Shown here piece after piece: positions 1-64,000 of a stretch of 64,000 nt of DNA. The DNA lies in contig CBDCWP010000021.1 of the NCBI GenBank assembly GCA_965223505.1, forward strand, positions 160,001-224,000, read 5' to 3'. Under the pieces are notes generated by a model. It saw only the letters and a program-made list of their open reading frames with translations, was not told the origin of the DNA and ran no database searches. This DNA is from Planctomycetota bacterium (GTDB lineage: Bacteria; Planctomycetota; PLA2; JAEUHO01). Positions within the stretch are counted from its first letter, which is position 1. Every line of letters begins with the position of its first letter. Made by a program: the position numbers and the translations under genes.

Positions 1-2
1 GG

Positions 3-1247
3 AAGTCGGCCGACGGGCTGCAGTTCAACTACCGGGTGCCGAAGGACTACGACCACGACAAGGGCGCGAGTCTGACCTTCATCCTCCACGGGTCGAACCT
101 GTCCCGCGGCTGGGGCTTCGCGAACCACTCCTACAAGACGTTCCGGCCGGACGACATCGTCGTGAGTCCCGACGGGACGACGCCCAACGGCAACGGCGGC
201 TTCAACTTCATGGGCGAGAAGAAAGACGCCAAGCGCCTGCACGGTCTCCACGAAGAGCTCAAGAAGACCTTCAACATCAAGGCCACGTACCTCTACGGTC
301 ACAGCCAGGGCTCGTTCTTTTCGTTCTACTACGCGGGCGAGTACCCGGAAGACGTCAACGGCGTCGTTGGACACGCCAGCGGCGTTTGGAACTGGACGAC
401 CGCGAGCAAGAAGGGCCACCACCAGGCGATCGTGCTGATGCACGGTACGCAGGATCCGGTCGTGCCGTACGTCCAGTCGGCGGCGGATACGACGTTCACG
501 GATCGCAAGTACCCGATGGTGCGCAAGCGCCATCTGGAGTGGTGGAACCACTGGCCGGCCGAACACAACGGCGACACGCCGCACACGTCCCAGCAGCTGG
601 CGTGGGTCGAAGGCATGACCACGACCGACATGGATCGCCTGACCGCGTGCTGGGACGTGCTCACGGACGTCAAGAAGAAGGAGGAGCACGACTACGCGGG
701 CGTGTACCTGCTCGCCAAGCGCATCGTCGAGCTCGAAGGCGCGCCCGGGAAATGCAAGAAGTCGGCCGAGAACGCGATCAAGGTCGTCGACGAGCTGGTG
801 AAGAAGCACATCGACGCCATTCAGGCGCCGGAAGACCTGAAGTTCGCCGATGAGGACTGGATCACGCAGCTCGGGTTCTTCATGCGCAGGTTCGAAGGCG
901 TTCCGGCGGCCGACAGCTACGTCGAGACGTTCGCGCAGGCGCTGGAGAAGCAGCAGAAGGACGCCGTCAAGCACCTGAAGAAGTACTTCAAGGCGCTGAA
1001 CAAGGGAAAGCAGGCCGACGCGTTCAAAGAGGGCATCGCGGCGATCGAGAAGGGGTTCCTGTGGCCCGAGACGATCGACAACCGCATCCGCAACAACCTG
1101 AAGGACTGGGCGAAGGACGCCAAGAAGCTGAAGATCCCCAAGAAGGTCATGAAGGACTACGAGGCGATCGCGGCGGTGTTCGACAAGCGCATGCAGAGCG
1201 GCTGGAAGGCGTTCTCGAAGATCAACGCGAAGGCCGGCAAGCTGTAG
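3..1247 (+). CDS. alpha/beta hydrolase (esterase-like) with Lys-rich helical C-terminus; 5'-truncated by the window edge
   Basis: GHSQG nucleophile elbow, HGTQDPVVP and NHWP motifs; frame is open from base 3. Confidence 0.75.
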   Translation, partial: KSADGLQFNYRVPKDYDHDKGASLTFILHGSNLSRGWGFANHSYKTFRPDDIVVSPDGTTPNGNGGFNFMGEKKDAKRLHGLHEELKKTFNIKATYLYGHSQGSFFSFYYAGEYPEDVNGVVGHASGVWNWTTASKKGHHQAIVLMHGTQDPVVPYVQSAADTTFTDRKYPMVRKRHLEWWNHWPAEHNGDTPHTSQQLAWVEGMTTTDMDRLTACWDVLTDVKKKEEHDYAGVYLLAKRIVELEGAPGKCKKSAENAIKVVDELVKKHIDAIQAPEDLKFADEDWITQLGFFMRRFEGVPAADSYVETFAQALEKQQKDAVKHLKKYFKALNKGKQADAFKEGIAAIEKGFLWPETIDNRIRNNLKDWAKDAKKLKIPKKVMKDYEAIAAVFDKRMQSGWKAFSKINAKAGKL

Positions 1248-1271
1248 CCGCCGCTTGGGCCGTAGCGGCGG
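1248..1271. terminator. GC hairpin between convergent genes
   Basis: CCGCCGCT-N8-AGCGGCGG directly after the stop codon; no U-tract. Confidence 0.3.
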
Positions 1272-1292
1272 GGCCCGACCCCGTCCGCGAAA

Positions 1293-2243
1293 CTAGAACT
1301 TCGCTCGCAACCCCACGTCGATCAACGAGTCCAGCGACTCGATGTCGCCCGGCGGGTCGATCACATGATCGAGGCGCACGCCGATGCTCAGGCTGAGCTC
1401 GGCGCACAACGGCACGTCGAGCCGGGCGTCGAACGTCGTCAACGAGAGATCGAAGTCGCTCAGGTTGGGCAGGAAGTCGAGCTTCGCGCGCAGCGTCGTC
1501 TTGCCCGGTCCTTCGTAGACGTACTCCAGACCCGCGTACGCCGACGGATCGGTCATCGGCGAGAGGCCGAAGCGGCGTTCGTGCGTGAAGCCGGCGCCGA
1601 CCTCGCCCTTCAGCTCCGCGTAGCGGCTCTCGGCGAGCACCGTGCCGACGCCCGCGACCGTGGCGAACCGATGCTGAAGGTCCGCCAGCTCGTTGCGGTC
1701 GTAGTGGACCTGCAGGAACGAGTACGCGCACTTGCCGAACTTGCGATCGAGACGAAACAGGCCGTGCCAGGTCTCGGTCGAACGCTTGCCGTCGCTCTCG
1801 CCGTACACGTAGGTGCCGCCCACCTTCATGAGCCACGGGTCGCGTTCGTAGATCGCCGTGGCGTCGAGCTTGATGTCGAAGTGGTCCGCGTTGCCGCCCG
1901 CGGAGCTCGACGCGACGCCGATCTCGAACGACCACGGATCTTCGACGGGCTCCGGCTTCGGCGCCGGCGCGACGACGCGCGCCGCGTCGGCGGCATCCGC
2001 GGTCTCGGTCGCGGCGGCGATCGCCGGTATGTCGGCGTCGCGCCGGATCTCCGTGACCGCGGAGCGGGGGATGAGCACCGTTCCGAGCACGGGATGACGA
2101 AGCCGCAGCGAATCGCCGACGTCCTCGACGACGCCCGACAGAACGTCTCCGTTGCCCAGCACGATCGTGTCGGCGCGCGCGGCGTCGCACCAGCAGGACA
2201 ACGCGGCGAGCAGACAGGCTGCACGAATGCCGTTGCGAATCAT
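1293..2243 (-). CDS. DUF481/YdiY-like outer-membrane beta-barrel
   Basis: signal peptide (AARA-D), DTIVLGNGDVLSG N-domain, amphipathic beta-strands, C-terminal Phe. Confidence 0.8.
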   Translation of the reverse strand: MIRNGIRAACLLAALSCWCDAARADTIVLGNGDVLSGVVEDVGDSLRLRHPVLGTVLIPRSAVTEIRRDADIPAIAAATETADAADAARVVAPAPKPEPVEDPWSFEIGVASSSAGGNADHFDIKLDATAIYERDPWLMKVGGTYVYGESDGKRSTETWHGLFRLDRKFGKCAYSFLQVHYDRNELADLQHRFATVAGVGTVLAESRYAELKGEVGAGFTHERRFGLSPMTDPSAYAGLEYVYEGPGKTTLRAKLDFLPNLSDFDLSLTTFDARLDVPLCAELSLSIGVRLDHVIDPPGDIESLDSLIDVGLRAKF

Positions 2244-2271
2244 GTGGTCTCCTGTGCGCCCGGGCCGCTGT

Positions 2272-3048
2272 CTAGCCGTCGGGCAGGAAGAAGGATGCGG
2301 CCGTGAAGCCGCCGTCGATCGGGAGCACCGCCCCGTTGATCCAGCCGGCCTCGCCTCCGGCGAGGAAGCGCACTGCTGCGGCGATCTCTTCGGGCGTACC
2401 GAGCCGTCCGGACGGCGTACAGGCGAGGATGGCCTGCTTGTAGTCGTCCTTGGCGAGCACGGGCTCCGTCAGCGGGGTCGGCACGTACCACGGCGCGATC
2501 AGGTTCACGGTGACGCCTCGTGCGCCCCACTCGCGCGCGAGCACCTTGGTGAGCTGCACCAACCCGGCCTTGGCGACGGCGTAGGGTGCGCCCGTCGGCA
2601 GCGCGGTGAGGCCGGCGACACTGCCGATGTTGACGATCCGGCCGAACCCGTTCTCCCGCATCCCCCGGCCGCACAACCGCGACCAGTGAAACGGCGCGGT
2701 CAGTCCGAGCTCGAGCAGCGCGTCCCAGTCTTCCAAACGGTAGTGGTCGGCGCCCTTGCGAACGTTCCCGCCGGCGTTGTTGACGAGGATGTCGATGACG
2801 CCATGACTGCGAAGCGCCTGCTCGACCGCGTCGGTGCTGGCATCACGTTCCGTGACGTCCACGACCATCGGCGTCGCGGTGCCGCCGTCCGCCTCGATCC
2901 GGGCGGCGAGCTCGACGAGGTCGGGCTCGGTGCGCGCCGCCAACAGGACGTGCGCACCGTCGCGAGCGAGGCGCCGCGCGATGGCCGCGCCGATGCCGCG
3001 CGATGCACCGGTGACGAGGGCGGTGCGGCCTTCGAGGTCCGATGCCAT
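2272..3048 (-). CDS. SDR family NAD(P)-dependent oxidoreductase
   Basis: TGASRGIG, NNAG, YAVAK, IDGG motifs. Confidence 0.92.
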   Translation of the reverse strand: MASDLEGRTALVTGASRGIGAAIARRLARDGAHVLLAARTEPDLVELAARIEADGGTATPMVVDVTERDASTDAVEQALRSHGVIDILVNNAGGNVRKGADHYRLEDWDALLELGLTAPFHWSRLCGRGMRENGFGRIVNIGSVAGLTALPTGAPYAVAKAGLVQLTKVLAREWGARGVTVNLIAPWYVPTPLTEPVLAKDDYKQAILACTPSGRLGTPEEIAAAVRFLAGGEAGWINGAVLPIDGGFTAASFFLPDG

Positions 3049-3420
3049 CTAGCCGCCTGGCTTGCGCAGGTGCTTGGTGCTGAAGTTGCGCTCGGACGGC
3101 AGAGGGCCGGCCGACGGAGACGGCACCTTCCCTTCGAGGGGCCGGCCGCCGGGCGCCGCGATCTCCGGATCGACGGCGAAGTTGATCTCCTCCGCGCCTT
3201 CGATGCGCGAGATCAGCTCGACGAGGCTGCGATGCATCGCCCGGGTGAAGACCGTCCCCTCGAGCCCGACGCGCCGCCCCTTGAGCGTGACCTTCAGCTT
3301 CTTCTGGTCGCGCAGGATCGGATGCGCCTGGATCGCGCGCCGCACGCGTTGGGCGAGCGGGCTTCCGGCGAGCGGGTCCGCTTCGGTCTGCGCTTCTTGC
3401 TGCGGCTTCTCGTCGGCCAT
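3049..3420 (-). CDS. small BON-domain protein
   Basis: start set at MADEKP; LKVTLKGRRVGLEGTV...IEGAEEINFAV resembles BON. Confidence 0.6.
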   Translation of the reverse strand: MADEKPQQEAQTEADPLAGSPLAQRVRRAIQAHPILRDQKKLKVTLKGRRVGLEGTVFTRAMHRSLVELISRIEGAEEINFAVDPEIAAPGGRPLEGKVPSPSAGPLPSERNFSTKHLRKPGG

Positions 3421-3485
3421 GGGTCCCTCCGGCGAAGGCAATCTACCCGCCCCCGCGACGCGCGCGAACCCCTGGACCGGACGAA

Positions 3486-4397
3486 CTAGAGGAAGAGCAC
3501 CGCGGTGCCGCCGCCTTCGAGCTCGACGCGGGTCCTGCTCTTGGCATCCGCGTGTCGAACGAAGCCCAGTGCGCGCTGCGCGGCGACGGTCGTGACCGTG
3601 CCGACCGTTTCCCCGTCCTTGAGAATCGACGCGCCGGCGACGGGGACCGCCCCGCCCTCGACGGCGAGCGAGGCGAGGAGCCGGGGCGGATGACCGCGGT
3701 CGCGCGCCATCACGACGGGTTCCTGCCCGGGAAAGCAGCCCTTGGCCCAGGAGACGGCGTGCTCGAGCGGCGCCTCGTTGAACAGGACCGAAGGACCGAG
3801 CTCCGGACCGTACGCGGGCCTGCGCAGCGCCACGCGCAGCGCGTCCCACTGCGCGGCATTGGCGGCTTCGGCACCGGCTTCGATGAGCGCCTCGCGAACG
3901 GCCGCTGCGTCCGCCGCGGCGGCCGCGATCTCGAAGTTCGGATGTCCGGTCAGATCCGAGCGCAGGACGCGCGCGCTCGTTGCGCCGATCGTCGCCTCGA
4001 CGTGCCGGTCCGGCTCCGGCGCGTCGGCTCCCGCGGACTCGAGCACGGCGGCGGCGCGCGGTCCGGTCAATCCGAGACGCGCTTGCTCGGACGAGACGTC
4101 CTCGAACGTCACGTCGTCGGCGATGACGTACTTCTCGAGCACCGGCAGCGCATGCTCGACGGCGGCCGTCGGCAGGTCGGCGACGAGCGCGTCACCGAGA
4201 TTCCACAGCAGTAGGTCGGCCAGCACGCGGCCGCGGTTGTTCAGCAGACACGCATGCCGCGCCATGCCCGGCTCGATGGCGTTGACGTCCTGCGTGAGCA
4301 TGCGATGCAGGTAGTCGCGGCGGTCGTCGCCGGTGACCCGATAGACGGCGTTGCGCTCGGAGGCGCGCAGGCCGGCCGTGCTCTCGAGCGGGTTCAC
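3486..4397 (-). CDS. ygfZ: YgfZ/GcvT-family folate-binding protein
   Basis: VTGDDRRDYLHRMLTQDV and KGCFPGQE signature; GTG overlaps upstream TGA. Confidence 0.85.
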   Translation of the reverse strand: MNPLESTAGLRASERNAVYRVTGDDRRDYLHRMLTQDVNAIEPGMARHACLLNNRGRVLADLLLWNLGDALVADLPTAAVEHALPVLEKYVIADDVTFEDVSSEQARLGLTGPRAAAVLESAGADAPEPDRHVEATIGATSARVLRSDLTGHPNFEIAAAAADAAAVREALIEAGAEAANAAQWDALRVALRRPAYGPELGPSVLFNEAPLEHAVSWAKGCFPGQEPVVMARDRGHPPRLLASLAVEGGAVPVAGASILKDGETVGTVTTVAAQRALGFVRHADAKSRTRVELEGGGTAVLFL

Positions 4398-4942
4398 GAC
4401 TTCTTCGGCACCCACGGGACGTCCTTCTCTCCGGCGTTGTGATTCGCCAGGCGGGCCTTCACGAACAACATGTCCGACAGTCGGTTGAGCCAACGCAGCT
4501 CGGCGGCGTGCGCATCTCCGTCTTCGCGCAGCGCGACCAACGCGCGCTCGGCACGCCGGCAGACGGTGCGCGCCACGTGCAGGCGGGCCGCGGCCTCCGT
4601 CCCGCCCGGCAGGATGAACGTCTTCAGCGGCTCGAGCTCCGCTTCGCTCCGGTCGATGGCCGCCTCGAGCAGCTCGATGTCGGCATCGCCGACCGGCTCG
4701 ACACCCGGGTCCTTGTCCGCGCCGGTCGCGACGTGGGCGCCCAGTCGGAAACACGCCTCTTGACACTGCGCCAGCGTTTCGTCGACGCGCGGCGGCAAGA
4801 CGGCCGCGCGCGCCCAACCGAGCACCGCGTTGAGCTCGTCAACCAGCCCGTACGCCTCGACGCGCGGATGCGACTTCCGGACGCGGTCGCCACCGTAGAG
4901 TCCGGTCGACCCGTCGTCGCCTTTGCGGGTGTAGATCTTCAT
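4394..4942 (-). CDS. pduO: PduO-type cob(I)alamin adenosyltransferase
   Basis: KIYTRKGDDGSTGL, FILPGG, RTVCRRAER, NRLSD. Confidence 0.92.
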   Translation of the reverse strand: MKIYTRKGDDGSTGLYGGDRVRKSHPRVEAYGLVDELNAVLGWARAAVLPPRVDETLAQCQEACFRLGAHVATGADKDPGVEPVGDADIELLEAAIDRSEAELEPLKTFILPGGTEAAARLHVARTVCRRAERALVALREDGDAHAAELRWLNRLSDMLFVKARLANHNAGEKDVPWVPKKS

Positions 4943-5037
4943 GCACCGATGATGCCACGCGACGGGCGGGGAAGGCGACGCGGGGCGCGGAGCGGCGAGT
5001 AGAATCCGCGCCCCTTCTTCGCGACTCCCCCATCATC

Positions 5038-6255
5038 GTGCGCAAGTCCCCGCTTCTGGCCGTGTTCCTCACGGTGGTCATCGACCTCCTCGGCTTCGGG
5101 ATCGTGCTGCCGCTGCTGCCGCTGTACGGCGAGGCGTTCGATGCGCGCGGCATCACGCTCAGCCTGCTCTTCATCTCGTTCTCGGCCATGCAGTTCGTCG
5201 CGTCGCCGATCTGGGGACGGTTCTCGGACCGCTTCGGACGCCGGCCCATCATCCTGATCGGCCTGACCGGTTCCGTGGCGTCTTACACGTTGTTCGGACT
5301 CGCTCCGGGCATGTCCGCCGCACTGTTCTGGCTCTTCGTCTCGCGGATCGTCGCCGGCGTGTTCGGCGGGACGATCTCGACCGCGTACGCGTACATCGCC
5401 GACGTGACGACGACGAAGGAACGCGGGCGAGGCATGGCGCTGATCGGCGCGGCGTTCGGCATCGGCTTCACGCTCGGCCCGACCATTGGCGGCCTCGGCT
5501 ACGAGCACCTCGGTCCTGGCGCGCCCGGCTACATCGCCGCGGGCTTCTCCTTCGTCGCGCTCTTGTTCGCGGCGTTCCGGCTACCGGAGCCGGAGCGGCA
5601 CGCCGAGCACAGAGCACGGTCGTGGTTCGATCTCGACGCGTTCCGCACGGCGATGCGTACACCCGCGGTCGGCACCATCCTGATGACCGGCTTCGTGTCC
5701 GTCGGTTGCTTCGCGCTGCTGGAAGCGACGTTGTCCGTGCTCGCGAAGCACCGCTACCAGCTCGGCATCGGACAGATCGGGTTGCTGTTCTCCTACTTCG
5801 GGCTGTGGTCGGCGGTCAACCAGGGCTACGTCGTGCGCAAGATGATGAAGCGCATGGGCGAGCGCACGCTCATTCTCTGGGGACCGGTGCTGCTCGGCGC
5901 GGGTCTGTTGGTCATCGGCGCCGCGTCGGTGTTGCTCGAGCAGCTCGATCTCGGTTTCGGTTGGCGCCTCGCGGCTTTGTTGGTGATCGCGCCGCTGCCG
6001 GTGCTCGGATTCGGCATGATCATGCCGTCGTTGAACAGCCTCTTGTCGCGCGCAACGGATCCCACGACCCAAGGCGGTGTGCTCGGCGTGAACCAGAGCC
6101 TGCAGAGCCTGAGCCGGATCATCGGACCGTTCGTCGGCCTGAGCCTCTTCTACGTCAATGACGCGGTCCCGTTCCTGCTGGGCGCCGTCACGATGCTGCT
6201 GGCGATGGGGCTGGCCGTGAAGATCCGCAGGACGCCGCTCGAAGACCGCTACTGA
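5038..6255 (+). CDS. MFS transporter (TetA/DHA1-like)
   Basis: about 12 hydrophobic segments; motif A GRFSDRFGRRP; motif C GFTLGPTIGG. Confidence 0.92.
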   Translation: MRKSPLLAVFLTVVIDLLGFGIVLPLLPLYGEAFDARGITLSLLFISFSAMQFVASPIWGRFSDRFGRRPIILIGLTGSVASYTLFGLAPGMSAALFWLFVSRIVAGVFGGTISTAYAYIADVTTTKERGRGMALIGAAFGIGFTLGPTIGGLGYEHLGPGAPGYIAAGFSFVALLFAAFRLPEPERHAEHRARSWFDLDAFRTAMRTPAVGTILMTGFVSVGCFALLEATLSVLAKHRYQLGIGQIGLLFSYFGLWSAVNQGYVVRKMMKRMGERTLILWGPVLLGAGLLVIGAASVLLEQLDLGFGWRLAALLVIAPLPVLGFGMIMPSLNSLLSRATDPTTQGGVLGVNQSLQSLSRIIGPFVGLSLFYVNDAVPFLLGAVTMLLAMGLAVKIRRTPLEDRY

Positions 6256-6267
6256 TTCGAAGACGCG

Positions 6268-8790
6268 CTACGGGACCGTCGGGAAGAGCTGGACGTCGAG
6301 GTCCGTGACCGGTTCCTCGCCCTCGACGAACCCGACGGGCTGCGCATCCGCCTCGGTCGGACCCCCGAACCAACCGCAGAACTCGCCCGGCTGACAGAAG
6401 AACCCGTCGGCGTCGAGGTCCTCGCCCGCCTTGAGGTGGTACTGGGCCGGCGGGAGCCCGCGGAGCCAGAATCGGTAGTCGCACATGGCGCAGGCGACGG
6501 ACAACGAACGCGCGATCGACGTGTCGGCATCGATCGTCGCGATCTTCAAGTCCACACCCGCGCGCTGGACGTCGCCCACGTACATCACGATGCGCACCAC
6601 GCCCAGCACACCGTCGGTCGGGTTGGTCAGCCGCAGGATGCCGGAGTAGGTACCGGGGGCGAGTCCTTGCCGATCGACGGTCACCTCGACGCCGTCGACG
6701 TTGACCTCGCCGTTCCCGGGCGAGACGGGCACCAGGGTCGCGGACAACCACGCGGCGCCGTCGTCGGTCTTCGTGGGCGTGCCCACGACCTGGAGCTGGC
6801 CGCCGCCGCAGTTGAACACCGGCAGCTCGTAGATCGACTCGGCGCCGGCGAAGCGCAGGGAGTGGGTCGGCAACAACAAGGACGGTGGATCCACGCGGGG
6901 CGTGCCGGCCAGCACGAGCGCGCGGTTGATCGCGCGCTGTGCCTGCACCAGGCCCGAGCCGTGGGCGACGTCGTCACCGGGCACACCGAGATCACGCGCG
7001 GTGTCGCGCATGATCTGACGTAGGTCGTTCGCGCTCAGCGTCGGATCGATCGCCAGCAGGAGGGCGGCGACACCGGCGACGTGCGGCGCCGCTTCGCTCG
7101 TCCCTTGCAGGAACGACTGCGAGAAGACGGCGGGGAACACCGTCTCGTCCATCACGCTCGACAAGATGCCGTCGGGCCAACCGTCGCCCCAACGGTCGAC
7201 GACGAGATGCCCGCCCGGCGCCACGAGCTCCATCTCGTCGCCGAAGTTCGAGTACGACGTGGTGAAGAAGTTCGTGCCGACGGCGCCGACGCACACGACC
7301 GACGGATAGCGGGCCGGGAAGATGATCGCGGACTTCGTGTTGCCCGCGGCGCCGACGACGAGCACGTCGCGATTCGCCGCCCGGTCGCACGCGTCCTTTA
7401 GCTCGGGGCTGTCGACCGTGATCCCGAGCGAGAGATTGATGATGTCGACCGGATCGATGAAGACGCCGATCTCGTCCGGCGCGAGCCCGGCGCAGTAGAG
7501 GATCGCCGCGGCGACGTCGCTGAGCAGGCCGCCGCCGACGCCGAGAACGCGGACCGGCATGATCGACGTGTTGCACGCGACACCCGTCTTGCCGCCGATG
7601 ATGCCGGCCGTGTGCGTGCCGTGCCACGAGGACAGGCCCGAGGACGCATCGAGGTCGCCTGGATCCGTCGGATCGGCGTCGCGGCCGTCGCCGTCGTTCG
7701 AGAACGCGTCGTCGGAGATGAAGTCACGCCCCGCGACGAGGTTGTCGACGATCGAGGGATGCGGCACGACGCCGGTGTCGAGAACCGCGACGACCACGCT
7801 CGGGTCGCCCTCGGTGATCTTCCAAGCGCCCGGACAACCGATCGACTGGAGGTTCCACTTGAGGGGGAAGGACTCGTCGGTGGGATCGGCCAACGCCCTG
7901 ACGATCCAGTCCGGCTCGGCCCAACGCACGTTCGGATCGGCGGCGATCGCGTCGCAGAGCGACACCGCCTTGCGCTCGCCGCTCTCGCCTTCGTCGCATT
8001 CGAACCCCAGCTTCAACGTGCCGCTGCCGGTGTCGCCGATCAGGCGCAGGTCGTGCGCGTCGCACACGTGTTGCGCGTCGGCGCCGTCCTTCATCCGCAC
8101 GAGGATGTGGGTGCCGGCGCACCTCGGCTCGTCGTCGGCGAACGGCAAGACGATCGGCGTCTCCGCGAGGTCGGCGTGGACCGCGATCGACGCGCTCACC
8201 GGCTTCGGCGCGCCGACAGGGTCGCTGAGCGCTGCGCGCAGCACGTAGGAGGCGTGTCCGGTCACGATGCTCACGACGAAGTCGTACGTCTCGCGCGCGG
8301 ACGCGGTGAACGACGTCGTGACCGGCGACGGCCCCCCCGCCGTGGTGGCGACGACATTGCCGGTGGCGGTCTGGAACACCGCGACGTTGACCTGATCGGC
8401 GACCCCGCCCTCGGGAACGAACGACAGCTCCAGATCGACGACCTGCTCGTTGAGCATGGTGATCCGGAACGCGTCGACCGGGTCGACCCGGCCGAACTGG
8501 ACGGCGGTGACGCCGACGTTGCCGGCGATCTCGAGTGTCGTCCGCGCGGCCATCGGCGGAACGCGCGCCGCGTCCGTGACCGTGTCGTTCGGCTCCTGCT
8601 CGATGATGCGCCCGAGGTCGACGTCCGTGAGCAGGATGGTGCCGCTCAGCCCGTCGGGCGCCTGGGGCGGCGGGTCGGGCTCCGGCGTGAACACGCCGCC
8701 CCCGCCGCCGCACGCTCCGAGCGCCAGCAGCACCGCGATACACAGAAAGAGAGCGCGCACGCGACGCGCGGAGAGGGCTTCGAATCCCAT
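6268..8790 (-). CDS. S8 subtilisin-like lipoprotein protease with N-terminal PPC-like and C-terminal Ig/BACON-like domains
   Basis: lipobox LGAC-GGGG; triad LDTGV, HGTHTAG, GTSEAAPHVAG; EQEPND motif; alternative ATG at 8811. Confidence 0.88.
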   Translation of the reverse strand: MGFEALSARRVRALFLCIAVLLALGACGGGGGVFTPEPDPPPQAPDGLSGTILLTDVDLGRIIEQEPNDTVTDAARVPPMAARTTLEIAGNVGVTAVQFGRVDPVDAFRITMLNEQVVDLELSFVPEGGVADQVNVAVFQTATGNVVATTAGGPSPVTTSFTASARETYDFVVSIVTGHASYVLRAALSDPVGAPKPVSASIAVHADLAETPIVLPFADDEPRCAGTHILVRMKDGADAQHVCDAHDLRLIGDTGSGTLKLGFECDEGESGERKAVSLCDAIAADPNVRWAEPDWIVRALADPTDESFPLKWNLQSIGCPGAWKITEGDPSVVVAVLDTGVVPHPSIVDNLVAGRDFISDDAFSNDGDGRDADPTDPGDLDASSGLSSWHGTHTAGIIGGKTGVACNTSIMPVRVLGVGGGLLSDVAAAILYCAGLAPDEIGVFIDPVDIINLSLGITVDSPELKDACDRAANRDVLVVGAAGNTKSAIIFPARYPSVVCVGAVGTNFFTTSYSNFGDEMELVAPGGHLVVDRWGDGWPDGILSSVMDETVFPAVFSQSFLQGTSEAAPHVAGVAALLLAIDPTLSANDLRQIMRDTARDLGVPGDDVAHGSGLVQAQRAINRALVLAGTPRVDPPSLLLPTHSLRFAGAESIYELPVFNCGGGQLQVVGTPTKTDDGAAWLSATLVPVSPGNGEVNVDGVEVTVDRQGLAPGTYSGILRLTNPTDGVLGVVRIVMYVGDVQRAGVDLKIATIDADTSIARSLSVACAMCDYRFWLRGLPPAQYHLKAGEDLDADGFFCQPGEFCGWFGGPTEADAQPVGFVEGEEPVTDLDVQLFPTVP

Positions 8791-8956
8791 CGAACGCTGC
8801 AAGAGCTGCATGCCGGACGACTTGCTCCTGGAGGTCTTTGTTGTTCCGTTCCGAAAGCCCGCGGGAATTCTAACCGCGTTCGTCGGCGGGGGGCGCCGAT
8901 CGGCCGGGCCCCGGTCGAAGTCGCGTCCGCCGCAGCTTTCGGGCACGATGCAGACG

Positions 8957-10861
8957 GTGAAACAGGACCAATTCCTACAGGTCGCCTCGGTGGACGACGC
9001 GCGTACGCGTTGGTACGCGGCGCTCGCGCTCGATCCGCGCCCGGCGGAGCTCGTGCCGCTGGACCGGTCGCTGGGCCGCACCCTCGCCGAAGACATCGTC
9101 GCGCCCGGCGACGTTCCGGCGTTCGACCGCTCGAACGTCGACGGGTTCGCGGTGCGCGCCGCCGACACATTCGGTGCCGACGAGCGAACGCCCCGTCTGC
9201 TGCGGATCGCAGAGGAGTCGATCGATGCCGGTCACGCGCCGACGAAGGAGCTCGAAGCGGGGCACGCGGTCGTCATCGCGACCGGCGGCGTCGTACCGCG
9301 CGGCGCGGACGCCGTCGTCATGGTCGAAGACACGGAGACCGACGGCGACCTGGTGAAGGTCACGCGACCTGTATCGCCGGGAGGACGCATCAGTAACGCC
9401 GGCAGTGACATCACGCGCGGCGAGACGTTGCTGCGCGCGGGCCTGCGACTCTCCGCGCGCGAGACGGGAACGCTCGCGGCGTGCGGCGTCGACCCTGTCG
9501 CCTGTCGCGCACGGGTGCGCGTCGCCGTGCTCTCGACAGGCGATGAGATCGTCGCGCCCGGCACGACTTTGGCGCCGGGGCAGGTGCACGACGCGAACGC
9601 GACGCTGCTCGCCGACGCGATTCGCGAGCTCGGTGACGAAGCGCACGTGCTCGGCATCGCGCCTGACGACGCGGAGCCGTTGCGCCGGATGCTGCGCGAA
9701 GCGTGGGCGGACAGCGACGTGATCCTGCTCTCCGGCGGAACGAGCAAGGGCGGCGGCGACCTCTCGTACCGCGTGCTGGCCGAGGAGGCGGAGATCATCG
9801 TGCACGGCGTCGCGCTGAAGCCGGGCAAGCCGCTGTGCCTGGCGGCGTGGGACCGGAAACCGGTCGTGATCCTGCCGGGGTTCCCGACGTCCGCCATCTT
9901 CACCTTCCACGCGTTCGTCGTGCCCGTGCTCGGCAAGCTCGCGGGACGCGCCGGTTTGCCGGCGTCGACGATCCGCGCCAAGCTCTCCCGTCACATCCGC
10001 TCCGATCGGGGCCGCGCCGAATTCACGTTGGTCAGCCTCGTCGGCGGCGACGACGGCTGGGTCGCGTTCCCGATGGGCAAGGGCTCGGGCTCCGTCACCA
10101 CCTTCGCGCGCGCGGACGGCTTCTTCCAGGTCCCCGCGAACGTGGAGTACGTCGAAGCCGACGACGTGGTCGACGTCACGCTGCTCGGTCGCGACCTGCG
10201 CCCCGCGGCGCTGGTGATCGTGGGTAGCCACTGCACGGGCCTCGACGTGATCGTCGGCGACCTTTCGAAGACGCTGGGCGACGTCAAGGTGATCACCGTC
10301 GGCTCGCGCGGCGGCGTCGACGCGCTGCGCCATGGCGCCTGCGACATCGCGCCGGTGCATCTGTTCGACAAGGAACGCGGCACGTGGAACGAGTCGTTCG
10401 CGCCGCCGGGCACCCGGTTGCTGCGCGGCTACGGGCGAACCCAGGGCCTGGCATTTCGAGCGGAGCACGGCGACCACTTCTCCGGCGACGTCGAAGCCGC
10501 GTTCCTCCGCGCCGCGCGCGACGAGACGCTTCGGTTGGCGAACCGCAATCCTGCGAGCGGCACGCGCATCCTCGTCGAGGAGTTGCTGGGCGACGCGCCA
10601 AAGCCCGCGGGCTGGGCGACGTCGTACACGTCGCACACCGCCGTTGCCGCGTCGATCGCCCAGCGTCGCGCGGACTACGGCATCTGCCTCGCATCGGCCG
10701 CACGCAAGGCCGGACTCGAGTGGAGGCCCTGGCGTGCGGAGCAGTACGACTTCCTGGTGCCGGACGATCGCTGGACGTCTCCGGGCGTCACGGCGTTTCG
10801 CAAGACACTCGCGACGCCGAAGGTGCGCGCCGCCCTCGAGGACGCGGGGTTCGAGCTTTGA
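8957..10861 (+). CDS. moeA: molybdopterin metallotransferase MoeA fused to a periplasmic-binding-protein-like C-terminal domain
   Basis: PAFDRSNVDGFAV, STGDEI, SGGTSKG, KPGKP, GFPTS; C-terminal GSHC/NRNPASGTR PBP-like segment; alternative ATG at 8948. Confidence 0.9.
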   Translation: MKQDQFLQVASVDDARTRWYAALALDPRPAELVPLDRSLGRTLAEDIVAPGDVPAFDRSNVDGFAVRAADTFGADERTPRLLRIAEESIDAGHAPTKELEAGHAVVIATGGVVPRGADAVVMVEDTETDGDLVKVTRPVSPGGRISNAGSDITRGETLLRAGLRLSARETGTLAACGVDPVACRARVRVAVLSTGDEIVAPGTTLAPGQVHDANATLLADAIRELGDEAHVLGIAPDDAEPLRRMLREAWADSDVILLSGGTSKGGGDLSYRVLAEEAEIIVHGVALKPGKPLCLAAWDRKPVVILPGFPTSAIFTFHAFVVPVLGKLAGRAGLPASTIRAKLSRHIRSDRGRAEFTLVSLVGGDDGWVAFPMGKGSGSVTTFARADGFFQVPANVEYVEADDVVDVTLLGRDLRPAALVIVGSHCTGLDVIVGDLSKTLGDVKVITVGSRGGVDALRHGACDIAPVHLFDKERGTWNESFAPPGTRLLRGYGRTQGLAFRAEHGDHFSGDVEAAFLRAARDETLRLANRNPASGTRILVEELLGDAPKPAGWATSYTSHTAVAASIAQRRADYGICLASAARKAGLEWRPWRAEQYDFLVPDDRWTSPGVTAFRKTLATPKVRAALEDAGFEL

Positions 10862-11460
10862 TCCGCGGCGCGCTCGTTCTGTGCGGTGGTCACAGCACCC
10901 GCATGGGCGCGCCCAAGGCGCTGCTGCCGTTCGGCGAGGAGCTCATGTTGCAGCGCGTGGTGCGTCTCGTCTCGGAGGCCGTGACGGACGTCGTCGTGGT
11001 CGCGCGCCCCGGTCAGGAGATGCCGCCGCTTCCGAAACACGTGCGGGTCACCTACGACGAGATCCCCGATCAGGGTCCGCTCGGCGGCATCGCGCCGGGC
11101 CTGAAAGTCTCCCGCGCGGACGCGGTGTACGTAACCGGGTGCGACGTTCCGTTCTTGAGAACGGCCGTCGTCGACCTGCTCTTCGACCGGCTCGCGTCGA
11201 ACGACGTCGCCGTGTGCGAGACCGATGGGTTCACGCACCCGCTGGCGGCGGTCTATCGCGTCGGCGTGCTGCCCGTGGTCGAGAAGCTGCTGGCAACCGA
11301 GCGCCGGCGGCCGGTGTACCTCTTCGACCGGGTGCGGACGGTGCGCGTGAACGCGGCCGCGCTTCGGAAGGTCGATCCGAACCTCGACACGCTCGCGAAC
11401 CTGAACACACCGGAGGCCTACGAGGCGGCGCTGCAGTCGCTGTTGGGCGAGACGCCGTGA
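10858..11460 (+). CDS. mobA: molybdenum cofactor guanylyltransferase
   Basis: LCGGHSTRMGAPKALL, GPLGGI, CDVPF, NLNTPE; TTG overlaps the moeA stop. Confidence 0.9.
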   Translation: MIRGALVLCGGHSTRMGAPKALLPFGEELMLQRVVRLVSEAVTDVVVVARPGQEMPPLPKHVRVTYDEIPDQGPLGGIAPGLKVSRADAVYVTGCDVPFLRTAVVDLLFDRLASNDVAVCETDGFTHPLAAVYRVGVLPVVEKLLATERRRPVYLFDRVRTVRVNAAALRKVDPNLDTLANLNTPEAYEAALQSLLGETP

Positions 11461-11717
11461 TCCGGGTCGAGCTCTACGAGGTGGCGCGGCGGCTGGCAGG
11501 CGTCGCGAGCCTCGAGGTCGAAGCGTCGACCCTGGGCGAGGCGCTCCAGGCGGTCCGTTTGCGATACCCGGTGCTGGAGCCGGACGTGATCGTCGGCCGG
11601 CGCCTGGCGCCGCAGTGGCGCGCCAGCCGCAACGGCCGCGAGTGGATCGAGGATCCGGACACCCCGCTCGAGGTCGGTGACGCGCTCGTGCTCGTGAGCG
11701 CCTTGGCGGGCGGGTAG
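11457..11717 (+). CDS. moaD: MoaD/ThiS sulfur carrier
   Basis: 86 aa ubiquitin-like protein ending ALAGG; GTGA overlap with mobA. Confidence 0.85.
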   Translation: MIRVELYEVARRLAGVASLEVEASTLGEALQAVRLRYPVLEPDVIVGRRLAPQWRASRNGREWIEDPDTPLEVGDALVLVSALAGG

Positions 11718-11771
11718 CGGGAAGTCGAACGCGCTCCCGGCGTCCAAGTCGATGGTCACTGGGAGAGTCGC

Positions 11772-12653
11772 ATGCCGTCCAAGAGCGTCCTTGGTTGTGT
11801 TCTGTGTTGCGGGGCCGTCGCAGGGTTCCTCGCTTCGGCCTTCGTGCCGTGGGCGCCGGCCCACGCGGATGACGAGGAAACGGCGCGGCTGTACGTCAAC
11901 TGCCCCGAGGCCTCGGTGCAGCCGATCGTCGACTTCGTCGCGGAGCGGGGCGGCATAGTGCACGACATGGATTCGTTCAAGCGCCTGTTCGCGTCGCGGA
12001 GAGTCCCGCTGTTGCCGCCGCTGCAGTCGGGTGTCGACGTCATCACCGCGATCTACGAGTCTCTTGCCGCGGCCCGGCAAGAGGGCGAGGTGCTCGACGT
12101 CACGAGCTTGCACGTCCGCGAGCGACGGTTCCGCCTCACGGTGCGCATGTCGAGCTACGAGACGGCCGATGCGCTGCGCACGGCGCTCAACACCAACCCC
12201 TACCTGAGACACCGCATGGGGGAGGGCAACCGCGTCGAGCTCGGCAGCTCGTCGCGCACCAAGGACGGGCACGTCAAGCAGGACATCGCCGCGAAGCTGC
12301 CCGAGTCGGTCGGGGACGTCAGGGTTCCCGAGATCGTGCCGGACGTGAGCATTCGCGTCGCGGACGTCGACCGGATCGCCCTGAAGACCGACCTGCGTCT
12401 GATGCAGGCGGGCCCGGAGCGGCGCGATGCGAATCGAAGCCTCGGCGTGATGACGATCTCGCGTGAGTTCGTCTACGAGGCGACCGAGCTGGTGCGCCTG
12501 CGCGCGTTTCTCAAGCTGCTCGCCGAGCACCCGGACTTCACGGTGATCGACGTCCGCTTCACGATCGACGAGAAGGAATCGACGGCCGAGCGCCTGCTGG
12601 TCGGGAAGTCGACGGTGCGCGTCGCGCGCTACGGAGCCAATCCGCCGAAGTAG
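11772..12653 (+). CDS. exported hypothetical protein, paralog of the next gene
   Basis: signal peptide (AHA-D); shares CxxxxVQxIVDFVxxxGGxVHD with 12684..13559. Confidence 0.65.
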   Translation: MPSKSVLGCVLCCGAVAGFLASAFVPWAPAHADDEETARLYVNCPEASVQPIVDFVAERGGIVHDMDSFKRLFASRRVPLLPPLQSGVDVITAIYESLAAARQEGEVLDVTSLHVRERRFRLTVRMSSYETADALRTALNTNPYLRHRMGEGNRVELGSSSRTKDGHVKQDIAAKLPESVGDVRVPEIVPDVSIRVADVDRIALKTDLRLMQAGPERRDANRSLGVMTISREFVYEATELVRLRAFLKLLAEHPDFTVIDVRFTIDEKESTAERLLVGKSTVRVARYGANPPK

Positions 12654-12683
12654 GCGCGAGCTGCGACGTCCGCGGAGGGACGC

Positions 12684-13559
12684 ATGGGAAGGCATACGGT
12701 GCTCGCGCTCACGGCGGCAACGGCGCTCGCTCTCGTGGTGCTCGCCCCGAGCTGGTTGGACCGCTCCGCGGATGCGGACGGACAGCCGTCGACCGAGCTG
12801 GTCGTTCGGTGTGCACCCGACCGAGTGCAGTCGATCGTCGACTTCGTGACCCGGCAAGGCGGCACGGTGCACGACCGCGCGACCCTGGAGCCGCTGCGCG
12901 CGAGGGCACGCGGAGCCGCGCCCGGACTGCCGGCGATCAGGTCGATCATCCCGGTCTGGGACGGCCTGCACGAGACGCTCTCCGTCGTCAACGCAAGCGC
13001 CGGTCGGCATCCGGTCTCGCTCTCCCACGTGGACATCCAGGACCGTCGCATGCAGCTCACGGTCGAGACGCAAGACCGGAGTCTGATCGACGCGCTTCAA
13101 CGGGCCCTGCTGAAGCACCCGGTCGTCGCGGCGCGCGTCGCCGGCGCCAACCGTCCCGTCGAGCGCGCTACCGCGAGGAAGGACCGGAGCGGATCGTGGC
13201 GCGCCGACCTCACGGTTCATTTCGGGCGACCTGCCGAAGCGAAGCCGCCGACAGAGGACGCCGAGAGGACGATTCGCCTCGATGATCTGAAGACGGCATC
13301 CAAGCGTGCCGGGGTCGAGCTGATCTACGCGTCGAACGAGCACCTCGAGGCACATCGGCGCACCGGCCTCGCCACGATCTGGCGCGCGGTCACATACGCA
13401 CGCGTGGAGTCCGACGGTCTGCAATCGCTCTTGCGCGAACTCGAGTCGATCCGCGGCGTGAGCGTCGCCGTGCTTCGCGTTTCGGTCGATCCGGAGGGCG
13501 CCGCCGCGTTCGAGAAGGTCAACGTCCGCGTGGCCAGACGCATCCACTGGCGGGACTGA
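12684..13559 (+). CDS. exported or membrane-anchored hypothetical protein, paralog of the previous gene
   Basis: GGAGG RBS; N-terminal hydrophobic helix; shared motifs. Confidence 0.65.
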   Translation: MGRHTVLALTAATALALVVLAPSWLDRSADADGQPSTELVVRCAPDRVQSIVDFVTRQGGTVHDRATLEPLRARARGAAPGLPAIRSIIPVWDGLHETLSVVNASAGRHPVSLSHVDIQDRRMQLTVETQDRSLIDALQRALLKHPVVAARVAGANRPVERATARKDRSGSWRADLTVHFGRPAEAKPPTEDAERTIRLDDLKTASKRAGVELIYASNEHLEAHRRTGLATIWRAVTYARVESDGLQSLLRELESIRGVSVAVLRVSVDPEGAAAFEKVNVRVARRIHWRD

Positions 13560-13678
13560 GTTCCTGACGAACACGTGTCGATTGAAATCGCAGCGTTCGA
13601 CGTTGCGCGCCCGCGGCTATGCTGGTCCGGGGCAAGCGGCTACGTGAGGTGGTTGGAGCGCTCGACGTCTCGACCCGC

Positions 13679-15793
13679 ATGGTGCACGCGCAACGGAACC
13701 ACCGACGACCGAACCGGGGTCTGCTCGCCCTGGGACTCGCCGCTGCGCTTCTCACGGCGCTGCTCGGCTGCGGCGACGGCGAGCTCGATTTCGTCTTGCC
13801 CTCGGACGCCGTCTTCTCGGTCACCAACCCGGCGGGGATGCCCGTCGCCGGCGCGACCGTCTTCCTGGTGCCGGCATCGGATATCGACACCGGTGACGTC
13901 ACCGGAAACGACGTTCTCTCCGGCGCCGCCGAGACCCGCGACGAACCGCTCGAAGACGCCGTTCGCCTGCGCGGCGCCTCGTACCCGCGGGGCGTCACCG
14001 ACGCCGGCGGTCGCGTCCTCATCGCCGACGTTCCGTTCGGCACCTACTTCTGGTTCGTCCTGCCCGCGGCCGGCGACACCGAGCACCTTCCCGGTGGCGA
14101 AGGCTGCCGGCTCGCCCGGCAGAGCACGACGTTCCTGGGCACGACCACGTCGATCCGCCTCACGTCGCAGCCCTCCGCTGCGGCGGCCTTCGTCGGATCC
14201 ACGACCTGTCTGGCTTGTCACAGCGCGCACGGCGGCTTTCGTCAGCACGCACATCGACTCGCCTTCACGGTGCCGGGGCAGCTCTCGGCGCTGCAGGACG
14301 CGACGCGCTACCCGAACATCCAGGGCGGCTGGGCGACGTTCCTTCCCGCCGCCGTTCACACCGGCGGCACGCCCGTCTACTTCTCGGACTTCGACGGCGG
14401 GCGCGAAACCGACAAGTTCAAGACGTCGCTCAGCGATCCGCGCCCGGCCGAGACGCTCTTCGTGATCGCGTGGCTCTGGCGGGACACCGCGGACAACCGC
14501 TTCAAGATCACGCTCGAGAACGTCATCAACGCGATCGATCCACCGCGAACGCTCGTCGTCGAGCTGACCTACGGCGGGCCGTTGCACATGCAGCGCAGTC
14601 TCGTGAGCGTCCCGGGGCGCAACGGACGCTACCCACTGCTCCAGTGGCAGTCGGAAGGCGACGAGACGAAGTTCGACCGAACGCGCAAGGTGTTCCGCGA
14701 CTACCGACTCGACTCGTTCTGGAGCGCGGGCACGCAGACGTTCACCGACCCGCCGGTCGATACCGCCTTCGAGGGCAACTGCACCGGCTGTCACTCGAAC
14801 GGGTTCGAGCGCTTTCGGGACCCGGGCACCAACGAGTGGCTGTCGCGCGCCGTGTCCGACGTCGGCGGCGCTTTCGACATCGACGGCGACGGACCCGCCG
14901 ACGAGATCAACCTCGGCTGCGAGACCTGCCACGGCGCCGGCTCGGAGCACGTGGCCTGGGCGCAGGCCAACCCCGTCTCGTCGGCCGCGCGGTTCATCGT
15001 GTCGAACGCGTACTTGAGCCCGTCACGCGACATGCAGGTGTGCGGCCGCTGCCACGACCGCGTCGTCGGCAACGGCCCGCATCCCACGGGCGAGCCGCTC
15101 GATCCGCAGGGGCGGCGCGCCCGGCCCGGCATCAGCCGCATGCAGTTCCTCGCAAACCACGTCACGCGCAAGGGGCCCGATGCGGCCGACTATTGGAACG
15201 ACGACCTGCACAGCCGCAACCACTACCAGCAGTACGCCGACATGTTGAAGTCGAAGAAACACAGGAACGACCGCATCCTCACCACGTGCACGGACTGCCA
15301 CGAGAGCCACGGCAACGGCCCCTTCGTGCGGCATCTGCGCGCGGATCCCTCCGACGCGAACAGCGCGCTGTGCCAGCAGTGCCACCTGACCGACCACTTC
15401 CAACACATGTTCGACGAGACCGGCACGACCCACGCGGGCGACGCGACGACCTGCGTGCGCTGCCACCAGACATGGGCATCGCGCGCGGGCGCCGGACGGT
15501 ACGGGATCATCATCACCGGCGCCACCGGCACGGCGCTCGACCTTCAACGGACGTACTTCCAGAACGACCGACGCAGCCACCTCTTCCTCGGCGTACCGGG
15601 AAGACTGCATCCCGATGTCGCGGGCGTGCTTCCGGCGTTCGCCATGCCGATCCCGTTCACGAACGAGTGCGGGGCGGGCTGCCACAGCGTCGTCAATCTG
15701 CAGAACCTCAAACCGACAAACGGCGTCGAGATCGACGTCTCGCGCCGCCCGTTGCCGGACCTGGGACGGGGTGCATCGGGAGACGACCGATGA
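13679..15793 (+). CDS. multiheme c-type cytochrome lipoprotein (7 CxxCH + 1 CxxxCH) with N-terminal beta-sandwich
   Basis: lipobox LLGC; CLACH, CTGCH, CETCH, CGRCH, CTDCH, CQQCH, CVRCH, CGAGCH. Confidence 0.9.
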   Translation: MVHAQRNHRRPNRGLLALGLAAALLTALLGCGDGELDFVLPSDAVFSVTNPAGMPVAGATVFLVPASDIDTGDVTGNDVLSGAAETRDEPLEDAVRLRGASYPRGVTDAGGRVLIADVPFGTYFWFVLPAAGDTEHLPGGEGCRLARQSTTFLGTTTSIRLTSQPSAAAAFVGSTTCLACHSAHGGFRQHAHRLAFTVPGQLSALQDATRYPNIQGGWATFLPAAVHTGGTPVYFSDFDGGRETDKFKTSLSDPRPAETLFVIAWLWRDTADNRFKITLENVINAIDPPRTLVVELTYGGPLHMQRSLVSVPGRNGRYPLLQWQSEGDETKFDRTRKVFRDYRLDSFWSAGTQTFTDPPVDTAFEGNCTGCHSNGFERFRDPGTNEWLSRAVSDVGGAFDIDGDGPADEINLGCETCHGAGSEHVAWAQANPVSSAARFIVSNAYLSPSRDMQVCGRCHDRVVGNGPHPTGEPLDPQGRRARPGISRMQFLANHVTRKGPDAADYWNDDLHSRNHYQQYADMLKSKKHRNDRILTTCTDCHESHGNGPFVRHLRADPSDANSALCQQCHLTDHFQHMFDETGTTHAGDATTCVRCHQTWASRAGAGRYGIIITGATGTALDLQRTYFQNDRRSHLFLGVPGRLHPDVAGVLPAFAMPIPFTNECGAGCHSVVNLQNLKPTNGVEIDVSRRPLPDLGRGASGDDR

Positions 15794-16410
15794 TCCGCGT
15801 TTGTCTGCTCCTTTGCGCGACGTCGGCCGTGGTGGCCAACCTCTTGCCCGCGTCGCGCCATGCTCCCGCCGCGGCCGACGAAGAGAAACCGTGCTTCATC
15901 GGCGCCGCGAAATGCAAGCACTGCCACTTCCGGCATCACAAGACGTGGAAGCAAAGCGGCCTCGCCCAGGCGTTCGAGGCGCTGAAGCCGGGCGCGGCCG
16001 CCGAGAAGAAGAGGTCGAGCGGGCTGGACGTGAAGAAGGACTACACGAAGGACCCGAAGTGCCTGAAGTGCCACACGACCGGCTACGGCACCCCCACCGG
16101 CTATCCCGTGCCGGTGGCCGATGGGTGGACGGCCGAAGAGCAAGAGCGCGCGAAGATCAATGAAGGCGTGACGTGCGAGGTCTGCCACGGCCCGGGCAGC
16201 CTCTACGCGCCCTACAAGCGCAAACACAAGGACTACAAGCGCTCCGCCATCGTCGAGCGCGGCGCGATCGCGCCGGTGTCGTCCAAGACGTGCGACCAGT
16301 GCCACGTGCGCGAGTGTCCGACGATGGGGTCCGACTACCGTTTCGACTTCGCCGCCAAGCGCCGCTCGAAGCGCATTCACTCACGCGTGCGGCTCAAACA
16401 CCCGCACTGA
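15790..16410 (+). CDS. tetraheme cytochrome c554-like periplasmic protein
   Basis: signal peptide; FIGAAKCKHCH, CLKCHTTG, CEVCHGPGS, CDQCH; ATGA overlap. Confidence 0.9.
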   Translation: MIRVCLLLCATSAVVANLLPASRHAPAAADEEKPCFIGAAKCKHCHFRHHKTWKQSGLAQAFEALKPGAAAEKKRSSGLDVKKDYTKDPKCLKCHTTGYGTPTGYPVPVADGWTAEEQERAKINEGVTCEVCHGPGSLYAPYKRKHKDYKRSAIVERGAIAPVSSKTCDQCHVRECPTMGSDYRFDFAAKRRSKRIHSRVRLKHPH

Positions 16411-16426
16411 GGAGAGAACCCACCCG

Positions 16427-17950
16427 TTGACCCGGCACGCCCCCCTGCCGCTTCGCGTCGTCTGTGCCTTCCTCGCCCTCGCCGCCGGCGCGCTGGCCGC
16501 GACGGCCGACGACGACCTGCCGGCGCCGGTCCAACCGCCGCCGCCGACGCCCCTGGAGGCCGAGTCGCCTGGCGAAGCCGACAGCGAGGACGTCGCCGAC
16601 GACGACGAGGAAGCGATCCTCGACGAGACGTTCGACGAGGAACCGCTCGGCGCGTTCGACGAGGACGAGCTTCCGGTCCTGACCGCCGCACCGCCAAGGC
16701 TCACCTTCTCCGAGCTGTTTCACGGCTCGATCCGGGTGCGCTACCACGGCCGCTTCACGGGCAGTGACTCGGACAACGACGGGTTTGCGTATCTGCGCCT
16801 GAACTTCCGCGACGAGGACGACGTCGGTCTCTCGGGCTCGTTCTACGGCCGCCTGAGCCACGACATCGACGGGCACGGCGACGACGGCAGCTTCTTCGTC
16901 TTCGACTCGGTCACCGACTCGTTCACGCACCGCGTGAACGGACGCGTCTACCACGCCTACGTGGACTACCGCCCGTGTTGCGGAACGCCCCTCAACCGTG
17001 TCCGTGTCGGCCGGCAGCAGATCGACGGCGGCGAGTTCTTCCTCATGGACGGCGTCCACGTGCGCCTGAGCGAGTACGGACTCCGCCGGGTGCAACTTTC
17101 GGTGTTCGGCGGCGTTCCCACGCACCTGTTCGAAGGCTCGCCGGACGGCGACGTCATCGCCGGGGCGTCGCTCTCCGTGCGACCCTGGGGCGGCGCCGAG
17201 GCGCGCGCGGACTTCGTGTACCTCGAAGACGACAACCAGTTCTACGGCGAGGTCGAGAACGATCTGTTGACCCTGTCACTGCGGCAGACCGTCGGCCCGT
17301 TCGCGACGGCGCGCGCCTCCTACCAGCACTTCAACGGCGAACCGCGGTACGGCGCTTTCGCGTTCGACGCGTATCTGCCGAGGCGCCGCGCGCTCGTCCG
17401 CGGTGCGTTCCGGGGCCTGTTCACCGCGCAGAACGAGCAGGTGTTCGACCTCGACCCGTTCTTCGCCGTTGCGCAGCGGCTCGAGCCGTACTTCGACGCG
17501 CACCTGGCCGTCTCGAAGGAGCTCGGACGCTGCTTCCACGTCGAAGGCGGGATCGCGACGCGCCGGCTCTTCGACGACGCCGACGAGGGCACGTTCAATC
17601 GCGAGTACCAGCGCTACCACCTGAGCCTCTCGTCGTTCGATTGGCCGTGCCACGCGTTGTCCATGTCGCTCACCGGCGAATGGTGGCAGGGCGACGAAGA
17701 CATCGCGTCCGTGACGTTCGATCTCGACTACAGGCCGAGCGAGCGCTGGCGCATTCGCGCGGGAACGGACTTCGCACTGTATCGATTCGACTTCTTTGGC
17801 AACCGCGAACGGCAGAACGCACGCGGCGTGTTCGTACGCGCGACGTACCGGCCCGGCGAGCGTTGGCGCTTCGACGGACGGGTGCGCGTCGACCACGACG
17901 ACTTCGACACGTACACGACCGTTCGGTTCGGCGCGGAGATGGACTTCTGA
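16427..17950 (+). CDS. outer-membrane beta-barrel, putative porin of a porin-cytochrome complex
   Basis: GAGGAG RBS; signal peptide; acidic N-terminal extension; many aromatic-rich alternating strands; ends GAEMDF. Confidence 0.8.
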   Translation: MTRHAPLPLRVVCAFLALAAGALAATADDDLPAPVQPPPPTPLEAESPGEADSEDVADDDEEAILDETFDEEPLGAFDEDELPVLTAAPPRLTFSELFHGSIRVRYHGRFTGSDSDNDGFAYLRLNFRDEDDVGLSGSFYGRLSHDIDGHGDDGSFFVFDSVTDSFTHRVNGRVYHAYVDYRPCCGTPLNRVRVGRQQIDGGEFFLMDGVHVRLSEYGLRRVQLSVFGGVPTHLFEGSPDGDVIAGASLSVRPWGGAEARADFVYLEDDNQFYGEVENDLLTLSLRQTVGPFATARASYQHFNGEPRYGAFAFDAYLPRRRALVRGAFRGLFTAQNEQVFDLDPFFAVAQRLEPYFDAHLAVSKELGRCFHVEGGIATRRLFDDADEGTFNREYQRYHLSLSSFDWPCHALSMSLTGEWWQGDEDIASVTFDLDYRPSERWRIRAGTDFALYRFDFFGNRERQNARGVFVRATYRPGERWRFDGRVRVDHDDFDTYTTVRFGAEMDF

Positions 17951-19008
17951 TGAACACGCCCGCACGAAAATGCGTGATCGGACTCCTGCTGTTCACCGTC
18001 TATCTGGTGGGCTGCCGCCTGTTCGCCCCGCCGGAGTGGCGCCCGGGCAGCGCACGCGCGCCGGTCGAGTTCGTCGGTGGACCGCGCATGGACCACGCCG
18101 CGCACGTCGAGCGCGGTCTCGCGTGCGCCGACTGCCACGCGCCCGATCCCAGGACGGGCGAACCCGGATCGCCTTCCCGCGACGACTGCGCGCAGTGTCA
18201 CGACGAGATCGACGAAGCCTGGCCGGCGCAGAAACGCGTCGCCACCGCGTTCTTCCGACCCGACGGAACGCCCCGATGGCGGCGCGCCGTCGCGGACTAC
18301 GACCCCGAGGTCATCTTCGATCATCGCGGACACGGCGCAATGAGCTGCCTCTCATGCCACGGCGCGGTGACGCGCCAATCGCGACGGGTGGCGGGCGAGT
18401 TGCACACGATGGACCAATGCATGCACTGCCACGAACGCCAGACGGCCGCGAACGAGTGCGCGACGTGCCATCGCGTCCTGCGCGACGACAAGGCGCCCGC
18501 GAACCACCGGTACCTGTGGAAGGAGCGCCACGGGCAGATCGTTCGTAATCACGGATCGATGGAGGCCGGCCGCTGCGACATCTGCCATCGCGACGCGTCG
18601 TATTGCGACGACTGCCACCAGGACGAGCCGCCGCGCGACCACACGGCGCTATTCCGGATCCGCACCCACGGCGTTCACGCGGCCATGGACCGTCAGAAGT
18701 GCGCGACGTGTCACATGACCGACTTCTGCCAGCGCTGCCACGAGAACACGCCGCCGCGCTCGCACCGCGGCGTCTTCGCAACGGGACGCAACACGCACTG
18801 CGTGCAGTGCCACTTTCCGGTGACCCAGACCCGCTCGTGCCGCGTGTGCCACTTCGAGAATCCGACGCACGACACGGCGCCGGATCAGCCGCCGTCGCAC
18901 TTCCCGGGGATGAGCTGCCGCAACTGTCACAACGCCATCGGCCAGGGCGGCGCGCGTCCGCTGCGTCACCTCGACAACGGGCAAGTTTGCGAGTCTTGCC
19001 ACCGCTAG
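17950..19008 (+). CDS. 13-heme c-type cytochrome lipoprotein (c3/c7-like repeats)
   Basis: lipobox LVGC; 13 CxxCH in 352 aa; MDHAAH and FDHRGH distal-His motifs; TGATG overlap with the porin gene. Confidence 0.9.
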   Translation: MNTPARKCVIGLLLFTVYLVGCRLFAPPEWRPGSARAPVEFVGGPRMDHAAHVERGLACADCHAPDPRTGEPGSPSRDDCAQCHDEIDEAWPAQKRVATAFFRPDGTPRWRRAVADYDPEVIFDHRGHGAMSCLSCHGAVTRQSRRVAGELHTMDQCMHCHERQTAANECATCHRVLRDDKAPANHRYLWKERHGQIVRNHGSMEAGRCDICHRDASYCDDCHQDEPPRDHTALFRIRTHGVHAAMDRQKCATCHMTDFCQRCHENTPPRSHRGVFATGRNTHCVQCHFPVTQTRSCRVCHFENPTHDTAPDQPPSHFPGMSCRNCHNAIGQGGARPLRHLDNGQVCESCHR

Positions 19009-19018
19009 CGGACTTGGC

Positions 19019-19396
19019 CTAGGTCTCATGGATCGACGGGACCACGAAAAACACTGGGCCGAAGAACTGCGCCATGGCGATCAAGGGCACCAAGATCCGG
19101 AACGACCACCGCTTCGTCTTGTGATGGAACCGGCGCATGGCGATGTAAGCGCCGATGGCGCCGCCGAAGACGACGTAAAACCAGAGCGTCGCCTCGGCGA
19201 TGCGCCGCTGTCCGCGCTGCGCCCGCGCCTTGTCACTCCGAAACAGCGCGAATGCGAAATACGACATCAAGACCCCCAGCATCCAGAGGAAGACCAACAT
19301 GTTCTCGGGCGCATGCCAGTGCTTCGGCACGGTCAAGCAGAAGATCCCGATGACGGCGGCGGAGCCGAGGATGTACTTGGCGTCGTGGCGGTTCAC
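19019..19396 (-). CDS. DUF1294 membrane protein
   Basis: DKARAQRGQRRIAEATL, GGAIGAYIAMRRFHHKTK. Confidence 0.8.
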   Translation of the reverse strand: MNRHDAKYILGSAAVIGIFCLTVPKHWHAPENMLVFLWMLGVLMSYFAFALFRSDKARAQRGQRRIAEATLWFYVVFGGAIGAYIAMRRFHHKTKRWSFRILVPLIAMAQFFGPVFFVVPSIHET

Positions 19397-19431
19397 GCGC
19401 ACATCTTGCCGGAGCGGCCGGATCACGCGCC

Positions 19432-19446
19432 TAGAATGCGTACATG
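19432..19446 (+). promoter_or_regulatory. -10 box positioned for a leaderless aor transcript
   Basis: TAGAAT-N6-ATG with no SD. Confidence 0.5.
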
Positions 19447-21255
19447 CCCCCCGGTGGATACCACGGCCGCTACGGTCACTTCGACCTGGAGCGAACCGAG
19501 GGGGCGCTGCGTCCGCTCTCCGACGACGTGCTGCGGCGCTTCCTCGGCGGATCGGGTCTGGGGGCATGGCTCCTCATGCAAGAGAGCGCAGGCGGCTACG
19601 ACCCGTTGGGGCCCGAAGCGCCGATCGTCATCGCGCTCTCGCCGCTGGTCGGTTCGCCGCTCACGACCAGCGCGAAGTTCGCCGTGGTCACGAAGTCGCC
19701 GCTGACGGAGCGCATCAACGACGCGCTCTCGAGCGACCGTTTCGCCATCGAGCTGAAGCGCGCCGGCATGGACGCATTGGTCGTCACCGGCTGGTGCGAC
19801 GACTGGTCGGTACTGGTCGTGGACGACGGCGCGATGCGCCTGGAGCCGGCGGACGACCTCGTCGGTCTGTCGTCGCTCGAGGCCGAGGAACGCCTGCGCA
19901 AGAAACACGGCGCGACGTTTCGCTTCTTCGGCATCGGCCCCGCGGGCGAAAACGGCGTGCGCTACGCGTCGGCGTCGGGCGACAGCCGGCACGCCGGCCG
20001 CGGCGGCACCGGCGCCGTCTTCGGATCGAAGCGGCTCAAGGGCGTCCTCGTGCGCGGGACGACGCCATGCGAGGTGGACGACCGTGAAGCGGTGCTCGCG
20101 CTGGCCAAGGAGCTGTCGGCGAAGTCGCTGGGCGCCGGGACCGCGAAGTACCGCGAGCTCGGGACGGTCGCGAACGTCCTCGTGATGAACCGGCTCGGGG
20201 CGCTGCCGACCCGCAACTTCAAGGAGGCCACGTTCGAAGGCGCCGAGCAGATCTCCGGCGAGGCGTTTCACACGACGCCCGACAAGATGCGCAAGCACTG
20301 CGCCGCGTGCACGATCGGCTGCGAGCACGTGTTCGCGTCCCGGAGCGGCCGGCAGGTGCGCCTGGAATACGAAGGCATCTTCGCGCTCGGCCCGCTGTGC
20401 GGCATCGACGACCGGGACGTGATCCTCGAAGCGGCGGCACGCTGCGACGACCTCGGGCTCGACGTCATCTCCGCCGGTGGCACGATCGCCTTCGCCATGG
20501 AGTGCAGGGAGAAGGGCCTGCTCGAGAACGCACCGTCCTTCGGCGACGGGGACGGATTGCTGTCGTTGCTGGACGACATCGCGCACCGGCGCGGACTGGG
20601 CGACCTGCTCGCGGAGGGCTCGCGGCGCGCGGCGCTGATCGTCGGCGGCGGCGCCGAGCACTTCGCGTGTCACGTCAAGGGACTCGAGCTGCCGGGGTAC
20701 GAACCGCGCGCGCTGCAGGCGATGGGACTCGGTCTCGCCGTGGGTGCGCGCGGCGCGGATCACAACCGCTCGGGCGCCTACGAGGAGGACTTCCGCTCGG
20801 GCGCGGACCGCTTCGTGGCCGACGACGCCAAGGGCCCTGCGGCGGCGAACAGCGAGACGCGGGCGGCGATCCTGGACAGCCTGATCCTGTGCAAGTTCCT
20901 GCGCGGCGTGTTCGAGGACCTCGAGGCGGAGAGCGCGCGGATGCTGTCCGCGATCACCGGCTGGGACGTCACGGCCGCCCCGTTGCATCGAACAGGCGAA
21001 CGGATCGTGACGCTGAAGAAGCTCTTCAATCTGCGCGAGGGCTGGGAGCGGTCGGAAGACACCCTCCCACAACGGTTTCTGAGCGAAGCCCTGGACGGCG
21101 GCGCTTCGTCCGGGGCCGCGTTGAGCCCCCACGACCTCGACCGTATGATCGTAAGCTACTACCGCGCGCGCGGTTGGACCGACGACGGCCGGGTTCCCGC
21201 AGAGCGGATCGAGAGCCTCGGGCTGAGTGACGTCCAGCCGGCGCCGAAGAGGTAG
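19444..21255 (+). CDS. aor: aldehyde:ferredoxin oxidoreductase (AOR family, tungstopterin)
   Basis: TKSPLT, GPAGE, GRGGTGAVFGSKRLK, CAACTIGC, EYE, DDLGLD, KGLELPGYEPR, DSLILC. Confidence 0.93.
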   Translation: MPPGGYHGRYGHFDLERTEGALRPLSDDVLRRFLGGSGLGAWLLMQESAGGYDPLGPEAPIVIALSPLVGSPLTTSAKFAVVTKSPLTERINDALSSDRFAIELKRAGMDALVVTGWCDDWSVLVVDDGAMRLEPADDLVGLSSLEAEERLRKKHGATFRFFGIGPAGENGVRYASASGDSRHAGRGGTGAVFGSKRLKGVLVRGTTPCEVDDREAVLALAKELSAKSLGAGTAKYRELGTVANVLVMNRLGALPTRNFKEATFEGAEQISGEAFHTTPDKMRKHCAACTIGCEHVFASRSGRQVRLEYEGIFALGPLCGIDDRDVILEAAARCDDLGLDVISAGGTIAFAMECREKGLLENAPSFGDGDGLLSLLDDIAHRRGLGDLLAEGSRRAALIVGGGAEHFACHVKGLELPGYEPRALQAMGLGLAVGARGADHNRSGAYEEDFRSGADRFVADDAKGPAAANSETRAAILDSLILCKFLRGVFEDLEAESARMLSAITGWDVTAAPLHRTGERIVTLKKLFNLREGWERSEDTLPQRFLSEALDGGASSGAALSPHDLDRMIVSYYRARGWTDDGRVPAERIESLGLSDVQPAPKR

Positions 21256-21272
21256 CGGAGGTCGAGCCCGAC

Positions 21273-24107
21273 ATGAACTCGCCGTTGACCGCGGACACGG
21301 AAGCCACCGAAGCGCCGGCCAAGACCGTCACGCTGGAGATCGACGGACAAGAGGTCACCGTCCCCGAAGGCACCACCGTCTGGCAGGCCGCCAAGGACAT
21401 GGGCATCGACATTCCGGTGCTTTGCCACGATCCCAAGCTCGATCCCGTCGGCGTGTGCCGCATGTGCGTCGTCGAGGTCGAAGGTGCGCGCACCCTGGTC
21501 GCGTCGTGCGTGCGCGACTGCGAAGACGGCTTGAAGGTCAAGACGGGCTCCGAGACCGTCGTGCGCAACCGCAAGGTGCTCACCGATCTGTTGATGGCGG
21601 ATCAGGACGCGACCAGCCGCCGCGACGAGAAGACCAACGACGACGAGCTGTTCAGCCTCGCCCGCGAGTTCCAGGTCGACGGCTCGCGTTGGCCCCGCGG
21701 CAACGGCCGTCCCGACGACGACTCGTCGCCCGTCATCTCGGTGGATCACCAGGCCTGCATCCTTTGCGACCGCTGCATTCGCGCCTGTGACGACATCCAA
21801 TTCAACATGGTCATCGGCCGCACCGGCAAGGGCTATGCGACGCGCATCGGCTTCGACCTGAACAACCCGATGGGCGACTCGACCTGCGTGGAGTGCGGCG
21901 AGTGCGCATCGGCGTGTCCGACCGGGGCGCTCACCAACAAGCCGATCACCGTGCCGATTCGGCCGCCCGAGACGCTCGAGAAGGTCGACTCCGTCTGCCC
22001 CTATTGCGGCGTCGGCTGCGCGCTGACGTTCATGGTCGACAGAGAAGAGAACAAGGTCGTCTACGCCGAGGGCCGTGACCCGAGCGCCAACGAGGGGCGG
22101 CTGTGCGTCAAGGGCCGTTACGGCTTCGACTACGCGACGCACAAGCACCGGCTGACCAAGCCCCTGATCCGCAAGGAGAGCTCGTACCCGAAGGGGCCGC
22201 TCAGCGCGAACATGCAGCGCCGGGACGACGGCACGCGCGGCGAGAGCGTGTATCCCGACTACGACGAGGCGCTGAACCACTTCCGGGAAGCGACGTGGGA
22301 CGAGGCCCTCGATCTCGTGGCAAGCAAGCTCAAGTCGATTCGCGACGAACACGGCCCGCAGGCGCTCGCCGGCTTCGGCAGCGCGAAGTGCTCGAATGAA
22401 GAGGCGTATCTCTTCCAGAAGATGATCCGCGCGGTGTTCGGCACGAACAACGTGGACCACTGCACGCGGCTTTGCCACGCGTCCAGCGTGGCCGCGCTGC
22501 TCGAGACGATCGGCTCGGGCGCGGTCACGACCGTGTACGGCGACATCGAGAACTCCGACGTCGCGCTCGTGACGGGCACGAACACGACCAGCAACCACCC
22601 CGTCGCAGCGACCTTCTTCAAGGAGGCCGCGAAGAACGGCACGAAGCTCATCATCGTGAACCCGCACCGGCCCGAGCTGGCCGATCACGGCGAGTACGTT
22701 CGCATCCGGCCTGGCAGCGACGTCTCCTTCTACAACGCCATCATGAACGTCATCCTCGAGGAGGGCCTCGAGGACCGCGCGTACATCGAGAAGTTCACGG
22801 AGAACTTCGATGCGCTCAAGGAGGTCGTTGCGCGCTACACGCCCGAGGTCGCGGCGCCCATCTGCGGCATCTCGGCCGACGAGATCCGCGACCTGGCGCG
22901 CACCATCGGCAACGCGAAGGCGATGATCATCTTCTGGGGCATGGGCATCTCGCAGCACGTGCACGGCACCGACAACGCGCGCAGCCTCATCTCGCTGTGC
23001 CTGATGACGGGCAACGTCGGCCGCCCGGGTACGGGCCTGCATCCGCTGCGCGGCCAGAACAACGTCCAGGGCGCCAGCGACGCGGGCTTGATCCCGATGG
23101 TCTACCCCGACTACGTGCCGGTCAACGACCCCGACGCGCAGAAGCGCTACGAGGAAGCCTGGGGCGTCTCGCTCGATCCGAATCCCGGCAAGACGGTGGT
23201 CGAGATCGCGCACGCCGCGGTCGAGGGTGAGCTCAAGGGCATGTACATCATGGGCGAGAACCCGTTCATGTCCGACCCGAACGTGAAGCACGCCCGCGAG
23301 GGGTTCATGAACCTCGACTTCCTCGTCGTCCAGGACATCTTCCTGACCGAGACCGCCGAGGTCGCCGACGTCGTGCTGCCCGCGACGAGCTACTTCGAGA
23401 AGACGGGCACCTACACGAACACGGACCGGCGCGTGCAGATCGGCGCGACGACGCTCGAGCCGCCCGGTGAAGCCCGGCTGGACTGGGAGATCCTGTGCGA
23501 GGTCATGACGCGCATGGGCTACGAGCAGTCGTACGACGACATCGAGGACGTCTTCGTCGAGTTCAGCGAGATGACGGAGAGCTACAAAGGCCTGCGCTAC
23601 CGCCACCTGGGCGGCCCGGGCAAGCTCTGGCCGTGCGCCGATCCCGACAACTCCGACGGCGAGGTCGTGCTGTTCGGTGACGGCTTCCCGACGCCGTCGG
23701 GCCGCGGCAAGTTCTCGCCCGCCGAGGTCATCCCGCCGGCCGAGCTTCCCGACGAGGAGTACCCGTTCGTCCTGAACACGGGGCGGACGCTGCAGCACTG
23801 GCACGGCGGCTCGATGACGCGTCGCGCAAAGGTGCTCGACCAAATCAACCCCGAGGCGTTCTGCGAAATCCACCCCGACGACATGGCGTCGCTCGGGCTC
23901 GAGGACGGCGGCATGGTGCGCTTGAGCACGCGCCGCAACTCCATTCGCGTGAAGGCCGTCGCGAGCACGAAGACCTCGAAGGGCAGCGTGTTCATGCCGT
24001 TCCACTACCGCGAGGCGGCGGCGAACCTGCTGACGACCGACACGCTCGACCCGATCGGCAAGATCCCATCCTTCAAGTTCGCAGCGCTCAAGGTCGAGAA
24101 GGCGTGA
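21273..24107 (+). CDS. fdhF: formate dehydrogenase alpha subunit (cytoplasmic, Cys-ligated bis-MGD)
   Basis: [2Fe-2S] and 2x[4Fe-4S] N-domain, CPYCGVGC, DHCTRLCH, LRGQNNVQG, MPFHY; no Tat signal. Confidence 0.93.
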   Translation: MNSPLTADTEATEAPAKTVTLEIDGQEVTVPEGTTVWQAAKDMGIDIPVLCHDPKLDPVGVCRMCVVEVEGARTLVASCVRDCEDGLKVKTGSETVVRNRKVLTDLLMADQDATSRRDEKTNDDELFSLAREFQVDGSRWPRGNGRPDDDSSPVISVDHQACILCDRCIRACDDIQFNMVIGRTGKGYATRIGFDLNNPMGDSTCVECGECASACPTGALTNKPITVPIRPPETLEKVDSVCPYCGVGCALTFMVDREENKVVYAEGRDPSANEGRLCVKGRYGFDYATHKHRLTKPLIRKESSYPKGPLSANMQRRDDGTRGESVYPDYDEALNHFREATWDEALDLVASKLKSIRDEHGPQALAGFGSAKCSNEEAYLFQKMIRAVFGTNNVDHCTRLCHASSVAALLETIGSGAVTTVYGDIENSDVALVTGTNTTSNHPVAATFFKEAAKNGTKLIIVNPHRPELADHGEYVRIRPGSDVSFYNAIMNVILEEGLEDRAYIEKFTENFDALKEVVARYTPEVAAPICGISADEIRDLARTIGNAKAMIIFWGMGISQHVHGTDNARSLISLCLMTGNVGRPGTGLHPLRGQNNVQGASDAGLIPMVYPDYVPVNDPDAQKRYEEAWGVSLDPNPGKTVVEIAHAAVEGELKGMYIMGENPFMSDPNVKHAREGFMNLDFLVVQDIFLTETAEVADVVLPATSYFEKTGTYTNTDRRVQIGATTLEPPGEARLDWEILCEVMTRMGYEQSYDDIEDVFVEFSEMTESYKGLRYRHLGGPGKLWPCADPDNSDGEVVLFGDGFPTPSGRGKFSPAEVIPPAELPDEEYPFVLNTGRTLQHWHGGSMTRRAKVLDQINPEAFCEIHPDDMASLGLEDGGMVRLSTRRNSIRVKAVASTKTSKGSVFMPFHYREAAANLLTTDTLDPIGKIPSFKFAALKVEKA

Positions 24108-24916
24108 GCCGTAGCCTCGCGCTGCTCCTGGCGCTCGCGGTCTCTCTGGGCGCTTGCGGGGACGGCGCGAAGCGCGTCCGCCTCGTCACGACGACGTCGA
24201 CGCACAACTCGGGTCTCCTCGAGCACTTGCTCGCCGAATTCACACCGCAGACCGGCATCGAGGTCGATGTCCTGGCCGTGGGAACGGGCAAGGCGCTCGC
24301 GCAAGGGCGGCGCGGCGACGCGGACCTGCTGCTCGTACACGCGCGCGAGCTCGAAGACGCGTTCCTCGCCGAGGGCCATGCGATCGAGCGGCGCGATGTG
24401 ATGTGGAACGACTTCGTAATCGTCGGGCCGCCGTCCGACCCGGCGGGCATTCGCGGCATGAAGGAACCGGCGGCGGCGCTCGCGAAGATCGCGAAGACGG
24501 GGGCGCGCTTCGCGAGCCGTGGGGACCGGTCGGGCACCCACATGCGAGAGCTCGCGCTCTGGAAGGCGTCCGGTGTCGATCGCACGTCCAACGGCGGTTA
24601 CGTGGAGGCGCGGCTCGGCATGGGCGGCTCGTTGATCTACGCGGACGAGAAGCGCGCGTACCTGCTCGCCGACCGCGGCACGTACCTCTCGCACATGAAG
24701 CGCCTCGATCTCGAGCTCGACATTCTCGTAGAGGGCCACGCCTCACTTCGCAATCCCTACGGCGCGCTGTTGATCGACCCAGTGCGACACCCGGTCGGCA
24801 ATGCGGAGGGCGCCCGCAAGCTGTTCGACTGGTTGACCTCGCCGGCCGGTCAGGCGCGAATCGCTTCGTTCCAGGTTGACGGCAATCCGCTCTTCCATCC
24901 CAATGCCGCCAAGTAG
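24104..24916 (+). CDS. tupA: tungstate ABC transporter binding lipoprotein
   Basis: lipobox LGAC; TTTSTHNSGLL, GTGKAL, SRGDRSGTH, DRGT. Confidence 0.9.
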   Translation: MSRSLALLLALAVSLGACGDGAKRVRLVTTTSTHNSGLLEHLLAEFTPQTGIEVDVLAVGTGKALAQGRRGDADLLLVHARELEDAFLAEGHAIERRDVMWNDFVIVGPPSDPAGIRGMKEPAAALAKIAKTGARFASRGDRSGTHMRELALWKASGVDRTSNGGYVEARLGMGGSLIYADEKRAYLLADRGTYLSHMKRLDLELDILVEGHASLRNPYGALLIDPVRHPVGNAEGARKLFDWLTSPAGQARIASFQVDGNPLFHPNAAK

Positions 24917-24942
24917 CTCGTGATCAAAATAGGAGATCGACC

Positions 24943-25638
24943 GTGGAGTTCCTCTGGGAGGGATTCAAGACCGCCGTCCATCTCATCCTGAGCGGCGACG
25001 CGGAAACGTGGCACGCCGCGTGGGTGACGATCTTCTGCTCGTTCATCGCGGTCGCGCTGGCTGCTCCGCTCGCGGTCACGTACGGCGGCTGGCTGGCCGT
25101 CTATCGCCCGCGCGGGCACCGCCTGCAGGTGTTGCTGCTGCGCATCGGCATGTTCGTGCCCACGATCTTCATCGGGACGATGGTCTGGGGCTTCCTCTCG
25201 CGGCGGGGCCCGCTGGGCGAGCTCGACATGCTCTACACGAAGGGCGCGATCATCGCCGGCGAGTTCCTGCTCGTCTTCCCCATCCTGGGCGCACTGACGC
25301 ACAGCGCCCTCGAAGCGCCCGACCGGCGACCGTTCGAGACGGCGCGTACGCTGGGCGCCGGACCGGTGCGCACCTTGTTGACGCTGTTGGGTGAAGTACG
25401 CGGTGTCATCGTGGGCGCGATGCTCATGGCCTGTGCCCGCTGCTTCTCCGAGCTGGGCATCTCCGTCACGGTCGGCGGGAACCTGCAGTGGCAAACCAGC
25501 ACCTTGAGCGGCGGTGCCCAGCTCATGGTGCGCCAGGGGGAGTTCGGCGAAGCGCTCGCGTTGGGGTTCATCCTTCTGTTCTTCGCCGGCATCGTCGCCG
25601 TGCTCGCGCCGTTGGTTTCGAAGGAGAGCAAGGCGTGA
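24943..25638 (+). CDS. tupB: tungstate ABC transporter permease
   Basis: LSRRGPLGELDMLYT, FSELG...VGGNL; AGGAG RBS. Confidence 0.88.
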   Translation: MEFLWEGFKTAVHLILSGDAETWHAAWVTIFCSFIAVALAAPLAVTYGGWLAVYRPRGHRLQVLLLRIGMFVPTIFIGTMVWGFLSRRGPLGELDMLYTKGAIIAGEFLLVFPILGALTHSALEAPDRRPFETARTLGAGPVRTLLTLLGEVRGVIVGAMLMACARCFSELGISVTVGGNLQWQTSTLSGGAQLMVRQGEFGEALALGFILLFFAGIVAVLAPLVSKESKA

Positions 25639-26219
25639 TGCGCATGCGGAACATCCGCGTCGTGTTCGGCGACGTCGTCGGCCTGTGGTTGGACGAGCTC
25701 GACATCGAATCCGGCGAACGACTCGGCGTCACGGGCCCGAACGGCTGCGGCAAGTCGACGCTGATGCGGGTGCTCGCGGGTCTGCAGGCGGTCACGTCGG
25801 GAACGGTGCAGGGGCTGCCGGCGCCCGGCCGCATCACGCTCGTGCATCAGCGCCCCTACTTCTTCCGCGGCACCGCGCGAGACAACGTCGTCTACGCGTT
25901 GAAGACGGCAGGGAAGCCAACGTCGGAGGCGGACGCGTGGCTGGAACGGCTCGGCGCCGCCGAGCTCGCCGATCGAACGGCGGGCGTGCTCTCGGGCGGC
26001 GAGCGCCGCCGCGTCGCGGTCGCGCGCGCGCTGGCGATCCGGCCGGAGATCCTGCTGCTCGACGAGCCGTTCGCCGCGCTCGACGACGAGGGCCTCGCGA
26101 CGATGAACGCCGCGATCGGAGCGTTCGAAGGCACGCTGGTGGTCACGGCGCCGGACCTGAAAGACGCGCCGGTCGCGCGGACGGTCGAGCTTCGTCCCGC
26201 CGAACGTCGAAACGGATAG
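25635..26219 (+). CDS. tupC: tungstate ABC transporter ATPase
   Basis: GPNGCGKST, LSGGE, LLLDEP; operon position. Confidence 0.85.
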   Translation: MMRMRNIRVVFGDVVGLWLDELDIESGERLGVTGPNGCGKSTLMRVLAGLQAVTSGTVQGLPAPGRITLVHQRPYFFRGTARDNVVYALKTAGKPTSEADAWLERLGAAELADRTAGVLSGGERRRVAVARALAIRPEILLLDEPFAALDDEGLATMNAAIGAFEGTLVVTAPDLKDAPVARTVELRPAERRNG

Positions 26220-26225
26220 ACTGGG

Positions 26226-27482
26226 ATGGTGAGGTGCGCGCGACCCGTCCTGCTTCTGTTCGCGACGTCGCTGCTTTGTGTCGCGCCCGCGGCCGCGGAC
26301 AGCAAGAAGAAGCCGCAGGGCGCCGACCGCGAGGCCGAGCGGTATCCGCCGAGCTTTCGGTTGGCCGTCGAGGAGGCGATCCAGTACGGCGTCGCGGTCA
26401 TCAAGAAGGCACAGAAGAAGGACACGGGGACGTGGGGCAGCCCCGACGCACCCGAAGCCATGGGCCGCACGGCGCTCCCGTTGCTCGCGCTGCTGAAGGC
26501 CGGCGTCCCCGTCGACGACCCGCACGTGGTGCGCGCGCTCGAGGCGCTCTCGAAGATGAAGTTCGAGCGCACGTACAGCACGGCCTGCTACCTGATGGCG
26601 ATCCAGGCGATCTACCAGCCCAAGCTCGACATGTGGGACACGGACGTGGGCGCCTTGCGTTCGAAGCGCCTGAAGCCCAAGGAGGTCTACGCCAGGCTCA
26701 CCCCCGAGCACCGTGAGGCCGTCGAGAAGGGCGTCGCGCACCTCACCGCTGCGCAAAACTCCATCGGGCTCTGGACCTACGTCGACGAGCGGGTCAAGAC
26801 GCCGGTCAAGTACGACCTGTCGAACACGCAGTACGGCCTCCTGGGGCTCCGTGCGGCGGCCGACTGCGGGGTCAAGGTCAAGCCGCTGGTCTGGAAGGCC
26901 GCGTTGCGCGGACTGTTCCTGAATCAGGACGCGAAGGGCGAGAAGGTCACGCTCACGAACGACGTCGAGAAGGACGGGTACGTCTTCCGCACGAAGGACG
27001 TCGCGGAGACCCGGCCCTTCCGCTACACGCACGCGAAGAAGCACGGGCCGGCCGGCGAGAACACGGTGCCGACGATGCCCGCGACGGGATCGATGACGAC
27101 CGCCGGGGTCTGCTCGGTCGCGATCTGCATGGAAGGGATGTGGCGCAGCCGCAAGTTCAGCGGCACGGAGCGCAAGAAGGCCAACGACGCGATCCGCGAC
27201 GGACTGGCGTGGCTGCAGCAGAACTTCACGGTCGAGAAGAACCCCGGCCACCCGAACATGCGGCATCACTTCTACTACCTGTACGGACTGGAGCGCATGG
27301 GCATGCTCACGGACCGGCGCTGGATCGGGTCGCACGACTGGTACAAGGAAGGCGCCGACCTGCTGCTGGCGCGCCAGCGGGAGCCCTTCGGCGGCTGGGC
27401 CGGCGGCGCCGTGCAGAACGCGTTCGCGGTGCTGTTCCTGAAGCGCGCGACGGCCCGGTCGATCGCCGTCAGTGGCGATTAG
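26226..27482 (+). CDS. exported prenyltransferase/squalene-cyclase-repeat protein
   Basis: signal peptide; YDLSNTQYGLLGL, SMTTAG, YYLYGLER, DWYKEGA. Confidence 0.75.
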   Translation: MVRCARPVLLLFATSLLCVAPAAADSKKKPQGADREAERYPPSFRLAVEEAIQYGVAVIKKAQKKDTGTWGSPDAPEAMGRTALPLLALLKAGVPVDDPHVVRALEALSKMKFERTYSTACYLMAIQAIYQPKLDMWDTDVGALRSKRLKPKEVYARLTPEHREAVEKGVAHLTAAQNSIGLWTYVDERVKTPVKYDLSNTQYGLLGLRAAADCGVKVKPLVWKAALRGLFLNQDAKGEKVTLTNDVEKDGYVFRTKDVAETRPFRYTHAKKHGPAGENTVPTMPATGSMTTAGVCSVAICMEGMWRSRKFSGTERKKANDAIRDGLAWLQQNFTVEKNPGHPNMRHHFYYLYGLERMGMLTDRRWIGSHDWYKEGADLLLARQREPFGGWAGGAVQNAFAVLFLKRATARSIAVSGD

Positions 27483-28444
27483 AGCGTTTCGCGCACGATC
27501 TCCGCGACGGCGTCGACGGCGGGGCGGCCCGCGTTGATGCAATCGATGCGGGTGTAGCCCTTGCCGCCGGCTGCTTCGAACGTCTCGCGCAGCTCGCGTC
27601 CGATCTCGTCGATCGTCTCCAGACAGTCGGCGACGAACGACGGCGTGATCACGCTCATCGAGGTCACCCCCTCGCCCGGCAGCTTTGCAACCGACGCGTC
27701 GGCGTAGGGCGTCAGCCACTCCTCGCGGCCGAAGCGACTTTGATAGACCACGCGCCACACGTCGTCATCGAGGTCGAGCGCGCTCGCAAGGGCGTCGGCG
27801 GTGCGCCGGCATTCGTCCGGGTAGGGATCGCCCTCCGCCGCGTAGCGCTTCGGAATGCCGTGAAAGGACATCAACAGGGGGGCGTCCTTCGTCGCCACGA
27901 CGCCCGCGTCGACGACCGTCTTCCGGAGCGCCTCGATGTAGGCGGGATGGTCGGGGAAGGATCGAACGAAGCGGAGGGAGGGCAGGTCCTTCCGGGTCGT
28001 CGCCCACTTCGCGACGGCGTCGAACGCGGACGCGGTCGTGGCGCTCGAGAACTGCGGGAACAACGGCAGCACGACGACGTCGCGGCAGCCCGCGCGCACG
28101 AGCTCGTCCAGCGCACCACCGAGCGGCGGGTTGCCGACGATCATCCCGTACCGGACGAGGTAGTCGTCGCCAAGCGCCGCGGCGACACCGTCCGCCAGCT
28201 GCTTGGTGTGCACCAGCAGCGGCGAGCCCTGTTCGGTCCACACGCGCTTGTAGAGCGCGGCCGACTTCCGCGGCCGCGTGCGAAGGATGACGCCGTGCAG
28301 CAACGGCTTCCACAGCCAAGGGTTTACGTCGACGACGCGCGGATCGCTCAGGAACTTCCGCAGGTACCTGCGCAACGCAGGGGTGGTCGGCGCGTCGGGC
28401 GTGCCGAGCTGGATGAGCAGAACGCCGGTAGGTGCGGTCGCCAT
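27479..28444 (-). CDS. hemH: ferrochelatase
   Basis: QLGTPD, FLSDPRVVD, LPLFPQFS, SFHGIP, YQSRFG, DCLETIDEI. Confidence 0.95.
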   Translation of the reverse strand: MATAPTGVLLIQLGTPDAPTTPALRRYLRKFLSDPRVVDVNPWLWKPLLHGVILRTRPRKSAALYKRVWTEQGSPLLVHTKQLADGVAAALGDDYLVRYGMIVGNPPLGGALDELVRAGCRDVVVLPLFPQFSSATTASAFDAVAKWATTRKDLPSLRFVRSFPDHPAYIEALRKTVVDAGVVATKDAPLLMSFHGIPKRYAAEGDPYPDECRRTADALASALDLDDDVWRVVYQSRFGREEWLTPYADASVAKLPGEGVTSMSVITPSFVADCLETIDEIGRELRETFEAAGGKGYTRIDCINAGRPAVDAVAEIVRETL

Positions 28445-28523
28445 GGCCGGCCATGCTGCCTTGATTCCGCCCGGTCGGCGCAGCCTTGCCCGACTGAGGC
28501 CGCTACTCGTTCGGGTTCCGCCG

Positions 28524-28751
28524 TCAGCGGGTCGGGTCTGCGGCGGGCGGGGTCGAGCCCCGCCGCGACAGCACTGTATCGCCGGCGGATCGCTGGTCGT
28601 TCAGTGCATGGACGAGAATCGTCTGCGCGACGGGATCGTCTTCGACAATGAGAATACGTATGGGGATATCGTGAATCGGGGGGTTCAGTTGATCTGCTCC
28701 GTTCCCACCATCGGCCGAGAAACCACGGGCCACACCCCTCCCGCGGCTCAC
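28524..28751 (-). pseudogene. remnant N-terminus of a response-regulator receiver domain
   Basis: IRILIVEDDPVAQTILVHAL followed by non-REC sequence and a stop. Confidence 0.45.
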
Positions 28752-28785
28752 CCCAACATCTCGGAAACGTCGCTGGAATCGGGCC

Positions 28786-31700
28786 CTATTCCTTGCGCTT
28801 GACCTCGATCACGACGTCCTCGTCGCCCGCGCGGGCCCGGGCCTGACCTTGGTACGTGCCGCCCCCTTCGACGAGCCGATTGCCGCTGCTCTGGGCGCGA
28901 ATCGTCCAGGTTCCGTCCGGCACACCCTTGAGCTCGAACGTCCCGTCGGGCATCACCGCGCCCCAGATGTTGAATTCGCCCTGGATCACGACGGCGAACG
29001 TGTCCGCCTCGAGACCGGTCGGTAGCTCCAGGCGGCCCCGGATGGTCTTGCCCTTCTTCGGCGTCACGACGCGCTCGCCGCCCCCGGCCTCCAGGTCCTT
29101 CAGGAACACGTACTTGTCGTCGGGCAGGCCCGAGATGCGCAGCGTGTAGCGCTCGTCGCTCTTCAACCCCTGGAAGACGACGCGCCCGTCCTCGTCGATC
29201 TGTTTCCACAGATGCAGGCGGTTCTCGGGCGCCGTCAGCGTGGCGTGCGCCCAGCGTTCGCCGGTCCAATCCTTGATACGGATCCGGATCGCAAGCCCCG
29301 GATCGACCGTGAGCGTGACGCCGGTCGCGCCGGCGTCACCCTTGATCTCGTCCGGGTAGTCCTTGTTTACGTCGATCCACTGCGCGTCGACGCGCGCAAG
29401 CAGCCGTCCGCTGCCCTTGCGCAGCCCCTGGATGACGAACTTCCCGTCCTTGCCCGTCGGCTCGGACTGCTTGGTATCCGTGCGAACGATGTAGTAGGCG
29501 CGGGCGCCCTCGACGGGCGACCCGGAGGCGTCGCGGATCACGCCGGAGATGGTGAAGGCCTGCTCGAGCTCGATGGTCGTGTCCGCCGGCGTCCAGCCCC
29601 GAACCGCTCGCGGCAGCAACGACTTCGCCTCGACGTTGGAGACCGTGACGTCGTAGCGCGAACTGCCGTCGAGCGCCTTCAGCCGCACGATGCCGTCCGC
29701 GCCCGTGCTGTGCATGCCGCCGACGCTGTGCGGCGCGATCATGCCGTCGTTGCGGATCGAGGCCTCCTCGCTCTCCTGGTGCGACCGAATGGAGACCGAC
29801 GCTCCTTTTACGGGGTCGCCGCGGTGATCGAGCACGGTGATCGCTGCCGTCACACCGGCCTTCAACACGAAGTCGACGCGCTTCGTTCCGCCGACGGTGT
29901 CGATGGGCTCCGGCGGCTGGTACGCGTCCGGCACGCGCGCCTCGACGCGGTAGTCACTCTCGCCCACGCCTTTGAGGACATAGCGACCGTCCTTGTCGGT
30001 GGCGGCCGACGCATGAGCGTTGCCGAAGTCGATCTCGTCGCCGTGCCGCAGCATCGGCTTCGCGGAGATCCGCGCGCCCCCGACCGGCGCGCCGCTCGCA
30101 TCGCGGACGACGCCTTCGATCGTCGTGGGTGTACCCAGCTTGATCTCGAGCTCGTTCTTCGACGTGTCGAACGGTCCCGCCAACGTCGCGGCGACGTTGC
30201 TACCCGGCACCCGATAGATCTCGATGAAGATCACGGTGCCCGGGCTGACCGACCTCGAAGTCGAACGTGCCGTTCGAGAACGACGACGAGTGCGTGCCGC
30301 TCCCGTTCTGGTAGCGCTGGTGCACGACGAAGCTGCCGGACGGGACCGGGTTGCCGTCCGGGTCGACGACCTTGACGACGTAGCTGCCGGCGCCGCTCGT
30401 GACCTTCTCGAGGACGAGCTTCGCGTTGACGGTGCCGGCCGCGAGTTTCTCTTCCGCGCGCCACTTCGCACCCTGCCAGTCGAGTTCCGCGGAGACCTGG
30501 AACGTGCCCTCGGGCAGGACGTCGACCACGAAGGAGCCGTCCTCCTTCACGGACGCGCGCTCCCAGACCCAGTTGCCGCCGCGGAAGTTCACGCTCTGAA
30601 CCGTCACCTCGACGGCGTTTGCCGGCGCGCCTTCCGGCGGCAGCACCGTACCGGCCATTTCCAGGCCCTTCGCGAGTACGACGCGTCCCTCGAGGTCGCC
30701 GTCGTCGCCGCCTTCGATCTCCTGCCAGTCACGCGCCTTGACGTGACCGCCCGCCTCGATCTGCACCGCGACGCGGCCCTTCGGGAGCGGACCCGCGCGC
30801 ACGCGACCGTCCGGTCCCGTGTTGAAGACCTGGTTGATGCGCACCCAGCTCCCCTCGTCGGTCTCCCGTGTACCTGCGACGACCACGGCGCCGGCGACGG
30901 GCGCTTCCCCTTCGCTGCTGACGACCTCCAGCTCGAGCCAGCGCGCCGTCTCGAGCGTGATGTCGAGCGTGTGCTTCGAGCCGCCGGCGAGCTTGAACGC
31001 ATCCGAGCGCTTCGTCGGATGATCGACCGCACGCACGACGGAGCTGGAACGACGCGTCGGGAACGATGGAGTCGAGGACGTACTGTCCTTCGCCGTCGGT
31101 GACGGCGCTGCCGAAGCCCGCATCCTCGCCGAACCCGAACTGGCGGACGACGAGGCCGCCCTGGCTCTCTGCCACGACCGTGACGATCGCACCCGCGATC
31201 GGCTTGCCGCCCGCATCGACGCGTCCACTCACGCGGCCCGCCTCGACGACCTCGACATCGTGCTCCAGCGTCTTGCCGGCCTCGACGGTGACCACGAGCG
31301 CGCCCGCCGGCTCGTCGAGGTTTTGCATGCCGGGCGAGGCGAAGCCCTTGCCCAACGCGAAGACGGTCGCGGTGCCGGACAACGGGTTGACGTCGGTCAA
31401 CTCGAAATTGCCGTCCGCGTCGGCCGTCGTCGCCGAGACGGTCGCGAATCCGCCACGGCCCATGTCGGCCGGCACCGCCATGACGGCGATACCGCCCACG
31501 GGCGCACCCGCCTTGGTGAGCACGCGCCCCTTGATGTGCGCGACCGGCGTCATGGTGACGACGACCTCGTCCTCCGAGCCGCTGCGAAGCTGAACGGGGG
31601 GCGCGACGTAGCCGTCGGCGCGCACGAACATGCCGCCGTTCCCGGCGCCGACCGCCAGGGAGAAGCGGCCGTCGGGACCCGTCGTGGCGCTTCGGATCGT

Positions 31701-32606
31701 GAGGCCGCTGCGCGGGTCGCCGCGGCCGCCGATCACCATCGCCCCCTCGATCGGCTCGGCCGTGTCCTGGGCGATCACCTTGCCGTGGATCGTCCCGCCC
31801 GCGGCGCCGATCGTGAGCGTGTACTCGCCGTCGTAGGGCAGACGCACCGGCGCGCCCATCGCGCGCAGCTCGCCCGGCTGGAACGCGGAGATGATGACGT
31901 CGCCGGCCATCAGCCCGGCGACCTCGAAGCGTCCGTCGGCGTCGACCGGCGCCGTCGCGCCCGTCGCGACCATGAACGGACCCGAGGATTGCGCCGCGGG
32001 CTGAACGACGACCCAGCCGTGGAACGGCTTCTCGTCGGCGCGCACCACACGGCCCTTCAAGGTGATGTCGCCCGCGGGCAGCTCGACCGTCACTGCGACC
32101 CGCGCACCCTGCGCAGGCAAGCTGGCGGTCACGACGCCTTGGCGGCCGTCGTCGTCGATCGCGCGGACCTCGTAGAAACCTGCCGTGAGACGCCGGAACC
32201 GGAAGGCGCCGTCTGCATCCGCCTCGTAGGTGTCGTCGGCGGGACCGGTCGCCATGCCCGCGTCGAGGATGCGGTCGATCCAGCTCTTCATGATGCCGGC
32301 CATGCCGGCGCCGGGAACGCTCAGCTCGACCTGCGACACGAGCCGCAGCTCGACCCGCGCGGGCGCCGGGTTGCCGCCGATCTGGACGACGCCGACGATC
32401 TCGCCGGTCCCGGTCAGCGCCGCCGACGGCGCGTCGGCAGCCGAGCCGTCGCCGGAGCCGCTGAGCTCGGGACGCTCTTCTTCACGGCGGGGCTCGTCGG
32501 CGGTGGGATCGTCGCCGGGGGCCTGCTCGTTGGCGTCGGTGTCGAGCAAGAAGTACGCGGCGCCGCCGGCGGCGGCGACGACGAGGAGCAGGATCAAGAT
32601 GCGCAT
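28786..32606 (-). pseudogene. large membrane-anchored carboxypeptidase-regulatory-like repeat protein (~1272 aa) split by two +1 frameshifts
   Basis: three overlapping ORFs join if one base is removed near 31040 and near 30240; repeated G.V.D..G.P..GA.V modules; may be sequencing error. Confidence 0.75.
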
Positions 32607-32803
32607 AGGGAACCTTCCCCCGTACGGGGCATGGATGGATCGCGTCGTGTGCTGCCGGGGAACCCTACCGGGGCGTGGCAGCGTAGCAGTTGCGTGTGGG
32701 TCCGCAGACAAGATCCACCAACGGGCCGCGACCGAAGGCATGCGGGCGTCCCGGCCCGGCGTCGTCCGAATACGATGAAGGCCGCACTCGTGGGAGCTGT
32801 GCC

Positions 32804-34120
32804 TTGCGTCGACTGAGCATCGGGCTGCTGTGTCTGGCGACCGCTCTGTGGATCGCGCCGCCGAAGGCCGAAGCCGCGAGCGCGTACGAGCAGGACATGA
32901 AGTTCGCGCTGAAGGAGCTGAAGAAGAAGTGCGGCAAGTTCTTCAAGCGCAAGGGCATCGACTGGAAGAAGGTGTCCAAGGAGTTCACCAAGGAAGCCAA
33001 GTCGATCAAGAGCGATCCGGAGCACTTGCGACTGATGCTGCGACTCCTCGCGCGCATCAAGGACGGCCATGCGGCGATTCACGCGGTGGAGAAGGGCTCG
33101 GAGCTTCCGTGGCCGGAGGACATGAAGGTCCGCCAGAACGCGATGGGCATGTACCTGTGTCGCGTGGAGAAGAAGGTCTACGCGAAGGTGACGTTCTCGA
33201 GCGCCAAGGAGGTCGGCGTCATGCCGGGCGCGCACATTCTGAAGCTCGACGGCAAGAAGATCGACAAGTGGCTCTCCGACCGTCAAGCCGAGCTCAGCGA
33301 CACGATCAGCTACTCGACGGATCAGCACGCATTCTTCGCGACGTGTCACTGGGGCCTGACGGCGCCCGAGGGCACGCGGATCGACGTTGAGTTCAAGGAC
33401 GTCAAGGGCAAGAAACGCAAGCGTACGATCACCGTCGGGCGCGCCAGGGCGTTCGTGGTCGGGCCGGCGTTCCTGCCGAAGGGCGTCAAGAGCACGAAGG
33501 ACGTGAACTACGCGACGACCGAAGACGGCTGGGGCTACATCCACATCCGGCGTTGCAAGGGCGACATGCCGGAACAGGTGGACCAGGCGATCGCGGAGCT
33601 TGGCAACGTGCCCGGGATGATCCTCGACTTTCGCGGCAACTCCGGCGGCGGCTTCGACCATGACGCGTTCTTCGGACGGTTCATCCCCGGCAAGAAGAAG
33701 CTGAACGGTTTCGGCGCGGCGGGTCCGCGACAGTACGGCGGACCGGTGGTCGTGATCGTCGACGGGACCGTCGTGAGTGCGGGCGAGACGGCGAGCGGGT
33801 ACTTCAAGGAGTTCGGCCGCGCCTACATGATCGGGGAGAGTCCCACGGCGGGCATGTCGTCCTCGAAGGAGACGATCGAGCTGCCGTCGAAGAAGTTCAA
33901 CCTCTTCGTCTCGGTCGACTCGAACATGCATCGCTTCAACCAGGGCGAAGGCATCGAAGGGATTGGCGTGCCGCCGAACGAAGTAGTGCTGTTCGACCCG
34001 AAAGACCTCGCGGAGGAGCGAGACACGCTCATCCGGCGCGCCGAGGCGATCCTGACGGACTTCCCCCAAAAGCAGGTGAAGTACGACCCGAAGAAGTTCG
34101 GCTGGAAGCCGCCGGAGTAG
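32804..34120 (+). CDS. S41 family peptidase, exported
   Basis: GGGAG RBS + TTG; signal peptide; DGHA, ILDFRGNSGGG, SAGE, IEGIGVPPN. Confidence 0.87.
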   Translation: MRRLSIGLLCLATALWIAPPKAEAASAYEQDMKFALKELKKKCGKFFKRKGIDWKKVSKEFTKEAKSIKSDPEHLRLMLRLLARIKDGHAAIHAVEKGSELPWPEDMKVRQNAMGMYLCRVEKKVYAKVTFSSAKEVGVMPGAHILKLDGKKIDKWLSDRQAELSDTISYSTDQHAFFATCHWGLTAPEGTRIDVEFKDVKGKKRKRTITVGRARAFVVGPAFLPKGVKSTKDVNYATTEDGWGYIHIRRCKGDMPEQVDQAIAELGNVPGMILDFRGNSGGGFDHDAFFGRFIPGKKKLNGFGAAGPRQYGGPVVVIVDGTVVSAGETASGYFKEFGRAYMIGESPTAGMSSSKETIELPSKKFNLFVSVDSNMHRFNQGEGIEGIGVPPNEVVLFDPKDLAEERDTLIRRAEAILTDFPQKQVKYDPKKFGWKPPE

Positions 34121-34123
34121 CGG

Positions 34124-34558
34124 CTAGCCGTCGTCCTCGGGTGTCTCGTTCTCGTTCTCCGCGGGCGCAGGGTCGGCTTCCTCCGGCGCCGCATCCGTTT
34201 CGGCGGTCGCCGGCTCGGCCGCGGCGCTCTCGAGCTCCGCGATGCGGTCCTGTGCCGCCCTCAACTTGGCCTTGAGATCCGCCGTCGCCAGCGCATCTTC
34301 GGCCGCCTTGAGCTTCGCCTTCAGCACCTCGATCGACTCGCCCGCCTCCGCCGGCGACGATGCCTCGCCGCTCTTCCCGCGCAGGCGCTGGAGCAACGCC
34401 TCGTGCGAGAGTCCGTCGGACGCCCCGGGAACGCTCATGCCGCCCTCGAGCTGCTGGAACGTCGTCGACGTCTTCGACTTCGATCCACCCCGGCAGCAAC
34501 CCGAGACGATGACGGCGGCGCACAGCGCCGCGACGATTCCCAAACACCTGCACTTCAT
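34124..34558 (-). CDS. small coiled-coil lipoprotein
   Basis: VSGC lipobox; heptad helix; acidic tail; ATGA overlap. Confidence 0.65.
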   Translation of the reverse strand: MKCRCLGIVAALCAAVIVSGCCRGGSKSKTSTTFQQLEGGMSVPGASDGLSHEALLQRLRGKSGEASSPAEAGESIEVLKAKLKAAEDALATADLKAKLRAAQDRIAELESAAAEPATAETDAAPEEADPAPAENENETPEDDG

Positions 34559-35916
34559 GACGTGATCTCCACGAGGGGACGCAACACGAAATCCCTGATC
34601 GCTCCGCCGGCGAGAATCGCATCGCGCGCGTCGTTGTAGTTCACCGCGACGATGCACTGCTTCCCGCCGTCGATCTTCACGCGGCCGCAGAGGATACCGA
34701 CCGCTTGGATCGCGTCGGCGGTCTCCCGGTACACGATCGTTCCGCTGTCGCCGCCTTCGCACCAGCCGCGCAACAGCATGCACTCCGGGTAGAACGTCGG
34801 GGTGTTGCTGCCGTTCAGCTTGAGCCCGATGTCGCCGGCGTCGGCCCAGCGGTAGAACGTGACCTGCTTCACGGCGCCGTTCTGCGCGACGTACCGGTAG
34901 TCGTGCTGGTTGCTCACGCGGTCGCGGGCGAGCACGTCGGCGACCTTCGACGCGATCCACTCCCCCGACGTGCTGTTGGGCTCGGACTCGTGGATCAGGG
35001 CCGCGTCCATTCGGTAGTCCGAGTCGTAGATGTCGTCGCACCATGCCGTGCCCACGACCGGATCGCCCAGACGGCGGGTCTCGGTCGAGCTGAGCCGCGC
35101 GCGAATCTCGCGAATCAGGTTCGGCTTCGCGGGCGGGTTGCCGTCGTAGGCGTTGTGGGCCACCGTCAGCCACGCCGCGAAGGGCGCGCCGCTGTCGGGC
35201 GTGACCTCCACCCGCGCCGCCAAGCATCCCTTCGCCGTACGCGTCGTGGTGGCGCGGCGAAGCTGCATCAACGCGCCGCGCGTGCCCCACGTGGCGGCCG
35301 GGATGCTCTTCGCGGTGAACACGTCGTCCGGGGGCGGCGCGCTCTTGGGAAGGAACACGTCGTCGGAAGGCGGCGCACTCTTGGGCGTGAACACGTCCGG
35401 CGGCGGCGCCGACATGCGCGGCGGCCTCTTGGCGCGCTTCTTCACGCTTGCGGAACGCGGCCTCGTGGGCGGCTTCTTCGGCGCCTTTCGTGCGGCGCGG
35501 GTCGAACGCTTGCGAACGGGCTTCTTGCGTGTCTTGGGGGCCGACTTGCGCTTTCGCTTGCGCGGGACGACGACGTGAATCGGCACCTCGATGCGTACGC
35601 GGTCTCCAATCTTCGCGTCCCCCGGTTTCGCGCGCTTGGGCCGGCGTTTCAGGGTGATCCGTCCGAACACGGCGCAGGCGGGAATGCCGTGGTTCTTCCG
35701 GCCGGGCGCGACGCGAACCCTTAGCACGCACACGGGTCGCTTGCGGCCGCGCTTCTTGCGCGTTCCACTCGCGCACTCACGAAACGCGGCGTGTTCTTCT
35801 CGGAGACGCTTCGTACGATGTTCGACGATCCACGCGAGCACGCGGCGCTGCTCCGCAACGGGAAGCCGGTGCAGCGGGATGGGCCCGCGACGCCGCCGTC
35901 CTCGTTTGGTTGCCAC
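34555..35916 (-). CDS. trypsin-like (S1/Nal1-like) serine protease with a basic linker
   Basis: LTVAH, DAALI, GGDSG in order; AGGAGG RBS; no signal peptide. Confidence 0.7.
   Translation of the reverse strand: MATKRGRRRRGPIPLHRLPVAEQRRVLAWIVEHRTKRLREEHAAFRECASGTRKKRGRKRPVCVLRVRVAPGRKNHGIPACAVFGRITLKRRPKRAKPGDAKIGDRVRIEVPIHVVVPRKRKRKSAPKTRKKPVRKRSTRAARKAPKKPPTRPRSASVKKRAKRPPRMSAPPPDVFTPKSAPPSDDVFLPKSAPPPDDVFTAKSIPAATWGTRGALMQLRRATTTRTAKGCLAARVEVTPDSGAPFAAWLTVAHNAYDGNPPAKPNLIREIRARLSSTETRRLGDPVVGTAWCDDIYDSDYRMDAALIHESEPNSTSGEWIASKVADVLARDRVSNQHDYRYVAQNGAVKQVTFYRWADAGDIGLKLNGSNTPTFYPECMLLRGWCEGGDSGTIVYRETADAIQAVGILCGRVKIDGGKQCIVAVNYNDARDAILAGGAIRDFVLRPLVEITS
35305..35412 (-). repeat. three imperfect ~36-bp coding repeats (SAPPxDxVFxxK)
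   Basis: SAPPPDVFTPK / SAPPSDDVFLPK / SAPPPDDVFTAK. Confidence 0.85.
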
Positions 35917-35945
35917 GCGTGCCTCCTAGCGGCGCCCCTCCCCCG

Positions 35946-37355
35946 TCACCGAGCGGTGGACACCTTGAGATAGGTCGCCTTCTCGGCCTCGTTCGAAAGC
36001 GCTTCTCTCACCTTCGCGTCGTTCGTCTTGCCCATGAGGAACGCGGCGATGAACCGGCGCGTCTCCTTGACGACCTTGCCCCTGGACGCGGCGGGCGACG
36101 TCGTCGAGATCGGGATCTTGTAATGGTCGCTCGCGACCGTGATCGCGCCCTCCAACTTGGCCTTGAGCCCGCCTTCCAGCGACACGCCCGCGGTGAGCTG
36201 GTTGCGTAGCGTCGCGTCGGGACTCGCGTTGTCCTTGTCGAGGTACTTGTCCGCCACGTCGCGGACCTGCCCGAACGTGAGGCCGCCGGAGGTGTTCGCG
36301 ACGCTCGCATGCCCGTTGTTGCCGCCGTTGCCGTTCGGCTGGCTGCCGTCGCTGCGGGTGGACAACCGCAGAACGCGCCGAACGTTGAACGAGATCCGGG
36401 TGTGCGGGTAGCGCGCTTTCAGGACGTAGAAGTCGTCGTCGGCCTTGCGCCGGCTGCCCTGCGGCACGCCGCGCGGCATCTCCAAGCGCTCGTTCTGGTA
36501 CTCGGTGTTCTTGAGGATCGGATACAAGCCGGGTGTCGCGTAGATCACGTACGCGTAGCGCATCGAGATGAACTGGTTCTCGCGGAAACCGGCTTCTGCC
36601 GCGCTCGTGCCCTCGCCGACGCCGTCCTCGGCTCCCGAGGTGCCCGTGCCGAGGCCCTTCGTCGCCGCCTGTACGGCGACGTCGGAGAACTTGTTGATCG
36701 TGTCGGCGACCAGCTTGCCCATCTCGGTGTTGTCGACCGACATCGAGAACTTGTTGAGCGTGCTGCCGGGCCCCATCGCCGCACCCAGCTCGGCCTGGCC
36801 GAGCCCGCCCTCCGCCGAGACGACGTACTTCTCGTCCAGGTCGGGCAGGTAGACGATGTCGTAGAGCATGCTGACCGGCAGCGCCTGCGGCACGGTCGAG
36901 TCCCACGACACGTCGCCCGTGGCCGTCGTCAACGCACCCGCACTCTTGCTCTCCGTCGCCTCGGTGGACTTGTCGTTGCTGTCGGGCTTGTTCGGCTTGT
37001 TCGGGTCGCTGACGACCGGCGGCTTCAGATCGTCGCGCTCGCGCTGCAGGCCATCGTCGAGCCCGATGGAAGCGAGCGGCACGTACGGATCGCCGCCGAG
37101 GAACTCGAGCAGCTCCTGCGGCGCGTTCAGGATGTGCACGACGTCGCCCTTCACCTGACCGGCGATGTAGCCGGCGTCGCCGGCCACCGGGATTTCCCGC
37201 TTCAGCGCCATGTACGGGCGCTGCATGTAGAAGGGAATTCCCGCACGCTCGCACTTGTTGGGATCTGCGGGAGCCACCTCCACGCGCGCGCAACCGATCG
37301 ACGCGACCGCGCAGAGAAGAAGTAGGACGGCAATGCTGCCCACGGCATTTCGCAT
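35946..37355 (-). CDS. hypothetical lipoprotein
   Basis: SIGC lipobox; GIPFYMQRPY, YLPDLDEKY, PGLYPILK. Confidence 0.7.
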   Translation of the reverse strand: MRNAVGSIAVLLLLCAVASIGCARVEVAPADPNKCERAGIPFYMQRPYMALKREIPVAGDAGYIAGQVKGDVVHILNAPQELLEFLGGDPYVPLASIGLDDGLQRERDDLKPPVVSDPNKPNKPDSNDKSTEATESKSAGALTTATGDVSWDSTVPQALPVSMLYDIVYLPDLDEKYVVSAEGGLGQAELGAAMGPGSTLNKFSMSVDNTEMGKLVADTINKFSDVAVQAATKGLGTGTSGAEDGVGEGTSAAEAGFRENQFISMRYAYVIYATPGLYPILKNTEYQNERLEMPRGVPQGSRRKADDDFYVLKARYPHTRISFNVRRVLRLSTRSDGSQPNGNGGNNGHASVANTSGGLTFGQVRDVADKYLDKDNASPDATLRNQLTAGVSLEGGLKAKLEGAITVASDHYKIPISTTSPAASRGKVVKETRRFIAAFLMGKTNDAKVREALSNEAEKATYLKVSTAR

Positions 37356-37489
37356 GAGTGAACTCCCCAACGAGACCCACCGAGCGTCCTCGAGACGCGC
37401 GTCAACAGCCGATGGGCTCCTGCACTTTGGACAGTCTGCCAAATTGCTGCGCGGGCGCGCAAGCGCGCGCGATCGTTGGTCGCACGTTG

Positions 37490-38587
37490 TCAGGCACCCG
37501 AAGGCTCGGGTTCTCCCTCGCCGTCGTCGGTGAACTTCTTCCAGAGCCCGCTCAGCGAGTCCGTGACCTTGCTGAGCACCTTCGCCGGCAAATTGAGCAA
37601 CCCGCCGCCGACCGTGCGCACGACCTCGGTGACGACCTCCTTCGAGAACATGCCCGCCTCCTTCAGCGCGTCACCGACGGCGGACACCGTCGTTCGTTCC
37701 GTCCAGGCGTCGAACGCCCGGCACCGCGCCTTCGCGACGTACCCGATGCGCAACGTCACGATCGAGTTCACCGCGCCGTCCATCACGGGCCCGGCCACGG
37801 CGCCGACCGTCTTGCCGAAGACGCTGCCGAGCGCGCCGCCGGCCGCCTCGCTCACGTCTTGCAAGTAGGCGCTCGCGAGCGTCGCCGCAGAGACGTCGCG
37901 CAAGATCGAGAACGTGCCGCGCACGCCGGGACGGCCGTAGTAGATCCGAGCGATCCGACTCACGAGATTGCAGTTGCGCCAGAGCACGATGAAGGAGTCG
38001 ACCGTGCCGTTCCACGACACCGCGGTGGCGACCCCCACGCCGAGCGCCTCGTTGCGAATGACCTCGCGCACCTTTTTGTCGAGCGGCGCCAGGAGCTTCG
38101 CCACGGATTCGTTCTCGATGCGGTGGGTCTTGGCGATCAGCGCCTTCAACTGCTCCGGCGTCGCCCCTGCGGCTTCCTGCCGCAGTGCCCGGCACGCGGC
38201 GGCCGTCTCGTGCACCTGATCGATCGAGCCCTCCCACGCGGGGTTCTCGAGCAGGTTCTTGACGTACCGCTCCACGAAAGCCAGGTGCTTCACCAGGTGC
38301 GCGGGCGTGCGCTCGGCTTCGGGCGGCAGCTTGGGCGGACGCACGGCGACCGGCATGCGCAAGAAGCGGTAGATGGGGCGTCCGATGAACCAGAGGAACA
38401 GCGCCGCGAACACGACGAGGAACGCGACGCCGGCCCATGCGTGCATGTCGCGGAAGAACCGATACGCCTCCGCGACGCGCATGACCAGGAAGAAGGCCAT
38501 GAAACCGATGAGCGTGTAGGACGCGAAGCGTAGGAACCGGAAGAGGGTGCGCATCACGGCGCTGAAGTCGCGAAGGGGAGCGGGCAT
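37490..38587 (-). CDS. YcjF/DUF697 family membrane protein
   Basis: 2 N-terminal TMs; TAVSWNGTVD, IARIYYGRPG, DGAVNSIVTLRIG. Confidence 0.8.
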   Translation of the reverse strand: MPAPLRDFSAVMRTLFRFLRFASYTLIGFMAFFLVMRVAEAYRFFRDMHAWAGVAFLVVFAALFLWFIGRPIYRFLRMPVAVRPPKLPPEAERTPAHLVKHLAFVERYVKNLLENPAWEGSIDQVHETAAACRALRQEAAGATPEQLKALIAKTHRIENESVAKLLAPLDKKVREVIRNEALGVGVATAVSWNGTVDSFIVLWRNCNLVSRIARIYYGRPGVRGTFSILRDVSAATLASAYLQDVSEAAGGALGSVFGKTVGAVAGPVMDGAVNSIVTLRIGYVAKARCRAFDAWTERTTVSAVGDALKEAGMFSKEVVTEVVRTVGGGLLNLPAKVLSKVTDSLSGLWKKFTDDGEGEPEPSGA

Positions 38588-38654
38588 GGTTTGCCTCCAA
38601 GGCCGGGAGGCACATCATGTCAGGCTTGCGGGCTACGTGCCCACGGGGTGCCGG

Positions 38655-39785
38655 CTAGTCGACCCAGTCCGCGACGAATACGTTCGTCTCGTTCGGCTTG
38701 TCGTTGTACCGGTTGCTGCAGAACACCAGCCGTTTGCCGTCGCGCGTGAACATCGGGAACCCGTCGAAGTCGTCCGAACGGCGCTCGGCGCCGGGACGCG
38801 TGCGCTCGAAGTAGGTGATGCGCTCCGTCTTGCGGGTCTCGATGTCCACCATGTAGAGCTCGAAGTTGCGCCGCTTCGGATCGTCCATGTTCGAGCTGAA
38901 GATGATGCGCTTGCCGTCGGGATGCCAGAACGGCCCGAAGTTGGCCGCGCCGTTGTTCGTGATCATCTGCTTGTTGGACCCGTCCGCGTCCATGATCCAG
39001 ATCTCGAGCTTGTGCGGCTTGACGAGCTCCATGGCGAGCAGACGCTGCGCTTCTTCGGCGTTCACATCGTCGCGGTTCGGCGCGCGCCACACGATCTTCT
39101 TCCCATCCCAGGAAAAGAACGCGCCGCCGTCGTAGTCCGGCTCGTCGGTCAGACGTTGGACGTCCGAACCGTCGATCTTCATGGAGTAGAGGTCGAGGTC
39201 GCCGTCACGCGTGGAGGTGAAGACGATGCGATCCCCGGCCGGGGACACGGTGGCCTCCGCGTCGTAGCCGGCGGAGCTCTGAAGCAGCTTCACGTCGCTG
39301 CCGTCGGCCTTCGCCGTGTAGATGGCGTAGCTCTTGAACACGCCCCAGGTGTATCCCCGGTACGGCGCCTTCTGCGGCGGCTCGTCACCCGCGCCGTGCG
39401 TCGACGCATAGAGAATGCGCTCGTCGCCCGGTAGGAAGTACGAGCAGGTCGTCCGGCCCTTCCCCGTGCTGACCATGCGCACGTCGGATCCGTCCGGGTT
39501 CATGATGTAGATCTGATCCGCTTCGCGGCCGTCCCGCGTGCTCTGGAAGACCAGCTTCGTCTCGTCGAAGGACCAGTAGGCCTCCGCGTTCTGTCCGGCG
39601 AAGGTCAGCTGACGAAGATTCGTCAGATGTCGCTCGTTCTCGAACGGCTCCCGCGCGACACACGGCCCGTTGGGCGCGCCGCCGTCGGCGGCGGGCTTCT
39701 CGGCAGGCTCGTCGCGGCAGCCGGCGCAACAAACCAGCGCCAGGAGCAGGAGGGTCGGGACGAATCGCGGAATCGAATTCGGCAT
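38655..39785 (-). CDS. TolB-like PD40 beta-propeller lipoprotein
   Basis: CAGC lipobox; NAEAYWS, YDAEATVSP, YDGGAFFS, FDGFPMF repeats. Confidence 0.88.
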   Translation of the reverse strand: MPNSIPRFVPTLLLLALVCCAGCRDEPAEKPAADGGAPNGPCVAREPFENERHLTNLRQLTFAGQNAEAYWSFDETKLVFQSTRDGREADQIYIMNPDGSDVRMVSTGKGRTTCSYFLPGDERILYASTHGAGDEPPQKAPYRGYTWGVFKSYAIYTAKADGSDVKLLQSSAGYDAEATVSPAGDRIVFTSTRDGDLDLYSMKIDGSDVQRLTDEPDYDGGAFFSWDGKKIVWRAPNRDDVNAEEAQRLLAMELVKPHKLEIWIMDADGSNKQMITNNGAANFGPFWHPDGKRIIFSSNMDDPKRRNFELYMVDIETRKTERITYFERTRPGAERRSDDFDGFPMFTRDGKRLVFCSNRYNDKPNETNVFVADWVD

Positions 39786-39846
39786 GCGCGCAGCATGGCC
39801 GCGATCCCGCAAGGGGCAAACGAACGTCACGGGGTATCTTCCGCGC

Positions 39847-40500
39847 ATGGATCTGGAGACGTTCACCGCCCGCGCGAGAACCGCCGTGAGGGACGTGGCC
39901 GGGCCGCTCCCGGCGGTGGCCCTGGAGGTGGACCCCGGGCGGCAGTCGCATCCGCTGCTTCCGGACCTCCCGCTGCTCGCCGAGACCGTCGGGGAGGGGG
40001 ACGAGCGCGTGCTGCGCTGCTACTACGGGTCGTTCCGGGCGCTCGAGGAAGCCGAAACGGGCTTCGACGTCGACGCGGTGCTGCGCGAGCGTGTCGAGAC
40101 GGAGATCAACGAGCTCGAGGAGGAACGCGCGACGGTCGAGGACCTGAGATCCGAGGACGACCTTCTCGGCGCGCACGCCCGGTTCCGGCGTGGACTCGAG
40201 GTGCCCCGCCTGTGGTACCGGCGCGGCGATCTCGTCGCGCCGTGCCTGTGGGCTGTCGACCTGGACCTGTTCCTGGAGCTGCGGCTGCGGTGGCCGGAAT
40301 GGGAGTCGGTGCGCGGGCGGCCGCTCGTGCTGCAGCTCGGCAAGGAACCGCTGCCGCTCGAGATTCCGCACGACGCCGCGCCGGACGACGTGTGGACGAT
40401 CGAAGAGGCCGGACTCATCGACGAGATCCCGGACGACGACGACGACGACCCGCCGCCGCCGCGCTTCGGCAATCTACACGTCCTACCTCTCGTTCGCTGA
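39847..40500 (+). CDS. hypothetical protein resembling minimal zincin (Zincin_1) but lacking HExxH
   Basis: YYGSF motif; ETEINELE where TxxHExxH is expected. Confidence 0.55.
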   Translation: MDLETFTARARTAVRDVAGPLPAVALEVDPGRQSHPLLPDLPLLAETVGEGDERVLRCYYGSFRALEEAETGFDVDAVLRERVETEINELEEERATVEDLRSEDDLLGAHARFRRGLEVPRLWYRRGDLVAPCLWAVDLDLFLELRLRWPEWESVRGRPLVLQLGKEPLPLEIPHDAAPDDVWTIEEAGLIDEIPDDDDDDPPPPRFGNLHVLPLVR

Positions 40501-40851
40501 GTCCTCGGTCGCGGCCGCGGCGAACGCCTTGACCGCGTCGGCGCGCGTCGCGAACGTCGGAAAGAGACCACCGACGCCCATCGTGTGCAACGTGCCGCGG
40601 ACGCGTCGCGGAACGGCGGCCAACGCCATGCGGCCGCCTGTCGCGCGCAATCGCCGGCCGGCTTGAATCAGGAAGCCCGCCGCCGTCGACGGCAGGATGC
40701 CGACCGCGTGAACGTCCCAGACGACGTACCGCGTTCCGATCTCCAACAATCGGTTCAACCGCGCCTCGTACGACGGCAAGGTCGACGCGTCGAGGTCGCC
40801 GCGCATCACGAGGACGACGACGTCGCCGTGGTACTCCTCCTCCAAGCTCAC
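40483..40851 (-). CDS. STAS-domain anti-sigma antagonist
   Basis: VLVMRGDLDAST, PSTAAGFL, GGRMALA. Confidence 0.8.
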   Translation of the reverse strand: MSLEEEYHGDVVVLVMRGDLDASTLPSYEARLNRLLEIGTRYVVWDVHAVGILPSTAAGFLIQAGRRLRATGGRMALAAVPRRVRGTLHTMGVGGLFPTFATRADAVKAFAAAATEDSANER

Positions 40852-41810
40852 GGTGTTCTCCACGCCAGGATCGCCGGATCGCCGTCGGAGATGAGATAGA
40901 CCGTCCCGTCCGGAGCGTGGGCGAGGCCGCGCCAGATCCCGGGCCCCCCTTCGCCCGCACCTTCGACCTCGGGCGCCGGCGTGGACGGCTCCAGCGTGGT
41001 CGCGCGGCGGCGCCCGGGATCCGCGAACGGGGCAAGCGCGCCCCGATCGTGGCCGCGCACGACCAGAAAGCGCTCGTCGTGCCACGACATCGACTCGACG
41101 TCGGGCGCAGGCACGCCGGGCACGCGGACCTGGAAGTGCCCCAGGGACATGCCGAACTCGTCGAGCCGCCAAACACCGAAGACCTCGTCTTCCTCGCCGC
41201 CGCGCTCGACCAGGTACAGGTCCTCCGTGCGCTGCATGCCGCTCGTGGACAGGAGCGCAGACAGACCCGGCCCCGTATCGCGATAGTCGCCCGCGCCGAC
41301 GTTGGAACGCTTCGCACCGGCGCCCGTGAACACGTGCTGAAGCCGGACCTTGCCGGCGCGTCCCGCCGCGTCCTGATCGATGTACCCCCAGTACACGACC
41401 CTCAGATTGCGCTCCCCGAGGAAGATCCGGTTGGGCCGCAACATGGCGACGCCTTGGAAGTCGACCTCGAGCTTCCACAAGTCGCCGAACTCGTAGCCGC
41501 GGGCGGCGAACTCGCCGCGGCCCATCAGCTTCGATTCCTCGTGCAGGTAGACGTCCAGCGCGCGCGGAAAGACATGCTGTCCATGCTGCAGGCCGCGGCG
41601 TTGAATCGCATAGATGTTGCGGTCGCCGCCGCCGGCGACGACCAGCAGCTCGTCGCCGTAGACCGCGAGCCCGGAGGCGCGCTGCAGCCCCTTCACGCGA
41701 CAGTGGCTCCACGAAGCCGAGGTTGCCGCACGCCCGTCGCCGTCGCCGTCGCTGCTGAGCACGAAGACGAACAGGCCCGCCAACGCGAGGATCACGATTG
41801 GTGCGATCAG
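40848..41810 (-). CDS. exported hypothetical protein, beta-propeller-like (SdiA-regulated/phytase-like)
   Basis: N-terminal hydrophobic helix; ASGLAV, DFQGVA, DVESMS, WRGLA, ISDG; start uncertain. Confidence 0.55.
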   Translation of the reverse strand: MIAPIVILALAGLFVFVLSSDGDGDGRAATSASWSHCRVKGLQRASGLAVYGDELLVVAGGGDRNIYAIQRRGLQHGQHVFPRALDVYLHEESKLMGRGEFAARGYEFGDLWKLEVDFQGVAMLRPNRIFLGERNLRVVYWGYIDQDAAGRAGKVRLQHVFTGAGAKRSNVGAGDYRDTGPGLSALLSTSGMQRTEDLYLVERGGEEDEVFGVWRLDEFGMSLGHFQVRVPGVPAPDVESMSWHDERFLVVRGHDRGALAPFADPGRRRATTLEPSTPAPEVEGAGEGGPGIWRGLAHAPDGTVYLISDGDPAILAWRTP

Positions 41811-42301
41811 GTGTCGGACGACGAACCTCCCCTGCGTCGTAGAAGCGCGACGTCGCCGGCCGGCAGCCGTTCGCGCAACGCACTCAGCGTAACGCCGGCA
41901 TCGGGATGCGGCGCATCGGGCCAGATGTCGGCGCAAGGGACGAGCACGTACGCCGCGACCTGCAGGTCGGGATGCGCATCGCCGCCCGCGCGGTAGACGA
42001 CGTCGACGTCCATCGTCCGTGGCGCGAAGCGATCGTCTCGACGACGCCGGCCGCACGCTTCCTCGACTCGACGACAGGCTTCGCGTAGCGCCCGCGGCGG
42101 CAGGTCGGTGCGAGCGCGCACGGCGAGATTGACGAACGGCGGCTGCGGCGTCGTCGTGCCGAGCGGCGGGCTCTCGTACCAGGGCGACTCGGCCACCACG
42201 TCGAAGCGCGCTCGAAGGAGCTTCAGGGCGACGGGCAACCAGCGGCGTGCTTCGATGTTCGAGCCCAGCGAGAGCAGGACCTCGTAGGTCCGGCGGCTCA
42301 T
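41807..42301 (-). CDS. folK: 6-hydroxymethyl-7,8-dihydropterin pyrophosphokinase
   Basis: LSLGSN, YESPP, FVNLAV, PRTMDVDVV. Confidence 0.9.
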   Translation of the reverse strand: MSRRTYEVLLSLGSNIEARRWLPVALKLLRARFDVVAESPWYESPPLGTTTPQPPFVNLAVRARTDLPPRALREACRRVEEACGRRRRDDRFAPRTMDVDVVYRAGGDAHPDLQVAAYVLVPCADIWPDAPHPDAGVTLSALRERLPAGDVALLRRRGGSSSDT

Positions 42302-42660
42302 CGACCACGAGACCCGCGCTCGATCTCGACGCCCACCTCGTCGCTGAATCGAACGGCCCCCGGCTTCGCGACGCGCAGCCGCACCCACGGCGCGTCGAAG
42401 CGTTCCATCAGCAGCGCCGCGAGACGCTCGGCCAGCGTCTCGACGAGAAAGTAGGAGCTCTCCTCGACGTGCGCGAGCACCGCCTTGGCCACCGAGCGGT
42501 AGTTGACGGCCTTCGCGATGTCGTCCTCGGCGGCCGCGGCGCTCGTGTCGCAGGCGAGCTCGATGTCGATGCGGATGACCTGTCGCTCGACGCGCTCCCA
42601 GTCGTTGATCCCGATGATGCCGCGCGCGGCCAGTCCGCGAATGAAGACGGTGTCCTGCAT
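42298..42660 (-). CDS. folB: dihydroneopterin aldolase
   Basis: IIGINDWER, VNYRSV, LVETLAE, KPGA. Confidence 0.93.
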   Translation of the reverse strand: MQDTVFIRGLAARGIIGINDWERVERQVIRIDIELACDTSAAAAEDDIAKAVNYRSVAKAVLAHVEESSYFLVETLAERLAALLMERFDAPWVRLRVAKPGAVRFSDEVGVEIERGSRGR

Positions 42661-42667
42661 CAGCCCC

Positions 42668-42997
42668 TCAACCGTTGCGCGCGTGCTTCGACGCGTCGTC
42701 GATGCCACGGAACACCGGCAGCATGCTGTTCAACCCGAGCACCTTGATGAGCTTCTCGACGCTGCGCGTCGGACGCGCGAGTGCCAGTCGCCGGTCCTGC
42801 TCACCCAACGTCTTGCCGAGCTGGACGATGGCGCCCAGACCCGCGCTGTTGACAAACGTCATGTTCTCGAGATCGAGGACGATGCCCGGCGCCGCCGCGT
42901 CCTGCACGTGCGGCTGGACCGCGGCGTGGAACGCGTCGAGATTCCTGTGCGTGAGCTCGGCCGGCGGCACGACGATAGCAATCGAAGAGGTGGTCAC
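42668..42997 (-). CDS. STAS-domain anti-sigma antagonist
   Basis: VLDLENMTFVNSAGLGAIV. Confidence 0.88.
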   Translation of the reverse strand: MTTSSIAIVVPPAELTHRNLDAFHAAVQPHVQDAAAPGIVLDLENMTFVNSAGLGAIVQLGKTLGEQDRRLALARPTRSVEKLIKVLGLNSMLPVFRGIDDASKHARNG

Positions 42998-43048
42998 GCC
43001 GATAGTCTGGCGCAAAGCCCGAGGGGGAGCAACGCGGGCGCCCGTTGC

Positions 43049-43465
43049 TCAGCGTTTCCGGAGAACGAGCTCGTATTGGTCCTTTTCGTATGTGTGCAAA
43101 CGAAGCAGATCGCCGTCGACCGTGGCGTGCGAGGTGTGCGGCGTCTGGAGCTTCCGTCCGCCTCTGCTCGATACGTGCAACGTGATCCGGTCGCCGGACC
43201 TGGACCAGGTGCCCGCCGTTCGCTCGCGGCGGTCGTCACGGCTCACGAAGTCGAGCACGAAGGTCGCGTCGGCGCGCAAGAGCAGACGGGCGTTCCATTC
43301 GCGCAGCAGCTGGTCGAGCAGTGCCGCGTCCATCTCCCACCTCGCGAGCACCTTGCGGGTCTCGGACCGGTCGAAGACGTACGTCACGTCGACGGAGGCG
43401 CCTTCGTCGTCACCTCCGCAGGCGGCGCAGAGAACGACGGCGAGAAGGGCCGTGCAGCGCTTCAC
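43049..43465 (-). CDS. hypothetical lipoprotein (lipocalin-like)
   Basis: CAAC-GG lipobox; GTWSRSGDRITL; GTGA overlap. Confidence 0.6.
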   Translation of the reverse strand: MKRCTALLAVVLCAACGGDDEGASVDVTYVFDRSETRKVLARWEMDAALLDQLLREWNARLLLRADATFVLDFVSRDDRRERTAGTWSRSGDRITLHVSSRGGRKLQTPHTSHATVDGDLLRLHTYEKDQYELVLRKR

Positions 43466-43995
43466 GGCGTCTGAAACGCAACGACGGTCCACTGCCCGTC
43501 GATCTTCCGGAGGCGCACCGGACGGTGAACACCGTTGGCGCCCTCGTAGATGACCTCCATGGCGCTGCCCACCGTCTTCAGCCCGCGCATGCGCGGCTCC
43601 TCGGGCAGCTTCATGATCTCGATCAGGAAGCGGCACACGTCGCCGGTCGTTCCGTTGCGCGCCTGATCGATTCGTTGGTCCGAAACGCCGACCAGGTTGG
43701 TGCGCCGGAACGTCGGGTCCGCGAGCTGCTTGGCCTGGAAATTCATGACCTCCGCGTCGAAGCCCATCCACGCGTCGCGTGTCATCACGCGCCGCATCGC
43801 CTCCGTGTCCCCGCGCCACATCGCCTTGACGGCGTACTCCGCGACGCCGAACGGATCGCCTCGGTCCGGGCCGTCGCCCCCCCCGGCGTCCTCGCCGAGG
43901 TTGCGATACGCCCAGACGCCGCCGACGACGAGTACGAGCGCTACGACGACGACGCCCGCGATGTAGCGCGGTCCGGGGGTTCTTGCTTCGGCCAT
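43462..43995 (-). CDS. hypothetical single-TM protein
   Basis: N-terminal TM; LRKIDGQWTV ending. Confidence 0.6.
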   Translation of the reverse strand: MAEARTPGPRYIAGVVVVALVLVVGGVWAYRNLGEDAGGGDGPDRGDPFGVAEYAVKAMWRGDTEAMRRVMTRDAWMGFDAEVMNFQAKQLADPTFRRTNLVGVSDQRIDQARNGTTGDVCRFLIEIMKLPEEPRMRGLKTVGSAMEVIYEGANGVHRPVRLRKIDGQWTVVAFQTP

Positions 43996-44029
43996 GCTGC
44001 GAATGGTAGCCGGGTCTATGCTGGTTGCG

Positions 44030-44524
44030 GTGAGAACGTATCCGCTCAACGCGTGGCGTTACTTCTTGCGCGTCGACGTGAACGGCGCTGATCGTCAAAA
44101 CCTGCCGGACTGCCTGGAGGCGGAGGATCTGGCGCTCTTCGGATTCGTCTCGCGCGAGGAAGCCTACGAGCAGATCCGCTCCGGCACCTTGATCCTGGCC
44201 GCGTCGAGCGAGGAACCCTTCCAAGCCTTCGCGAGCGACCTGGCGGTCCTGTCGATGTACCTCTTCCAGATCATCAAAGGCGTCGAGGTCGCCGAGCGAC
44301 ACGTGGCCGAGGACGAGGTGGACGACGTACGCGCATGGAAGATCGTCGCCCGGCAGGGCGAGTGGGTGAAGATCCCGCTCTGCGTCAGCTGCGACGACGA
44401 AGGCCGGTTTCACGTGGACGAGGACGCCGACGATCTCGAGATCATTCGGGCTCGCTGGCCCTCCTACCCGCTGTGGTTCCAGGACGGCATGCGCCGCAAG
44501 CACCCCTCCCTGCGCGCGCTGTAG
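44030..44524 (+). CDS. hypothetical cytoplasmic protein
   Basis: GC3-rich codon usage; TATGCT-N7-GTG; alternative ATG at 44018. Confidence 0.6.
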   Translation: MRTYPLNAWRYFLRVDVNGADRQNLPDCLEAEDLALFGFVSREEAYEQIRSGTLILAASSEEPFQAFASDLAVLSMYLFQIIKGVEVAERHVAEDEVDDVRAWKIVARQGEWVKIPLCVSCDDEGRFHVDEDADDLEIIRARWPSYPLWFQDGMRRKHPSLRAL

Positions 44525-44547
44525 GGACGTCCTCGTAGCCTGACGTC

Positions 44548-45132
44548 GTGATCAACCCCTCCACCGTCGAACACGTGCGCCGGCGCGCGATGGCCGCCGT
44601 CGGCACCGCGCTGCGCATCGAGCGCTGGCCCGACGTGCCGGTGCGCTGGAATCGACGCCTGCGCCGGGCCGGCCGAGCCGTCATCGAGAAGCCGGGCAAG
44701 CACGTGCGCTCGGCGCTCATCGAGCTCTCGCCCGCGTACTTCGAGGTCTACCCGGACGACTTGTACGGCATCCTCGTTCACGAGGCGGTGCACGTCGGGC
44801 TGGCCGTACGCAACCTGCCCTTCGGGCACGGCCCCGAGTTCAAGCAGGCCTGCCGCGCTGCCGGCGGGCTGCTGCACGGACGCTGGCTTCCCGGGCGCGT
44901 GTTTCGCTACCGCTGCCCGGTCTGCAACGCGACGCTGGAGCGCCGCCGGCGCGCGACCGACGACCGGTGGTGCGCCGCCTGCGCGGAAGCGGCAGCGGCT
45001 GCCGGCGTGGACCCGTTCGCGTCGGACCGGGCGCTCATTCTGTACGAGACCGCGTTCCAGGGGCCCGAGCGCTTCGAAGACGACGACGACTGGAACGAAG
45101 ACCGACGACGACCCGGCGCGTGCGAGCCGTAG
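44548..45132 (+). CDS. SprT-like zinc metalloprotease
   Basis: WNRRLRRAG, HEAVH, HGPEFK, CPVC...CAAC. Confidence 0.85.
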   Translation: MINPSTVEHVRRRAMAAVGTALRIERWPDVPVRWNRRLRRAGRAVIEKPGKHVRSALIELSPAYFEVYPDDLYGILVHEAVHVGLAVRNLPFGHGPEFKQACRAAGGLLHGRWLPGRVFRYRCPVCNATLERRRRATDDRWCAACAEAAAAAGVDPFASDRALILYETAFQGPERFEDDDDWNEDRRRPGACEP

Positions 45133-45255
45133 TCCGCACCCACGGGTCGCGGGTCTGGGGCTGGACTCGCGGCCGACCTGCCCTTCGCGCTACCCTGTAC
45201 GGGATTCGAGTCCTGCCCGCGGGACGGTGGGCGGCGAACGTGAGGGAATGTCCAG

Positions 45256-46533
45256 ATGCTTGGTCGCAAGTTCGCGGGAGCGGCGGTGCTCGGTGCTGCG
45301 CTCCTCTTGTTCTGCACGCCGGTCTTCGCCGGTGACGTGCCGTGTGTCGTCGGTGTCGAGGCCGACAAGGCGAAGTCGATGATCGAGGAAGCGGGCTTCG
45401 TCGCGAAGCTCAGCTACGACGCGGGCAAGCCCGCCGGCATCGTGTTCGCGCAATCACCCGGTGGCTTCGCGCCGGCGGCCTCCGGTTCGACCGTCGAACT
45501 GCGCATCGGCGGGACGGCGCCGTCGGCCGGCAACGTCCCGGTCGATCCGCCGAGCAACCCGGCCGCCGGCACCGGCGACGGTCCCGACATCGGCCTGCCG
45601 CCGACGGGCGAGCCGCCGAGCGTCGAACCCGGACCGGGACCGGCCGCGGGCACGTCGGACGACACGCCGCTGACGCGCTATCCCCCCGAGAACGTTCCTT
45701 CGACGAACGGCCCCGAGATCCCGCCGGTGTTGGGGCAGAAGCGCGACGCGGCGCTGCGCGCCCTCGGTCGCTGGAAGGTGCGCGAAGAGCTCACGCTGTC
45801 GACCGCGGAGCTCGTTGGCAACGTGATCAACATGGAGCCGATGCCGGGCCGCCGTCTGGCCGAGGGCGAGACCGTGACGCTCGTCGTGGCCGTGGCCGAA
45901 CCGCCCACCACCGACCACCGCAGCGTTCCGAACGTCACGAACACCACGCCGAGCGCCGCGATGCAGCGGCTGCGCGCCGCCGGCTTCAAGCCGGTCATGC
46001 GCAGCATCGAGAGCAAGGCCGCGAAGCGCGGCACCGTCGTCTCGCAACTTCCCTTCCCGGGAAGCCTGGCCCGCGAGGGCGCCGAGGTGCGCGTCCGGGT
46101 CGGCCGCGGCGACGGCTCGAGCCCCGCGCCCGCGAATCCGCCGGTGAACCCGGGCCCGTCGGACCCGCCGGCCAATCCGGGACCCGAGAACCCGCCCACC
46201 AACCCCGGGCCCGTAGATCCCCCGGTGAACCCGGCCCCGGCCGTCTCGCTCGGGAAGGTGAAGCTGCGCGCCCCGCCCGCCGGGGAGAGCTACCCGCGCG
46301 CCTACGGCGCCACGTTCGAGTGGTCGAAGGTCGGCGGCGCGACGAACTACGAGTGGGAGCTGCAGGAGGAGCGTCCCTCGGGCGCGTGGGAGCGCGTCCA
46401 GACGGAGATCGTCGAAGGCGAGCGCTATCGGCCCGCACAGCTCAAGCGCGGCCGCTTCCGGTGGCGCGTGCGCGCGCTGGCCGGGGACTCCAAGGGCGCA
46501 TGGAGCGACTTCTTCCGCCTCTACATGTACTGA
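45256..46533 (+). CDS. exported protein with three PASTA domains, Pro-rich linkers and an FN3-like C-terminus
   Basis: signal peptide; VPCVVG, IPPVLG, VPNVTN PASTA starts; WRVRA...WSD. Confidence 0.8.
   Translation: MLGRKFAGAAVLGAALLLFCTPVFAGDVPCVVGVEADKAKSMIEEAGFVAKLSYDAGKPAGIVFAQSPGGFAPAASGSTVELRIGGTAPSAGNVPVDPPSNPAAGTGDGPDIGLPPTGEPPSVEPGPGPAAGTSDDTPLTRYPPENVPSTNGPEIPPVLGQKRDAALRALGRWKVREELTLSTAELVGNVINMEPMPGRRLAEGETVTLVVAVAEPPTTDHRSVPNVTNTTPSAAMQRLRAAGFKPVMRSIESKAAKRGTVVSQLPFPGSLAREGAEVRVRVGRGDGSSPAPANPPVNPGPSDPPANPGPENPPTNPGPVDPPVNPAPAVSLGKVKLRAPPAGESYPRAYGATFEWSKVGGATNYEWELQEERPSGAWERVQTEIVEGERYRPAQLKRGRFRWRVRALAGDSKGAWSDFFRLYMY
46129..46240 (+). repeat. about 4 imperfect 27-bp coding repeats (PPxNPGPxx)
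   Basis: PPVNPGPSD PPANPGPEN PPTNPGPVD PPVNPAP. Confidence 0.8.
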
Positions 46534-46563
46534 CCGGCGCGCCGCGTCTCGGCGACCGCGCGC

Positions 46564-47853
46564 TCAATCCGGTTCGTACCGGTTGACCGCGTCGCCCCCG
46601 CCGCGCTTCGCCGCCAGCATCGCTTCATCCGCGAGCGAGAGCAGCAAGTCCGTCTTCTTGCCCTCTTTCTCGGCGACGTCGGCCGACGTCGCGATGCCAA
46701 CGCTGACACGCATCTCGATGTCACGGTCCGGGCCGTATTGGTTCTCGGCGACCTCGGCCCGCAGACGGTCCGCAACGAGGCCCGCGGCGGCGCCGTCCGT
46801 GTTCGGGAGCAGGATGCAGAACTCGTCCCCCCCGTAGCGGGCGAGCACGTCGCCGTCGCGCAGCCCCGAACGGAGAACGCGCGCGACATCGCAGAGCACG
46901 GCGTCGCCGACGGCGTGGCCGCGCTCGTCGTTGACGCTCTTGAAGCCGTCCTGGTCGATCATGAGCACCGCGAGCGGATCGCCGTAGCGGACCGCGCGCG
47001 CCATCTCGCGCTCGAGCACCTCGAGGAAGTACCCGCGGTTGTAGATGCGCGTGAGCGGGTCGCGCGAAGCCTGCTCGGCGAGACGCCGATTCGCGGCGCG
47101 CAAGGCGTCCTCCATGGCGACCCGATCGGACACGTCGCGCAGCGTCAACACGAGACCGTCCATGCGACCGCCTGCCCGCGTGACGGGGGAGAGCGTGACG
47201 ATGCAGGGCACGCGTTCGCCGGACTCCGTCGCGACCTCGACCTCGCCGGCCCACTCGCCGCCGACGTGCACGGCCGCGAAGAGATCCGCCTTCACGCGCG
47301 GTTGCTGCTCGAGGGGGAAGAGGTCGGCCAAGGTCCCCCAGGCGGGCTTGGTGCTGTCGCAGCCGAGCAGGCGCGCGCCGGCCGCGTTCACGAACTCGAT
47401 CGCTCCCGTGCGGTCGGCGATCAGCACCGGCGCCGCCGTGGAGGACAGGGCATCCGCCAACCGGGACGTGCGGTCGCGGGACGCGGCGCGATCGCAGGCG
47501 CCTTCCAGGCGGGCGCCGAGCGTCGCAAGATAGGCGCCGCCCTCGTCCGTCACGATGAAGTCGAGCGCACCGAGCCGGGTGGCCTCGACCCAACGCGACG
47601 CCGCCTCGTCGTCGCCGAGCACGACGACGGGAACGTGCGAGGTCATCCGCACCGCGGCCTGCAGGAAGTCGAGCGCGGACATGTCGCTCATGCGCTCTTC
47701 GAGCAGCACCATCGCAGGCGGGACGGGACGGGCCAGCGCCGCGAGCGCCGAGCCCCCCGAATTGACGACCTCCGTCCGGTGCCCGGCGCTGTCCAGGGCC
47801 GCGCCGATCGTGCGCCAGCGCTCCGGGTTGTGCTCGACGATCAGGATGTGCAC
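46564..47853 (-). CDS. diguanylate cyclase, pseudo-REC-PAS-GGDEF
   Basis: DPLTRIYNR, FKSVND, RDGD I-site, RYGGDEF. Confidence 0.9.
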   Translation of the reverse strand: MHILIVEHNPERWRTIGAALDSAGHRTEVVNSGGSALAALARPVPPAMVLLEERMSDMSALDFLQAAVRMTSHVPVVVLGDDEAASRWVEATRLGALDFIVTDEGGAYLATLGARLEGACDRAASRDRTSRLADALSSTAAPVLIADRTGAIEFVNAAGARLLGCDSTKPAWGTLADLFPLEQQPRVKADLFAAVHVGGEWAGEVEVATESGERVPCIVTLSPVTRAGGRMDGLVLTLRDVSDRVAMEDALRAANRRLAEQASRDPLTRIYNRGYFLEVLEREMARAVRYGDPLAVLMIDQDGFKSVNDERGHAVGDAVLCDVARVLRSGLRDGDVLARYGGDEFCILLPNTDGAAAGLVADRLRAEVAENQYGPDRDIEMRVSVGIATSADVAEKEGKKTDLLLSLADEAMLAAKRGGGDAVNRYEPD

Positions 47854-47884
47854 GGATCCTCGATCTCCCGTTCTCGCAGGCAGC

Positions 47885-48649
47885 CTACCCCATGATCGAG
47901 TAGCCGCCGTCCACCACAATCGTCTGACCGACGATCATCGAGGCCAAGGGACTCGTCAGGAAGAGAACCGTATCGGCCACATCCGCCGGCTCGATGAGCT
48001 TGCCCGCGGGCGTCCGCCGGGCGCTCTCCGTGAGCAGCTGTTCCCGGTTCGGGAAGTACTTGAGCGCATCCGTGTCCACGACGCCGGCCGAGATCGCGTT
48101 CACGTTCACGCCGCGCGGCGCGAGCTCGATGGCCAGGTGCCGGATGAGGCTCTCCAGGGCCGCCTTGCTGGCGCCGACCGCGGCGTAGTTCGGAATGGCG
48201 CGCACCGCGCCGATGCTGGACACGGCCACGATGTGCCCGCCGTCCCGCATGAGCGGCACGCCGTACTGCGCAATGGGCAGCAGCGCCGCGGCGTTGATGT
48301 CCATCGTCCAGTGCCAGTGCCGCTGGGTCAGCTCCATCGCGGGCTTGATCACGCCGGACGCGGCATTGCTGACGATGATGTCCAGGTCGCCCCACGCCTC
48401 GCCGATCTGCGCGAACATCGACTCGAGGTTGGTCGTGTCGGCGACGTTGCATCGGAGCAGCAACGAGGAACGCCCCGCGGCCTCGACTGCGGCCGCCGTC
48501 TCCTGGGCGGGTTTCTTGTTGCGCACGTAGTTGATGGCCACGTCGCAGCCGGCTTCGGCCAGGCGCAGCGCGATCGCGCGGCCGATTCCGCGGCTACCGC
48601 CCGTCACCAGCACCTTCTTGCCGGTCAGTCCGATTCCGATGGTCGACAT
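47885..48649 (-). CDS. fabL: SDR, enoyl-ACP reductase FabL-like
   Basis: TGGSRGIG, VSNAASGV, NYAAVGASKAALE, VDTDALKYFP. Confidence 0.8.
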   Translation of the reverse strand: MSTIGIGLTGKKVLVTGGSRGIGRAIALRLAEAGCDVAINYVRNKKPAQETAAAVEAAGRSSLLLRCNVADTTNLESMFAQIGEAWGDLDIIVSNAASGVIKPAMELTQRHWHWTMDINAAALLPIAQYGVPLMRDGGHIVAVSSIGAVRAIPNYAAVGASKAALESLIRHLAIELAPRGVNVNAISAGVVDTDALKYFPNREQLLTESARRTPAGKLIEPADVADTVLFLTSPLASMIVGQTIVVDGGYSIMG

Positions 48650-48753
48650 GATCCCTCCGCGCCGCGCGGTTCAACGGTACCCTAGAAGCTCACGAGACGC
48701 ATGGAGCGCCGGGGGGGCGCTCGCGGGGATCGTCGGTGGAACGCGGAGGCCGC

Positions 48754-49122
48754 ATGATCACCACCCGGACTTGGACAGGGCTCGTCATGACGCTGGTCGG
48801 CATCGCGCTCGTCGGCTGCGGTTCGACGAGCGAGGCACGGCAATCGGAAGGCAGCGGAACGCCGGCGGCGCACGCCGGCCCGGACCCTGCGGCGCAAGCA
48901 CCGCCGACGGCGAACGCCACCGGCACGACGGACAAGGGCTCGCGCTATCTCGAGTTCTCCGACCCCATCGGAGCGGTGCCGGTCGAGTCCGACCCGCTCG
49001 GCAACGAAACCGCCTGGTCGCCGCCGGCATCGCCGCCGCCGGCCCAGCCCGACGTCCTGGGACGTCCGCCGCCCCACGCGCACAAGGTGCCGCCGCTGCC
49101 GCCGCTCGAGGACGACGAGTAA
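48754..49122 (+). CDS. small Pro-rich lipoprotein
   Basis: GGAGG RBS; LVGC lipobox. Confidence 0.6.
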   Translation: MITTRTWTGLVMTLVGIALVGCGSTSEARQSEGSGTPAAHAGPDPAAQAPPTANATGTTDKGSRYLEFSDPIGAVPVESDPLGNETAWSPPASPPPAQPDVLGRPPPHAHKVPPLPPLEDDE

Positions 49123-49201
49123 GGACGGCGAACGTCCACCCCGCGACGGGTGGCTACACTTGCGGCGGGCGACGGTTCCGAGGGTTTGCACGGAGTGCTG
49201 A

Positions 49202-50026
49202 ATGCGTCGCATGCACCTGCTGTTGGGCGGGCTTGCGGTTCTGGTGATCGCGAGCGTCGCCATTGCCGTGACGAGCATCGATCGCGAGGATGAAGGTCCG
49301 TTCGTCATCTCCCCGCCGAACCACGACTTCGGGCGCCTCATGCAGGGCGAGGTGCGCTCGAAGACGTTCACGATCAAGAACAACACCGGCGTGGACGTGG
49401 TGTTGCGCCAGTTCAAGTCGAGCTGCACCGCGTGCCTGAACGTCGAGAGGATGCCGCAGCCGCTGCTGCCGCGCGGCGGCGAGACGACCGTGACGGTGCA
49501 CCTGGACACGGGCAAGGTCCCACCGCAACAGCTGCGCAAGCGCATCGAGATCTGGACCAACTACGGCCCGGTCCCGCAGCTGTTCATCCCGATCTCGGCG
49601 GACACGTTCGCGCCGTACAAGGTCAACGTACAAGCGCTCCACCTGGGGAAGATCGACGGCAGCAAGGACGACTTCGAGCCGCGCGTCATCTCGGTCCGCG
49701 CCGAGCCCGGGTTCGTGGTGGCGCCCAATGCGAACGACATGTGGAAACAGGGACTCTCCTCGTTCACGCACGAGAAGTTCTTCGACGTCGGGATCGAGAC
49801 GAAGAAGGACGGTTACGACGTCGTCTTGACGCTTCGCAAGGAAGCGCTGGTGCGCCCGCACCCGCCGAAGCTGAAGGGGCACCTGCTGCTGAAGGTGAAA
49901 TGGGGCGAGCTGTCCGGCGCGGCGTCGGTCAAGAACGAAGACTGGCGGTTCGACGAGCGCCTGGTCGAGCTGCGGGGCACCTGGGCCCCGCCGCCGCCGG
50001 AGAAGCCGCCTGGGAAACCCAAATAG
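49202..50026 (+). CDS. DUF1573 Ig-like exported protein
   Basis: HDFG, FTIKNNT, KSSCTAC. Confidence 0.75.
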   Translation: MRRMHLLLGGLAVLVIASVAIAVTSIDREDEGPFVISPPNHDFGRLMQGEVRSKTFTIKNNTGVDVVLRQFKSSCTACLNVERMPQPLLPRGGETTVTVHLDTGKVPPQQLRKRIEIWTNYGPVPQLFIPISADTFAPYKVNVQALHLGKIDGSKDDFEPRVISVRAEPGFVVAPNANDMWKQGLSSFTHEKFFDVGIETKKDGYDVVLTLRKEALVRPHPPKLKGHLLLKVKWGELSGAASVKNEDWRFDERLVELRGTWAPPPPEKPPGKPK

Positions 50027-50091
50027 GCACCGCGCGCGTTCGGGGAGGCGCGGCGCACATCCCGTCGCCGCCGCGCTACCATCTTGGGTCC

Positions 50092-52929
50092 ATGGCTCGC
50101 ATCGCGCTGATTGCCGTCTCGCTGCTCGCCGTCAGCGCCGTCGTGTACCTGCTGATGGGCGAGGAGCTCGGCCTCGGCGGCGGCGGCGGCACGGACGGCG
50201 GCACGTTCGACGACGGCGGCTACGGCGACGATCTCACGGGCGACGCCGGACTCGCGGCCCGCGGCACGCGGCCGAGTGTCGAGGAAGAAGAGGCGGCCGC
50301 CAGGGCCGCGGCCGCGGCGCGCGCGGAGGAGGCGAAGTTCGACAAGAGCGAGGGCGTCTTCGGCCGCGTCGTCGACGGTGCGGACCAGCCGATCTCCGGC
50401 GCGAAGATCAAGCTCTTCGGCGTCACGGGCCGCAGCTTGCGAAGCGTGGACGCCAAGCACGAGATCCCACAGGGCGAGGCGACGACCGACGAAGAAGGCG
50501 AGTTCCTCGTCGGTCCGGCCGGGCCCGACCAGCACTTGAAGCTACGCGCGGAAGCGTACGGCTTCGCGCCCACGATCGTGCGCGTGCCGAAGCGGGGCGT
50601 GCGCGTCGACGTGATCCTCGACATCGGCGGTTCGCTCGAGGTCCGCGTGCTCACGATGGAGGGCGACGCGGTCGCGGGCGCGTCCGTGACCCATCACGAC
50701 CGTCAGTGGAACCCGATCGTCACGACGAAGGCGGAGACCGACAAAGCCGGCATCGCGACGTTCCCCGCGCTTCCGACCGGCCAGGGCGCGCTCGTCGTTC
50801 TCGCGAACGGCTACGCGGCGCTGAAGATCGCCAACGTCGGCGTCGCACCGAACGAGAAGGAGACACGCACGATCGTCGTCGACGAAGGCGTCCGCGTCGA
50901 GGGCAAGGTGACGGGAGAGAACGACCTGCCGATCGACGGCGCAAACGTGACGCTCCGCTATCCGGACTTCCCCGACCTCGCCGTGACCGGCCCCGTCCAG
51001 ACCGACCGCGAAGGCCGGTTCACCACGACGGCGTCGGTGCCCGTGAACGGCAAGGTCATGTTCGTCGTGGACAAGGAGGAGTACGCCCAGGAGCGCATGC
51101 AACGCAACGTGCAAGCCCAGTCCGAGGTGGCGATCAAGCTGAAGCGCCCCGGCGAGGCGCTGCGCGGGCACGTGGTCGACGCCAACAATCACGGGGTGGG
51201 CGGCGTGACCGTCACGTACGCCTGGATGAACGCGGACACCGAAGCGCCGGAGACGCGCACCGCGAGCGACGGCAGCTTCGAGCTCCAGGCGCCGTCCTGG
51301 TCGAGCCGGGGCTGGAACCTCCTGGCGATCTCCGACACCGCCGGCATCGCGACGAAGTACGTGCGCTTCGACAAGCAGGGGAAGCCGACCGGGACGATCC
51401 AGATCCAGCTCAACGGCGCGGGCACCGTGACCGGCAAGGTCACGGACGCCGGCGGCGCGCCGGTCGATGGTGCGCTCGTGCAGGCGAAGATCGACATCGG
51501 CGAGACCCAGAAGCAGCGCATGCCGGGCGTCAACGGCTACAACCTGCGCAATCTGATCGAGAACGACGCCCGGTTCAATTTCAGCGCGGTGAGCGGAGCC
51601 GACGGCTCGTACGTCCTGGCCGACATCCCGGTCGCCGCGTACCGCATCACCGCGGCGTTCGGCCTCGACCGGTCGCAGTCCGAGGAGATCGTGATCGTGT
51701 CGCCCGGTACGCCGGTCGCCGCGGACATCAAGCTGGGCGGCGGCGGCGTCATCGAGGGCTGGGTCGTCGACTCGAACGAACAGCCCATCGCCGGGGCACA
51801 GGTCAGTGCGAGCCCCGCGGGCCCGCGACGCGGCAACTACTGGTGGATGGACCGCCCCGCGGCGCGCAGCCAGAGCGACGGACGGTTCGTGCTCCGCGGC
51901 GTCTCGGACGGCACCTACAACCTCAGCGCCTGGGCGGCCGGCTACGGCGCCGGCACCGAGAACAACGTCGACGCCGGCACGGCGGACGCGACGCTGCGGA
52001 TGACGCCCCTGGGTTGGATCGACGGCGTCGTGTCCGTGGACCGCGCGCCCTTCCGCGGCACGTTCACCGTCACGGCCACACTTCGCAACAACGCCGGCGA
52101 CGGCAGCTCGCGCATGAACTCGCGCGGCTGGCGCAACAACCGCACCGAGGTCTTCAACACGGATGACGGGCGCTTCGAGCTGCGCGGTCTGACCGGCGGC
52201 GAGTACGACATCCGCGCGAGCACGAAGGCCGGCTTGATCGCGTTGCAGGCGGCGCGCGTGACGGTCGCACAGGGCCAGGGCACGCAGGACGTGCGACTCG
52301 AGCTCAGCCAGGGCGGCACCGTCTACGGGCGGATCACCAAGGAGGCGACCGGCGCGCCGATCCCCAATGCGTACGTGTACGTCCAGCTGCGCGACCAGGG
52401 CTCAGCGGACCAGAGCGGCGCGACGAGCGGGAACACGCGCGCGGATCGCAAGGGCACCTACTCGATCTCGGGCCTCGGATCGGGCGCTTACAACGTGCGA
52501 GTGTGGATGGACGGGGGGCAGAGCATCTCCGCCGCGGTCGACGTGCAGGTGGGCACGCGGCACGAGGTGAACCTGGTCGAGCGCCAACCGGGCGCGATCC
52601 AGGTCACGGTCGTCGACGAGTCGGGCGCGGTCATCGAGAACGCGCGGCCCAACGTGCGCTCCAGCACGGGTGTGGTGATCAATCCCAACTGGCAGCTCAT
52701 GCGCAAGGAGGGGTTGCTCGACAACGAGGCGAACGCATGGCACCTGGCGCGGCACACCGCCGCGGACGGGATCAATGTCCGCTATCACGTGCCGCCGGGC
52801 CGCTACGAAGTGACGGCGTACAAGCAGGGCTACGTGCTGGCGCCCGAGGGCGCCGCCTGGACCGACGTGCGCGGCGGCGCCACGTCCGCCGTGGAGGTCG
52901 TGCTCAAGAAGAAGCCCGACGGCAGCTAG
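50092..52929 (+). CDS. membrane-anchored carboxypeptidase-regulatory-like repeat protein
   Basis: N-terminal TM; repeated G.V.D..G.P..GA.V / DG.F.L modules. Confidence 0.85.
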   Translation: MARIALIAVSLLAVSAVVYLLMGEELGLGGGGGTDGGTFDDGGYGDDLTGDAGLAARGTRPSVEEEEAAARAAAAARAEEAKFDKSEGVFGRVVDGADQPISGAKIKLFGVTGRSLRSVDAKHEIPQGEATTDEEGEFLVGPAGPDQHLKLRAEAYGFAPTIVRVPKRGVRVDVILDIGGSLEVRVLTMEGDAVAGASVTHHDRQWNPIVTTKAETDKAGIATFPALPTGQGALVVLANGYAALKIANVGVAPNEKETRTIVVDEGVRVEGKVTGENDLPIDGANVTLRYPDFPDLAVTGPVQTDREGRFTTTASVPVNGKVMFVVDKEEYAQERMQRNVQAQSEVAIKLKRPGEALRGHVVDANNHGVGGVTVTYAWMNADTEAPETRTASDGSFELQAPSWSSRGWNLLAISDTAGIATKYVRFDKQGKPTGTIQIQLNGAGTVTGKVTDAGGAPVDGALVQAKIDIGETQKQRMPGVNGYNLRNLIENDARFNFSAVSGADGSYVLADIPVAAYRITAAFGLDRSQSEEIVIVSPGTPVAADIKLGGGGVIEGWVVDSNEQPIAGAQVSASPAGPRRGNYWWMDRPAARSQSDGRFVLRGVSDGTYNLSAWAAGYGAGTENNVDAGTADATLRMTPLGWIDGVVSVDRAPFRGTFTVTATLRNNAGDGSSRMNSRGWRNNRTEVFNTDDGRFELRGLTGGEYDIRASTKAGLIALQAARVTVAQGQGTQDVRLELSQGGTVYGRITKEATGAPIPNAYVYVQLRDQGSADQSGATSGNTRADRKGTYSISGLGSGAYNVRVWMDGGQSISAAVDVQVGTRHEVNLVERQPGAIQVTVVDESGAVIENARPNVRSSTGVVINPNWQLMRKEGLLDNEANAWHLARHTAADGINVRYHVPPGRYEVTAYKQGYVLAPEGAAWTDVRGGATSAVEVVLKKKPDGS

Positions 52930-52960
52930 GCTCGGCCGGCACGGCGCGGCTCATCTGCTT

Positions 52961-52979
52961 TCATTAACATCGCTCATGA
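52961..52979. promoter_or_regulatory. LysR-type T-N11-A dyad
   Basis: TCAT-TAACATCGCTC-ATGA upstream of the LysR gene. Confidence 0.6.
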
Positions 52980-53001
52980 TCGACCTCGAGACCATCGGAC
53001 C

Positions 53002-53010
53002 TGTTATGAT
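53002..53010 (+). promoter_or_regulatory. extended -10 promoter
   Basis: TGtTATGAT about 30 nt before the GTG start. Confidence 0.5.
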
Positions 53011-53039
53011 TCTTGCTCGGTCATGAATCGGGAGCCGTC

Positions 53040-53939
53040 GTGGAGCTGCGCCAGCTCGAGTCGTTTCGTGAGGTCGTGCGCGAGGGGTCGTTCACCGCCG
53101 CCGCCCGCAACCTGCACATGACCCAGCCCGCCGTGAGCCTGCACATCAAGGCGCTCGAGCAGGAGCTGGACGCGCGGTTGCTGGAGCGCGACGCCAAAGG
53201 CGTGCGTCTCACCCCGCCCGGCGAGGTCTTGCTCGAGGCGGCGGAGACGGTGTTGGCCAGCCTCGACGAGGCCTCGCGCCGCATACGCGAGCTCGAGTCG
53301 CCGGAGCGCGGCGTCCTCCTGTTGGCCTGCGGAGACACCGTCGCGTTGCACCTGTTGCCGCCGGTGCTGAAGGCGTTCCGCAAGGCGCATCCGCTGGCCG
53401 AGGTGCAGATCCAGAACCACGGCTCGAAGGAAATCGTCGAGCGCGTGATGCGGCGCGAGACCGACCTGGGCGTCGTCACCCGGCCGCCGTGGCTCGATCC
53501 GACCATCTGGGCTCGCACCATCCACGTCGAGAACCTGGTGCTCGCGCTGCCTCGCAAGCACGACCTGGCCGGCGTGAAGTCCCTCGACCTGACCCATCTC
53601 CAGGACGAGCCGGCGGTGCTGCTGGCCAAGCCGGCCGAGACCCGCTACCTGATCGACCGGGCGCTCGGCAAGGCGGGCGTCGACGTGCGCGTGGTGATGG
53701 AGTCCAGCAACCTGGAGGTCGTGAAGGCGTATGTGCGGGACGGCCTCGGGCTCTCGATCGTCCCGGAGATGGCCCTGACGGGCCAGGACCGGCGTTGGTT
53801 GGAGATTCGCGCCCTCCCGGACGCGTTCCCGCAGCGCCGCATCGCCCTGATCCGCCGCAAAGACCGCAAGCCGGGGCTGTTGGTGATGACCCTGCTCGAG
53901 CTGTTGGCGGAGCACTTCCGAGCCTACGCAGAAGACTGA
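53040..53939 (+). CDS. LysR family transcriptional regulator
   Basis: SFTAAARNLHMTQPAVSLHIKALE HTH; GGAG RBS. Confidence 0.95.
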   Translation: MELRQLESFREVVREGSFTAAARNLHMTQPAVSLHIKALEQELDARLLERDAKGVRLTPPGEVLLEAAETVLASLDEASRRIRELESPERGVLLLACGDTVALHLLPPVLKAFRKAHPLAEVQIQNHGSKEIVERVMRRETDLGVVTRPPWLDPTIWARTIHVENLVLALPRKHDLAGVKSLDLTHLQDEPAVLLAKPAETRYLIDRALGKAGVDVRVVMESSNLEVVKAYVRDGLGLSIVPEMALTGQDRRWLEIRALPDAFPQRRIALIRRKDRKPGLLVMTLLELLAEHFRAYAED

Positions 53940-54037
53940 AACCTGCGGAGCCCCGAGCGCATCGAGGGGTGTGAGGGCCGGACAGGATCACGTACGCTGC
54001 AATGACGCTCTGCACAGCCCCTTGCGAGGAACCGACG

Positions 54038-54619
54038 GTGAGCGACGTCCACGAGCGGCTGGATCCGGAGAAGCTGCTCGAGCGGTACGGCGAGCGCATC
54101 TACCGGCTGGCCTACCGGATGATGGGCAACGAGGCGGACGCCGAGGACGTCGCGCAGAACGCGCTGATCAAGATCCTCGTCAAGGGCGGTTCCTACCGCG
54201 GTGAGTCCGATCCGATGGGTTGGATCTACCGGATCGTGATCAACGAGTCGCGCGAGCTGTATCGCAAGCGCAAGCGCAAGCCTGCCGTGAGCCTCGACGC
54301 GCTCCCGATCGAATACGACGAGGCGATGCACGCGCGCGGCATCTCCGACTTCACGCGACGGCCCGATCACGACGCGATGGCGTCCGAGGTCGAGCGTCGC
54401 GTTCGCGAAGCCATCCAGGAGCTGCCCGACGGCTACCGGGAAGCGGTGGTGCTGATGGACCTGGAAGGCATGAGCTACAAGGACGCCGCGGAGGTTCTGG
54501 GTTTGACACTGGGTGGATTCAAGACGCGGCTGCACCGCGGCCGTCTGCATCTGCGCAACCGGCTGGAAGCATTCTGGAAGTCGGTCGACGAAGGCGCGGT
54601 CTCCGGAGGAAGCAAGTGA
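54038..54619 (+). CDS. ECF sigma-70 factor
   Basis: DAEDVAQ, WIYRIVIN, MSYKDAAEVLG, KTRLHRGR. Confidence 0.93.
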   Translation: MSDVHERLDPEKLLERYGERIYRLAYRMMGNEADAEDVAQNALIKILVKGGSYRGESDPMGWIYRIVINESRELYRKRKRKPAVSLDALPIEYDEAMHARGISDFTRRPDHDAMASEVERRVREAIQELPDGYREAVVLMDLEGMSYKDAAEVLGLTLGGFKTRLHRGRLHLRNRLEAFWKSVDEGAVSGGSK

Positions 54620-54891
54620 TCTCCTGCAAGGACCTGGCGGAGAAGCTGCTCCAGTTCAAGGACGGCGAGCTCTCCGAAGAAGAGACGGAGTACGTGCGCA
54701 AGCATCTCCACGTCTGCCCGCCGTGCGTGGACCTGTTCAAGACGTACGAAGAGGTCGTCGACGTGCTCGACCGGCTGAAGCCGGTCAAGATGCCGGACGG
54801 ATTCCTGGAGCGGATGAAGCGGAAGATGGCGGAACGCGGCGACATCGAGGTGGAAGGGGATCCCGGCGAGTGTCCGGAGTGTCCTGAATAG
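54616..54891 (+). CDS. soluble zinc-binding (ZAS, zf-HC2) anti-sigma factor
   Basis: C...HLHVCPPC; GTGA overlap; no TM. Confidence 0.88.
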   Translation: MISCKDLAEKLLQFKDGELSEEETEYVRKHLHVCPPCVDLFKTYEEVVDVLDRLKPVKMPDGFLERMKRKMAERGDIEVEGDPGECPECPE

Positions 54892-55017
54892 GTCGCGGAA
54901 GAAGCGCGCGCGGCGCGACGACGACGGAACTGCGTTGCAGGATTCCGCAGCCTGCTCGGGCCCTAACGACCCGAGGAAAGGGTTCTCGTTCGCTGCAGCC
55001 GCCCCGATGATGGGCCC

Positions 55018-55980
55018 ATGCGAGTCCTTCTCATCGGCGCGGCAGGCCAGGTCGGCACCGACATCATCCCGATGCTCTTGCAACGCGGCGACCACGTCAC
55101 CGCGTTCGATCTCTCGCCCAAGCCCGCGAGCTGCCCGCCCGAGGTGCACTGGATTCGGGGTGACGTCACCCTCGCGGAAGAGGTCAACGACGCCGTCCAG
55201 CAGACGCAGCCCGAACGCATCTACCACTTCGCCGCGATCCTCTCCGCGACCGGCGAGAGGGTTCCGCACCGCGCGTGGCGCGTCAACATGGACGGCACGC
55301 GCCACGTGCTCGAGGCGGCGCGTCTGTTCGGCAAGCCCGAGGTGTTCTTCACCAGCACCATCGCGGCGTTCGGCCCGGGCCTGGCTCCGCCCGTGGGAGA
55401 CGACGTACACCTGCGCCCCACGACGGTGTACGGCATCACCAAGGTCGCGGGCGAGCTGCTGGGCCGGTACTACTACGAGACGTTCGGCGTGGACTTTCGC
55501 GGCGTGCGCTTCCCCGGCTTGATCAACGCCGGCATCCCCGGCGGCGGGACCAGCGACTATGCGCTGTACATGTACGTCGAGGGCCTGCGCACGGGTGCGT
55601 ACGAGGCCTTCGTGACGCCGGAGTCGCGCATTCCCTTCATGTACATGCCGGACGCGCTGCGAGCGGTGCTCGAGCTGGCCGACGCGCCGCGCGAGAACCT
55701 CGGCCGCTGCATCTACAACATCGCGGCGATCTCGCCGACGGCCGAGGAGATCGCCGAGGCGGTGCGGGCGCGCATTCCCGGCGTCAACATCACCTTCCGC
55801 TCGGATCCCGAACGGCAGGCGATCCTGGACTCCTGGCCCCAGGCGCTCGACGACTCGAACGCGCGCAACGACTGGGGCTGGAACCACGAGTACGACCTGG
55901 CGTCGATGAGCGACGACCTCATTCCGAAGGTGCGCGCGCTCATCGAAGCGCAAGGCGGCGAGCAACCTGTACACGCGTAG
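55018..55980 (+). CDS. L-threonine 3-dehydrogenase (extended SDR)
   Basis: GAAGQVG, AAILSATGE, YGITK, PGGGTSDY, MYMPDA, RQAILDSWP. Confidence 0.85.
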   Translation: MRVLLIGAAGQVGTDIIPMLLQRGDHVTAFDLSPKPASCPPEVHWIRGDVTLAEEVNDAVQQTQPERIYHFAAILSATGERVPHRAWRVNMDGTRHVLEAARLFGKPEVFFTSTIAAFGPGLAPPVGDDVHLRPTTVYGITKVAGELLGRYYYETFGVDFRGVRFPGLINAGIPGGGTSDYALYMYVEGLRTGAYEAFVTPESRIPFMYMPDALRAVLELADAPRENLGRCIYNIAAISPTAEEIAEAVRARIPGVNITFRSDPERQAILDSWPQALDDSNARNDWGWNHEYDLASMSDDLIPKVRALIEAQGGEQPVHA

Positions 55981-56055
55981 GGTGGTCGCCCAATTGGGCA
56001 GCCACAAGGGCTGCCCGTACTTCCAATTGGGCTGCCACAGGGGCTGCCCCTACTT
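55977..56055. repeat. GTAG-type REP cluster: two tandem 33-bp units plus a truncated inverted copy
   Basis: minus strand GTAGGGGCAGCCCCTGTGGCAGCCC and GTACGGGCAGCCCTTGTGGCTGCCC; plus strand GTAGGGTGGTCGCCC. Confidence 0.75.
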
Positions 56056-56406
56056 CTTCATCACGAGCAACACCGCCAGTACCACGAGGATCCCCGCGAA
56101 CATGCGGCGGATCCAAAGCGGATCCAGCTTCGCCGCCAGATTCGAACCGAGATACGCGCCTACGACCGCCCCCACGGCGATCAGACCCGCCATGCGCCAA
56201 TCCACGTGGCCGTGGCTCGCGCGACCCCACAACGCCATCAACATCGCCGGCACGATGATCGCCACCGACGTCCCCGTCGCGATCTTGTCCGGCGTGTCCT
56301 TGAGCAAGATGAGCGCCGGCACGATCAGGAAGCCGCCGCCCAGCCCGAGAATGCTCCCGAGGACCCCGGCCGCGAGGCCCAGCACGATCAGCAGTGCAAG
56401 TTCCAT
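56050..56406 (-). CDS. half-size TauE/SafE (TSUP) transporter
   Basis: GLGGGFLIVPAL, ATGTS, VDW, GAYLG; 118 aa. Confidence 0.85.
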   Translation of the reverse strand: MELALLIVLGLAAGVLGSILGLGGGFLIVPALILLKDTPDKIATGTSVAIIVPAMLMALWGRASHGHVDWRMAGLIAVGAVVGAYLGSNLAAKLDPLWIRRMFAGILVVLAVLLVMKK

Positions 56407-56420
56407 GGTGTCTCCCGCAC

Positions 56421-57440
56421 CTAGTGAGTTCCGTTGCCCATGAGCTCGGTCAGCAGCGCGGCCAGTTCGTCGCGCGTGTACGGCTTGGGCAAGACGCCGC
56501 AGAAACCGTGCTTGCGGTAGTTCGCGAGCACCTCGTCGTTCGCGTACCCGCTCGAGACGACGTCGCGCACGTCGCCGGACATCAGCCGATGACGAGCCGG
56601 CATGGGACGCCCGTCCTCGCGGGGCTCCTCCTCGACGTCGGACTTCGGACGAACGACGAAGTCCGAGAGGCGCTTCGACGTGAGTACGCTTCGTTCCGCG
56701 CCGTAGAAGTCGCACGCGGCTCGATTGGCGTCGACGATGCGGCGCGTGCCGGGATGAACGACGAGCTGGATCGTGCTGTTCTTCTCGAACATGTTGCGAT
56801 AACGCTCTTCGCTCTCGCGCAATGCGTGGCTCGAGACCAGCAACAACGCGTGGTTTCGCCGGCCCCGAAGCACGAGCACCACGCCTGCGCCGGCCGCGAG
56901 GATCGACAGAACGGCCGCCGCGACGAGGCGCAGCTCCGCGCTTTGCAGGGCCCGGGCGTGCGCTGTCACCTCCGACGTCACGTCGTCGAGCACAAGCCCG
57001 AGGTTGGCGGCGACCTGCGCGGCGGGCGTGGCGGGGAGCGTCGGATGTGCGTCCTCTTCGTCGTCGAGCAGCTCGAGCGAATCCGCCAGCGCGGGCGTCG
57101 CGCGCCCCCAATCGCGGACGGCCGGACGATTCAACGCATCCTCGAACGGAACCGTCCGATACAGCTCGGTGTCGCGCAGCTCTCGCCGGGCGTGCTCGGG
57201 GATCCGCTCGAGAAACGCCTCCCGCGAGGCCGCGTCTTCGGCCTCGAGCGCGGCGCTTGCGGACATCGCGTCGTGGCTCGCGACGGTCGAGAGGATCAGG
57301 TGCGTCGTCCAACCGGCCAACAGCAGCCACGCGCCGGCCAGGACCCACACCCACACCGAACGCCGAGCGAGGTCCGGCGCCGTGTACGCCGGAGCAGGTG
57401 TGTCCGTTCGTTGCGGATCCGAGGAGGGCACGACGACCAT
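56421..57440 (-). CDS. 2-TM PAS sensor fused to a C-terminal half receiver domain; hybrid kinase deletion derivative, possibly a pseudogene
   Basis: LRESEERYR, DANRAACDFYG, then VVSSGY...LPKPYT. Confidence 0.7.
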   Translation of the reverse strand: MVVVPSSDPQRTDTPAPAYTAPDLARRSVWVWVLAGAWLLLAGWTTHLILSTVASHDAMSASAALEAEDAASREAFLERIPEHARRELRDTELYRTVPFEDALNRPAVRDWGRATPALADSLELLDDEEDAHPTLPATPAAQVAANLGLVLDDVTSEVTAHARALQSAELRLVAAAVLSILAAGAGVVLVLRGRRNHALLLVSSHALRESEERYRNMFEKNSTIQLVVHPGTRRIVDANRAACDFYGAERSVLTSKRLSDFVVRPKSDVEEEPREDGRPMPARHRLMSGDVRDVVSSGYANDEVLANYRKHGFCGVLPKPYTRDELAALLTELMGNGTH

Positions 57441-57646
57441 CCGTGATACCGGACCTTGGTCGGCTGCGAAGCTCCGAATTCGCGCGCACCCCGCACGCCG
57501 CCGGGAAGATCCGCACGGGCGCCGCGGTCCAAACTGCACCCGGAGGTATGCTACCGGGGTCGACCCCGTACCGGCTGGGATCGAAAGAACCACGAGGCGA
57601 ATCGGAGGCAGGGGGCCTTCGCGCGCTTCGTTTCTGGAGAGTCGAG

Positions 57647-58702
57647 ATGGGGTTGCGAGTTCTGTTGCGCGGTACGGCCGCGGGTCTCTTCGCTGCGTTG
57701 CTGCTGGGTGTCGGTTCCGAGGCGCGCGCGGATCACACGAGTCACCAGCCCGGCGCCTGGCGCGGCGCCGTGCCGCGAAGCCACGGGCACGCGCGGGGCC
57801 GCTTTCATCGAAGCCGTCCGTACACCGGACGTTACCGGCACCGCATTCCGAGCCGCTTCGACCGTGCGGACTGCGAGCGCGCGGGCTATCCCGTGCACAC
57901 CGGATGCGGGTGCACGCCGCGCTACGCCGGCGGATCGCCCTGGTACGTCCTGCGGCGCTACCTGTCGTCCGGTCACGCGATTCGCGAGTTCTACGTGCGC
58001 AACTACTTCCTGCGGCGCTACCCGTACGTGTTCGCCGACGGCGAGACGCGGCCGGGCGTGACCGACGACGAAGAGAGCGAGGTGAAGTTGCTCGGCGAGG
58101 GCAAGGCGCCCCACGAGCTGACCGAGCGCGAGCGCCTGAACCTGGGCATGCGTAGCTTCCTGATCGGCCGCTACACCGAGTCGCGCGAGCACTTCGATGC
58201 GGTTCTCGCCAAGGAGCCGAAGCACGCCATCGCGAACTACGGCCGCTTGATGACCTCCGTCGGCAAGAACGACTGGAAGAACGCGTCGGCGGCGCTCGCC
58301 AAGCTGGCGGAGATCGGTGAGCTGACGAAGGACGACAAGCTCGTGGTGGACGGCGTGTTCGGCGACCCCAAGAAGCTGGATGCGATCATGAGCGGCCTGA
58401 AGGCGTTCACGCGCTGGTCGCCGAACGACGGGCGCGCGCATGTGGTGGGCGCGTGGATGTACGGCGCGCGCGGCAACGCGGATCGGGCGGCGTTCCATCT
58501 GAAGAAGGCGCTCCGTTGGCACCCTAGCCATCCGGCGATCAAGATCCTGCAAGGCGACGCGACGGACGAGAAGCCGGCACAGCCCGAGGGGGAGCCGACG
58601 GTCGCGCCGAAGGAGACGCCGCCGACGGCGGCGCCGAGCGAGAATCGGGCGATTGCGAAGGCCGAAGACAAGAAGGCGACGGTCATCGCGAAGAAGGACT
58701 GA
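57647..58702 (+). CDS. exported TPR-like protein
   Basis: signal peptide (EARA-D); His/Arg/Tyr-rich segment; TPR-like helices. Confidence 0.65.
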   Translation: MGLRVLLRGTAAGLFAALLLGVGSEARADHTSHQPGAWRGAVPRSHGHARGRFHRSRPYTGRYRHRIPSRFDRADCERAGYPVHTGCGCTPRYAGGSPWYVLRRYLSSGHAIREFYVRNYFLRRYPYVFADGETRPGVTDDEESEVKLLGEGKAPHELTERERLNLGMRSFLIGRYTESREHFDAVLAKEPKHAIANYGRLMTSVGKNDWKNASAALAKLAEIGELTKDDKLVVDGVFGDPKKLDAIMSGLKAFTRWSPNDGRAHVVGAWMYGARGNADRAAFHLKKALRWHPSHPAIKILQGDATDEKPAQPEGEPTVAPKETPPTAAPSENRAIAKAEDKKATVIAKKD

Positions 58703-58960
58703 GAGCGGAGCGCGGGATCGAGCGAGAGACGGAAGGCGGCGCGCGCGGTCGTCATCCACCTGGTTGCGGGTAGCGGGTCCGTGAGCGGCGAGCGGCGAGC
58801 GGCGATGCTCGTTGTATGGGCGCATGACCCGCAGGCGACGGTCTCCGCTCCCTCTCCCGCTCCTGCTCCCGCTACGCCAGTGCGAAGCCTTCTTCCGCGT
58901 GGCTCTCTGTGGGCGACGTTCATATCGCCCGAACGCGCCCGAGCCACTACCCTCCCCCTG

Positions 58961-60256
58961 ATGTCCCGGGCCGATCGCCGCCACGCCGTCGCCTTCCTCG
59001 CGCTCTACCTGCTGATCTGCGTCTCCGCCGCGATCACCGTCGCGCGCCGCGCGGAGCGGGGCCAGGGCGCGTACCCGCGTTGGGTCGCGCACACCGAGAT
59101 GCTGCGCGCCGGCGAAAGTCCCTACCGCCGCAGCACCGACCCGACGGGCCTCGACGAAGGCCACCCCAACCCGCCCATGGGCATGCTGCTGCTGATGCCC
59201 TTCCACGCGCTGCCCGCCGCCGCCGGATCGGTCGCCTGGTGCGTCTTCAAGGGTCTGATCGCCGGGCTCGTCTTCCTGCTCGTGCTGCGTTCGACCCACC
59301 CGCCGTGGCCGGCGTTCGCGCCGTGGCTGCTCCTGCTCCTGAGCGCGCAGGTCATTCACCTCGACCTGACCCACAGCAACATCAACCTCGTCGTCGGCGG
59401 ACTCATCGTGGCCGGGGTGTTCGCCGGCATGCGCGACCGGGACTTCCTGTCCGGCCTGGCCATCGGTCTCGCCGGCGTGCTCAAGGTGACGCCCTTCCTC
59501 TTCGCCCCGTACTTCGCCTACAAGCGACGCTGGAAAGCGTGCGCGGGCGTGCTCACGGCCGTCGCCCTGTTCGCCTTGCTGGTTCCCGGCTTGTTCCTCG
59601 GATTCGACCGCAACATGGACCTGCTTCGCGGGTGGTACGACCAGATGATCGGCCCCTTCCTCGAAGGCAAGGACGTGGGCTACATGCAGACCGGTCACAT
59701 GAATCAGTCCCTGACCGGCGTCCTGCACCGGCTGCTCGATGACACCGTCGCCTTCTGGGCGCAGCCGCAGAACGGCATCGAAGAGCTGCGCGTGAACGTC
59801 CTGTCGCTCGGAACGACGACGGTCGCTTGGATCGTGCGCGCGCTCTCCTTGCTCGTGCTGGGCGTCGTCGCGTGGTCGTGCCGCGCGCCGGAAGACGACC
59901 GCGAGCACGTCGGGCACCTCGGCGAGGCCGCGCTCGTATTTCTCGCGATGCTGTTTCTGTCGGAGCGCTCCTGGCGCACGCACTACGTCCTGCTGATCCT
60001 GCCGCACGCGTTCCTGCTGTACGCCGTCACGCGGCTCCAGCTCTCGTCGGCCGCGACGCGAACGGCGGCCGTCGCGCTGGGTGTGAGCGCGCTGTGCCAC
60101 CACGGTCTGTTCGACGAGCTGTTCGGCGACGCCTTCGGCCGGCTCGCGGAGAGCTACGGGGTGTTCTTCTTGGGCGGCGCGGTGCTGTTCGGCGCCTGCG
60201 TGCTGGTGATGCGCCGCATCGGCAACGCGGGCCGTGTCCCCGGCGGCGCGTCGTGA
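58961..60256 (+). CDS. glycosyltransferase family 87 (GT-C, DUF2029)
   Basis: HPNPP, NIN, LKVTP, NQSL, WRTHY; multi-TM. Confidence 0.8.
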   Translation: MSRADRRHAVAFLALYLLICVSAAITVARRAERGQGAYPRWVAHTEMLRAGESPYRRSTDPTGLDEGHPNPPMGMLLLMPFHALPAAAGSVAWCVFKGLIAGLVFLLVLRSTHPPWPAFAPWLLLLLSAQVIHLDLTHSNINLVVGGLIVAGVFAGMRDRDFLSGLAIGLAGVLKVTPFLFAPYFAYKRRWKACAGVLTAVALFALLVPGLFLGFDRNMDLLRGWYDQMIGPFLEGKDVGYMQTGHMNQSLTGVLHRLLDDTVAFWAQPQNGIEELRVNVLSLGTTTVAWIVRALSLLVLGVVAWSCRAPEDDREHVGHLGEAALVFLAMLFLSERSWRTHYVLLILPHAFLLYAVTRLQLSSAATRTAAVALGVSALCHHGLFDELFGDAFGRLAESYGVFFLGGAVLFGACVLVMRRIGNAGRVPGGAS

Positions 60257-60804
60257 GCTACTACGCCCCCTTCGACCCGGACGGAGGGAGCGACCTGCCG
60301 GCCTTCGATGCCGGCAAGCTGCGTCCTGCGACCGTCGACGACGCTGCGGGGGTTGCCCGGCTGATCGCCGACCGGCACGGCGCGGACTACGACGAAGCAC
60401 TGGCACGCACGACCCGGGAGCTCGAGACGACCGTCGCGGAGCCCGACCGGTATCTGATGCTGGTGGCGGAGGAAGGCGGCGAGATCGTCGGCTTCGGGCG
60501 CGCGCGCTTCGAAGAGGCCGGCCGCGACAACGAGAAGGCGCCTCGCGGCTGGTACCTGATGGGCGTCGTCGTGACGCCGCGCCACCATCGTCGCGGCATC
60601 GGGCACGCGCTGACGCAGGGACGGCTCGACTGGATCGCCCAGCGCGCCGGCGGAGCCTACTACTTCGCGAACCGCGAGAATCGAACGTCGATCGCCCTCC
60701 ACGACGCGTTCGGGTTCGTGGTACACACGCGCAACTTCGGGTACACGCGCGCCGACCTCTCCGACGAAGACGGCGTTCTCTACAAGGTCGACCTACGCGC
60801 ATGA
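60253..60804 (+). CDS. GNAT N-acetyltransferase
   Basis: VTPRHHRRGIG, NRTSIALHDAFGF. Confidence 0.88.
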   Translation: MSYYAPFDPDGGSDLPAFDAGKLRPATVDDAAGVARLIADRHGADYDEALARTTRELETTVAEPDRYLMLVAEEGGEIVGFGRARFEEAGRDNEKAPRGWYLMGVVVTPRHHRRGIGHALTQGRLDWIAQRAGGAYYFANRENRTSIALHDAFGFVVHTRNFGYTRADLSDEDGVLYKVDLRA

Positions 60805-61535
60805 CACTCCTCCGGTCCGCATCCGAGCTCGCGACGCTGCGCCATCACGAGCGCAGGCTGCTCGCGGTGTTTGCGCATCCGGACGACGAAGCCTACGGAT
60901 GCGCGGGCGTCATGGCCCGCGCCGCGGCCGATCCCGACACCGCCGTGGTGCTGCTGTGCCTGACGCACGGCGAAGCGTCGAGCTTGTTTCCCGAGCTCTC
61001 CCCCGCAGAGATCGGAACCCTGCGCGAAGAACGACTGCGGCAGGTCGCGGAGATCTTGAAGCTCGACGGGCTCGTCGTCGCGTCACTGCCCGACAGCCGC
61101 CTGGCGCGTCTGCCGGTGGACGAGCTCGCGCAGCCGGTCGTGGACGCGCTCGAAGCGTTCGACCCGCAGGTCGTCATCGCCCACGACCCGAAGGGCGTCA
61201 ACGGACACGCGGATCACATCGCCAGCCACTGGGCGGTGCGCTTCGCGACGCGCGAGCGCCCGCAGACACGGGTTGCGATGGTTGCGTACCCGGAGGCCAT
61301 CAGCGAGGCCGCGAAGCCTCGGCTCCTGTTCCCGACCCCGGACGCGGAGATCGACGTCGTCGTCGAGCTGTCGGAGGCCGAGATCGATGCGAAGGAGGCG
61401 TGCCTGCGCGCTCACGACGCGCTCGTCACCCTGCGCCCCGACGGACCGGGCCGCTACCTCGCCCGTCCACCCCGCGAGCACTTCGACTGGCTCGACGGGG
61501 ACTGCACGCCGCCCGCCGCCGGTCTCTTCGGGTAA
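60801..61535 (+). CDS. PIG-L/LmbE family deacetylase
   Basis: AHPDDE, THGE, GHADH. Confidence 0.9.
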   Translation: MTLLRSASELATLRHHERRLLAVFAHPDDEAYGCAGVMARAAADPDTAVVLLCLTHGEASSLFPELSPAEIGTLREERLRQVAEILKLDGLVVASLPDSRLARLPVDELAQPVVDALEAFDPQVVIAHDPKGVNGHADHIASHWAVRFATRERPQTRVAMVAYPEAISEAAKPRLLFPTPDAEIDVVVELSEAEIDAKEACLRAHDALVTLRPDGPGRYLARPPREHFDWLDGDCTPPAAGLFG

Positions 61536-61676
61536 ACGCGGGCCGGATTCCGCGGTTCGAGAACTGCCCCTTGGCGACGAAAGGCCCGATCCCGTATCCT
61601 TCCGGGCCGGACGTAAGGCGTGGAGGGAGCGTCGTTTCCGGACGGCCCCTGCGTGCCCGCACCGAGGGAGTGACGC

Positions 61677-63392
61677 ATGCGTGCAACGTTGATCGCACTG
61701 GGTTGGGCAGGGCTGGTTGTGTTGGCCGCATGCGGCGGCAGCAGCGGCGGCGGCGGCGGCGCGGTCGTCATCGGGCCGGTCAAGATCTTCACGACCGCCG
61801 AGCTGGAGCCGAACGACGTGATCGGCGACGCGACGCCCCTTCCGTTCGGCACGGCGGGCGTGGGCGACCTGCCGTTCCTCAACGAGATCGACTACTGGAC
61901 CTTCAACGCGACGCAGGACCAGGTCATCTGCATCGAGATCTTCGCGATCCGCCTCGACCAGGACGGCTGGGACGCGGGCGGGAACGCGCCGCATCTGACA
62001 CTGCTCGGCCCCCCCGGCGGCGCGACCGTGGAGCTGGACGTCAATCCGCTCAGCCTCATCGGCTCGCGCCTCGACGCCGACATCTCCTGCTTCCGGATTC
62101 CGGTGACAGGCACCTACTACGTGTGCGTCCAAGCGAACGATCCCGCGTTCGCCAGCGGTCGCTACGCGGTTCTCGTGCGGGAGGTCCCCGGGCACGACGA
62201 CCTCCAGAAGGAAGCCGAAGGCGAGCTCGTCACCGGCCTGAACGACACCCCCGGAACGGCGGAGGCCATCGAGCCCGGCGTGATTTGCGGGTTCTACGTC
62301 AACGACGAGCTCGATTACTACTCGTTCCAGATCACGGAGCCGTCGATCGTCAGCTTCGAGATGTGCTCGTTCCGCAACGGGACCTGGCACAACCTGCCGC
62401 TCCACGACGGCGGCCTGGTCTTGTACGACACGGACGGCGTCACCCAGCTCGCGCAGGACGCCGAGTGGTTCGGGTTTGACCCGGCGATCCAGTACAAGTT
62501 CGAGAACCCGGGTACGTACTACATCGCCGTCGACGAGTTCTTCTTCAACAACGGCAGCGCGCCGTACTTCCTGTACTTCGAGCTCAACGACCACGGTAGC
62601 GGACTCTTCGATTCCGAGCCCAACAACGTCGCCGGCAACGGGAATCTGATCGCCTACGACGACGTCGTTGCCGGACAGACCGGCGGCGCGGACGACGACT
62701 GGTTCAAGTTCGTCGGCAACGCGGGCGACATGCTCGAGCTCACCGGCTTCACGCAGGGCCTCGGGCACCAGACGGCCACGGGCACGGTCAGCTTCACGAT
62801 CGTCGCGCCCGACGGCACGACGGTGCTCCCCAGCTCCTTTTCCAACGACGGATTCGCCACGATCCGGACGATCCTCCGTGCGAACGGGACGCACTACGTT
62901 CGCGTCGCGCACGACGCCGGCAACCCGACGCCGTACTGTTTCTGCGTGGAGGCGGTCAAGCGGGGCACCGAGGAGACCGAGCCCAACACGCCCATCATCG
63001 AAGCCGAGGATCTCAGCACGTATCCCGACCGCTGCGGCGCGGGATCGATCGCCGCGGGCGACACGGACATCTACCGGGTCGAGACCGAGGTCAACGAGCT
63101 CGTCTGCATCGACATCTACTGCGGTAACGGCCCCTCCTTCCCGTGGGCCCATTTCAACAGCGATGGCTGGGGCGCGACCCTGCAGCCGCAGGTCGAGGTC
63201 GGCAACCTGCTGCCGCCCTGGTTCTTGACCGACACGACCTTCAACACACGGGCCTGGGGCAGCAAGGCCGGCCTACCGACCATGACGGTGTGTTTCATCG
63301 CGCCGGGCGGCGGATCGGCCATCGTCAAGGTCTCGCGGGAACCCTCCGGCGTGATCCAGCCGACCGACTACTACGTGATCCAGCAGCGGTAG
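61677..63392 (+). CDS. lipoprotein with repeated PPC-like modules
   Basis: LAAC lipobox + Gly linker; ELEPND, DSEPNN, ETEPNT; D.D(Y/W)(Y/F).F; GTYY. Confidence 0.8.
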
Positions 63393-63412
63393 GAACACTC
63401 TCGGGTCCGGAA

Positions 63413-63440
63413 TTGCCCCGCGGCGCGGCCCGGCTACCCT
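63413..63440 (+). promoter_or_regulatory. putative sigma70 promoter of rpsD
   Basis: TTGCCC-N16-TACCCT. Confidence 0.4.
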
Positions 63441-63537
63441 TTGCGGCTCGCTGATGCTCCGGGCGCGCGTGCCCGGAGCCGCCCCGGCCCCACGCCGGAC
63501 CGCGCCCATCGAGGGATTCAGTCGTCGGGAGGACCCC

Positions 63538-64000
63538 ATGGGTCGCTACACCGGACCGAAGGTCAAGAAGAGCAAGCGCGTCCGCGCGCCGATCGCGGAC
63601 ACCACGAAGCACATGAAGGCCGACCTCGATCGAGGCCCCGGCCAGCACGGCATGAGCCGCCGCCGCAAGATGACGATCTACGGCGAGCGCCTGCGCGAGA
63701 AGCAGAAGCTCGCGTTCTTCTATCACGTCGCCGACAAGCAGTTCCGCCGCTACATGGCGGAGGCGTCCAGGGGCAAGGCCAACACGGCCGAGAAGCTCAA
63801 CGAGCTGCTCGAGCGGCGGCTGGACAACGTCGTGCGCCGCGCGGCGTTCGTGCGCACGATCTGGCAGGCGCGCCAGGTGGTCGTTCACGGCCACATCCAG
63901 GTGAACGGCAAAAAGGTCGACCGTCCGTCGTACCGCGTGCGCCCGGGCGACGTCATCACGGTGCGCGAGAAGAGCAAGAAGTCGATGACGGCGATGGCCG
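63538..64000 (+). CDS. rpsD: 30S ribosomal protein S4, 3'-truncated and missing from the ORF track
   Basis: [58 protein letters not shown]. Confidence 0.96.

Follow-up and report, generated by a model that had tools for sequence, protein, structure and literature searches.

Gene content of the locus

The window (the whole 64,000-nucleotide stretch of DNA analysed) belongs to a 92%-complete genome, G000, which is the sole member of its genus in our comparison set. Family scans and translations recovered every gene named in the initial annotation, at the place and on the strand given there, as follows.

8957..10861, + strand: moeA-PBP, moeA fused to a periplasmic-binding-protein-like domain, for metal insertion into molybdopterin (Pfam MoeA_N, MoCF_biosynth, MoeA_C, and PBP_like; NF011068, 692.8 bits, cut-off 534)
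10870..11460, + strand: mobA-like molybdenum cofactor guanylyltransferase gene (Pfam NTP_transf_3, 122 bits; top NCBIfam matches are MobA models, each under its own cut-off)
11457..11717, + strand: MoaD/ThiS-like small sulfur carrier, 86 aa, C-terminus SALAGG (TIGR01687, 31.8 bits, below the cut-off of 49.5)
11772..12653, + strand: unkA, secreted protein of unknown family
12684..13559, + strand: unkB, secreted protein, paralog of unkA
13619..15793, + strand: cyt8, 724-aa lipoprotein multiheme cytochrome (seven CXXCH and one CX3CH; lipobox LLGC)
15790..16410, + strand: cyt4, periplasmic tetraheme cytochrome of the c554 type (four CXXCH; PF13435, 66.5 bits, cut-off 20.8)
16427..17950, + strand: porin-like outer-membrane beta-barrel protein (predicted), 507 aa, with no heme motif and a disordered acidic N-terminal region
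17950..19008, + strand: cyt13, 13-heme lipoprotein cytochrome (13 CXXCH in ~350 aa; lipobox)
19019..19396, - strand: DUF1294 membrane protein (PF06961, 72 bits; start inferred from the sequence)
19444..21255, + strand: AOR, aldehyde:ferredoxin oxidoreductase family, tungstopterin type (AFOR_C, 379.2 bits; AFOR_N, 198 bits)
21273..24107, + strand: FDH, FdhA-type formate dehydrogenase alpha subunit (TIGR01591, 769.2 bits, cut-off 666.25)
24104..24916, + strand: tupA (top NCBIfam match TupA, 181.5 bits, below the cut-off of 400; TTTS at residue 29; lipobox)
24943..25638, + strand: tupB (top NCBIfam match TupB, 135 bits, below the cut-off of 320)
25638..26219, + strand: tupC, forming a Tup-like tungstate ABC transporter with tupA and tupB
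26226..27482, + strand: unk418, 418-aa secreted protein of unknown family
27479..28444, - strand: hemH ferrochelatase (PF00762, 331.6 bits; TIGR00109, 268.2 bits)

Along the + strand, moeA-PBP, mobA, the MoaD-like gene, unkA, unkB, cyt8, cyt4, the porin gene, and cyt13 follow one another in this order; beyond cyt13 lie the minus-strand DUF1294 gene, which is convergent with cyt13 and divergent from AOR, then AOR, FDH, tupABC, and unk418 on the + strand and hemH in convergent orientation. Gaps of 31–60 bp separate the cofactor and unk genes up to cyt8. Within the cyt8–cyt13 cassette, genes are spaced by 17 bp or less or overlap, the ATG of cyt4 overlapping the stop codon of cyt8 and the ATG of cyt13 overlapping that of the porin gene by one base. 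The paralogous secreted proteins unkA and unkB (28% identity, E 8e-22; joined by a 51-nt direct repeat with 80% identity) and the secreted unk418 are additions to the initial annotation; neither unkA nor unk418 has a match in Pfam or NCBIfam.

The FDH carries N-terminal 2Fe-2S and 4Fe-4S domains; among solved structures, it comes closest to the alpha subunit of the tungsten-containing FDH 7vw6/7e5z (1018.7 bits), with which it shares the stretches TRLCHASS and PLRGQNNVQG unchanged. The matches of AOR and FDH start at most about 10 residues from the N-terminus, so that a signal peptide would not fit, and both enzymes are therefore predicted to be cytoplasmic. WOR/AOR genes are described as neighbours of tupABC, moeA, and pterin genes (PMC13328260), and MeFDH1 as a W-dependent formate dehydrogenase with a MoeA1/MobA maturation pathway (PMC13197769). 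The window resembles these systems in clustering AOR-family and FdhA genes with tupABC, moeA, mobA, and a MoaD-like gene, and in that its FDH is nearest to a tungsten FDH alpha subunit; it differs in that no NuoF-like beta subunit adjoins the FDH gene, the two in the genome being located on contigs C39 and C12. FdhD was not found in the 92%-complete genome. These genes would constitute a cytoplasmic tungsten/molybdenum-pterin island, in which the cofactor would be made and loaded by MoeA-PBP, MobA, and the MoaD-like carrier, tungstate would be imported via TupABC, and the users of the cofactor would be the AOR-family enzyme and the FdhA-type formate dehydrogenase.

The porin-cytochrome cassette

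The cassette contains 24 canonical CXXCH motifs and one atypical CX3CH, in agreement with the 25 heme motifs counted in the initial annotation, whose identification of the AOR-family enzyme, the FdhA-type FDH, the Tup-like transporter with its TTTS motif, the cofactor genes, and a porin-multiheme module was likewise confirmed. An alignment of 21 cyt13 sequences shows 12 CXXCH motifs common to all, and most of the rows that include an N-terminus have a lipobox-like Cys ahead of the heme domain; the N-terminal half of cyt13 resembles the pentaheme subunit of alternative complex III (ACIII; 6lod, E 7e-8). The cyt4 protein has a signal peptide without a lipobox, and cyt4 homologs are present in 12 of 17 porin loci. 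Homologs of cyt8 with 53–56% identity occupy the same position in three loci (L007, L008, and L009), and cyt8 is the putative surface partner of the conduit; its similarity to known families is weak (PF22113, 22.9 bits, cut-off 30; PDB 6qvm, E 0.051).

Neither Pfam nor NCBIfam assigns a family to the porin-like protein, whose profile matches 83 of 401 Planctomycetota genomes. The AlphaFold2 model (mean pLDDT 72.3, pTM 0.66) contains 24 strand elements in residues 98–506, its Foldseek matches are outer-membrane barrels only, although generic ones (TM 0.30–0.43), and the C-terminal residue is Phe. A search of the profile against solved structures returned no barrel, only five chance-level matches at E up to 10. 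On the model, the protein is predicted to be a barrel. Prediction of the porin-cyt13 complex gave a score of 0.48 (best of three controls, 0.00). Of 157 solved complexes, 116 passed the mark used, as did 2 of 215 mismatched pairs; at scores of 0.60 or less, those passing were just 18 of the solved complexes and both of the mismatches. At least 45% of contacts were shared between runs, with a partner pLDDT of at least 65. The model thus gives a weak indication that the two proteins are in contact.

The cassette belongs to a known kind, the porin-cytochrome (Pcc) kind, reported in Kuenenia in 2014. The initial annotation took the arrangement of the locus to be undescribed in a planctomycete-like organism, but two papers describe a two-gene pcc cluster in Candidatus Kuenenia stuttgartiensis (kuste4024/4025; 14 hemes, 338–344 aa), with further two-gene clusters in Anaeromyxobacter (Shi, Fredrickson and Zachara 2014, PMC4245776), and PCC genes in Planctomycetota MAGs (PMC10732223). 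The window pair, with 13 CXXCH in ~350 aa, is similar to that of Kuenenia, the link being by architecture and hydrazine synthase: the pair is present in three genomes with hydrazine-synthase alpha homologs, where the partner has 13–14 CXXCH in stop-to-stop frames of 346–360 aa, and tblastn with the window pair gave 27–28% identity for the porin (E 1e-31 to 1e-35) and 31–33% for the cytochrome (E 1e-41 to 1e-42). The window differs in possessing an additional c554-like tetraheme and a 7–8-heme lipoprotein cytochrome, and in the lipobox of its 13-heme partner, the Kuenenia partner being called periplasmic in PMC4245776. By architecture, the cassette is also comparable with OmbB-OmaB-OmcB of Geobacter sulfurreducens (an inner and an outer multiheme cytochrome, the latter a lipoprotein, combined with a barrel), but the heme numbers are 13 and 7–8 in the window versus 8 and 12 in Geobacter (PMC4245776). 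The principle of Shewanella MtrCAB, a heme wire through a large barrel plus a surface cytochrome, is similar, but assignment to MtrCAB by sequence was rejected: cyt13 scored 29.7 bits on the DmsE/MtrA-family model (cut-off 192.2), cyt8 fell below the PF22113 cut-off, and the porin profile found no solved barrel. Homology and architecture together suggest a putative conduit function for the cassette.

The two modules are conserved separately in relatives

AOR orthologs with 64–78% identity are present in 14 of 24 family genomes, and the AOR loci of six relatives were compared (G020, G008, G015, G009, G001, and G014). Five of the six, all except G014, where nothing was found upstream within 12 kb, share the order moeA/mobA/moaD, a gap, and AOR-FDH with or without tupABC; of the three cofactor genes, the stretch examined in G001 includes only mobA and moaD. 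Orthologs of moeA-PBP (54–64% identity) head the island in G020, G008, G015, and G009, mobA is syntenic in five relatives, and MoaD-like orthologs (45–64% identity) follow mobA in five. FDH lies directly after AOR in all six, a pairing not encountered in the literature consulted; tupA follows FDH in G001 and G020, and in G003 it is located 2.8 kb past AOR, a fitting space that implies an FDH there. The moaD-aor gaps in G020, G008, G015, G009, and G001 measure 3.3, 6.6, 7.7, 5.9, and 9.0 kb, respectively, and every candidate ORF listed for these five same-family genomes contains zero CXXCH; the gap ORFs scanned include a PAS-histidine kinase-receiver protein, CrcB, DUF190, an OprO/P porin, ferritin, and a Ser/Thr kinase. 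One unkA homolog was found, in G001, likewise between moaD and AOR, and none beside any other porin locus examined. A 53%-identical homolog of unk418 lies right after FDH in G015. None of the relatives' island or cassette loci examined yielded a DUF1294 gene, and no hemH was detected around the island of the six relatives, whose loci have short downstream flanks. From this synteny, an island with variable moaD-aor filler is probably ancestral in the family.

Porin and cyt13 genes are adjacent in all 25 other Planctomycetota loci (17/17 of a first set, G020 and G008, and 6/6 distant loci), the partner having 12–17 hemes. This makes cyt13 a conserved partner of the porin-like protein, and its 12 invariant CXXCH motifs mark it, as judged by sequence, as a conserved heme wire. 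Flanks of up to 10 kb per side were examined, some contigs being much shorter, and none of the 25 loci contains AOR, tupABC, moeA, mobA, moaD, hemH, unkA/B, or DUF1294. Across the 24 family genomes, the presence of porin and that of AOR are independent: seven have both, five porin only, seven AOR only, and five neither. In the seven genomes with both, porin and AOR are on different contigs, which in four are contigs of 0.1–0.9 Mb. In the six close relatives with an upstream flank (L002/G006, L003, L007/G003, L010, G020, and G008), the cassette is accompanied by ResB- and CcsA-like genes for cytochrome c maturation, and in four of these relatives (L002, L003, L007, and L010) an 11-CXXCH ORF lies in between. 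The one scanned, in L002, has a C-terminal cytochrome b561 domain, and this multiheme-c::cytochrome b fusion is presumably built like the inner-membrane CbcL of Geobacter. L002 also carries a decaheme matching MtrC/MtrF domain II/IV (PF22113, 139 bits). G000 lacks the fusion: no CbcL-like or MtrC-like protein was detectable in this 92%-complete genome, and its sole ResB/CcsA pair, on contig C7, has no cytochrome gene in the vicinity.

The juxtaposition of both modules was thus seen in G000 only. That it joins DNA of two places or organisms through misassembly or misbinning is very improbable. The genome is a 44-contig draft and GC skew is negative across 14–20 kb, but GC content is even (67–70%) across the region, and an 18,128-nt Logan contig from run X1 spans window positions 10000–20895 with zero differences; therefore, the junctions are not an artefact of this assembly. 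Runs X2 and X3 contain 91 and 64% of sampled words, respectively; as a single study supplied all three runs and the window may derive from the X1 sample, this support is not fully independent.

Origin and possible function of the combined locus

The initial annotation regarded the locus as a single working unit: by oxidising aldehydes and formate, the tungsten enzymes would feed ferredoxin and the quinone pool and hence the embedded conduit, with metal uptake, cofactor, and heme supply co-encoded. All parts indeed lie within 19.5 kb, and the cassette follows moeA-mobA-moaD-unkAB directly on the same strand. In addition, formate-dependent reduction of metal oxides and electrodes is reported for anammox planctomycetes with the same pair (bioRxiv 10.1101/855817, PMC7188810), and at the anammox-type locus L040 a partial FDH-like gene is located on the opposite strand, at a distance of 6.6 kb from the pair. 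Against this stand the uniqueness of the arrangement to G000 among the genomes examined, the lack of AOR, tup, and moe genes at the other porin loci, the island without cytochromes in five relatives, the uncorrelated presence of the modules, and the predicted cytoplasmic location of AOR and FDH. The window also encodes no quinol dehydrogenase or ferredoxin:quinone link, as the initial annotation had itself stated for an inner-membrane quinol link. Furthermore, the minus-strand DUF1294 gene between the cassette and AOR-FDH-tup makes a shared transcript of these genes impossible, although the cassette may be co-transcribed with the cofactor genes, given the shared strand and tight packing. The neighbourhoods named in advance as counting against a single unit are essentially those observed: the cassette lies elsewhere in relatives, although moaD does not abut aor but is separated from it by a 3.3–9-kb gap. 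Because relatives keep them apart, the two modules are probably not a single system, and a single unit appears unlikely.

The best explanation, to which we assign a probability of about 0.78, is that two independently inherited modules, each recurring alone in other genomes more than by chance, were brought together by a lineage-specific rearrangement. We infer that the cassette moved, rather than having been assembled in place, with the direction of the rearrangement judged from outgroups only; no mobile-element genes and no flanking repeats mark a translocation. In close relatives, the cassette stands next to the maturation genes ccsB/ccsA and a putative quinol dehydrogenase of the inner membrane, the 11-heme::cytochrome b fusion, and in G000 it appears to have been split from these and now to occupy the moaD-aor gap.

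The cassette may instead serve uptake, oxidising Fe(II) or other reduced minerals outside the cell, or a cathode, and carrying electrons inward like MtoAB and PioAB. Mtr-type modules are described as bidirectional (PMC4245776, PMC5566968), neither the CbcL-like quinol dehydrogenase nor the MtrC-like decahemes found with the cassette in relatives were detected in G000, and the ACIII and Rieske/cytochrome b complexes of the genome could take electrons from periplasmic cytochromes. Nothing in the sequence sets the direction, however, and the surface-type lipoprotein cyt8, together with the MtrC-like and CbcL-like genes of relatives, resembles reducing systems, so that uptake as the working direction is possible but rather doubtful.

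As one of two joined modules, the cassette (13619–19008) would represent a trimmed Pcc-type porin-cytochrome conduit. The periplasmic c554-like tetraheme cyt4 would pass electrons on to cyt13, a 13-heme lipoprotein wire inside an outer-membrane barrel of ~22–24 strands, and from there cyt8, a 7–8-heme surface lipoprotein, would deliver them to an extracellular acceptor, e.g. Fe(III), Mn(IV), or humics, with reverse flow through the cassette also possible. In G000, electron supply to the cassette would need quinol-oxidising complexes encoded elsewhere in the genome, which holds a Rieske/cytochrome b/octaheme set (contig C24) and alternative complex III (contigs C10 and C38).

Genes of the tungsten island and the enclosed cassette

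Because the window has a G+C content of approximately 68%, genes were selected using third-position G+C together with family scans. The following genes were identified in the region.

8957–10861, +, moeA fused to a PBP-like domain (NF011068, 692.8 bits; cut-off, 534)
10870–11460, +, mobA
11457–11717, +, MoaD-like protein (86 aa, C-terminal Gly-Gly)
11772–12653, +, unkA, secreted protein without family
12684–13559, +, unkB, secreted paralogue of unkA, without family
13619–15793, +, cyt8, 724-aa lipoprotein cytochrome with a lipobox (seven CXXCH motifs and one CX3CH)
15790–16410, +, cyt4, c554-type tetraheme cytochrome (PF13435, 66.5 bits)
16427–17950, +, porin (507 aa, terminal Phe), without family
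17950–19008, +, cyt13, lipoprotein cytochrome (13 CXXCH)
19019 to about 19396, −, DUF1294 protein
19444–21255, +, AOR (AFOR_C, 379.2 bits; AFOR_N, 198 bits)
21273–24107, +, FdhA-type formate dehydrogenase (FDH; TIGR01591, 769.2 bits; equivalog cut-off, 666.25)
24104–26219, +, tupA, tupB, and tupC
26226–27482, +, unk418, secreted protein (418 aa) without family, 3' of tupC
27479–28444, −, hemH, convergent

The gene order and identities proposed in the initial annotation were borne out by the family scans, third-position G+C, and heme-motif counts. The 25 heme motifs counted earlier were recovered as 24 canonical motifs and one atypical motif, and the TTTS motif of TupA, which we take to be an anion-binding motif, is present at residue 29. 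A Logan contig of 18,128 nt, assembled separately from sequencing run X1, matches positions 10000–20895 with zero differences; the junctions are therefore real in that assembly, and an assembly artefact at these points was rejected.

The GC skew ranges from −0.083 to −0.029 over the cassette (cyt8–cyt4–porin–cyt13; window 14001–20000) and is positive in both flanks, and the GC content is even. The only repeats found around the cassette were those of the heme motifs and the unkA/unkB paralogy, with no flanking repeats or transposase. Over positions 8600–28500, one promoter-like and seven terminator-like sites were predicted, numbers not above those in shuffled sequences (means, 0.7 and 9.1, respectively). 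Elsewhere in the window (28786–32741, −; 49294–52929, +), several very large secreted proteins with CarboxypepD_reg (carboxypeptidase-regulatory-like) repeats are encoded, one of which is 1211 aa long with six scored repeats.

Predicted tungsten enzymes and the AOR–FDH pair

AOR passes the cut-offs of both WOR-family domains (29.8 bits for AFOR_N and 27 bits for AFOR_C), and by these matches it can be assigned to the aldehyde:ferredoxin oxidoreductase (WOR) family. FDH passes the equivalog cut-off of TIGR01591, and its nearest solved relative is the alpha subunit of a tungsten-containing formate dehydrogenase (7vw6/7e5z; 1018.7 bits over residues 11–941). The stretches TRLCHASS and PLRGQNNVQG, which presumably hold the catalytic residues (active-site Cys/Sec-His and Arg), are the same in FDH and 7vw6 in the alignment. 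The top specific NCBIfam matches of TupA and TupB are to the corresponding tungstate transporter models, both under the equivalog cut-offs (181.5 versus 400 bits and 135 versus 320 bits, respectively). The matches of AOR and FDH start within approximately 10 residues of the N-terminus and thus leave no room for a signal peptide; the tungsten island would operate in the cytoplasm. Gene clusters that combine WOR/AOR with tupABC and moeA are already known (PMC13328260; PMC13197769).

AOR is directly followed by FDH in all six loci fetched from relatives (L030–L035), and in another relative, G003, the spacing between AOR and tupA fits an FDH gene between them, a position that is implied rather than directly placed. 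The two enzymes may cooperate or use a common electron carrier. No NuoF-like gene is present beside FDH in the genome containing the window (G000), where the two such genes are located on contigs C39 and C12, and FdhD was not found in this genome, which is 92% complete. The conserved AOR–FDH pairing, with an FDH that has no adjacent NuoF-like partner in G000, is a small question of its own.

Relationship between the cassette and the tungsten island

Among 24 genomes of the same family, the porin was found in 12 and AOR in 14; seven genomes contain both, five only the porin, seven only AOR, and five neither. In all seven genomes containing both, the two genes are located on different contigs, and these contigs are 0.1–0.9 Mb long in G008, G009, G015, and G020. 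The AOR loci fetched from six relatives are organized as follows.

AOR loci of six relatives (genes upstream of AOR; gap between moaD and AOR; genes downstream of AOR)
G020; moeA-mobA-moaD; 3.3 kb; FDH-tupABC
G008; moeA-mobA-moaD; 6.6 kb; FDH
G015; moeA-mobA-moaD; 7.7 kb; FDH-unk418
G009; moeA-mobA-moaD; 5.9 kb; FDH
G001; mobA-moaD (locus ends in mobA); 9.0 kb; FDH-tupABC
G014; nothing within 12 kb; no gap; FDH

The listed candidate ORFs of the moaD–AOR gaps contain no CXXCH motifs, and the scanned ones include CrcB, DUF190, an OprO/P porin, ferritin, and a Ser/Thr kinase. A PAS-histidine kinase-receiver hybrid sensor is encoded directly 5' of AOR in G020 (L031:9515–12637) and G009 (L035:8616–10772), where G000 carries the cassette and DUF1294, and a related receiver-containing ORF is present in the gap of G008 (L032:8151–9374). 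Since the gaps of the relatives lack cytochromes, a tungsten/molybdenum island with variable filler is regarded as the ancestral state of the family; the cytochrome cassette is a gap filler only in G000.

The tandem paralogues unkA and unkB (28% identity, approximately 290 aa, both secreted) have only one clear homologue of unkA among 40 relatives, located inside the moaD–AOR gap of G001, and a weaker unkA/unkB-related stretch lies on the same contig as the window but outside it (C21:283342–284201). A search of the ESM Atlas with unkA returned only unnamed clusters and PilO/PilN leads under 0.9. A homologue of unk418 with 53% identity is located directly 3' of FDH in G015 (L034:17091–17999).

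The surroundings of the porin were also compared. A pattern scan using one genome per species yielded 17 porin loci, all from Planctomycetota MAGs; a word-index protein search had returned only 11 porin clusters, an underestimate beside the later profile search. None of the 17 loci contains matches to AOR, FDH, tupA/B/C, moeA, mobA, moaD, hemH, unkA/B, or DUF1294 within the flanks covered (up to 10 kb per side, far less on short contigs).

The initial annotation had read the region as one locus for aldehyde/formate-linked extracellular electron transfer. This reading is not supported; against it stand the tungsten islands of relatives without cytochromes, the porin loci without tungsten genes, and the 7/5/7/5 pattern of presence and absence; in essence, the relatives keep the cytochrome cassette apart from the tungsten island, an arrangement which that annotation had itself named as counting against it. 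Within the window, the minus-strand DUF1294 gene separates the cassette from the AOR–FDH–tup genes. As the spacers are 31–60 bp, co-transcription of the cassette with moeA–mobA–moaD–unkAB is possible, and this is the only route left for an integrated reading. In this single lineage, the trimmed cassette would then have been captured into the tungsten-cofactor operon and transcribed from the moeA promoter with mobA, moaD, and unkA/unkB; if so, the conduit and the supply of the tungsten enzymes would be switched on as one regulon, and the low-potential oxidation of aldehydes and formate would have become coupled, by recent evolution, to the disposal of electrons outside the cell. We consider this improbable, at roughly one chance in ten. 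The comparative evidence says that the juxtaposition of cassette and island is a chance neighbourhood, and the position of the cassette appears to be a lineage-specific rearrangement. Aldehyde/formate-driven electron export would have represented a novel metabolic design; given the chance neighbourhood, it should stay out of planctomycete metabolic models.

The porin–cytochrome pair in Planctomycetota

No Pfam or NCBIfam family matches the porin, and a search of its profile against PDB sequences gave five chance-level matches and no solved homologue. An AlphaFold2 model (11-row alignment; mean pLDDT, 72.3; pTM, 0.66) contains a signal helix, disordered acidic residues 18–89, and 24 strand elements over residues 98–506, and Foldseek matched it in the PDB only to generic outer-membrane barrels (FimD, AlgE, Occ, and MOMP; TM, 0.30–0.43). 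The predicted complex of the porin with cyt13 scored 0.48, compared with 0.00 for the best of three controls; at least 45% of the contacts agree between runs, and the partner pLDDT is at least 65. Of 157 solved complexes, 116 pass the mark used for such predictions, as do 2 of 215 mismatches; at scores of 0.60 or lower, the passes comprise only 18 of the solved complexes and both of these mismatches. These predictions weakly support contact between the two proteins.

The cyt13 ORF begins on the porin stop codon, and its product has a lipobox (N-terminal LVGC). When cyt13 was aligned with 20 relatives, 12 CXXCH motifs and many histidines were invariant, and a Cys just before the heme domain was present in most rows having the N-terminus. 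Similarity to the alternative complex III pentaheme subunit (6lod, E 7e-8) was found in the first half of cyt13. The lipobox-containing cyt8, which is probably a cell-surface lipoprotein, has homologues in 6 of the 17 porin loci, and its sole cytochrome match among PDB sequences is 6qvm (E 0.051).

The porin adjoins a cyt13 homologue in all 17 loci (two cut by contig ends), in G020 and G008, and in all six more distant loci, making 25 of 25 loci besides that of the window. A cyt4 homologue is present in 12 of the 17 loci, and most contain further large multiheme cytochromes (9–15 CXXCH). The porin profile detected members in at least 83 of 401 evenly drawn Planctomycetota genomes and at least 63 of 287 genera; these are minimum figures, since the initial screen was more stringent.

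In six close relatives whose flanks are long enough (L002/G006, L003, L007/G003, L010, G020, and G008), ResB- and CcsA-like genes, which belong to cytochrome c maturation System II, adjoin the cassette at the end opposite cyt13. Between these genes and the cassette, an ORF with 11 CXXCH motifs is present in four loci (L002:6326–8629, L003:6619–8841, L010:6138–8576, and L007:4372–6627). In L002, the only one scanned, its C-terminal half is of the cytochrome b561 type (PF01292, 33.6 bits; cut-off, 30.1), a multiheme-c::cytochrome b build that we take to be the architecture of Geobacter CbcL; this fusion would supply the inner-membrane quinol link missing from the window. A cytochrome of approximately 1000 aa with nine CXXCH motifs is encoded 3' of cyt13 in the same locus (L002:12686–15754) and contains MtrC/MtrF domain II/IV (PF22113, 139 bits), so that L002 mixes a Geobacter-style Pcc (porin–cytochrome) core with Shewanella-style surface cytochromes. 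The best matches of G000 to the ResB/CcsA-like genes, its sole such pair, are at 107–112 kb of contig C7, between glutamate dehydrogenase and lipid A acyltransferase genes with no cytochrome nearby, and tblastn (E 1e-3) found no match in G000 to the cytochrome b fusion or the MtrC-like protein. The cassette of G000 is therefore a trimmed version that has become separated from the genes it usually adjoins.

The arrangement in the window, a 24-strand-element barrel model with an adjoining 13-CXXCH gene, is that of Pcc, defined by a barrel gene beside a multiheme cytochrome gene (Shi et al. 2014). Most Pcc clusters, except the two-gene forms, also hold an outer-membrane lipoprotein multiheme cytochrome, for which cyt8 is the candidate here. 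In PMC4245776, Pcc clusters were recognized by BLAST similarity to Geobacter OmbB/OmaB (E < 0.01), and a two-gene cluster with 14 heme motifs and proteins of 338–344 aa was found in Candidatus Kuenenia stuttgartiensis by BLAST with Geobacter Pcc proteins; this pair is cited as kuste4024/4025 in a study of anammox extracellular electron transfer (bioRxiv 10.1101/855817). Three of the six distant loci are from genomes with strong hydrazine-synthase alpha matches (89–102 bits), which are therefore anammox-type, and these loci share the Kuenenia arrangement, the pair standing alone with a partner of 13–14 CXXCH motifs (stop-to-stop frames of 346–360 aa). The cassette appears to belong to the known Pcc kind, its sequence being tied to Geobacter Pcc only indirectly, via the homologous pairs fitting the Kuenenia cluster. 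PCC genes have also been flagged in non-anammox Planctomycetota MAGs in PMC10732223, and L014, one of the 17 porin loci, comes from a MAG named there. In one hydrazine-synthase genome, the end of an opposite-strand gene with 42% identity to FDH (L040:1–1329) lies 6.6 kb from the pair; nothing similar was found near the pair in the other two.

Other porin–cytochrome kinds differ from the cassette. MtrCAB has an MtrA/DmsE-family decaheme and an MtrB-family porin by sequence, whereas cyt13 and cyt8 score 29.7 and 43 bits, respectively, against a TIGR03508 cut-off of 192.2; MtrC/OmcA surface decahemes exceed the PF22113 gathering score of 30, which is missed by cyt8 (22.9 bits) and cyt4 (22.8 bits). 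PCC3/PCC4 (He et al. 2017) include a five-helix inner-membrane protein with two WX3HX13H motifs, and PCC4 has periplasmic cytochromes with 4, 5, and 10 hemes. No such membrane protein is encoded from moeA to hemH, where DUF1294, the only non-transport membrane protein, lacks the motif, and the heme counts in the window are 4, 13, and 7–8; the distinction from PCC3/PCC4 is by motif and heme counts.

In the proposed mechanism, quinol would be oxidized by complexes encoded outside the window. G000 contains a Rieske/cytochrome b/octaheme module on C24, alternative complex III on C10, and a second NrfD-plus-pentaheme locus on C38, and has no CymA/NapC-family match over the cut-off. Electrons would pass to soluble tetraheme cyt4, then to cyt13 as a lipid-anchored 13-heme wire within the barrel, and finally via the surface lipoprotein cyt8 to an insoluble acceptor. 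Such an outward path is probably how the cassette works, although, judged by sequence, the reverse direction of electrons would be equally possible. The pair of a porin and a 12–17-heme cytochrome, for which no Pfam or NCBIfam model exists, is frequent in Planctomycetota, well beyond the anammox bacteria of its first report, and the fuller pathway in the relatives provides concrete targets for testing whether non-anammox planctomycetes respire metals or electrodes.

Follow-up and report, generated by a model that had tools for sequence, protein, structure and literature searches.

MtrB is a barrel of 26 strands, and the MtrA inserted in it is a soluble periplasmic protein. The pairing of a multihaem cytochrome of ~330-350 aa with an outer-membrane barrel, as in MtrCAB, MtoAB and PioAB (6R2Q), recurs in the locus analysed here. 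The Geobacter conduits OmbB-OmaB-OmcB, ExtABCD, ExtEFG and ExtHIJKL resemble this locus, by description, in having a periplasm-side multihaem cytochrome, a barrel and lipoprotein redox proteins; their barrel has been described as 18-22-stranded and their core as conserved, with the outer lipoprotein replaced non-orthologously (PMC6148476). PCC3 and PCC4 were recognised by He et al. 2017 (PMC5566968) from gene neighbourhoods as putative porin-cytochrome clusters, and their definition includes a conserved five-helix inner-membrane protein having two WX3HX13H motifs. In the same account, median haem numbers are 34 and 21 for PCC3 and 4, 5 and 10 for PCC4, which includes a tetrahaem and of which one subgroup includes Planctomycetes.

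Sediments, soils and wastewater are rich in Planctomycetota; in the literature searched, extracellular electron transfer by members of the phylum is considered almost exclusively in anammox bacteria. Shi et al. 2014 (PMC4245776) described in silico a two-gene pcc cluster in Kuenenia, found by BLAST at E<0.01 and placed as a distant outlier. Its cytochrome has 12-14 haems in 338-344 aa, and such a two-gene pair was argued to be able to span the membrane alone. It has been reported that a Brocadia ortholog is expressed during electrode-dependent anammox (Shaw et al. 2020, PMC7188810; bioRxiv 10.1101/855817). The locus described here contains homologues of both genes of such a pair together with two further cytochromes, and we consider it probable that the four genes encode a porin-cytochrome conduit that carries electrons across the outer membrane.

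Layout of the cassette

The cassette occupies positions 13679-19008 of the window, the whole stretch of 64,000 nucleotides that was analysed from a Planctomycetota bacterium. It consists of four genes on the same strand, overlapping or closely spaced, with 8, 4, 0 and 13 haem motifs:

13679..15793, + strand: g1, 8-haem lipoprotein, 704 aa; seven CXXCH and one CX3CH, lipobox
15790..16410, + strand: g2, c554-type tetrahaem, 206 aa; four CXXCH, Pfam PF13435
16409..16414, + strand: GAGGAG, Shine-Dalgarno-like hexamer 12 bases 5' of the g3 TTG start, read from the sequence
16427..17950, + strand: g3, outer-membrane barrel, 507 aa; TTG start, zero haem motifs, C-terminal Phe
17950..19008, + strand: g4, 13-haem lipoprotein, 352 aa; 13 CXXCH, lipobox

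Of the 26 CXXCH motifs in the whole window (six frames, 127,996 codons), 24 fall in g1, g2 and g4, besides which the cassette holds one CX3CH. The g1/g2 junction is an ATGA overlap (15790-15793). The g2 stop (16408-16410) is overlapped by GAGGAG and separated by 16 bases from the TTG of g3 (16427), and g3 and g4 meet in TGATG (17948-17952), where the stop of one and the start of the other share one base. Gene calls and motif count thus confirm the preliminary description of four linked genes with 8/4/0/13 haem motifs, two lipoboxes and a Phe-ending barrel, and the junctions claimed there (ATGA, 16-bp gap with GAGGAG, TGATG) were all re-read in the sequence.

The barrel and its 13-haem partner

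The product of g3 had been described as a beta-barrel, and the AlphaFold2 model (mean pLDDT 72.3, pTM 0.66) agrees with this assignment, predicting about 22 strands. A signal peptide and an acidic, Pro-rich disordered stretch (residues 26-92) precede the barrel (residues ~98-506), which ends in the C-terminal Phe. DSSP assigns 24 strand elements to residues 98-506 of the model; because two of them, each of four residues, extend one hairpin, the barrel is read as 22-stranded and not 24-stranded. The model has no plug domain, its predicted outer loops do not exceed ~23 residues, and its C-alpha diameter is about 39-42 Å by geometric estimate. In structural comparison the model aligns best with 22-strand TonB-dependent transporter barrels (342-353 residues, rmsd 4.7-4.8, Z 15.7-16.7), the top one being 5t3r_D (Z 16.7, 353 residues aligned), and MtrB (6r2q_B) is found at rank 35 with Z 12.6, a generic likeness at the level of the fold only. 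No Pfam or NCBIfam barrel family reaches its cut-off with g3, nor is there a match to MtrB_PioB/TIGR03509 at E<=0.1. The g3 family itself comprises 869 representative clusters at E<=1e-3.

The partner g4 has its lipobox (L-V-G-C) at residues 19-22 and one haem per 27.1 aa, or per ~25 aa in the mature protein. All 16 aligned members of its family (16/16) retain the lipobox Cys, the 13 CXXCH and 13 additional His without exception, and the extra His would allow all haems to be bis-His coordinated. In g4 an ActA/QrcA-like N-terminal half is followed by a C-terminal half made of di-haem modules. In searches against the PDB, the g4 profile matches ActA chains of Alternative Complex III (ACIII) at 1.3e-23 (8k9e_A) to 2.9e-19, a clear homology for the N-terminal half; however, no Act genes flank g4, and the two ActA-ActB-ActC(NrfD)-ActD operons of the genome lie on other contigs. 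The match to MtrA (6r2q_A) is weak (3e-5), and against the DmsE/MtrA decahaem model (TIGR03508) g4 reaches 29.1 bits, far under the cut-off of 192.2. This score, together with the lack of an MtrB/PioB match, upholds the earlier designation as a non-Mtr porin-cytochrome cassette. Further differences from MtrCAB are the 13 haems and lipid anchor of g4, and a barrel that has about 22 strands and, at 507 aa, is shorter than the 649 aa of chain 6r2q_B. The model of g4 is poor (mean pLDDT 60.2, C-terminal half <50). We propose that g4 is the wire through the barrel, in which it would be inserted. Two features of g4 count against a conduit, namely that it is lipid-anchored, unlike MtrA, and that its N-terminal half resembles a subunit of an inner-membrane complex.

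The barrel family is present in 86 of 401 sampled Planctomycetota species genomes, about a fifth. According to the coordinate tables, a g4-family match adjoins the barrel in 83 of the 85 other barrel-positive genomes and lies downstream of it in 80 of the 85; three barrel-positive genomes have a distant subtype only, with a short cytochrome upstream. The position of g4 directly downstream of the barrel is found in 17/17 related loci (two cut by contig ends), and a downstream position is found in 12/12 loci of a second set that includes the window's own and in 4/4 anammox-type loci. On this gene order, barrel and g4 are a strictly coupled pair that forms the constant core of the cassette. A constant core with a swapped outer partner, as described for the Geobacter conduits, is also seen in the loci of this family. 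In contrast to those conduits, the barrel-coupled cytochrome is here itself a lipoprotein and the outer partner is OcwA-like, not OmcB- or ExtCD-like.

Four genomes with HZS_alpha (hydrazine synthase) carry homologues of barrel and g4 side by side. By tblastn their barrels are 27-28% identical to g3 (E 1e-31 to 1e-36) and their cytochromes, of 338-341 aa and 13-14 haems, are about 31% identical to g4 (E about 1e-40 to 1e-42); in profile searches the barrels reach E-values of 1e-81 to 1e-91 and the cytochromes about 1e-68 to 1e-78. Within the family tree, the anammox-type barrels group as a single clade with support 100/100, and in their loci, over 14-16 kb, no further ORF with at least three haem motifs stands beside the pair. 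By its descriptors (protein size, number of haems, a layout of two genes and a genome with hydrazine synthase) and not by accession, this pair fits pcc kuste4024/4025 of Candidatus Kuenenia stuttgartiensis. A porin-like barrel gene is followed directly by a cytochrome of ~340 aa with 13-14 CXXCH, both homologous to g3 and g4, and the 352 aa and 13 CXXCH of g4 compare with the 338-344 aa and 12-14 CXXCH published. There are two differences. The anammox pair stands alone, whereas here g1 and g2 belong to the same gene string, an expanded form. Shi et al. (PMC4245776) call the Kuenenia cytochrome periplasmic, whereas a lipobox is present on every barrel-partner cytochrome aligned here (4/4 anammox-type members, 16/16 aligned members).

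The cassette had been put forward as a distinct conduit type. For the core this is not supported, since barrel and g4 are homologous to an isolated two-gene pair in hydrazine-synthase-positive genomes; because that pair fits Kuenenia pcc, itself described from sequence only, the core would be an ortholog of a complex already on record. The family of barrel and 13-haem partner is therefore already known from anammox bacteria, through its sequences alone, and our literature search found no experiment on any member. The present analysis places the anammox pair in a family with members in roughly one in five of the species genomes sampled and defines the constant core against the swapped parts. 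It also adds that the barrel-partner cytochrome is in every case, as predicted from its lipobox and profile, a lipoprotein whose N-terminal half resembles ActA. With only two genes, the core is a small target that could be expressed and tried in liposomes as a conduit of neither the Mtr nor the Geobacter type, and the profiles of the two families may serve as markers for reading electroactivity from metagenomes. It is possible, and we offer this tentatively, that the anammox Pcc is a stripped-down version of a Planctomycetota-wide (perhaps PVC-wide) conduit, the wire of which is an ActA-derived, lipid-anchored cytochrome that has reached 13, 15 or 17 haems by di-haem insertions. If so, the cell could reduce solids as well as soluble compounds at its surface.

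The accessory cytochromes g1 and g2

In g1 a lipobox (L-L-G-C, residues 28-31) and a haem-free N-terminal region (~170 aa) are followed by an OcwA/OmhA-like haem core. Its CX3CH is CGAGCH at residue 664. The same position is CXXCH in 4/11 homologue loci (callable starts only, one duplicate pair included), which speaks for a genuine eighth haem-binding site. The g1-family profile matches OcwA (6i5b_A, 1.6e-9) and OmhA (6qvm_A, 9.3e-9), profile positions 345-603 aligning with their haem cores, and g1 is placed in the OcwA/OmhA/MccA/c554 clade of the NrfA-HAO superfamily. OcwA and OmhA are cell-surface terminal reductases of the Gram-positive Thermincola and Carboxydothermus, and OcwA itself reduces nitrite and hydroxylamine. 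Their family is characterised by two penta-coordinate haems, each under a His-His motif. One such motif could be aligned in the g1 family, S-H-H-Q-Q-Y with the S-H-H of OcwA, and it is taken as the probable distal His-His pocket of a penta-coordinate haem; in the present genome the site reads N514-H515-Y516, i.e. Tyr replaces the second His. Thus g1, OcwA (6I5B) and OmhA (6QVM) have homologous haem cores and are all proposed to be terminal surface redox proteins. However, g1 has 8 haems and not 9 or 11, carries a lipoprotein anchor and the haem-free N-terminal region, sits in a diderm beside a barrel, and lacks the second motif His in this genome.

Strong homologues of g1 occur in 17 other genomes, all of them barrel-positive and none outside the barrel-positive set, and in 14 of the 17 the distance to the barrel is no more than about 2.2 kb. 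Where a start could be called, all are lipoproteins (11/11 loci, one duplicate pair), several with poly-Gly behind the Cys. We propose that g1 is the surface-side terminal redox protein, a position relative to the membrane that we infer. The earlier suggestion of a terminal or catalytic unit would fit a haem core matching those of two Gram-positive cell-surface reductases.

The clade of g1, the alignment of its family motif with the S-H-H of OcwA, the reduction of nitrite and hydroxylamine by OcwA and the ActA-like N-terminal half of g4 could also be accommodated without any conduit. The lipoproteins would then face the periplasm, g1 would be a catalytic NrfA/OTR/MccA-like reductase of a soluble substrate, fed by g2 and g4, and the barrel would be a pore through which that substrate diffuses in. 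We regard this as very unlikely, for it is g4, not g1, to which the barrel is coupled, anammox-type genomes have the pair alone, and MtrC-like cytochromes replace g1 in other lineages. The Tyr in place of the second His of the pocket in the present genome also speaks against it, and a plugless 22-strand barrel with short loops, as modelled, would be an unusually wide open pore.

The second gene, g2, matches Pfam Cytochrome_C554 (PF13435) with 66.5 bits (cut-off 20.8, E 4.3e-18) and cytochrome c554 in the PDB (1bvb_A) at 1.7e-15, which bears out the label c554-like given to it earlier. With the NCBIfam equivalog Cyt554_Nsmonas it scores 76.6 against a cut-off of 400. Since g2 is above the cut-off of the former family and far below that of the latter, it is c554-like but not the Nitrosomonas protein. 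A homologue is found in 11/17 related loci, and in 17/17 homologue loci (three duplicate pairs) the protein has a Sec-type signal peptide, no lipobox Cys and 4 CXXCH. We propose that g2 is a soluble periplasmic shuttle, a role already suggested for it and one that a soluble, Sec-exported protein may well fill.

Gene company and direction of electron flow

In 13 loci 136 ORFs were called, of which 65, from 12 loci, were scanned for gene company. Among these 12 relatives' loci, a fusion of a multihaem protein with a cytochrome b561 domain (CbcL architecture) is present in four, an NapC/NirT-domain multihaem protein in three and CcsBA/ResB haem lyases in four. Large cytochromes with strong matches to MtrC/MtrF domains II/IV, a further likeness to MtrCAB, are present in seven. 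Outside anammox bacteria, the pair comes with swappable accessories, which is new: here g1 and g2, and in relatives CbcL-like or NapC-like inner-membrane cytochromes and MtrC-like cytochromes.

The cassette described here is flanked by two unknown secreted paralogues, Mo-cofactor genes, a DUF1294 gene and AOR. None of the flanking genes is an inner-membrane gene or a CbcL-, ImcH- or CymA-like quinol oxidase, and the genome, which is 92.5% complete, has no match to the CbcL-like protein of a close relative. That its own cassette has no adjoining inner-membrane gene counts against a conduit. By their descriptions, PCC4 resembles the cassette in its tetrahaem and Planctomycetes subgroup; however, the haem numbers of PCC3 and PCC4 differ from those found here, and no flanking gene is the five-helix protein.

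In the conduit that we favour, we infer where g1 and g4 lie relative to the membrane, that g4 is inserted in the barrel, which enzyme serves at the inner membrane and which way the electrons flow. Menaquinol would be oxidised at the inner membrane, here likely by the enzyme of one of the two ACIII operons and in relatives by a multihaem protein, CbcL-like or NapC-like, whose gene adjoins the pair. Electrons would then be ferried across the periplasm by g2 and taken over the outer membrane by g4 in the lumen of the plugless barrel, barrel and g4 forming the core of the machine, with the ActA-like half of g4 probably as the periplasmic docking end. At the surface, g1 would be the redox protein in contact with the acceptor or donor outside the cell.

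Sequence alone cannot tell inward from outward flow. The same machine might run inwards, from extracellular Fe(II), Mn(II), reduced humics or a partner cell through g1, g4 and g2 to a cbb3 oxidase, or uphill through ACIII, as in MtoAB/PioAB-type conduits of iron oxidisers. The genome has cbb3-type oxidase subunits and the two ACIII operons, parts needed downstream of an uptake conduit, and the absence of the above quinol oxidases beside the cassette points the same way, as does the finding that many Fe(II) oxidisers carry porin-cytochrome clusters (He et al. 2017, PMC5566968). Nevertheless, we consider inward flow rather unlikely. Relatives have CbcL-like and NapC-like quinol dehydrogenases and MtrC-like cytochromes next to the pair, proteins best known from metal reducers, and the anammox pair has been discussed for outward transfer (Shaw et al., bioRxiv 10.1101/855817).

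The four-gene cassette and its surroundings

The window (G+C ~69%) contains four adjoining genes, here termed g1 to g4 and together the cassette:

13679-15793, + strand: g1, 8-haem lipoprotein of 704 aa; 7 CXXCH haem motifs and one CX3CH; lipoprotein signal peptide (LLGC)
15790-16410, + strand: g2, c554-type tetrahaem cytochrome of 206 aa; 4 CXXCH
16427-17950, + strand: g3, barrel protein of 507 aa; TTG start; 0 CXXCH; Sec signal peptide; C-terminal Phe
17950-19008, + strand: g4, 13-haem lipoprotein of 352 aa; 13 CXXCH; lipoprotein signal peptide (LVGC)

The genes g1 and g2 overlap in ATGA, a 16-base gap with GAGGAG separates g2 from g3, and g3 and g4 share one base inside TGATG. All six frames of the 64-kb window hold 26 CXXCH motifs, 24 of which are inside the cassette genes. 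This arrangement had been reported in the preliminary description, and its gene calls, junctions, haem motifs, lipoboxes and terminal Phe are borne out throughout. The cassette is quite probably a porin-cytochrome conduit, in which g4 would be the wire associated with the barrel, g2 a shuttle in the periplasm and g1 the outer redox partner. The same functional picture had been proposed earlier, and the homologies that we found agree with it.

Mo/W genes lie on both sides of the cassette (8450-11460 and 19444-26219). Their products are MobA, a fusion of MoeA with a PBP-like domain, an aldehyde:ferredoxin oxidoreductase, a formate dehydrogenase of FdhA type that has a 2Fe-2S domain at its N-terminus, and a set made up of a binding protein and an ABC ATPase. 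No inner-membrane redox gene adjoins the cassette. Other features of the region are:

11772-12653, + strand: unkA, just upstream of the cassette
12684-13559, + strand: unkB, tandem paralogue of unkA
27479-28444, - strand: ferrochelatase, farther along from the cassette
28786-30471 and 30729-32741, - strand: two large proteins that contain carboxypeptidase-regulatory-like beta-sandwich domains

The products of unkA and unkB (29% identity, E 7e-25) are ~290-aa proteins with signal-peptide-like N-termini that match no Pfam or NCBIfam family. They were ruled out as members of the cassette, a homologue of either being present in 0 of 17 related loci. An Rfam scan of the window gave no match. Scans of 11400-19700 detected no promoter-like site and a single terminator-like one, fewer than shuffles predict. 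An Atlas look-up of g1 returned two look-alike clusters having CarboxypepD_reg (94% of members); g1 itself has no CarboxypepD_reg match in Pfam.

The barrel and its putative haem wire

Comparison of g3 with Pfam and NCBIfam places it in no family above cut-off; there are only weak matches to autotransporter and TonB-receptor barrels, and none to MtrB/PioB. In the AlphaFold2 model of g3, built on 11 sequences (pLDDT 72.3, pTM 0.66), a signal helix precedes a disordered stretch, and residues 98-506 hold 24 DSSP strand elements, counted here as 22 strands. The disordered stretch, residues 26-92 (window 16502-16702), is rich in acidic residues and Pro, with 23 Asp/Glu, 12 Pro and a single basic residue out of 67. 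The N-terminal extensions of the homologues are Pro/Ala-rich and variable in length. The acidic extension of g3 may act as a periplasmic tether.

In an exhaustive structural comparison, 22-strand TonB-dependent transporter barrels are top-ranked (5t3r_D, Z 16.7 over 353 aligned residues with an rmsd of 4.7; BtuB and Cir, Z ~15.7), 24-strand ushers and 18-strand OccK channels reach Z ~16, and MtrB (6r2q_B) is found at rank 35 with Z 12.6. Foldseek returned generic barrels only (TM 0.30-0.43), and the best match of the barrel profile in the PDB has an E of 0.22. In TonB-dependent transporters, a plug domain of the same protein fills the barrel. The model of g3 is devoid of a plug domain and its outer loops are predicted to be short, with at most ~23 residues. 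A simple geometric estimate of the C-alpha diameter is 39-42 Å for 22 strands as compared to 46-50 Å for 26 strands, and a cytochrome may fit in the lumen.

A word-index search with the barrel returned 10 relatives only, and its repeat with a 40-row alignment the same 11 proteins. The rarity suggested by this search is false, because an exhaustive profile search of 1.84 billion representatives found 869 barrel clusters at E<=1e-3 (447 at E<=1e-30). Among 158 proteins of the family, 148 end in Phe and none contains CXXCH. The barrel is present in 86 of 401 genomes evenly sampled from Planctomycetota (58 of 243 high-quality genomes and 66 of 287 genera). Titled records come from Planctomycetota MAGs, except for one unclassified 'bacterium' MAG and one Omnitrophica MAG, and all 10 representatives checked by name are 'hypothetical'. 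An ESM Atlas look-up pointed to unnamed clusters of Nitrospirota and Deferribacterota, which are leads only.

The barrel gene is followed directly by a g4 homologue in 17 of 17 loci of the genome_contigs set (contig ends truncate two of these loci), in 12 of 12 loci of a second set that includes the window's own, and in 4 of 4 loci from anammox-type genomes, i.e. those carrying hydrazine synthase. These sets are not independent because the collections overlap (for example, loci L007 and L045 are identical). Comparison by eye of the match coordinates of the barrel and g4 profiles shows a g4-family match beside the barrel in 83 of 85 other barrel-positive genomes, downstream in 80. The exceptions are G275, with barrel fragments at contig ends only, and G380, with the two matches on different contigs. 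That the cassette is a purely periplasmic enzyme module is a less likely reading. Genomes G033, G088 and G128 have only a distant subtype (G033:C2:87267-89098, G088:C233:206-2010 and G128:C95:129151-131153), also seen as second loci in G232 and G351, in which a short cytochrome covering g4 profile positions ~110-300 only is located upstream of a weak barrel match (E 1e-10 to 1e-23); the gene order is therefore reversed.

Alignment of 16 full-length members of the g4 family reveals that the lipobox Cys, 13 CXXCH motifs and 13 further His are all invariant, with the final haem motif at the extreme C-terminus. The extra His are therefore enough for thirteen bis-His haems. The mature length of g4 is 331 residues, or ~25 residues per haem. 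A di-haem module of ~50 residues is repeated within g4 itself, and one or two such modules are inserted in homologues with 15 or 17 haems (loci L002, L004, L005, L007, L008 and L010; alignment A2, columns ~250-331), so that the length of the putative wire varies stepwise in the family. Profile positions ~12-210, which make up the N-terminal half, are homologous to ActA, a pentahaem subunit of Alternative Complex III (8k9e_A at 1.3e-23; also 6f0k_A, 6lod_A and 6btm_A). The match to MtrA (6r2q_A, E 3e-5) is far weaker, and that to the QrcA model (2.6e-12) is well under the model cut-off. The AlphaFold2 model of g4 (mean pLDDT 60.2, C-terminal half <50) is usable for the N-terminal half only, and a Foldseek search with it yielded nothing but weak matches to ActA (E 1.7e-3 at best).

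In many Planctomycetota genomes the g4 profile also matches ORFs of ~170-320 aa that contain a single in-frame TGA (for example G350:C13:76518-76955 and G292:C16:120551-121048). Multihaem ORFs with a weak match to the NCBIfam '(seleno)protein ExtKL' model are present in the genome that the window comes from. These ORFs may encode selenocysteine-containing multihaem cytochromes.

Relation to the anammox pair

The genome family f33 of our sample comprises complete genomes of 2.9-4.4 Mb. The hydrazine-synthase alpha domain is present in all four f33 genomes tested and absent from the window's genome. In each of the four, a barrel homologue (27-28% identity to g3, tblastn E 1e-31 to 1e-36) is followed immediately by a g4 homologue (~31% identity, 338-341 aa, 13-14 CXXCH, lipobox present), and no other ORF with at least three haem motifs was found in these loci of 14-16 kb. 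A maximum-likelihood tree of 33 barrels, rooted at the midpoint only, groups the four anammox-type barrels in a 100/100 clade neighbouring two non-anammox rows (95/94) and places the window's barrel in a separate 100/100 clade of 11 rows.

The available text of Shi et al. (2014, PMC4245776) describes a two-gene pcc cluster of Candidatus Kuenenia stuttgartiensis, with a cytochrome of 338-344 aa and 12-14 haems, that is distantly related to the Geobacter Pcc groups and was proposed to cross the outer membrane with no additional outer cytochrome. Two genes, size and haem number are the descriptors by which this pair matches the anammox-type homologues of g3 and g4. The accessible parts of Shaw et al. 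name it kuste4024/4025 (bioRxiv 10.1101/855817; PMC7188810) and report expression of the Brocadia ortholog during electrode-dependent anammox (bioRxiv 10.1101/855817); a full-text search for the locus tags gave this preprint as the only match. The core of the cassette matches the Kuenenia-type pair, and the family is therefore already in print, from sequence and expression data only. The earlier proposal of a new conduit type thus fails for the core, since the barrel and g4 belong to this published family. A search of the supplement of PMC10732223 gave nothing bearing on the cassette. Four points were not found in the literature searched: that the pair is spread across the phylum, that its putative wire is a lipoprotein of ActA ancestry, that the haem number of this wire varies via di-haem modules, and that the pair has an OcwA-like cap in non-anammox lineages.

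Accessory cytochromes and proposed electron partners

The protein g2 is a c554-type tetrahaem cytochrome (Pfam 66.5 bits; PDB 1bvb_A at 1.7e-15). At 17 loci (including three duplicate pairs), its homologues all carry an ordinary Sec signal peptide that lacks a lipobox. A g2 homologue occurs in 11 of 17 related loci, one of the 17 being without any upstream DNA. Homologues of g1 with a callable start are lipoproteins in 11 of 11 loci (one duplicate pair), several with a poly-Gly run behind the lipobox Cys, and the eight haem sites are all invariant in an 11-row alignment. Positions 345-603 of the g1 family profile match OcwA (6i5b_A, 1.6e-9) and OmhA (6qvm_A, 9.3e-9). According to the available texts of PMC9250108 and PMC6703420, these are multihaem reductases on the cell surface of Thermincola and Carboxydothermus, and they group with MccA and cytochrome c554 in a single clade of the NrfA-HAO superfamily. 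Within the g1 family, the motif S-H-H-Q-Q-Y is aligned with S-H-H of OcwA, which we regard, assuming a numbering offset of 29, as the His-His 281/282 pocket above a penta-coordinate haem; g1 of the window's genome has N-H-Y at this position. Strong g1 homologues (E<=1e-79) are present in 17 other sampled genomes, all barrel-positive, and lie within ~2.2 kb of the barrel in 14 of them, upstream or downstream.

For the neighbour survey, 136 ORFs were called in 13 related loci and 65 of them, from 12 loci, were scanned, leaving out L010 (a near-copy of L002), the already identified core genes and short or overlapping ORFs. Four of the 12 loci have a multihaem cytochrome joined to a membrane domain of the cytochrome b561 type, an architecture that the available text of bioRxiv 10.1101/2022.08.31.506072 gives for the Geobacter quinol oxidase CbcL. 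NapC/NirT-domain multihaem proteins are present in three loci, NrfD in one, CcsBA/ResB haem lyases in four, and large cytochromes strongly matching MtrC/MtrF domain II/IV in seven. All five classes are absent from the two anammox-type loci in the scan. The family thereby resembles the Geobacter conduits, for which the accessible text of Jiménez Otero et al. (PMC6148476) describes a barrel and inner cytochrome that are kept and an outer lipoprotein that is swapped.

The window's genome (92.5% complete) encodes cbb3 oxidase subunits and two Alternative Complex III operons, one of them next to nitrate-reductase subunits of NarH/NarI type. The cbb3 oxidase and Alternative Complex III are the likeliest inner-membrane partners of the cassette. 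Such partners fit electron flow in either direction, and an inward, metal-oxidising mode of the conduit is a real alternative. The CbcL-like protein of a close relative has no match in this genome, where b561 gives a sub-threshold match only, beside an HAO-like octahaem gene. This HAO/HDH-like ORF (G000:C24:32417-34760; loci L074 and L084; a weak match with 75.6 bits where the cut-off is 900) and the adjoining b561 ORF make up a haem module separate from the cassette.
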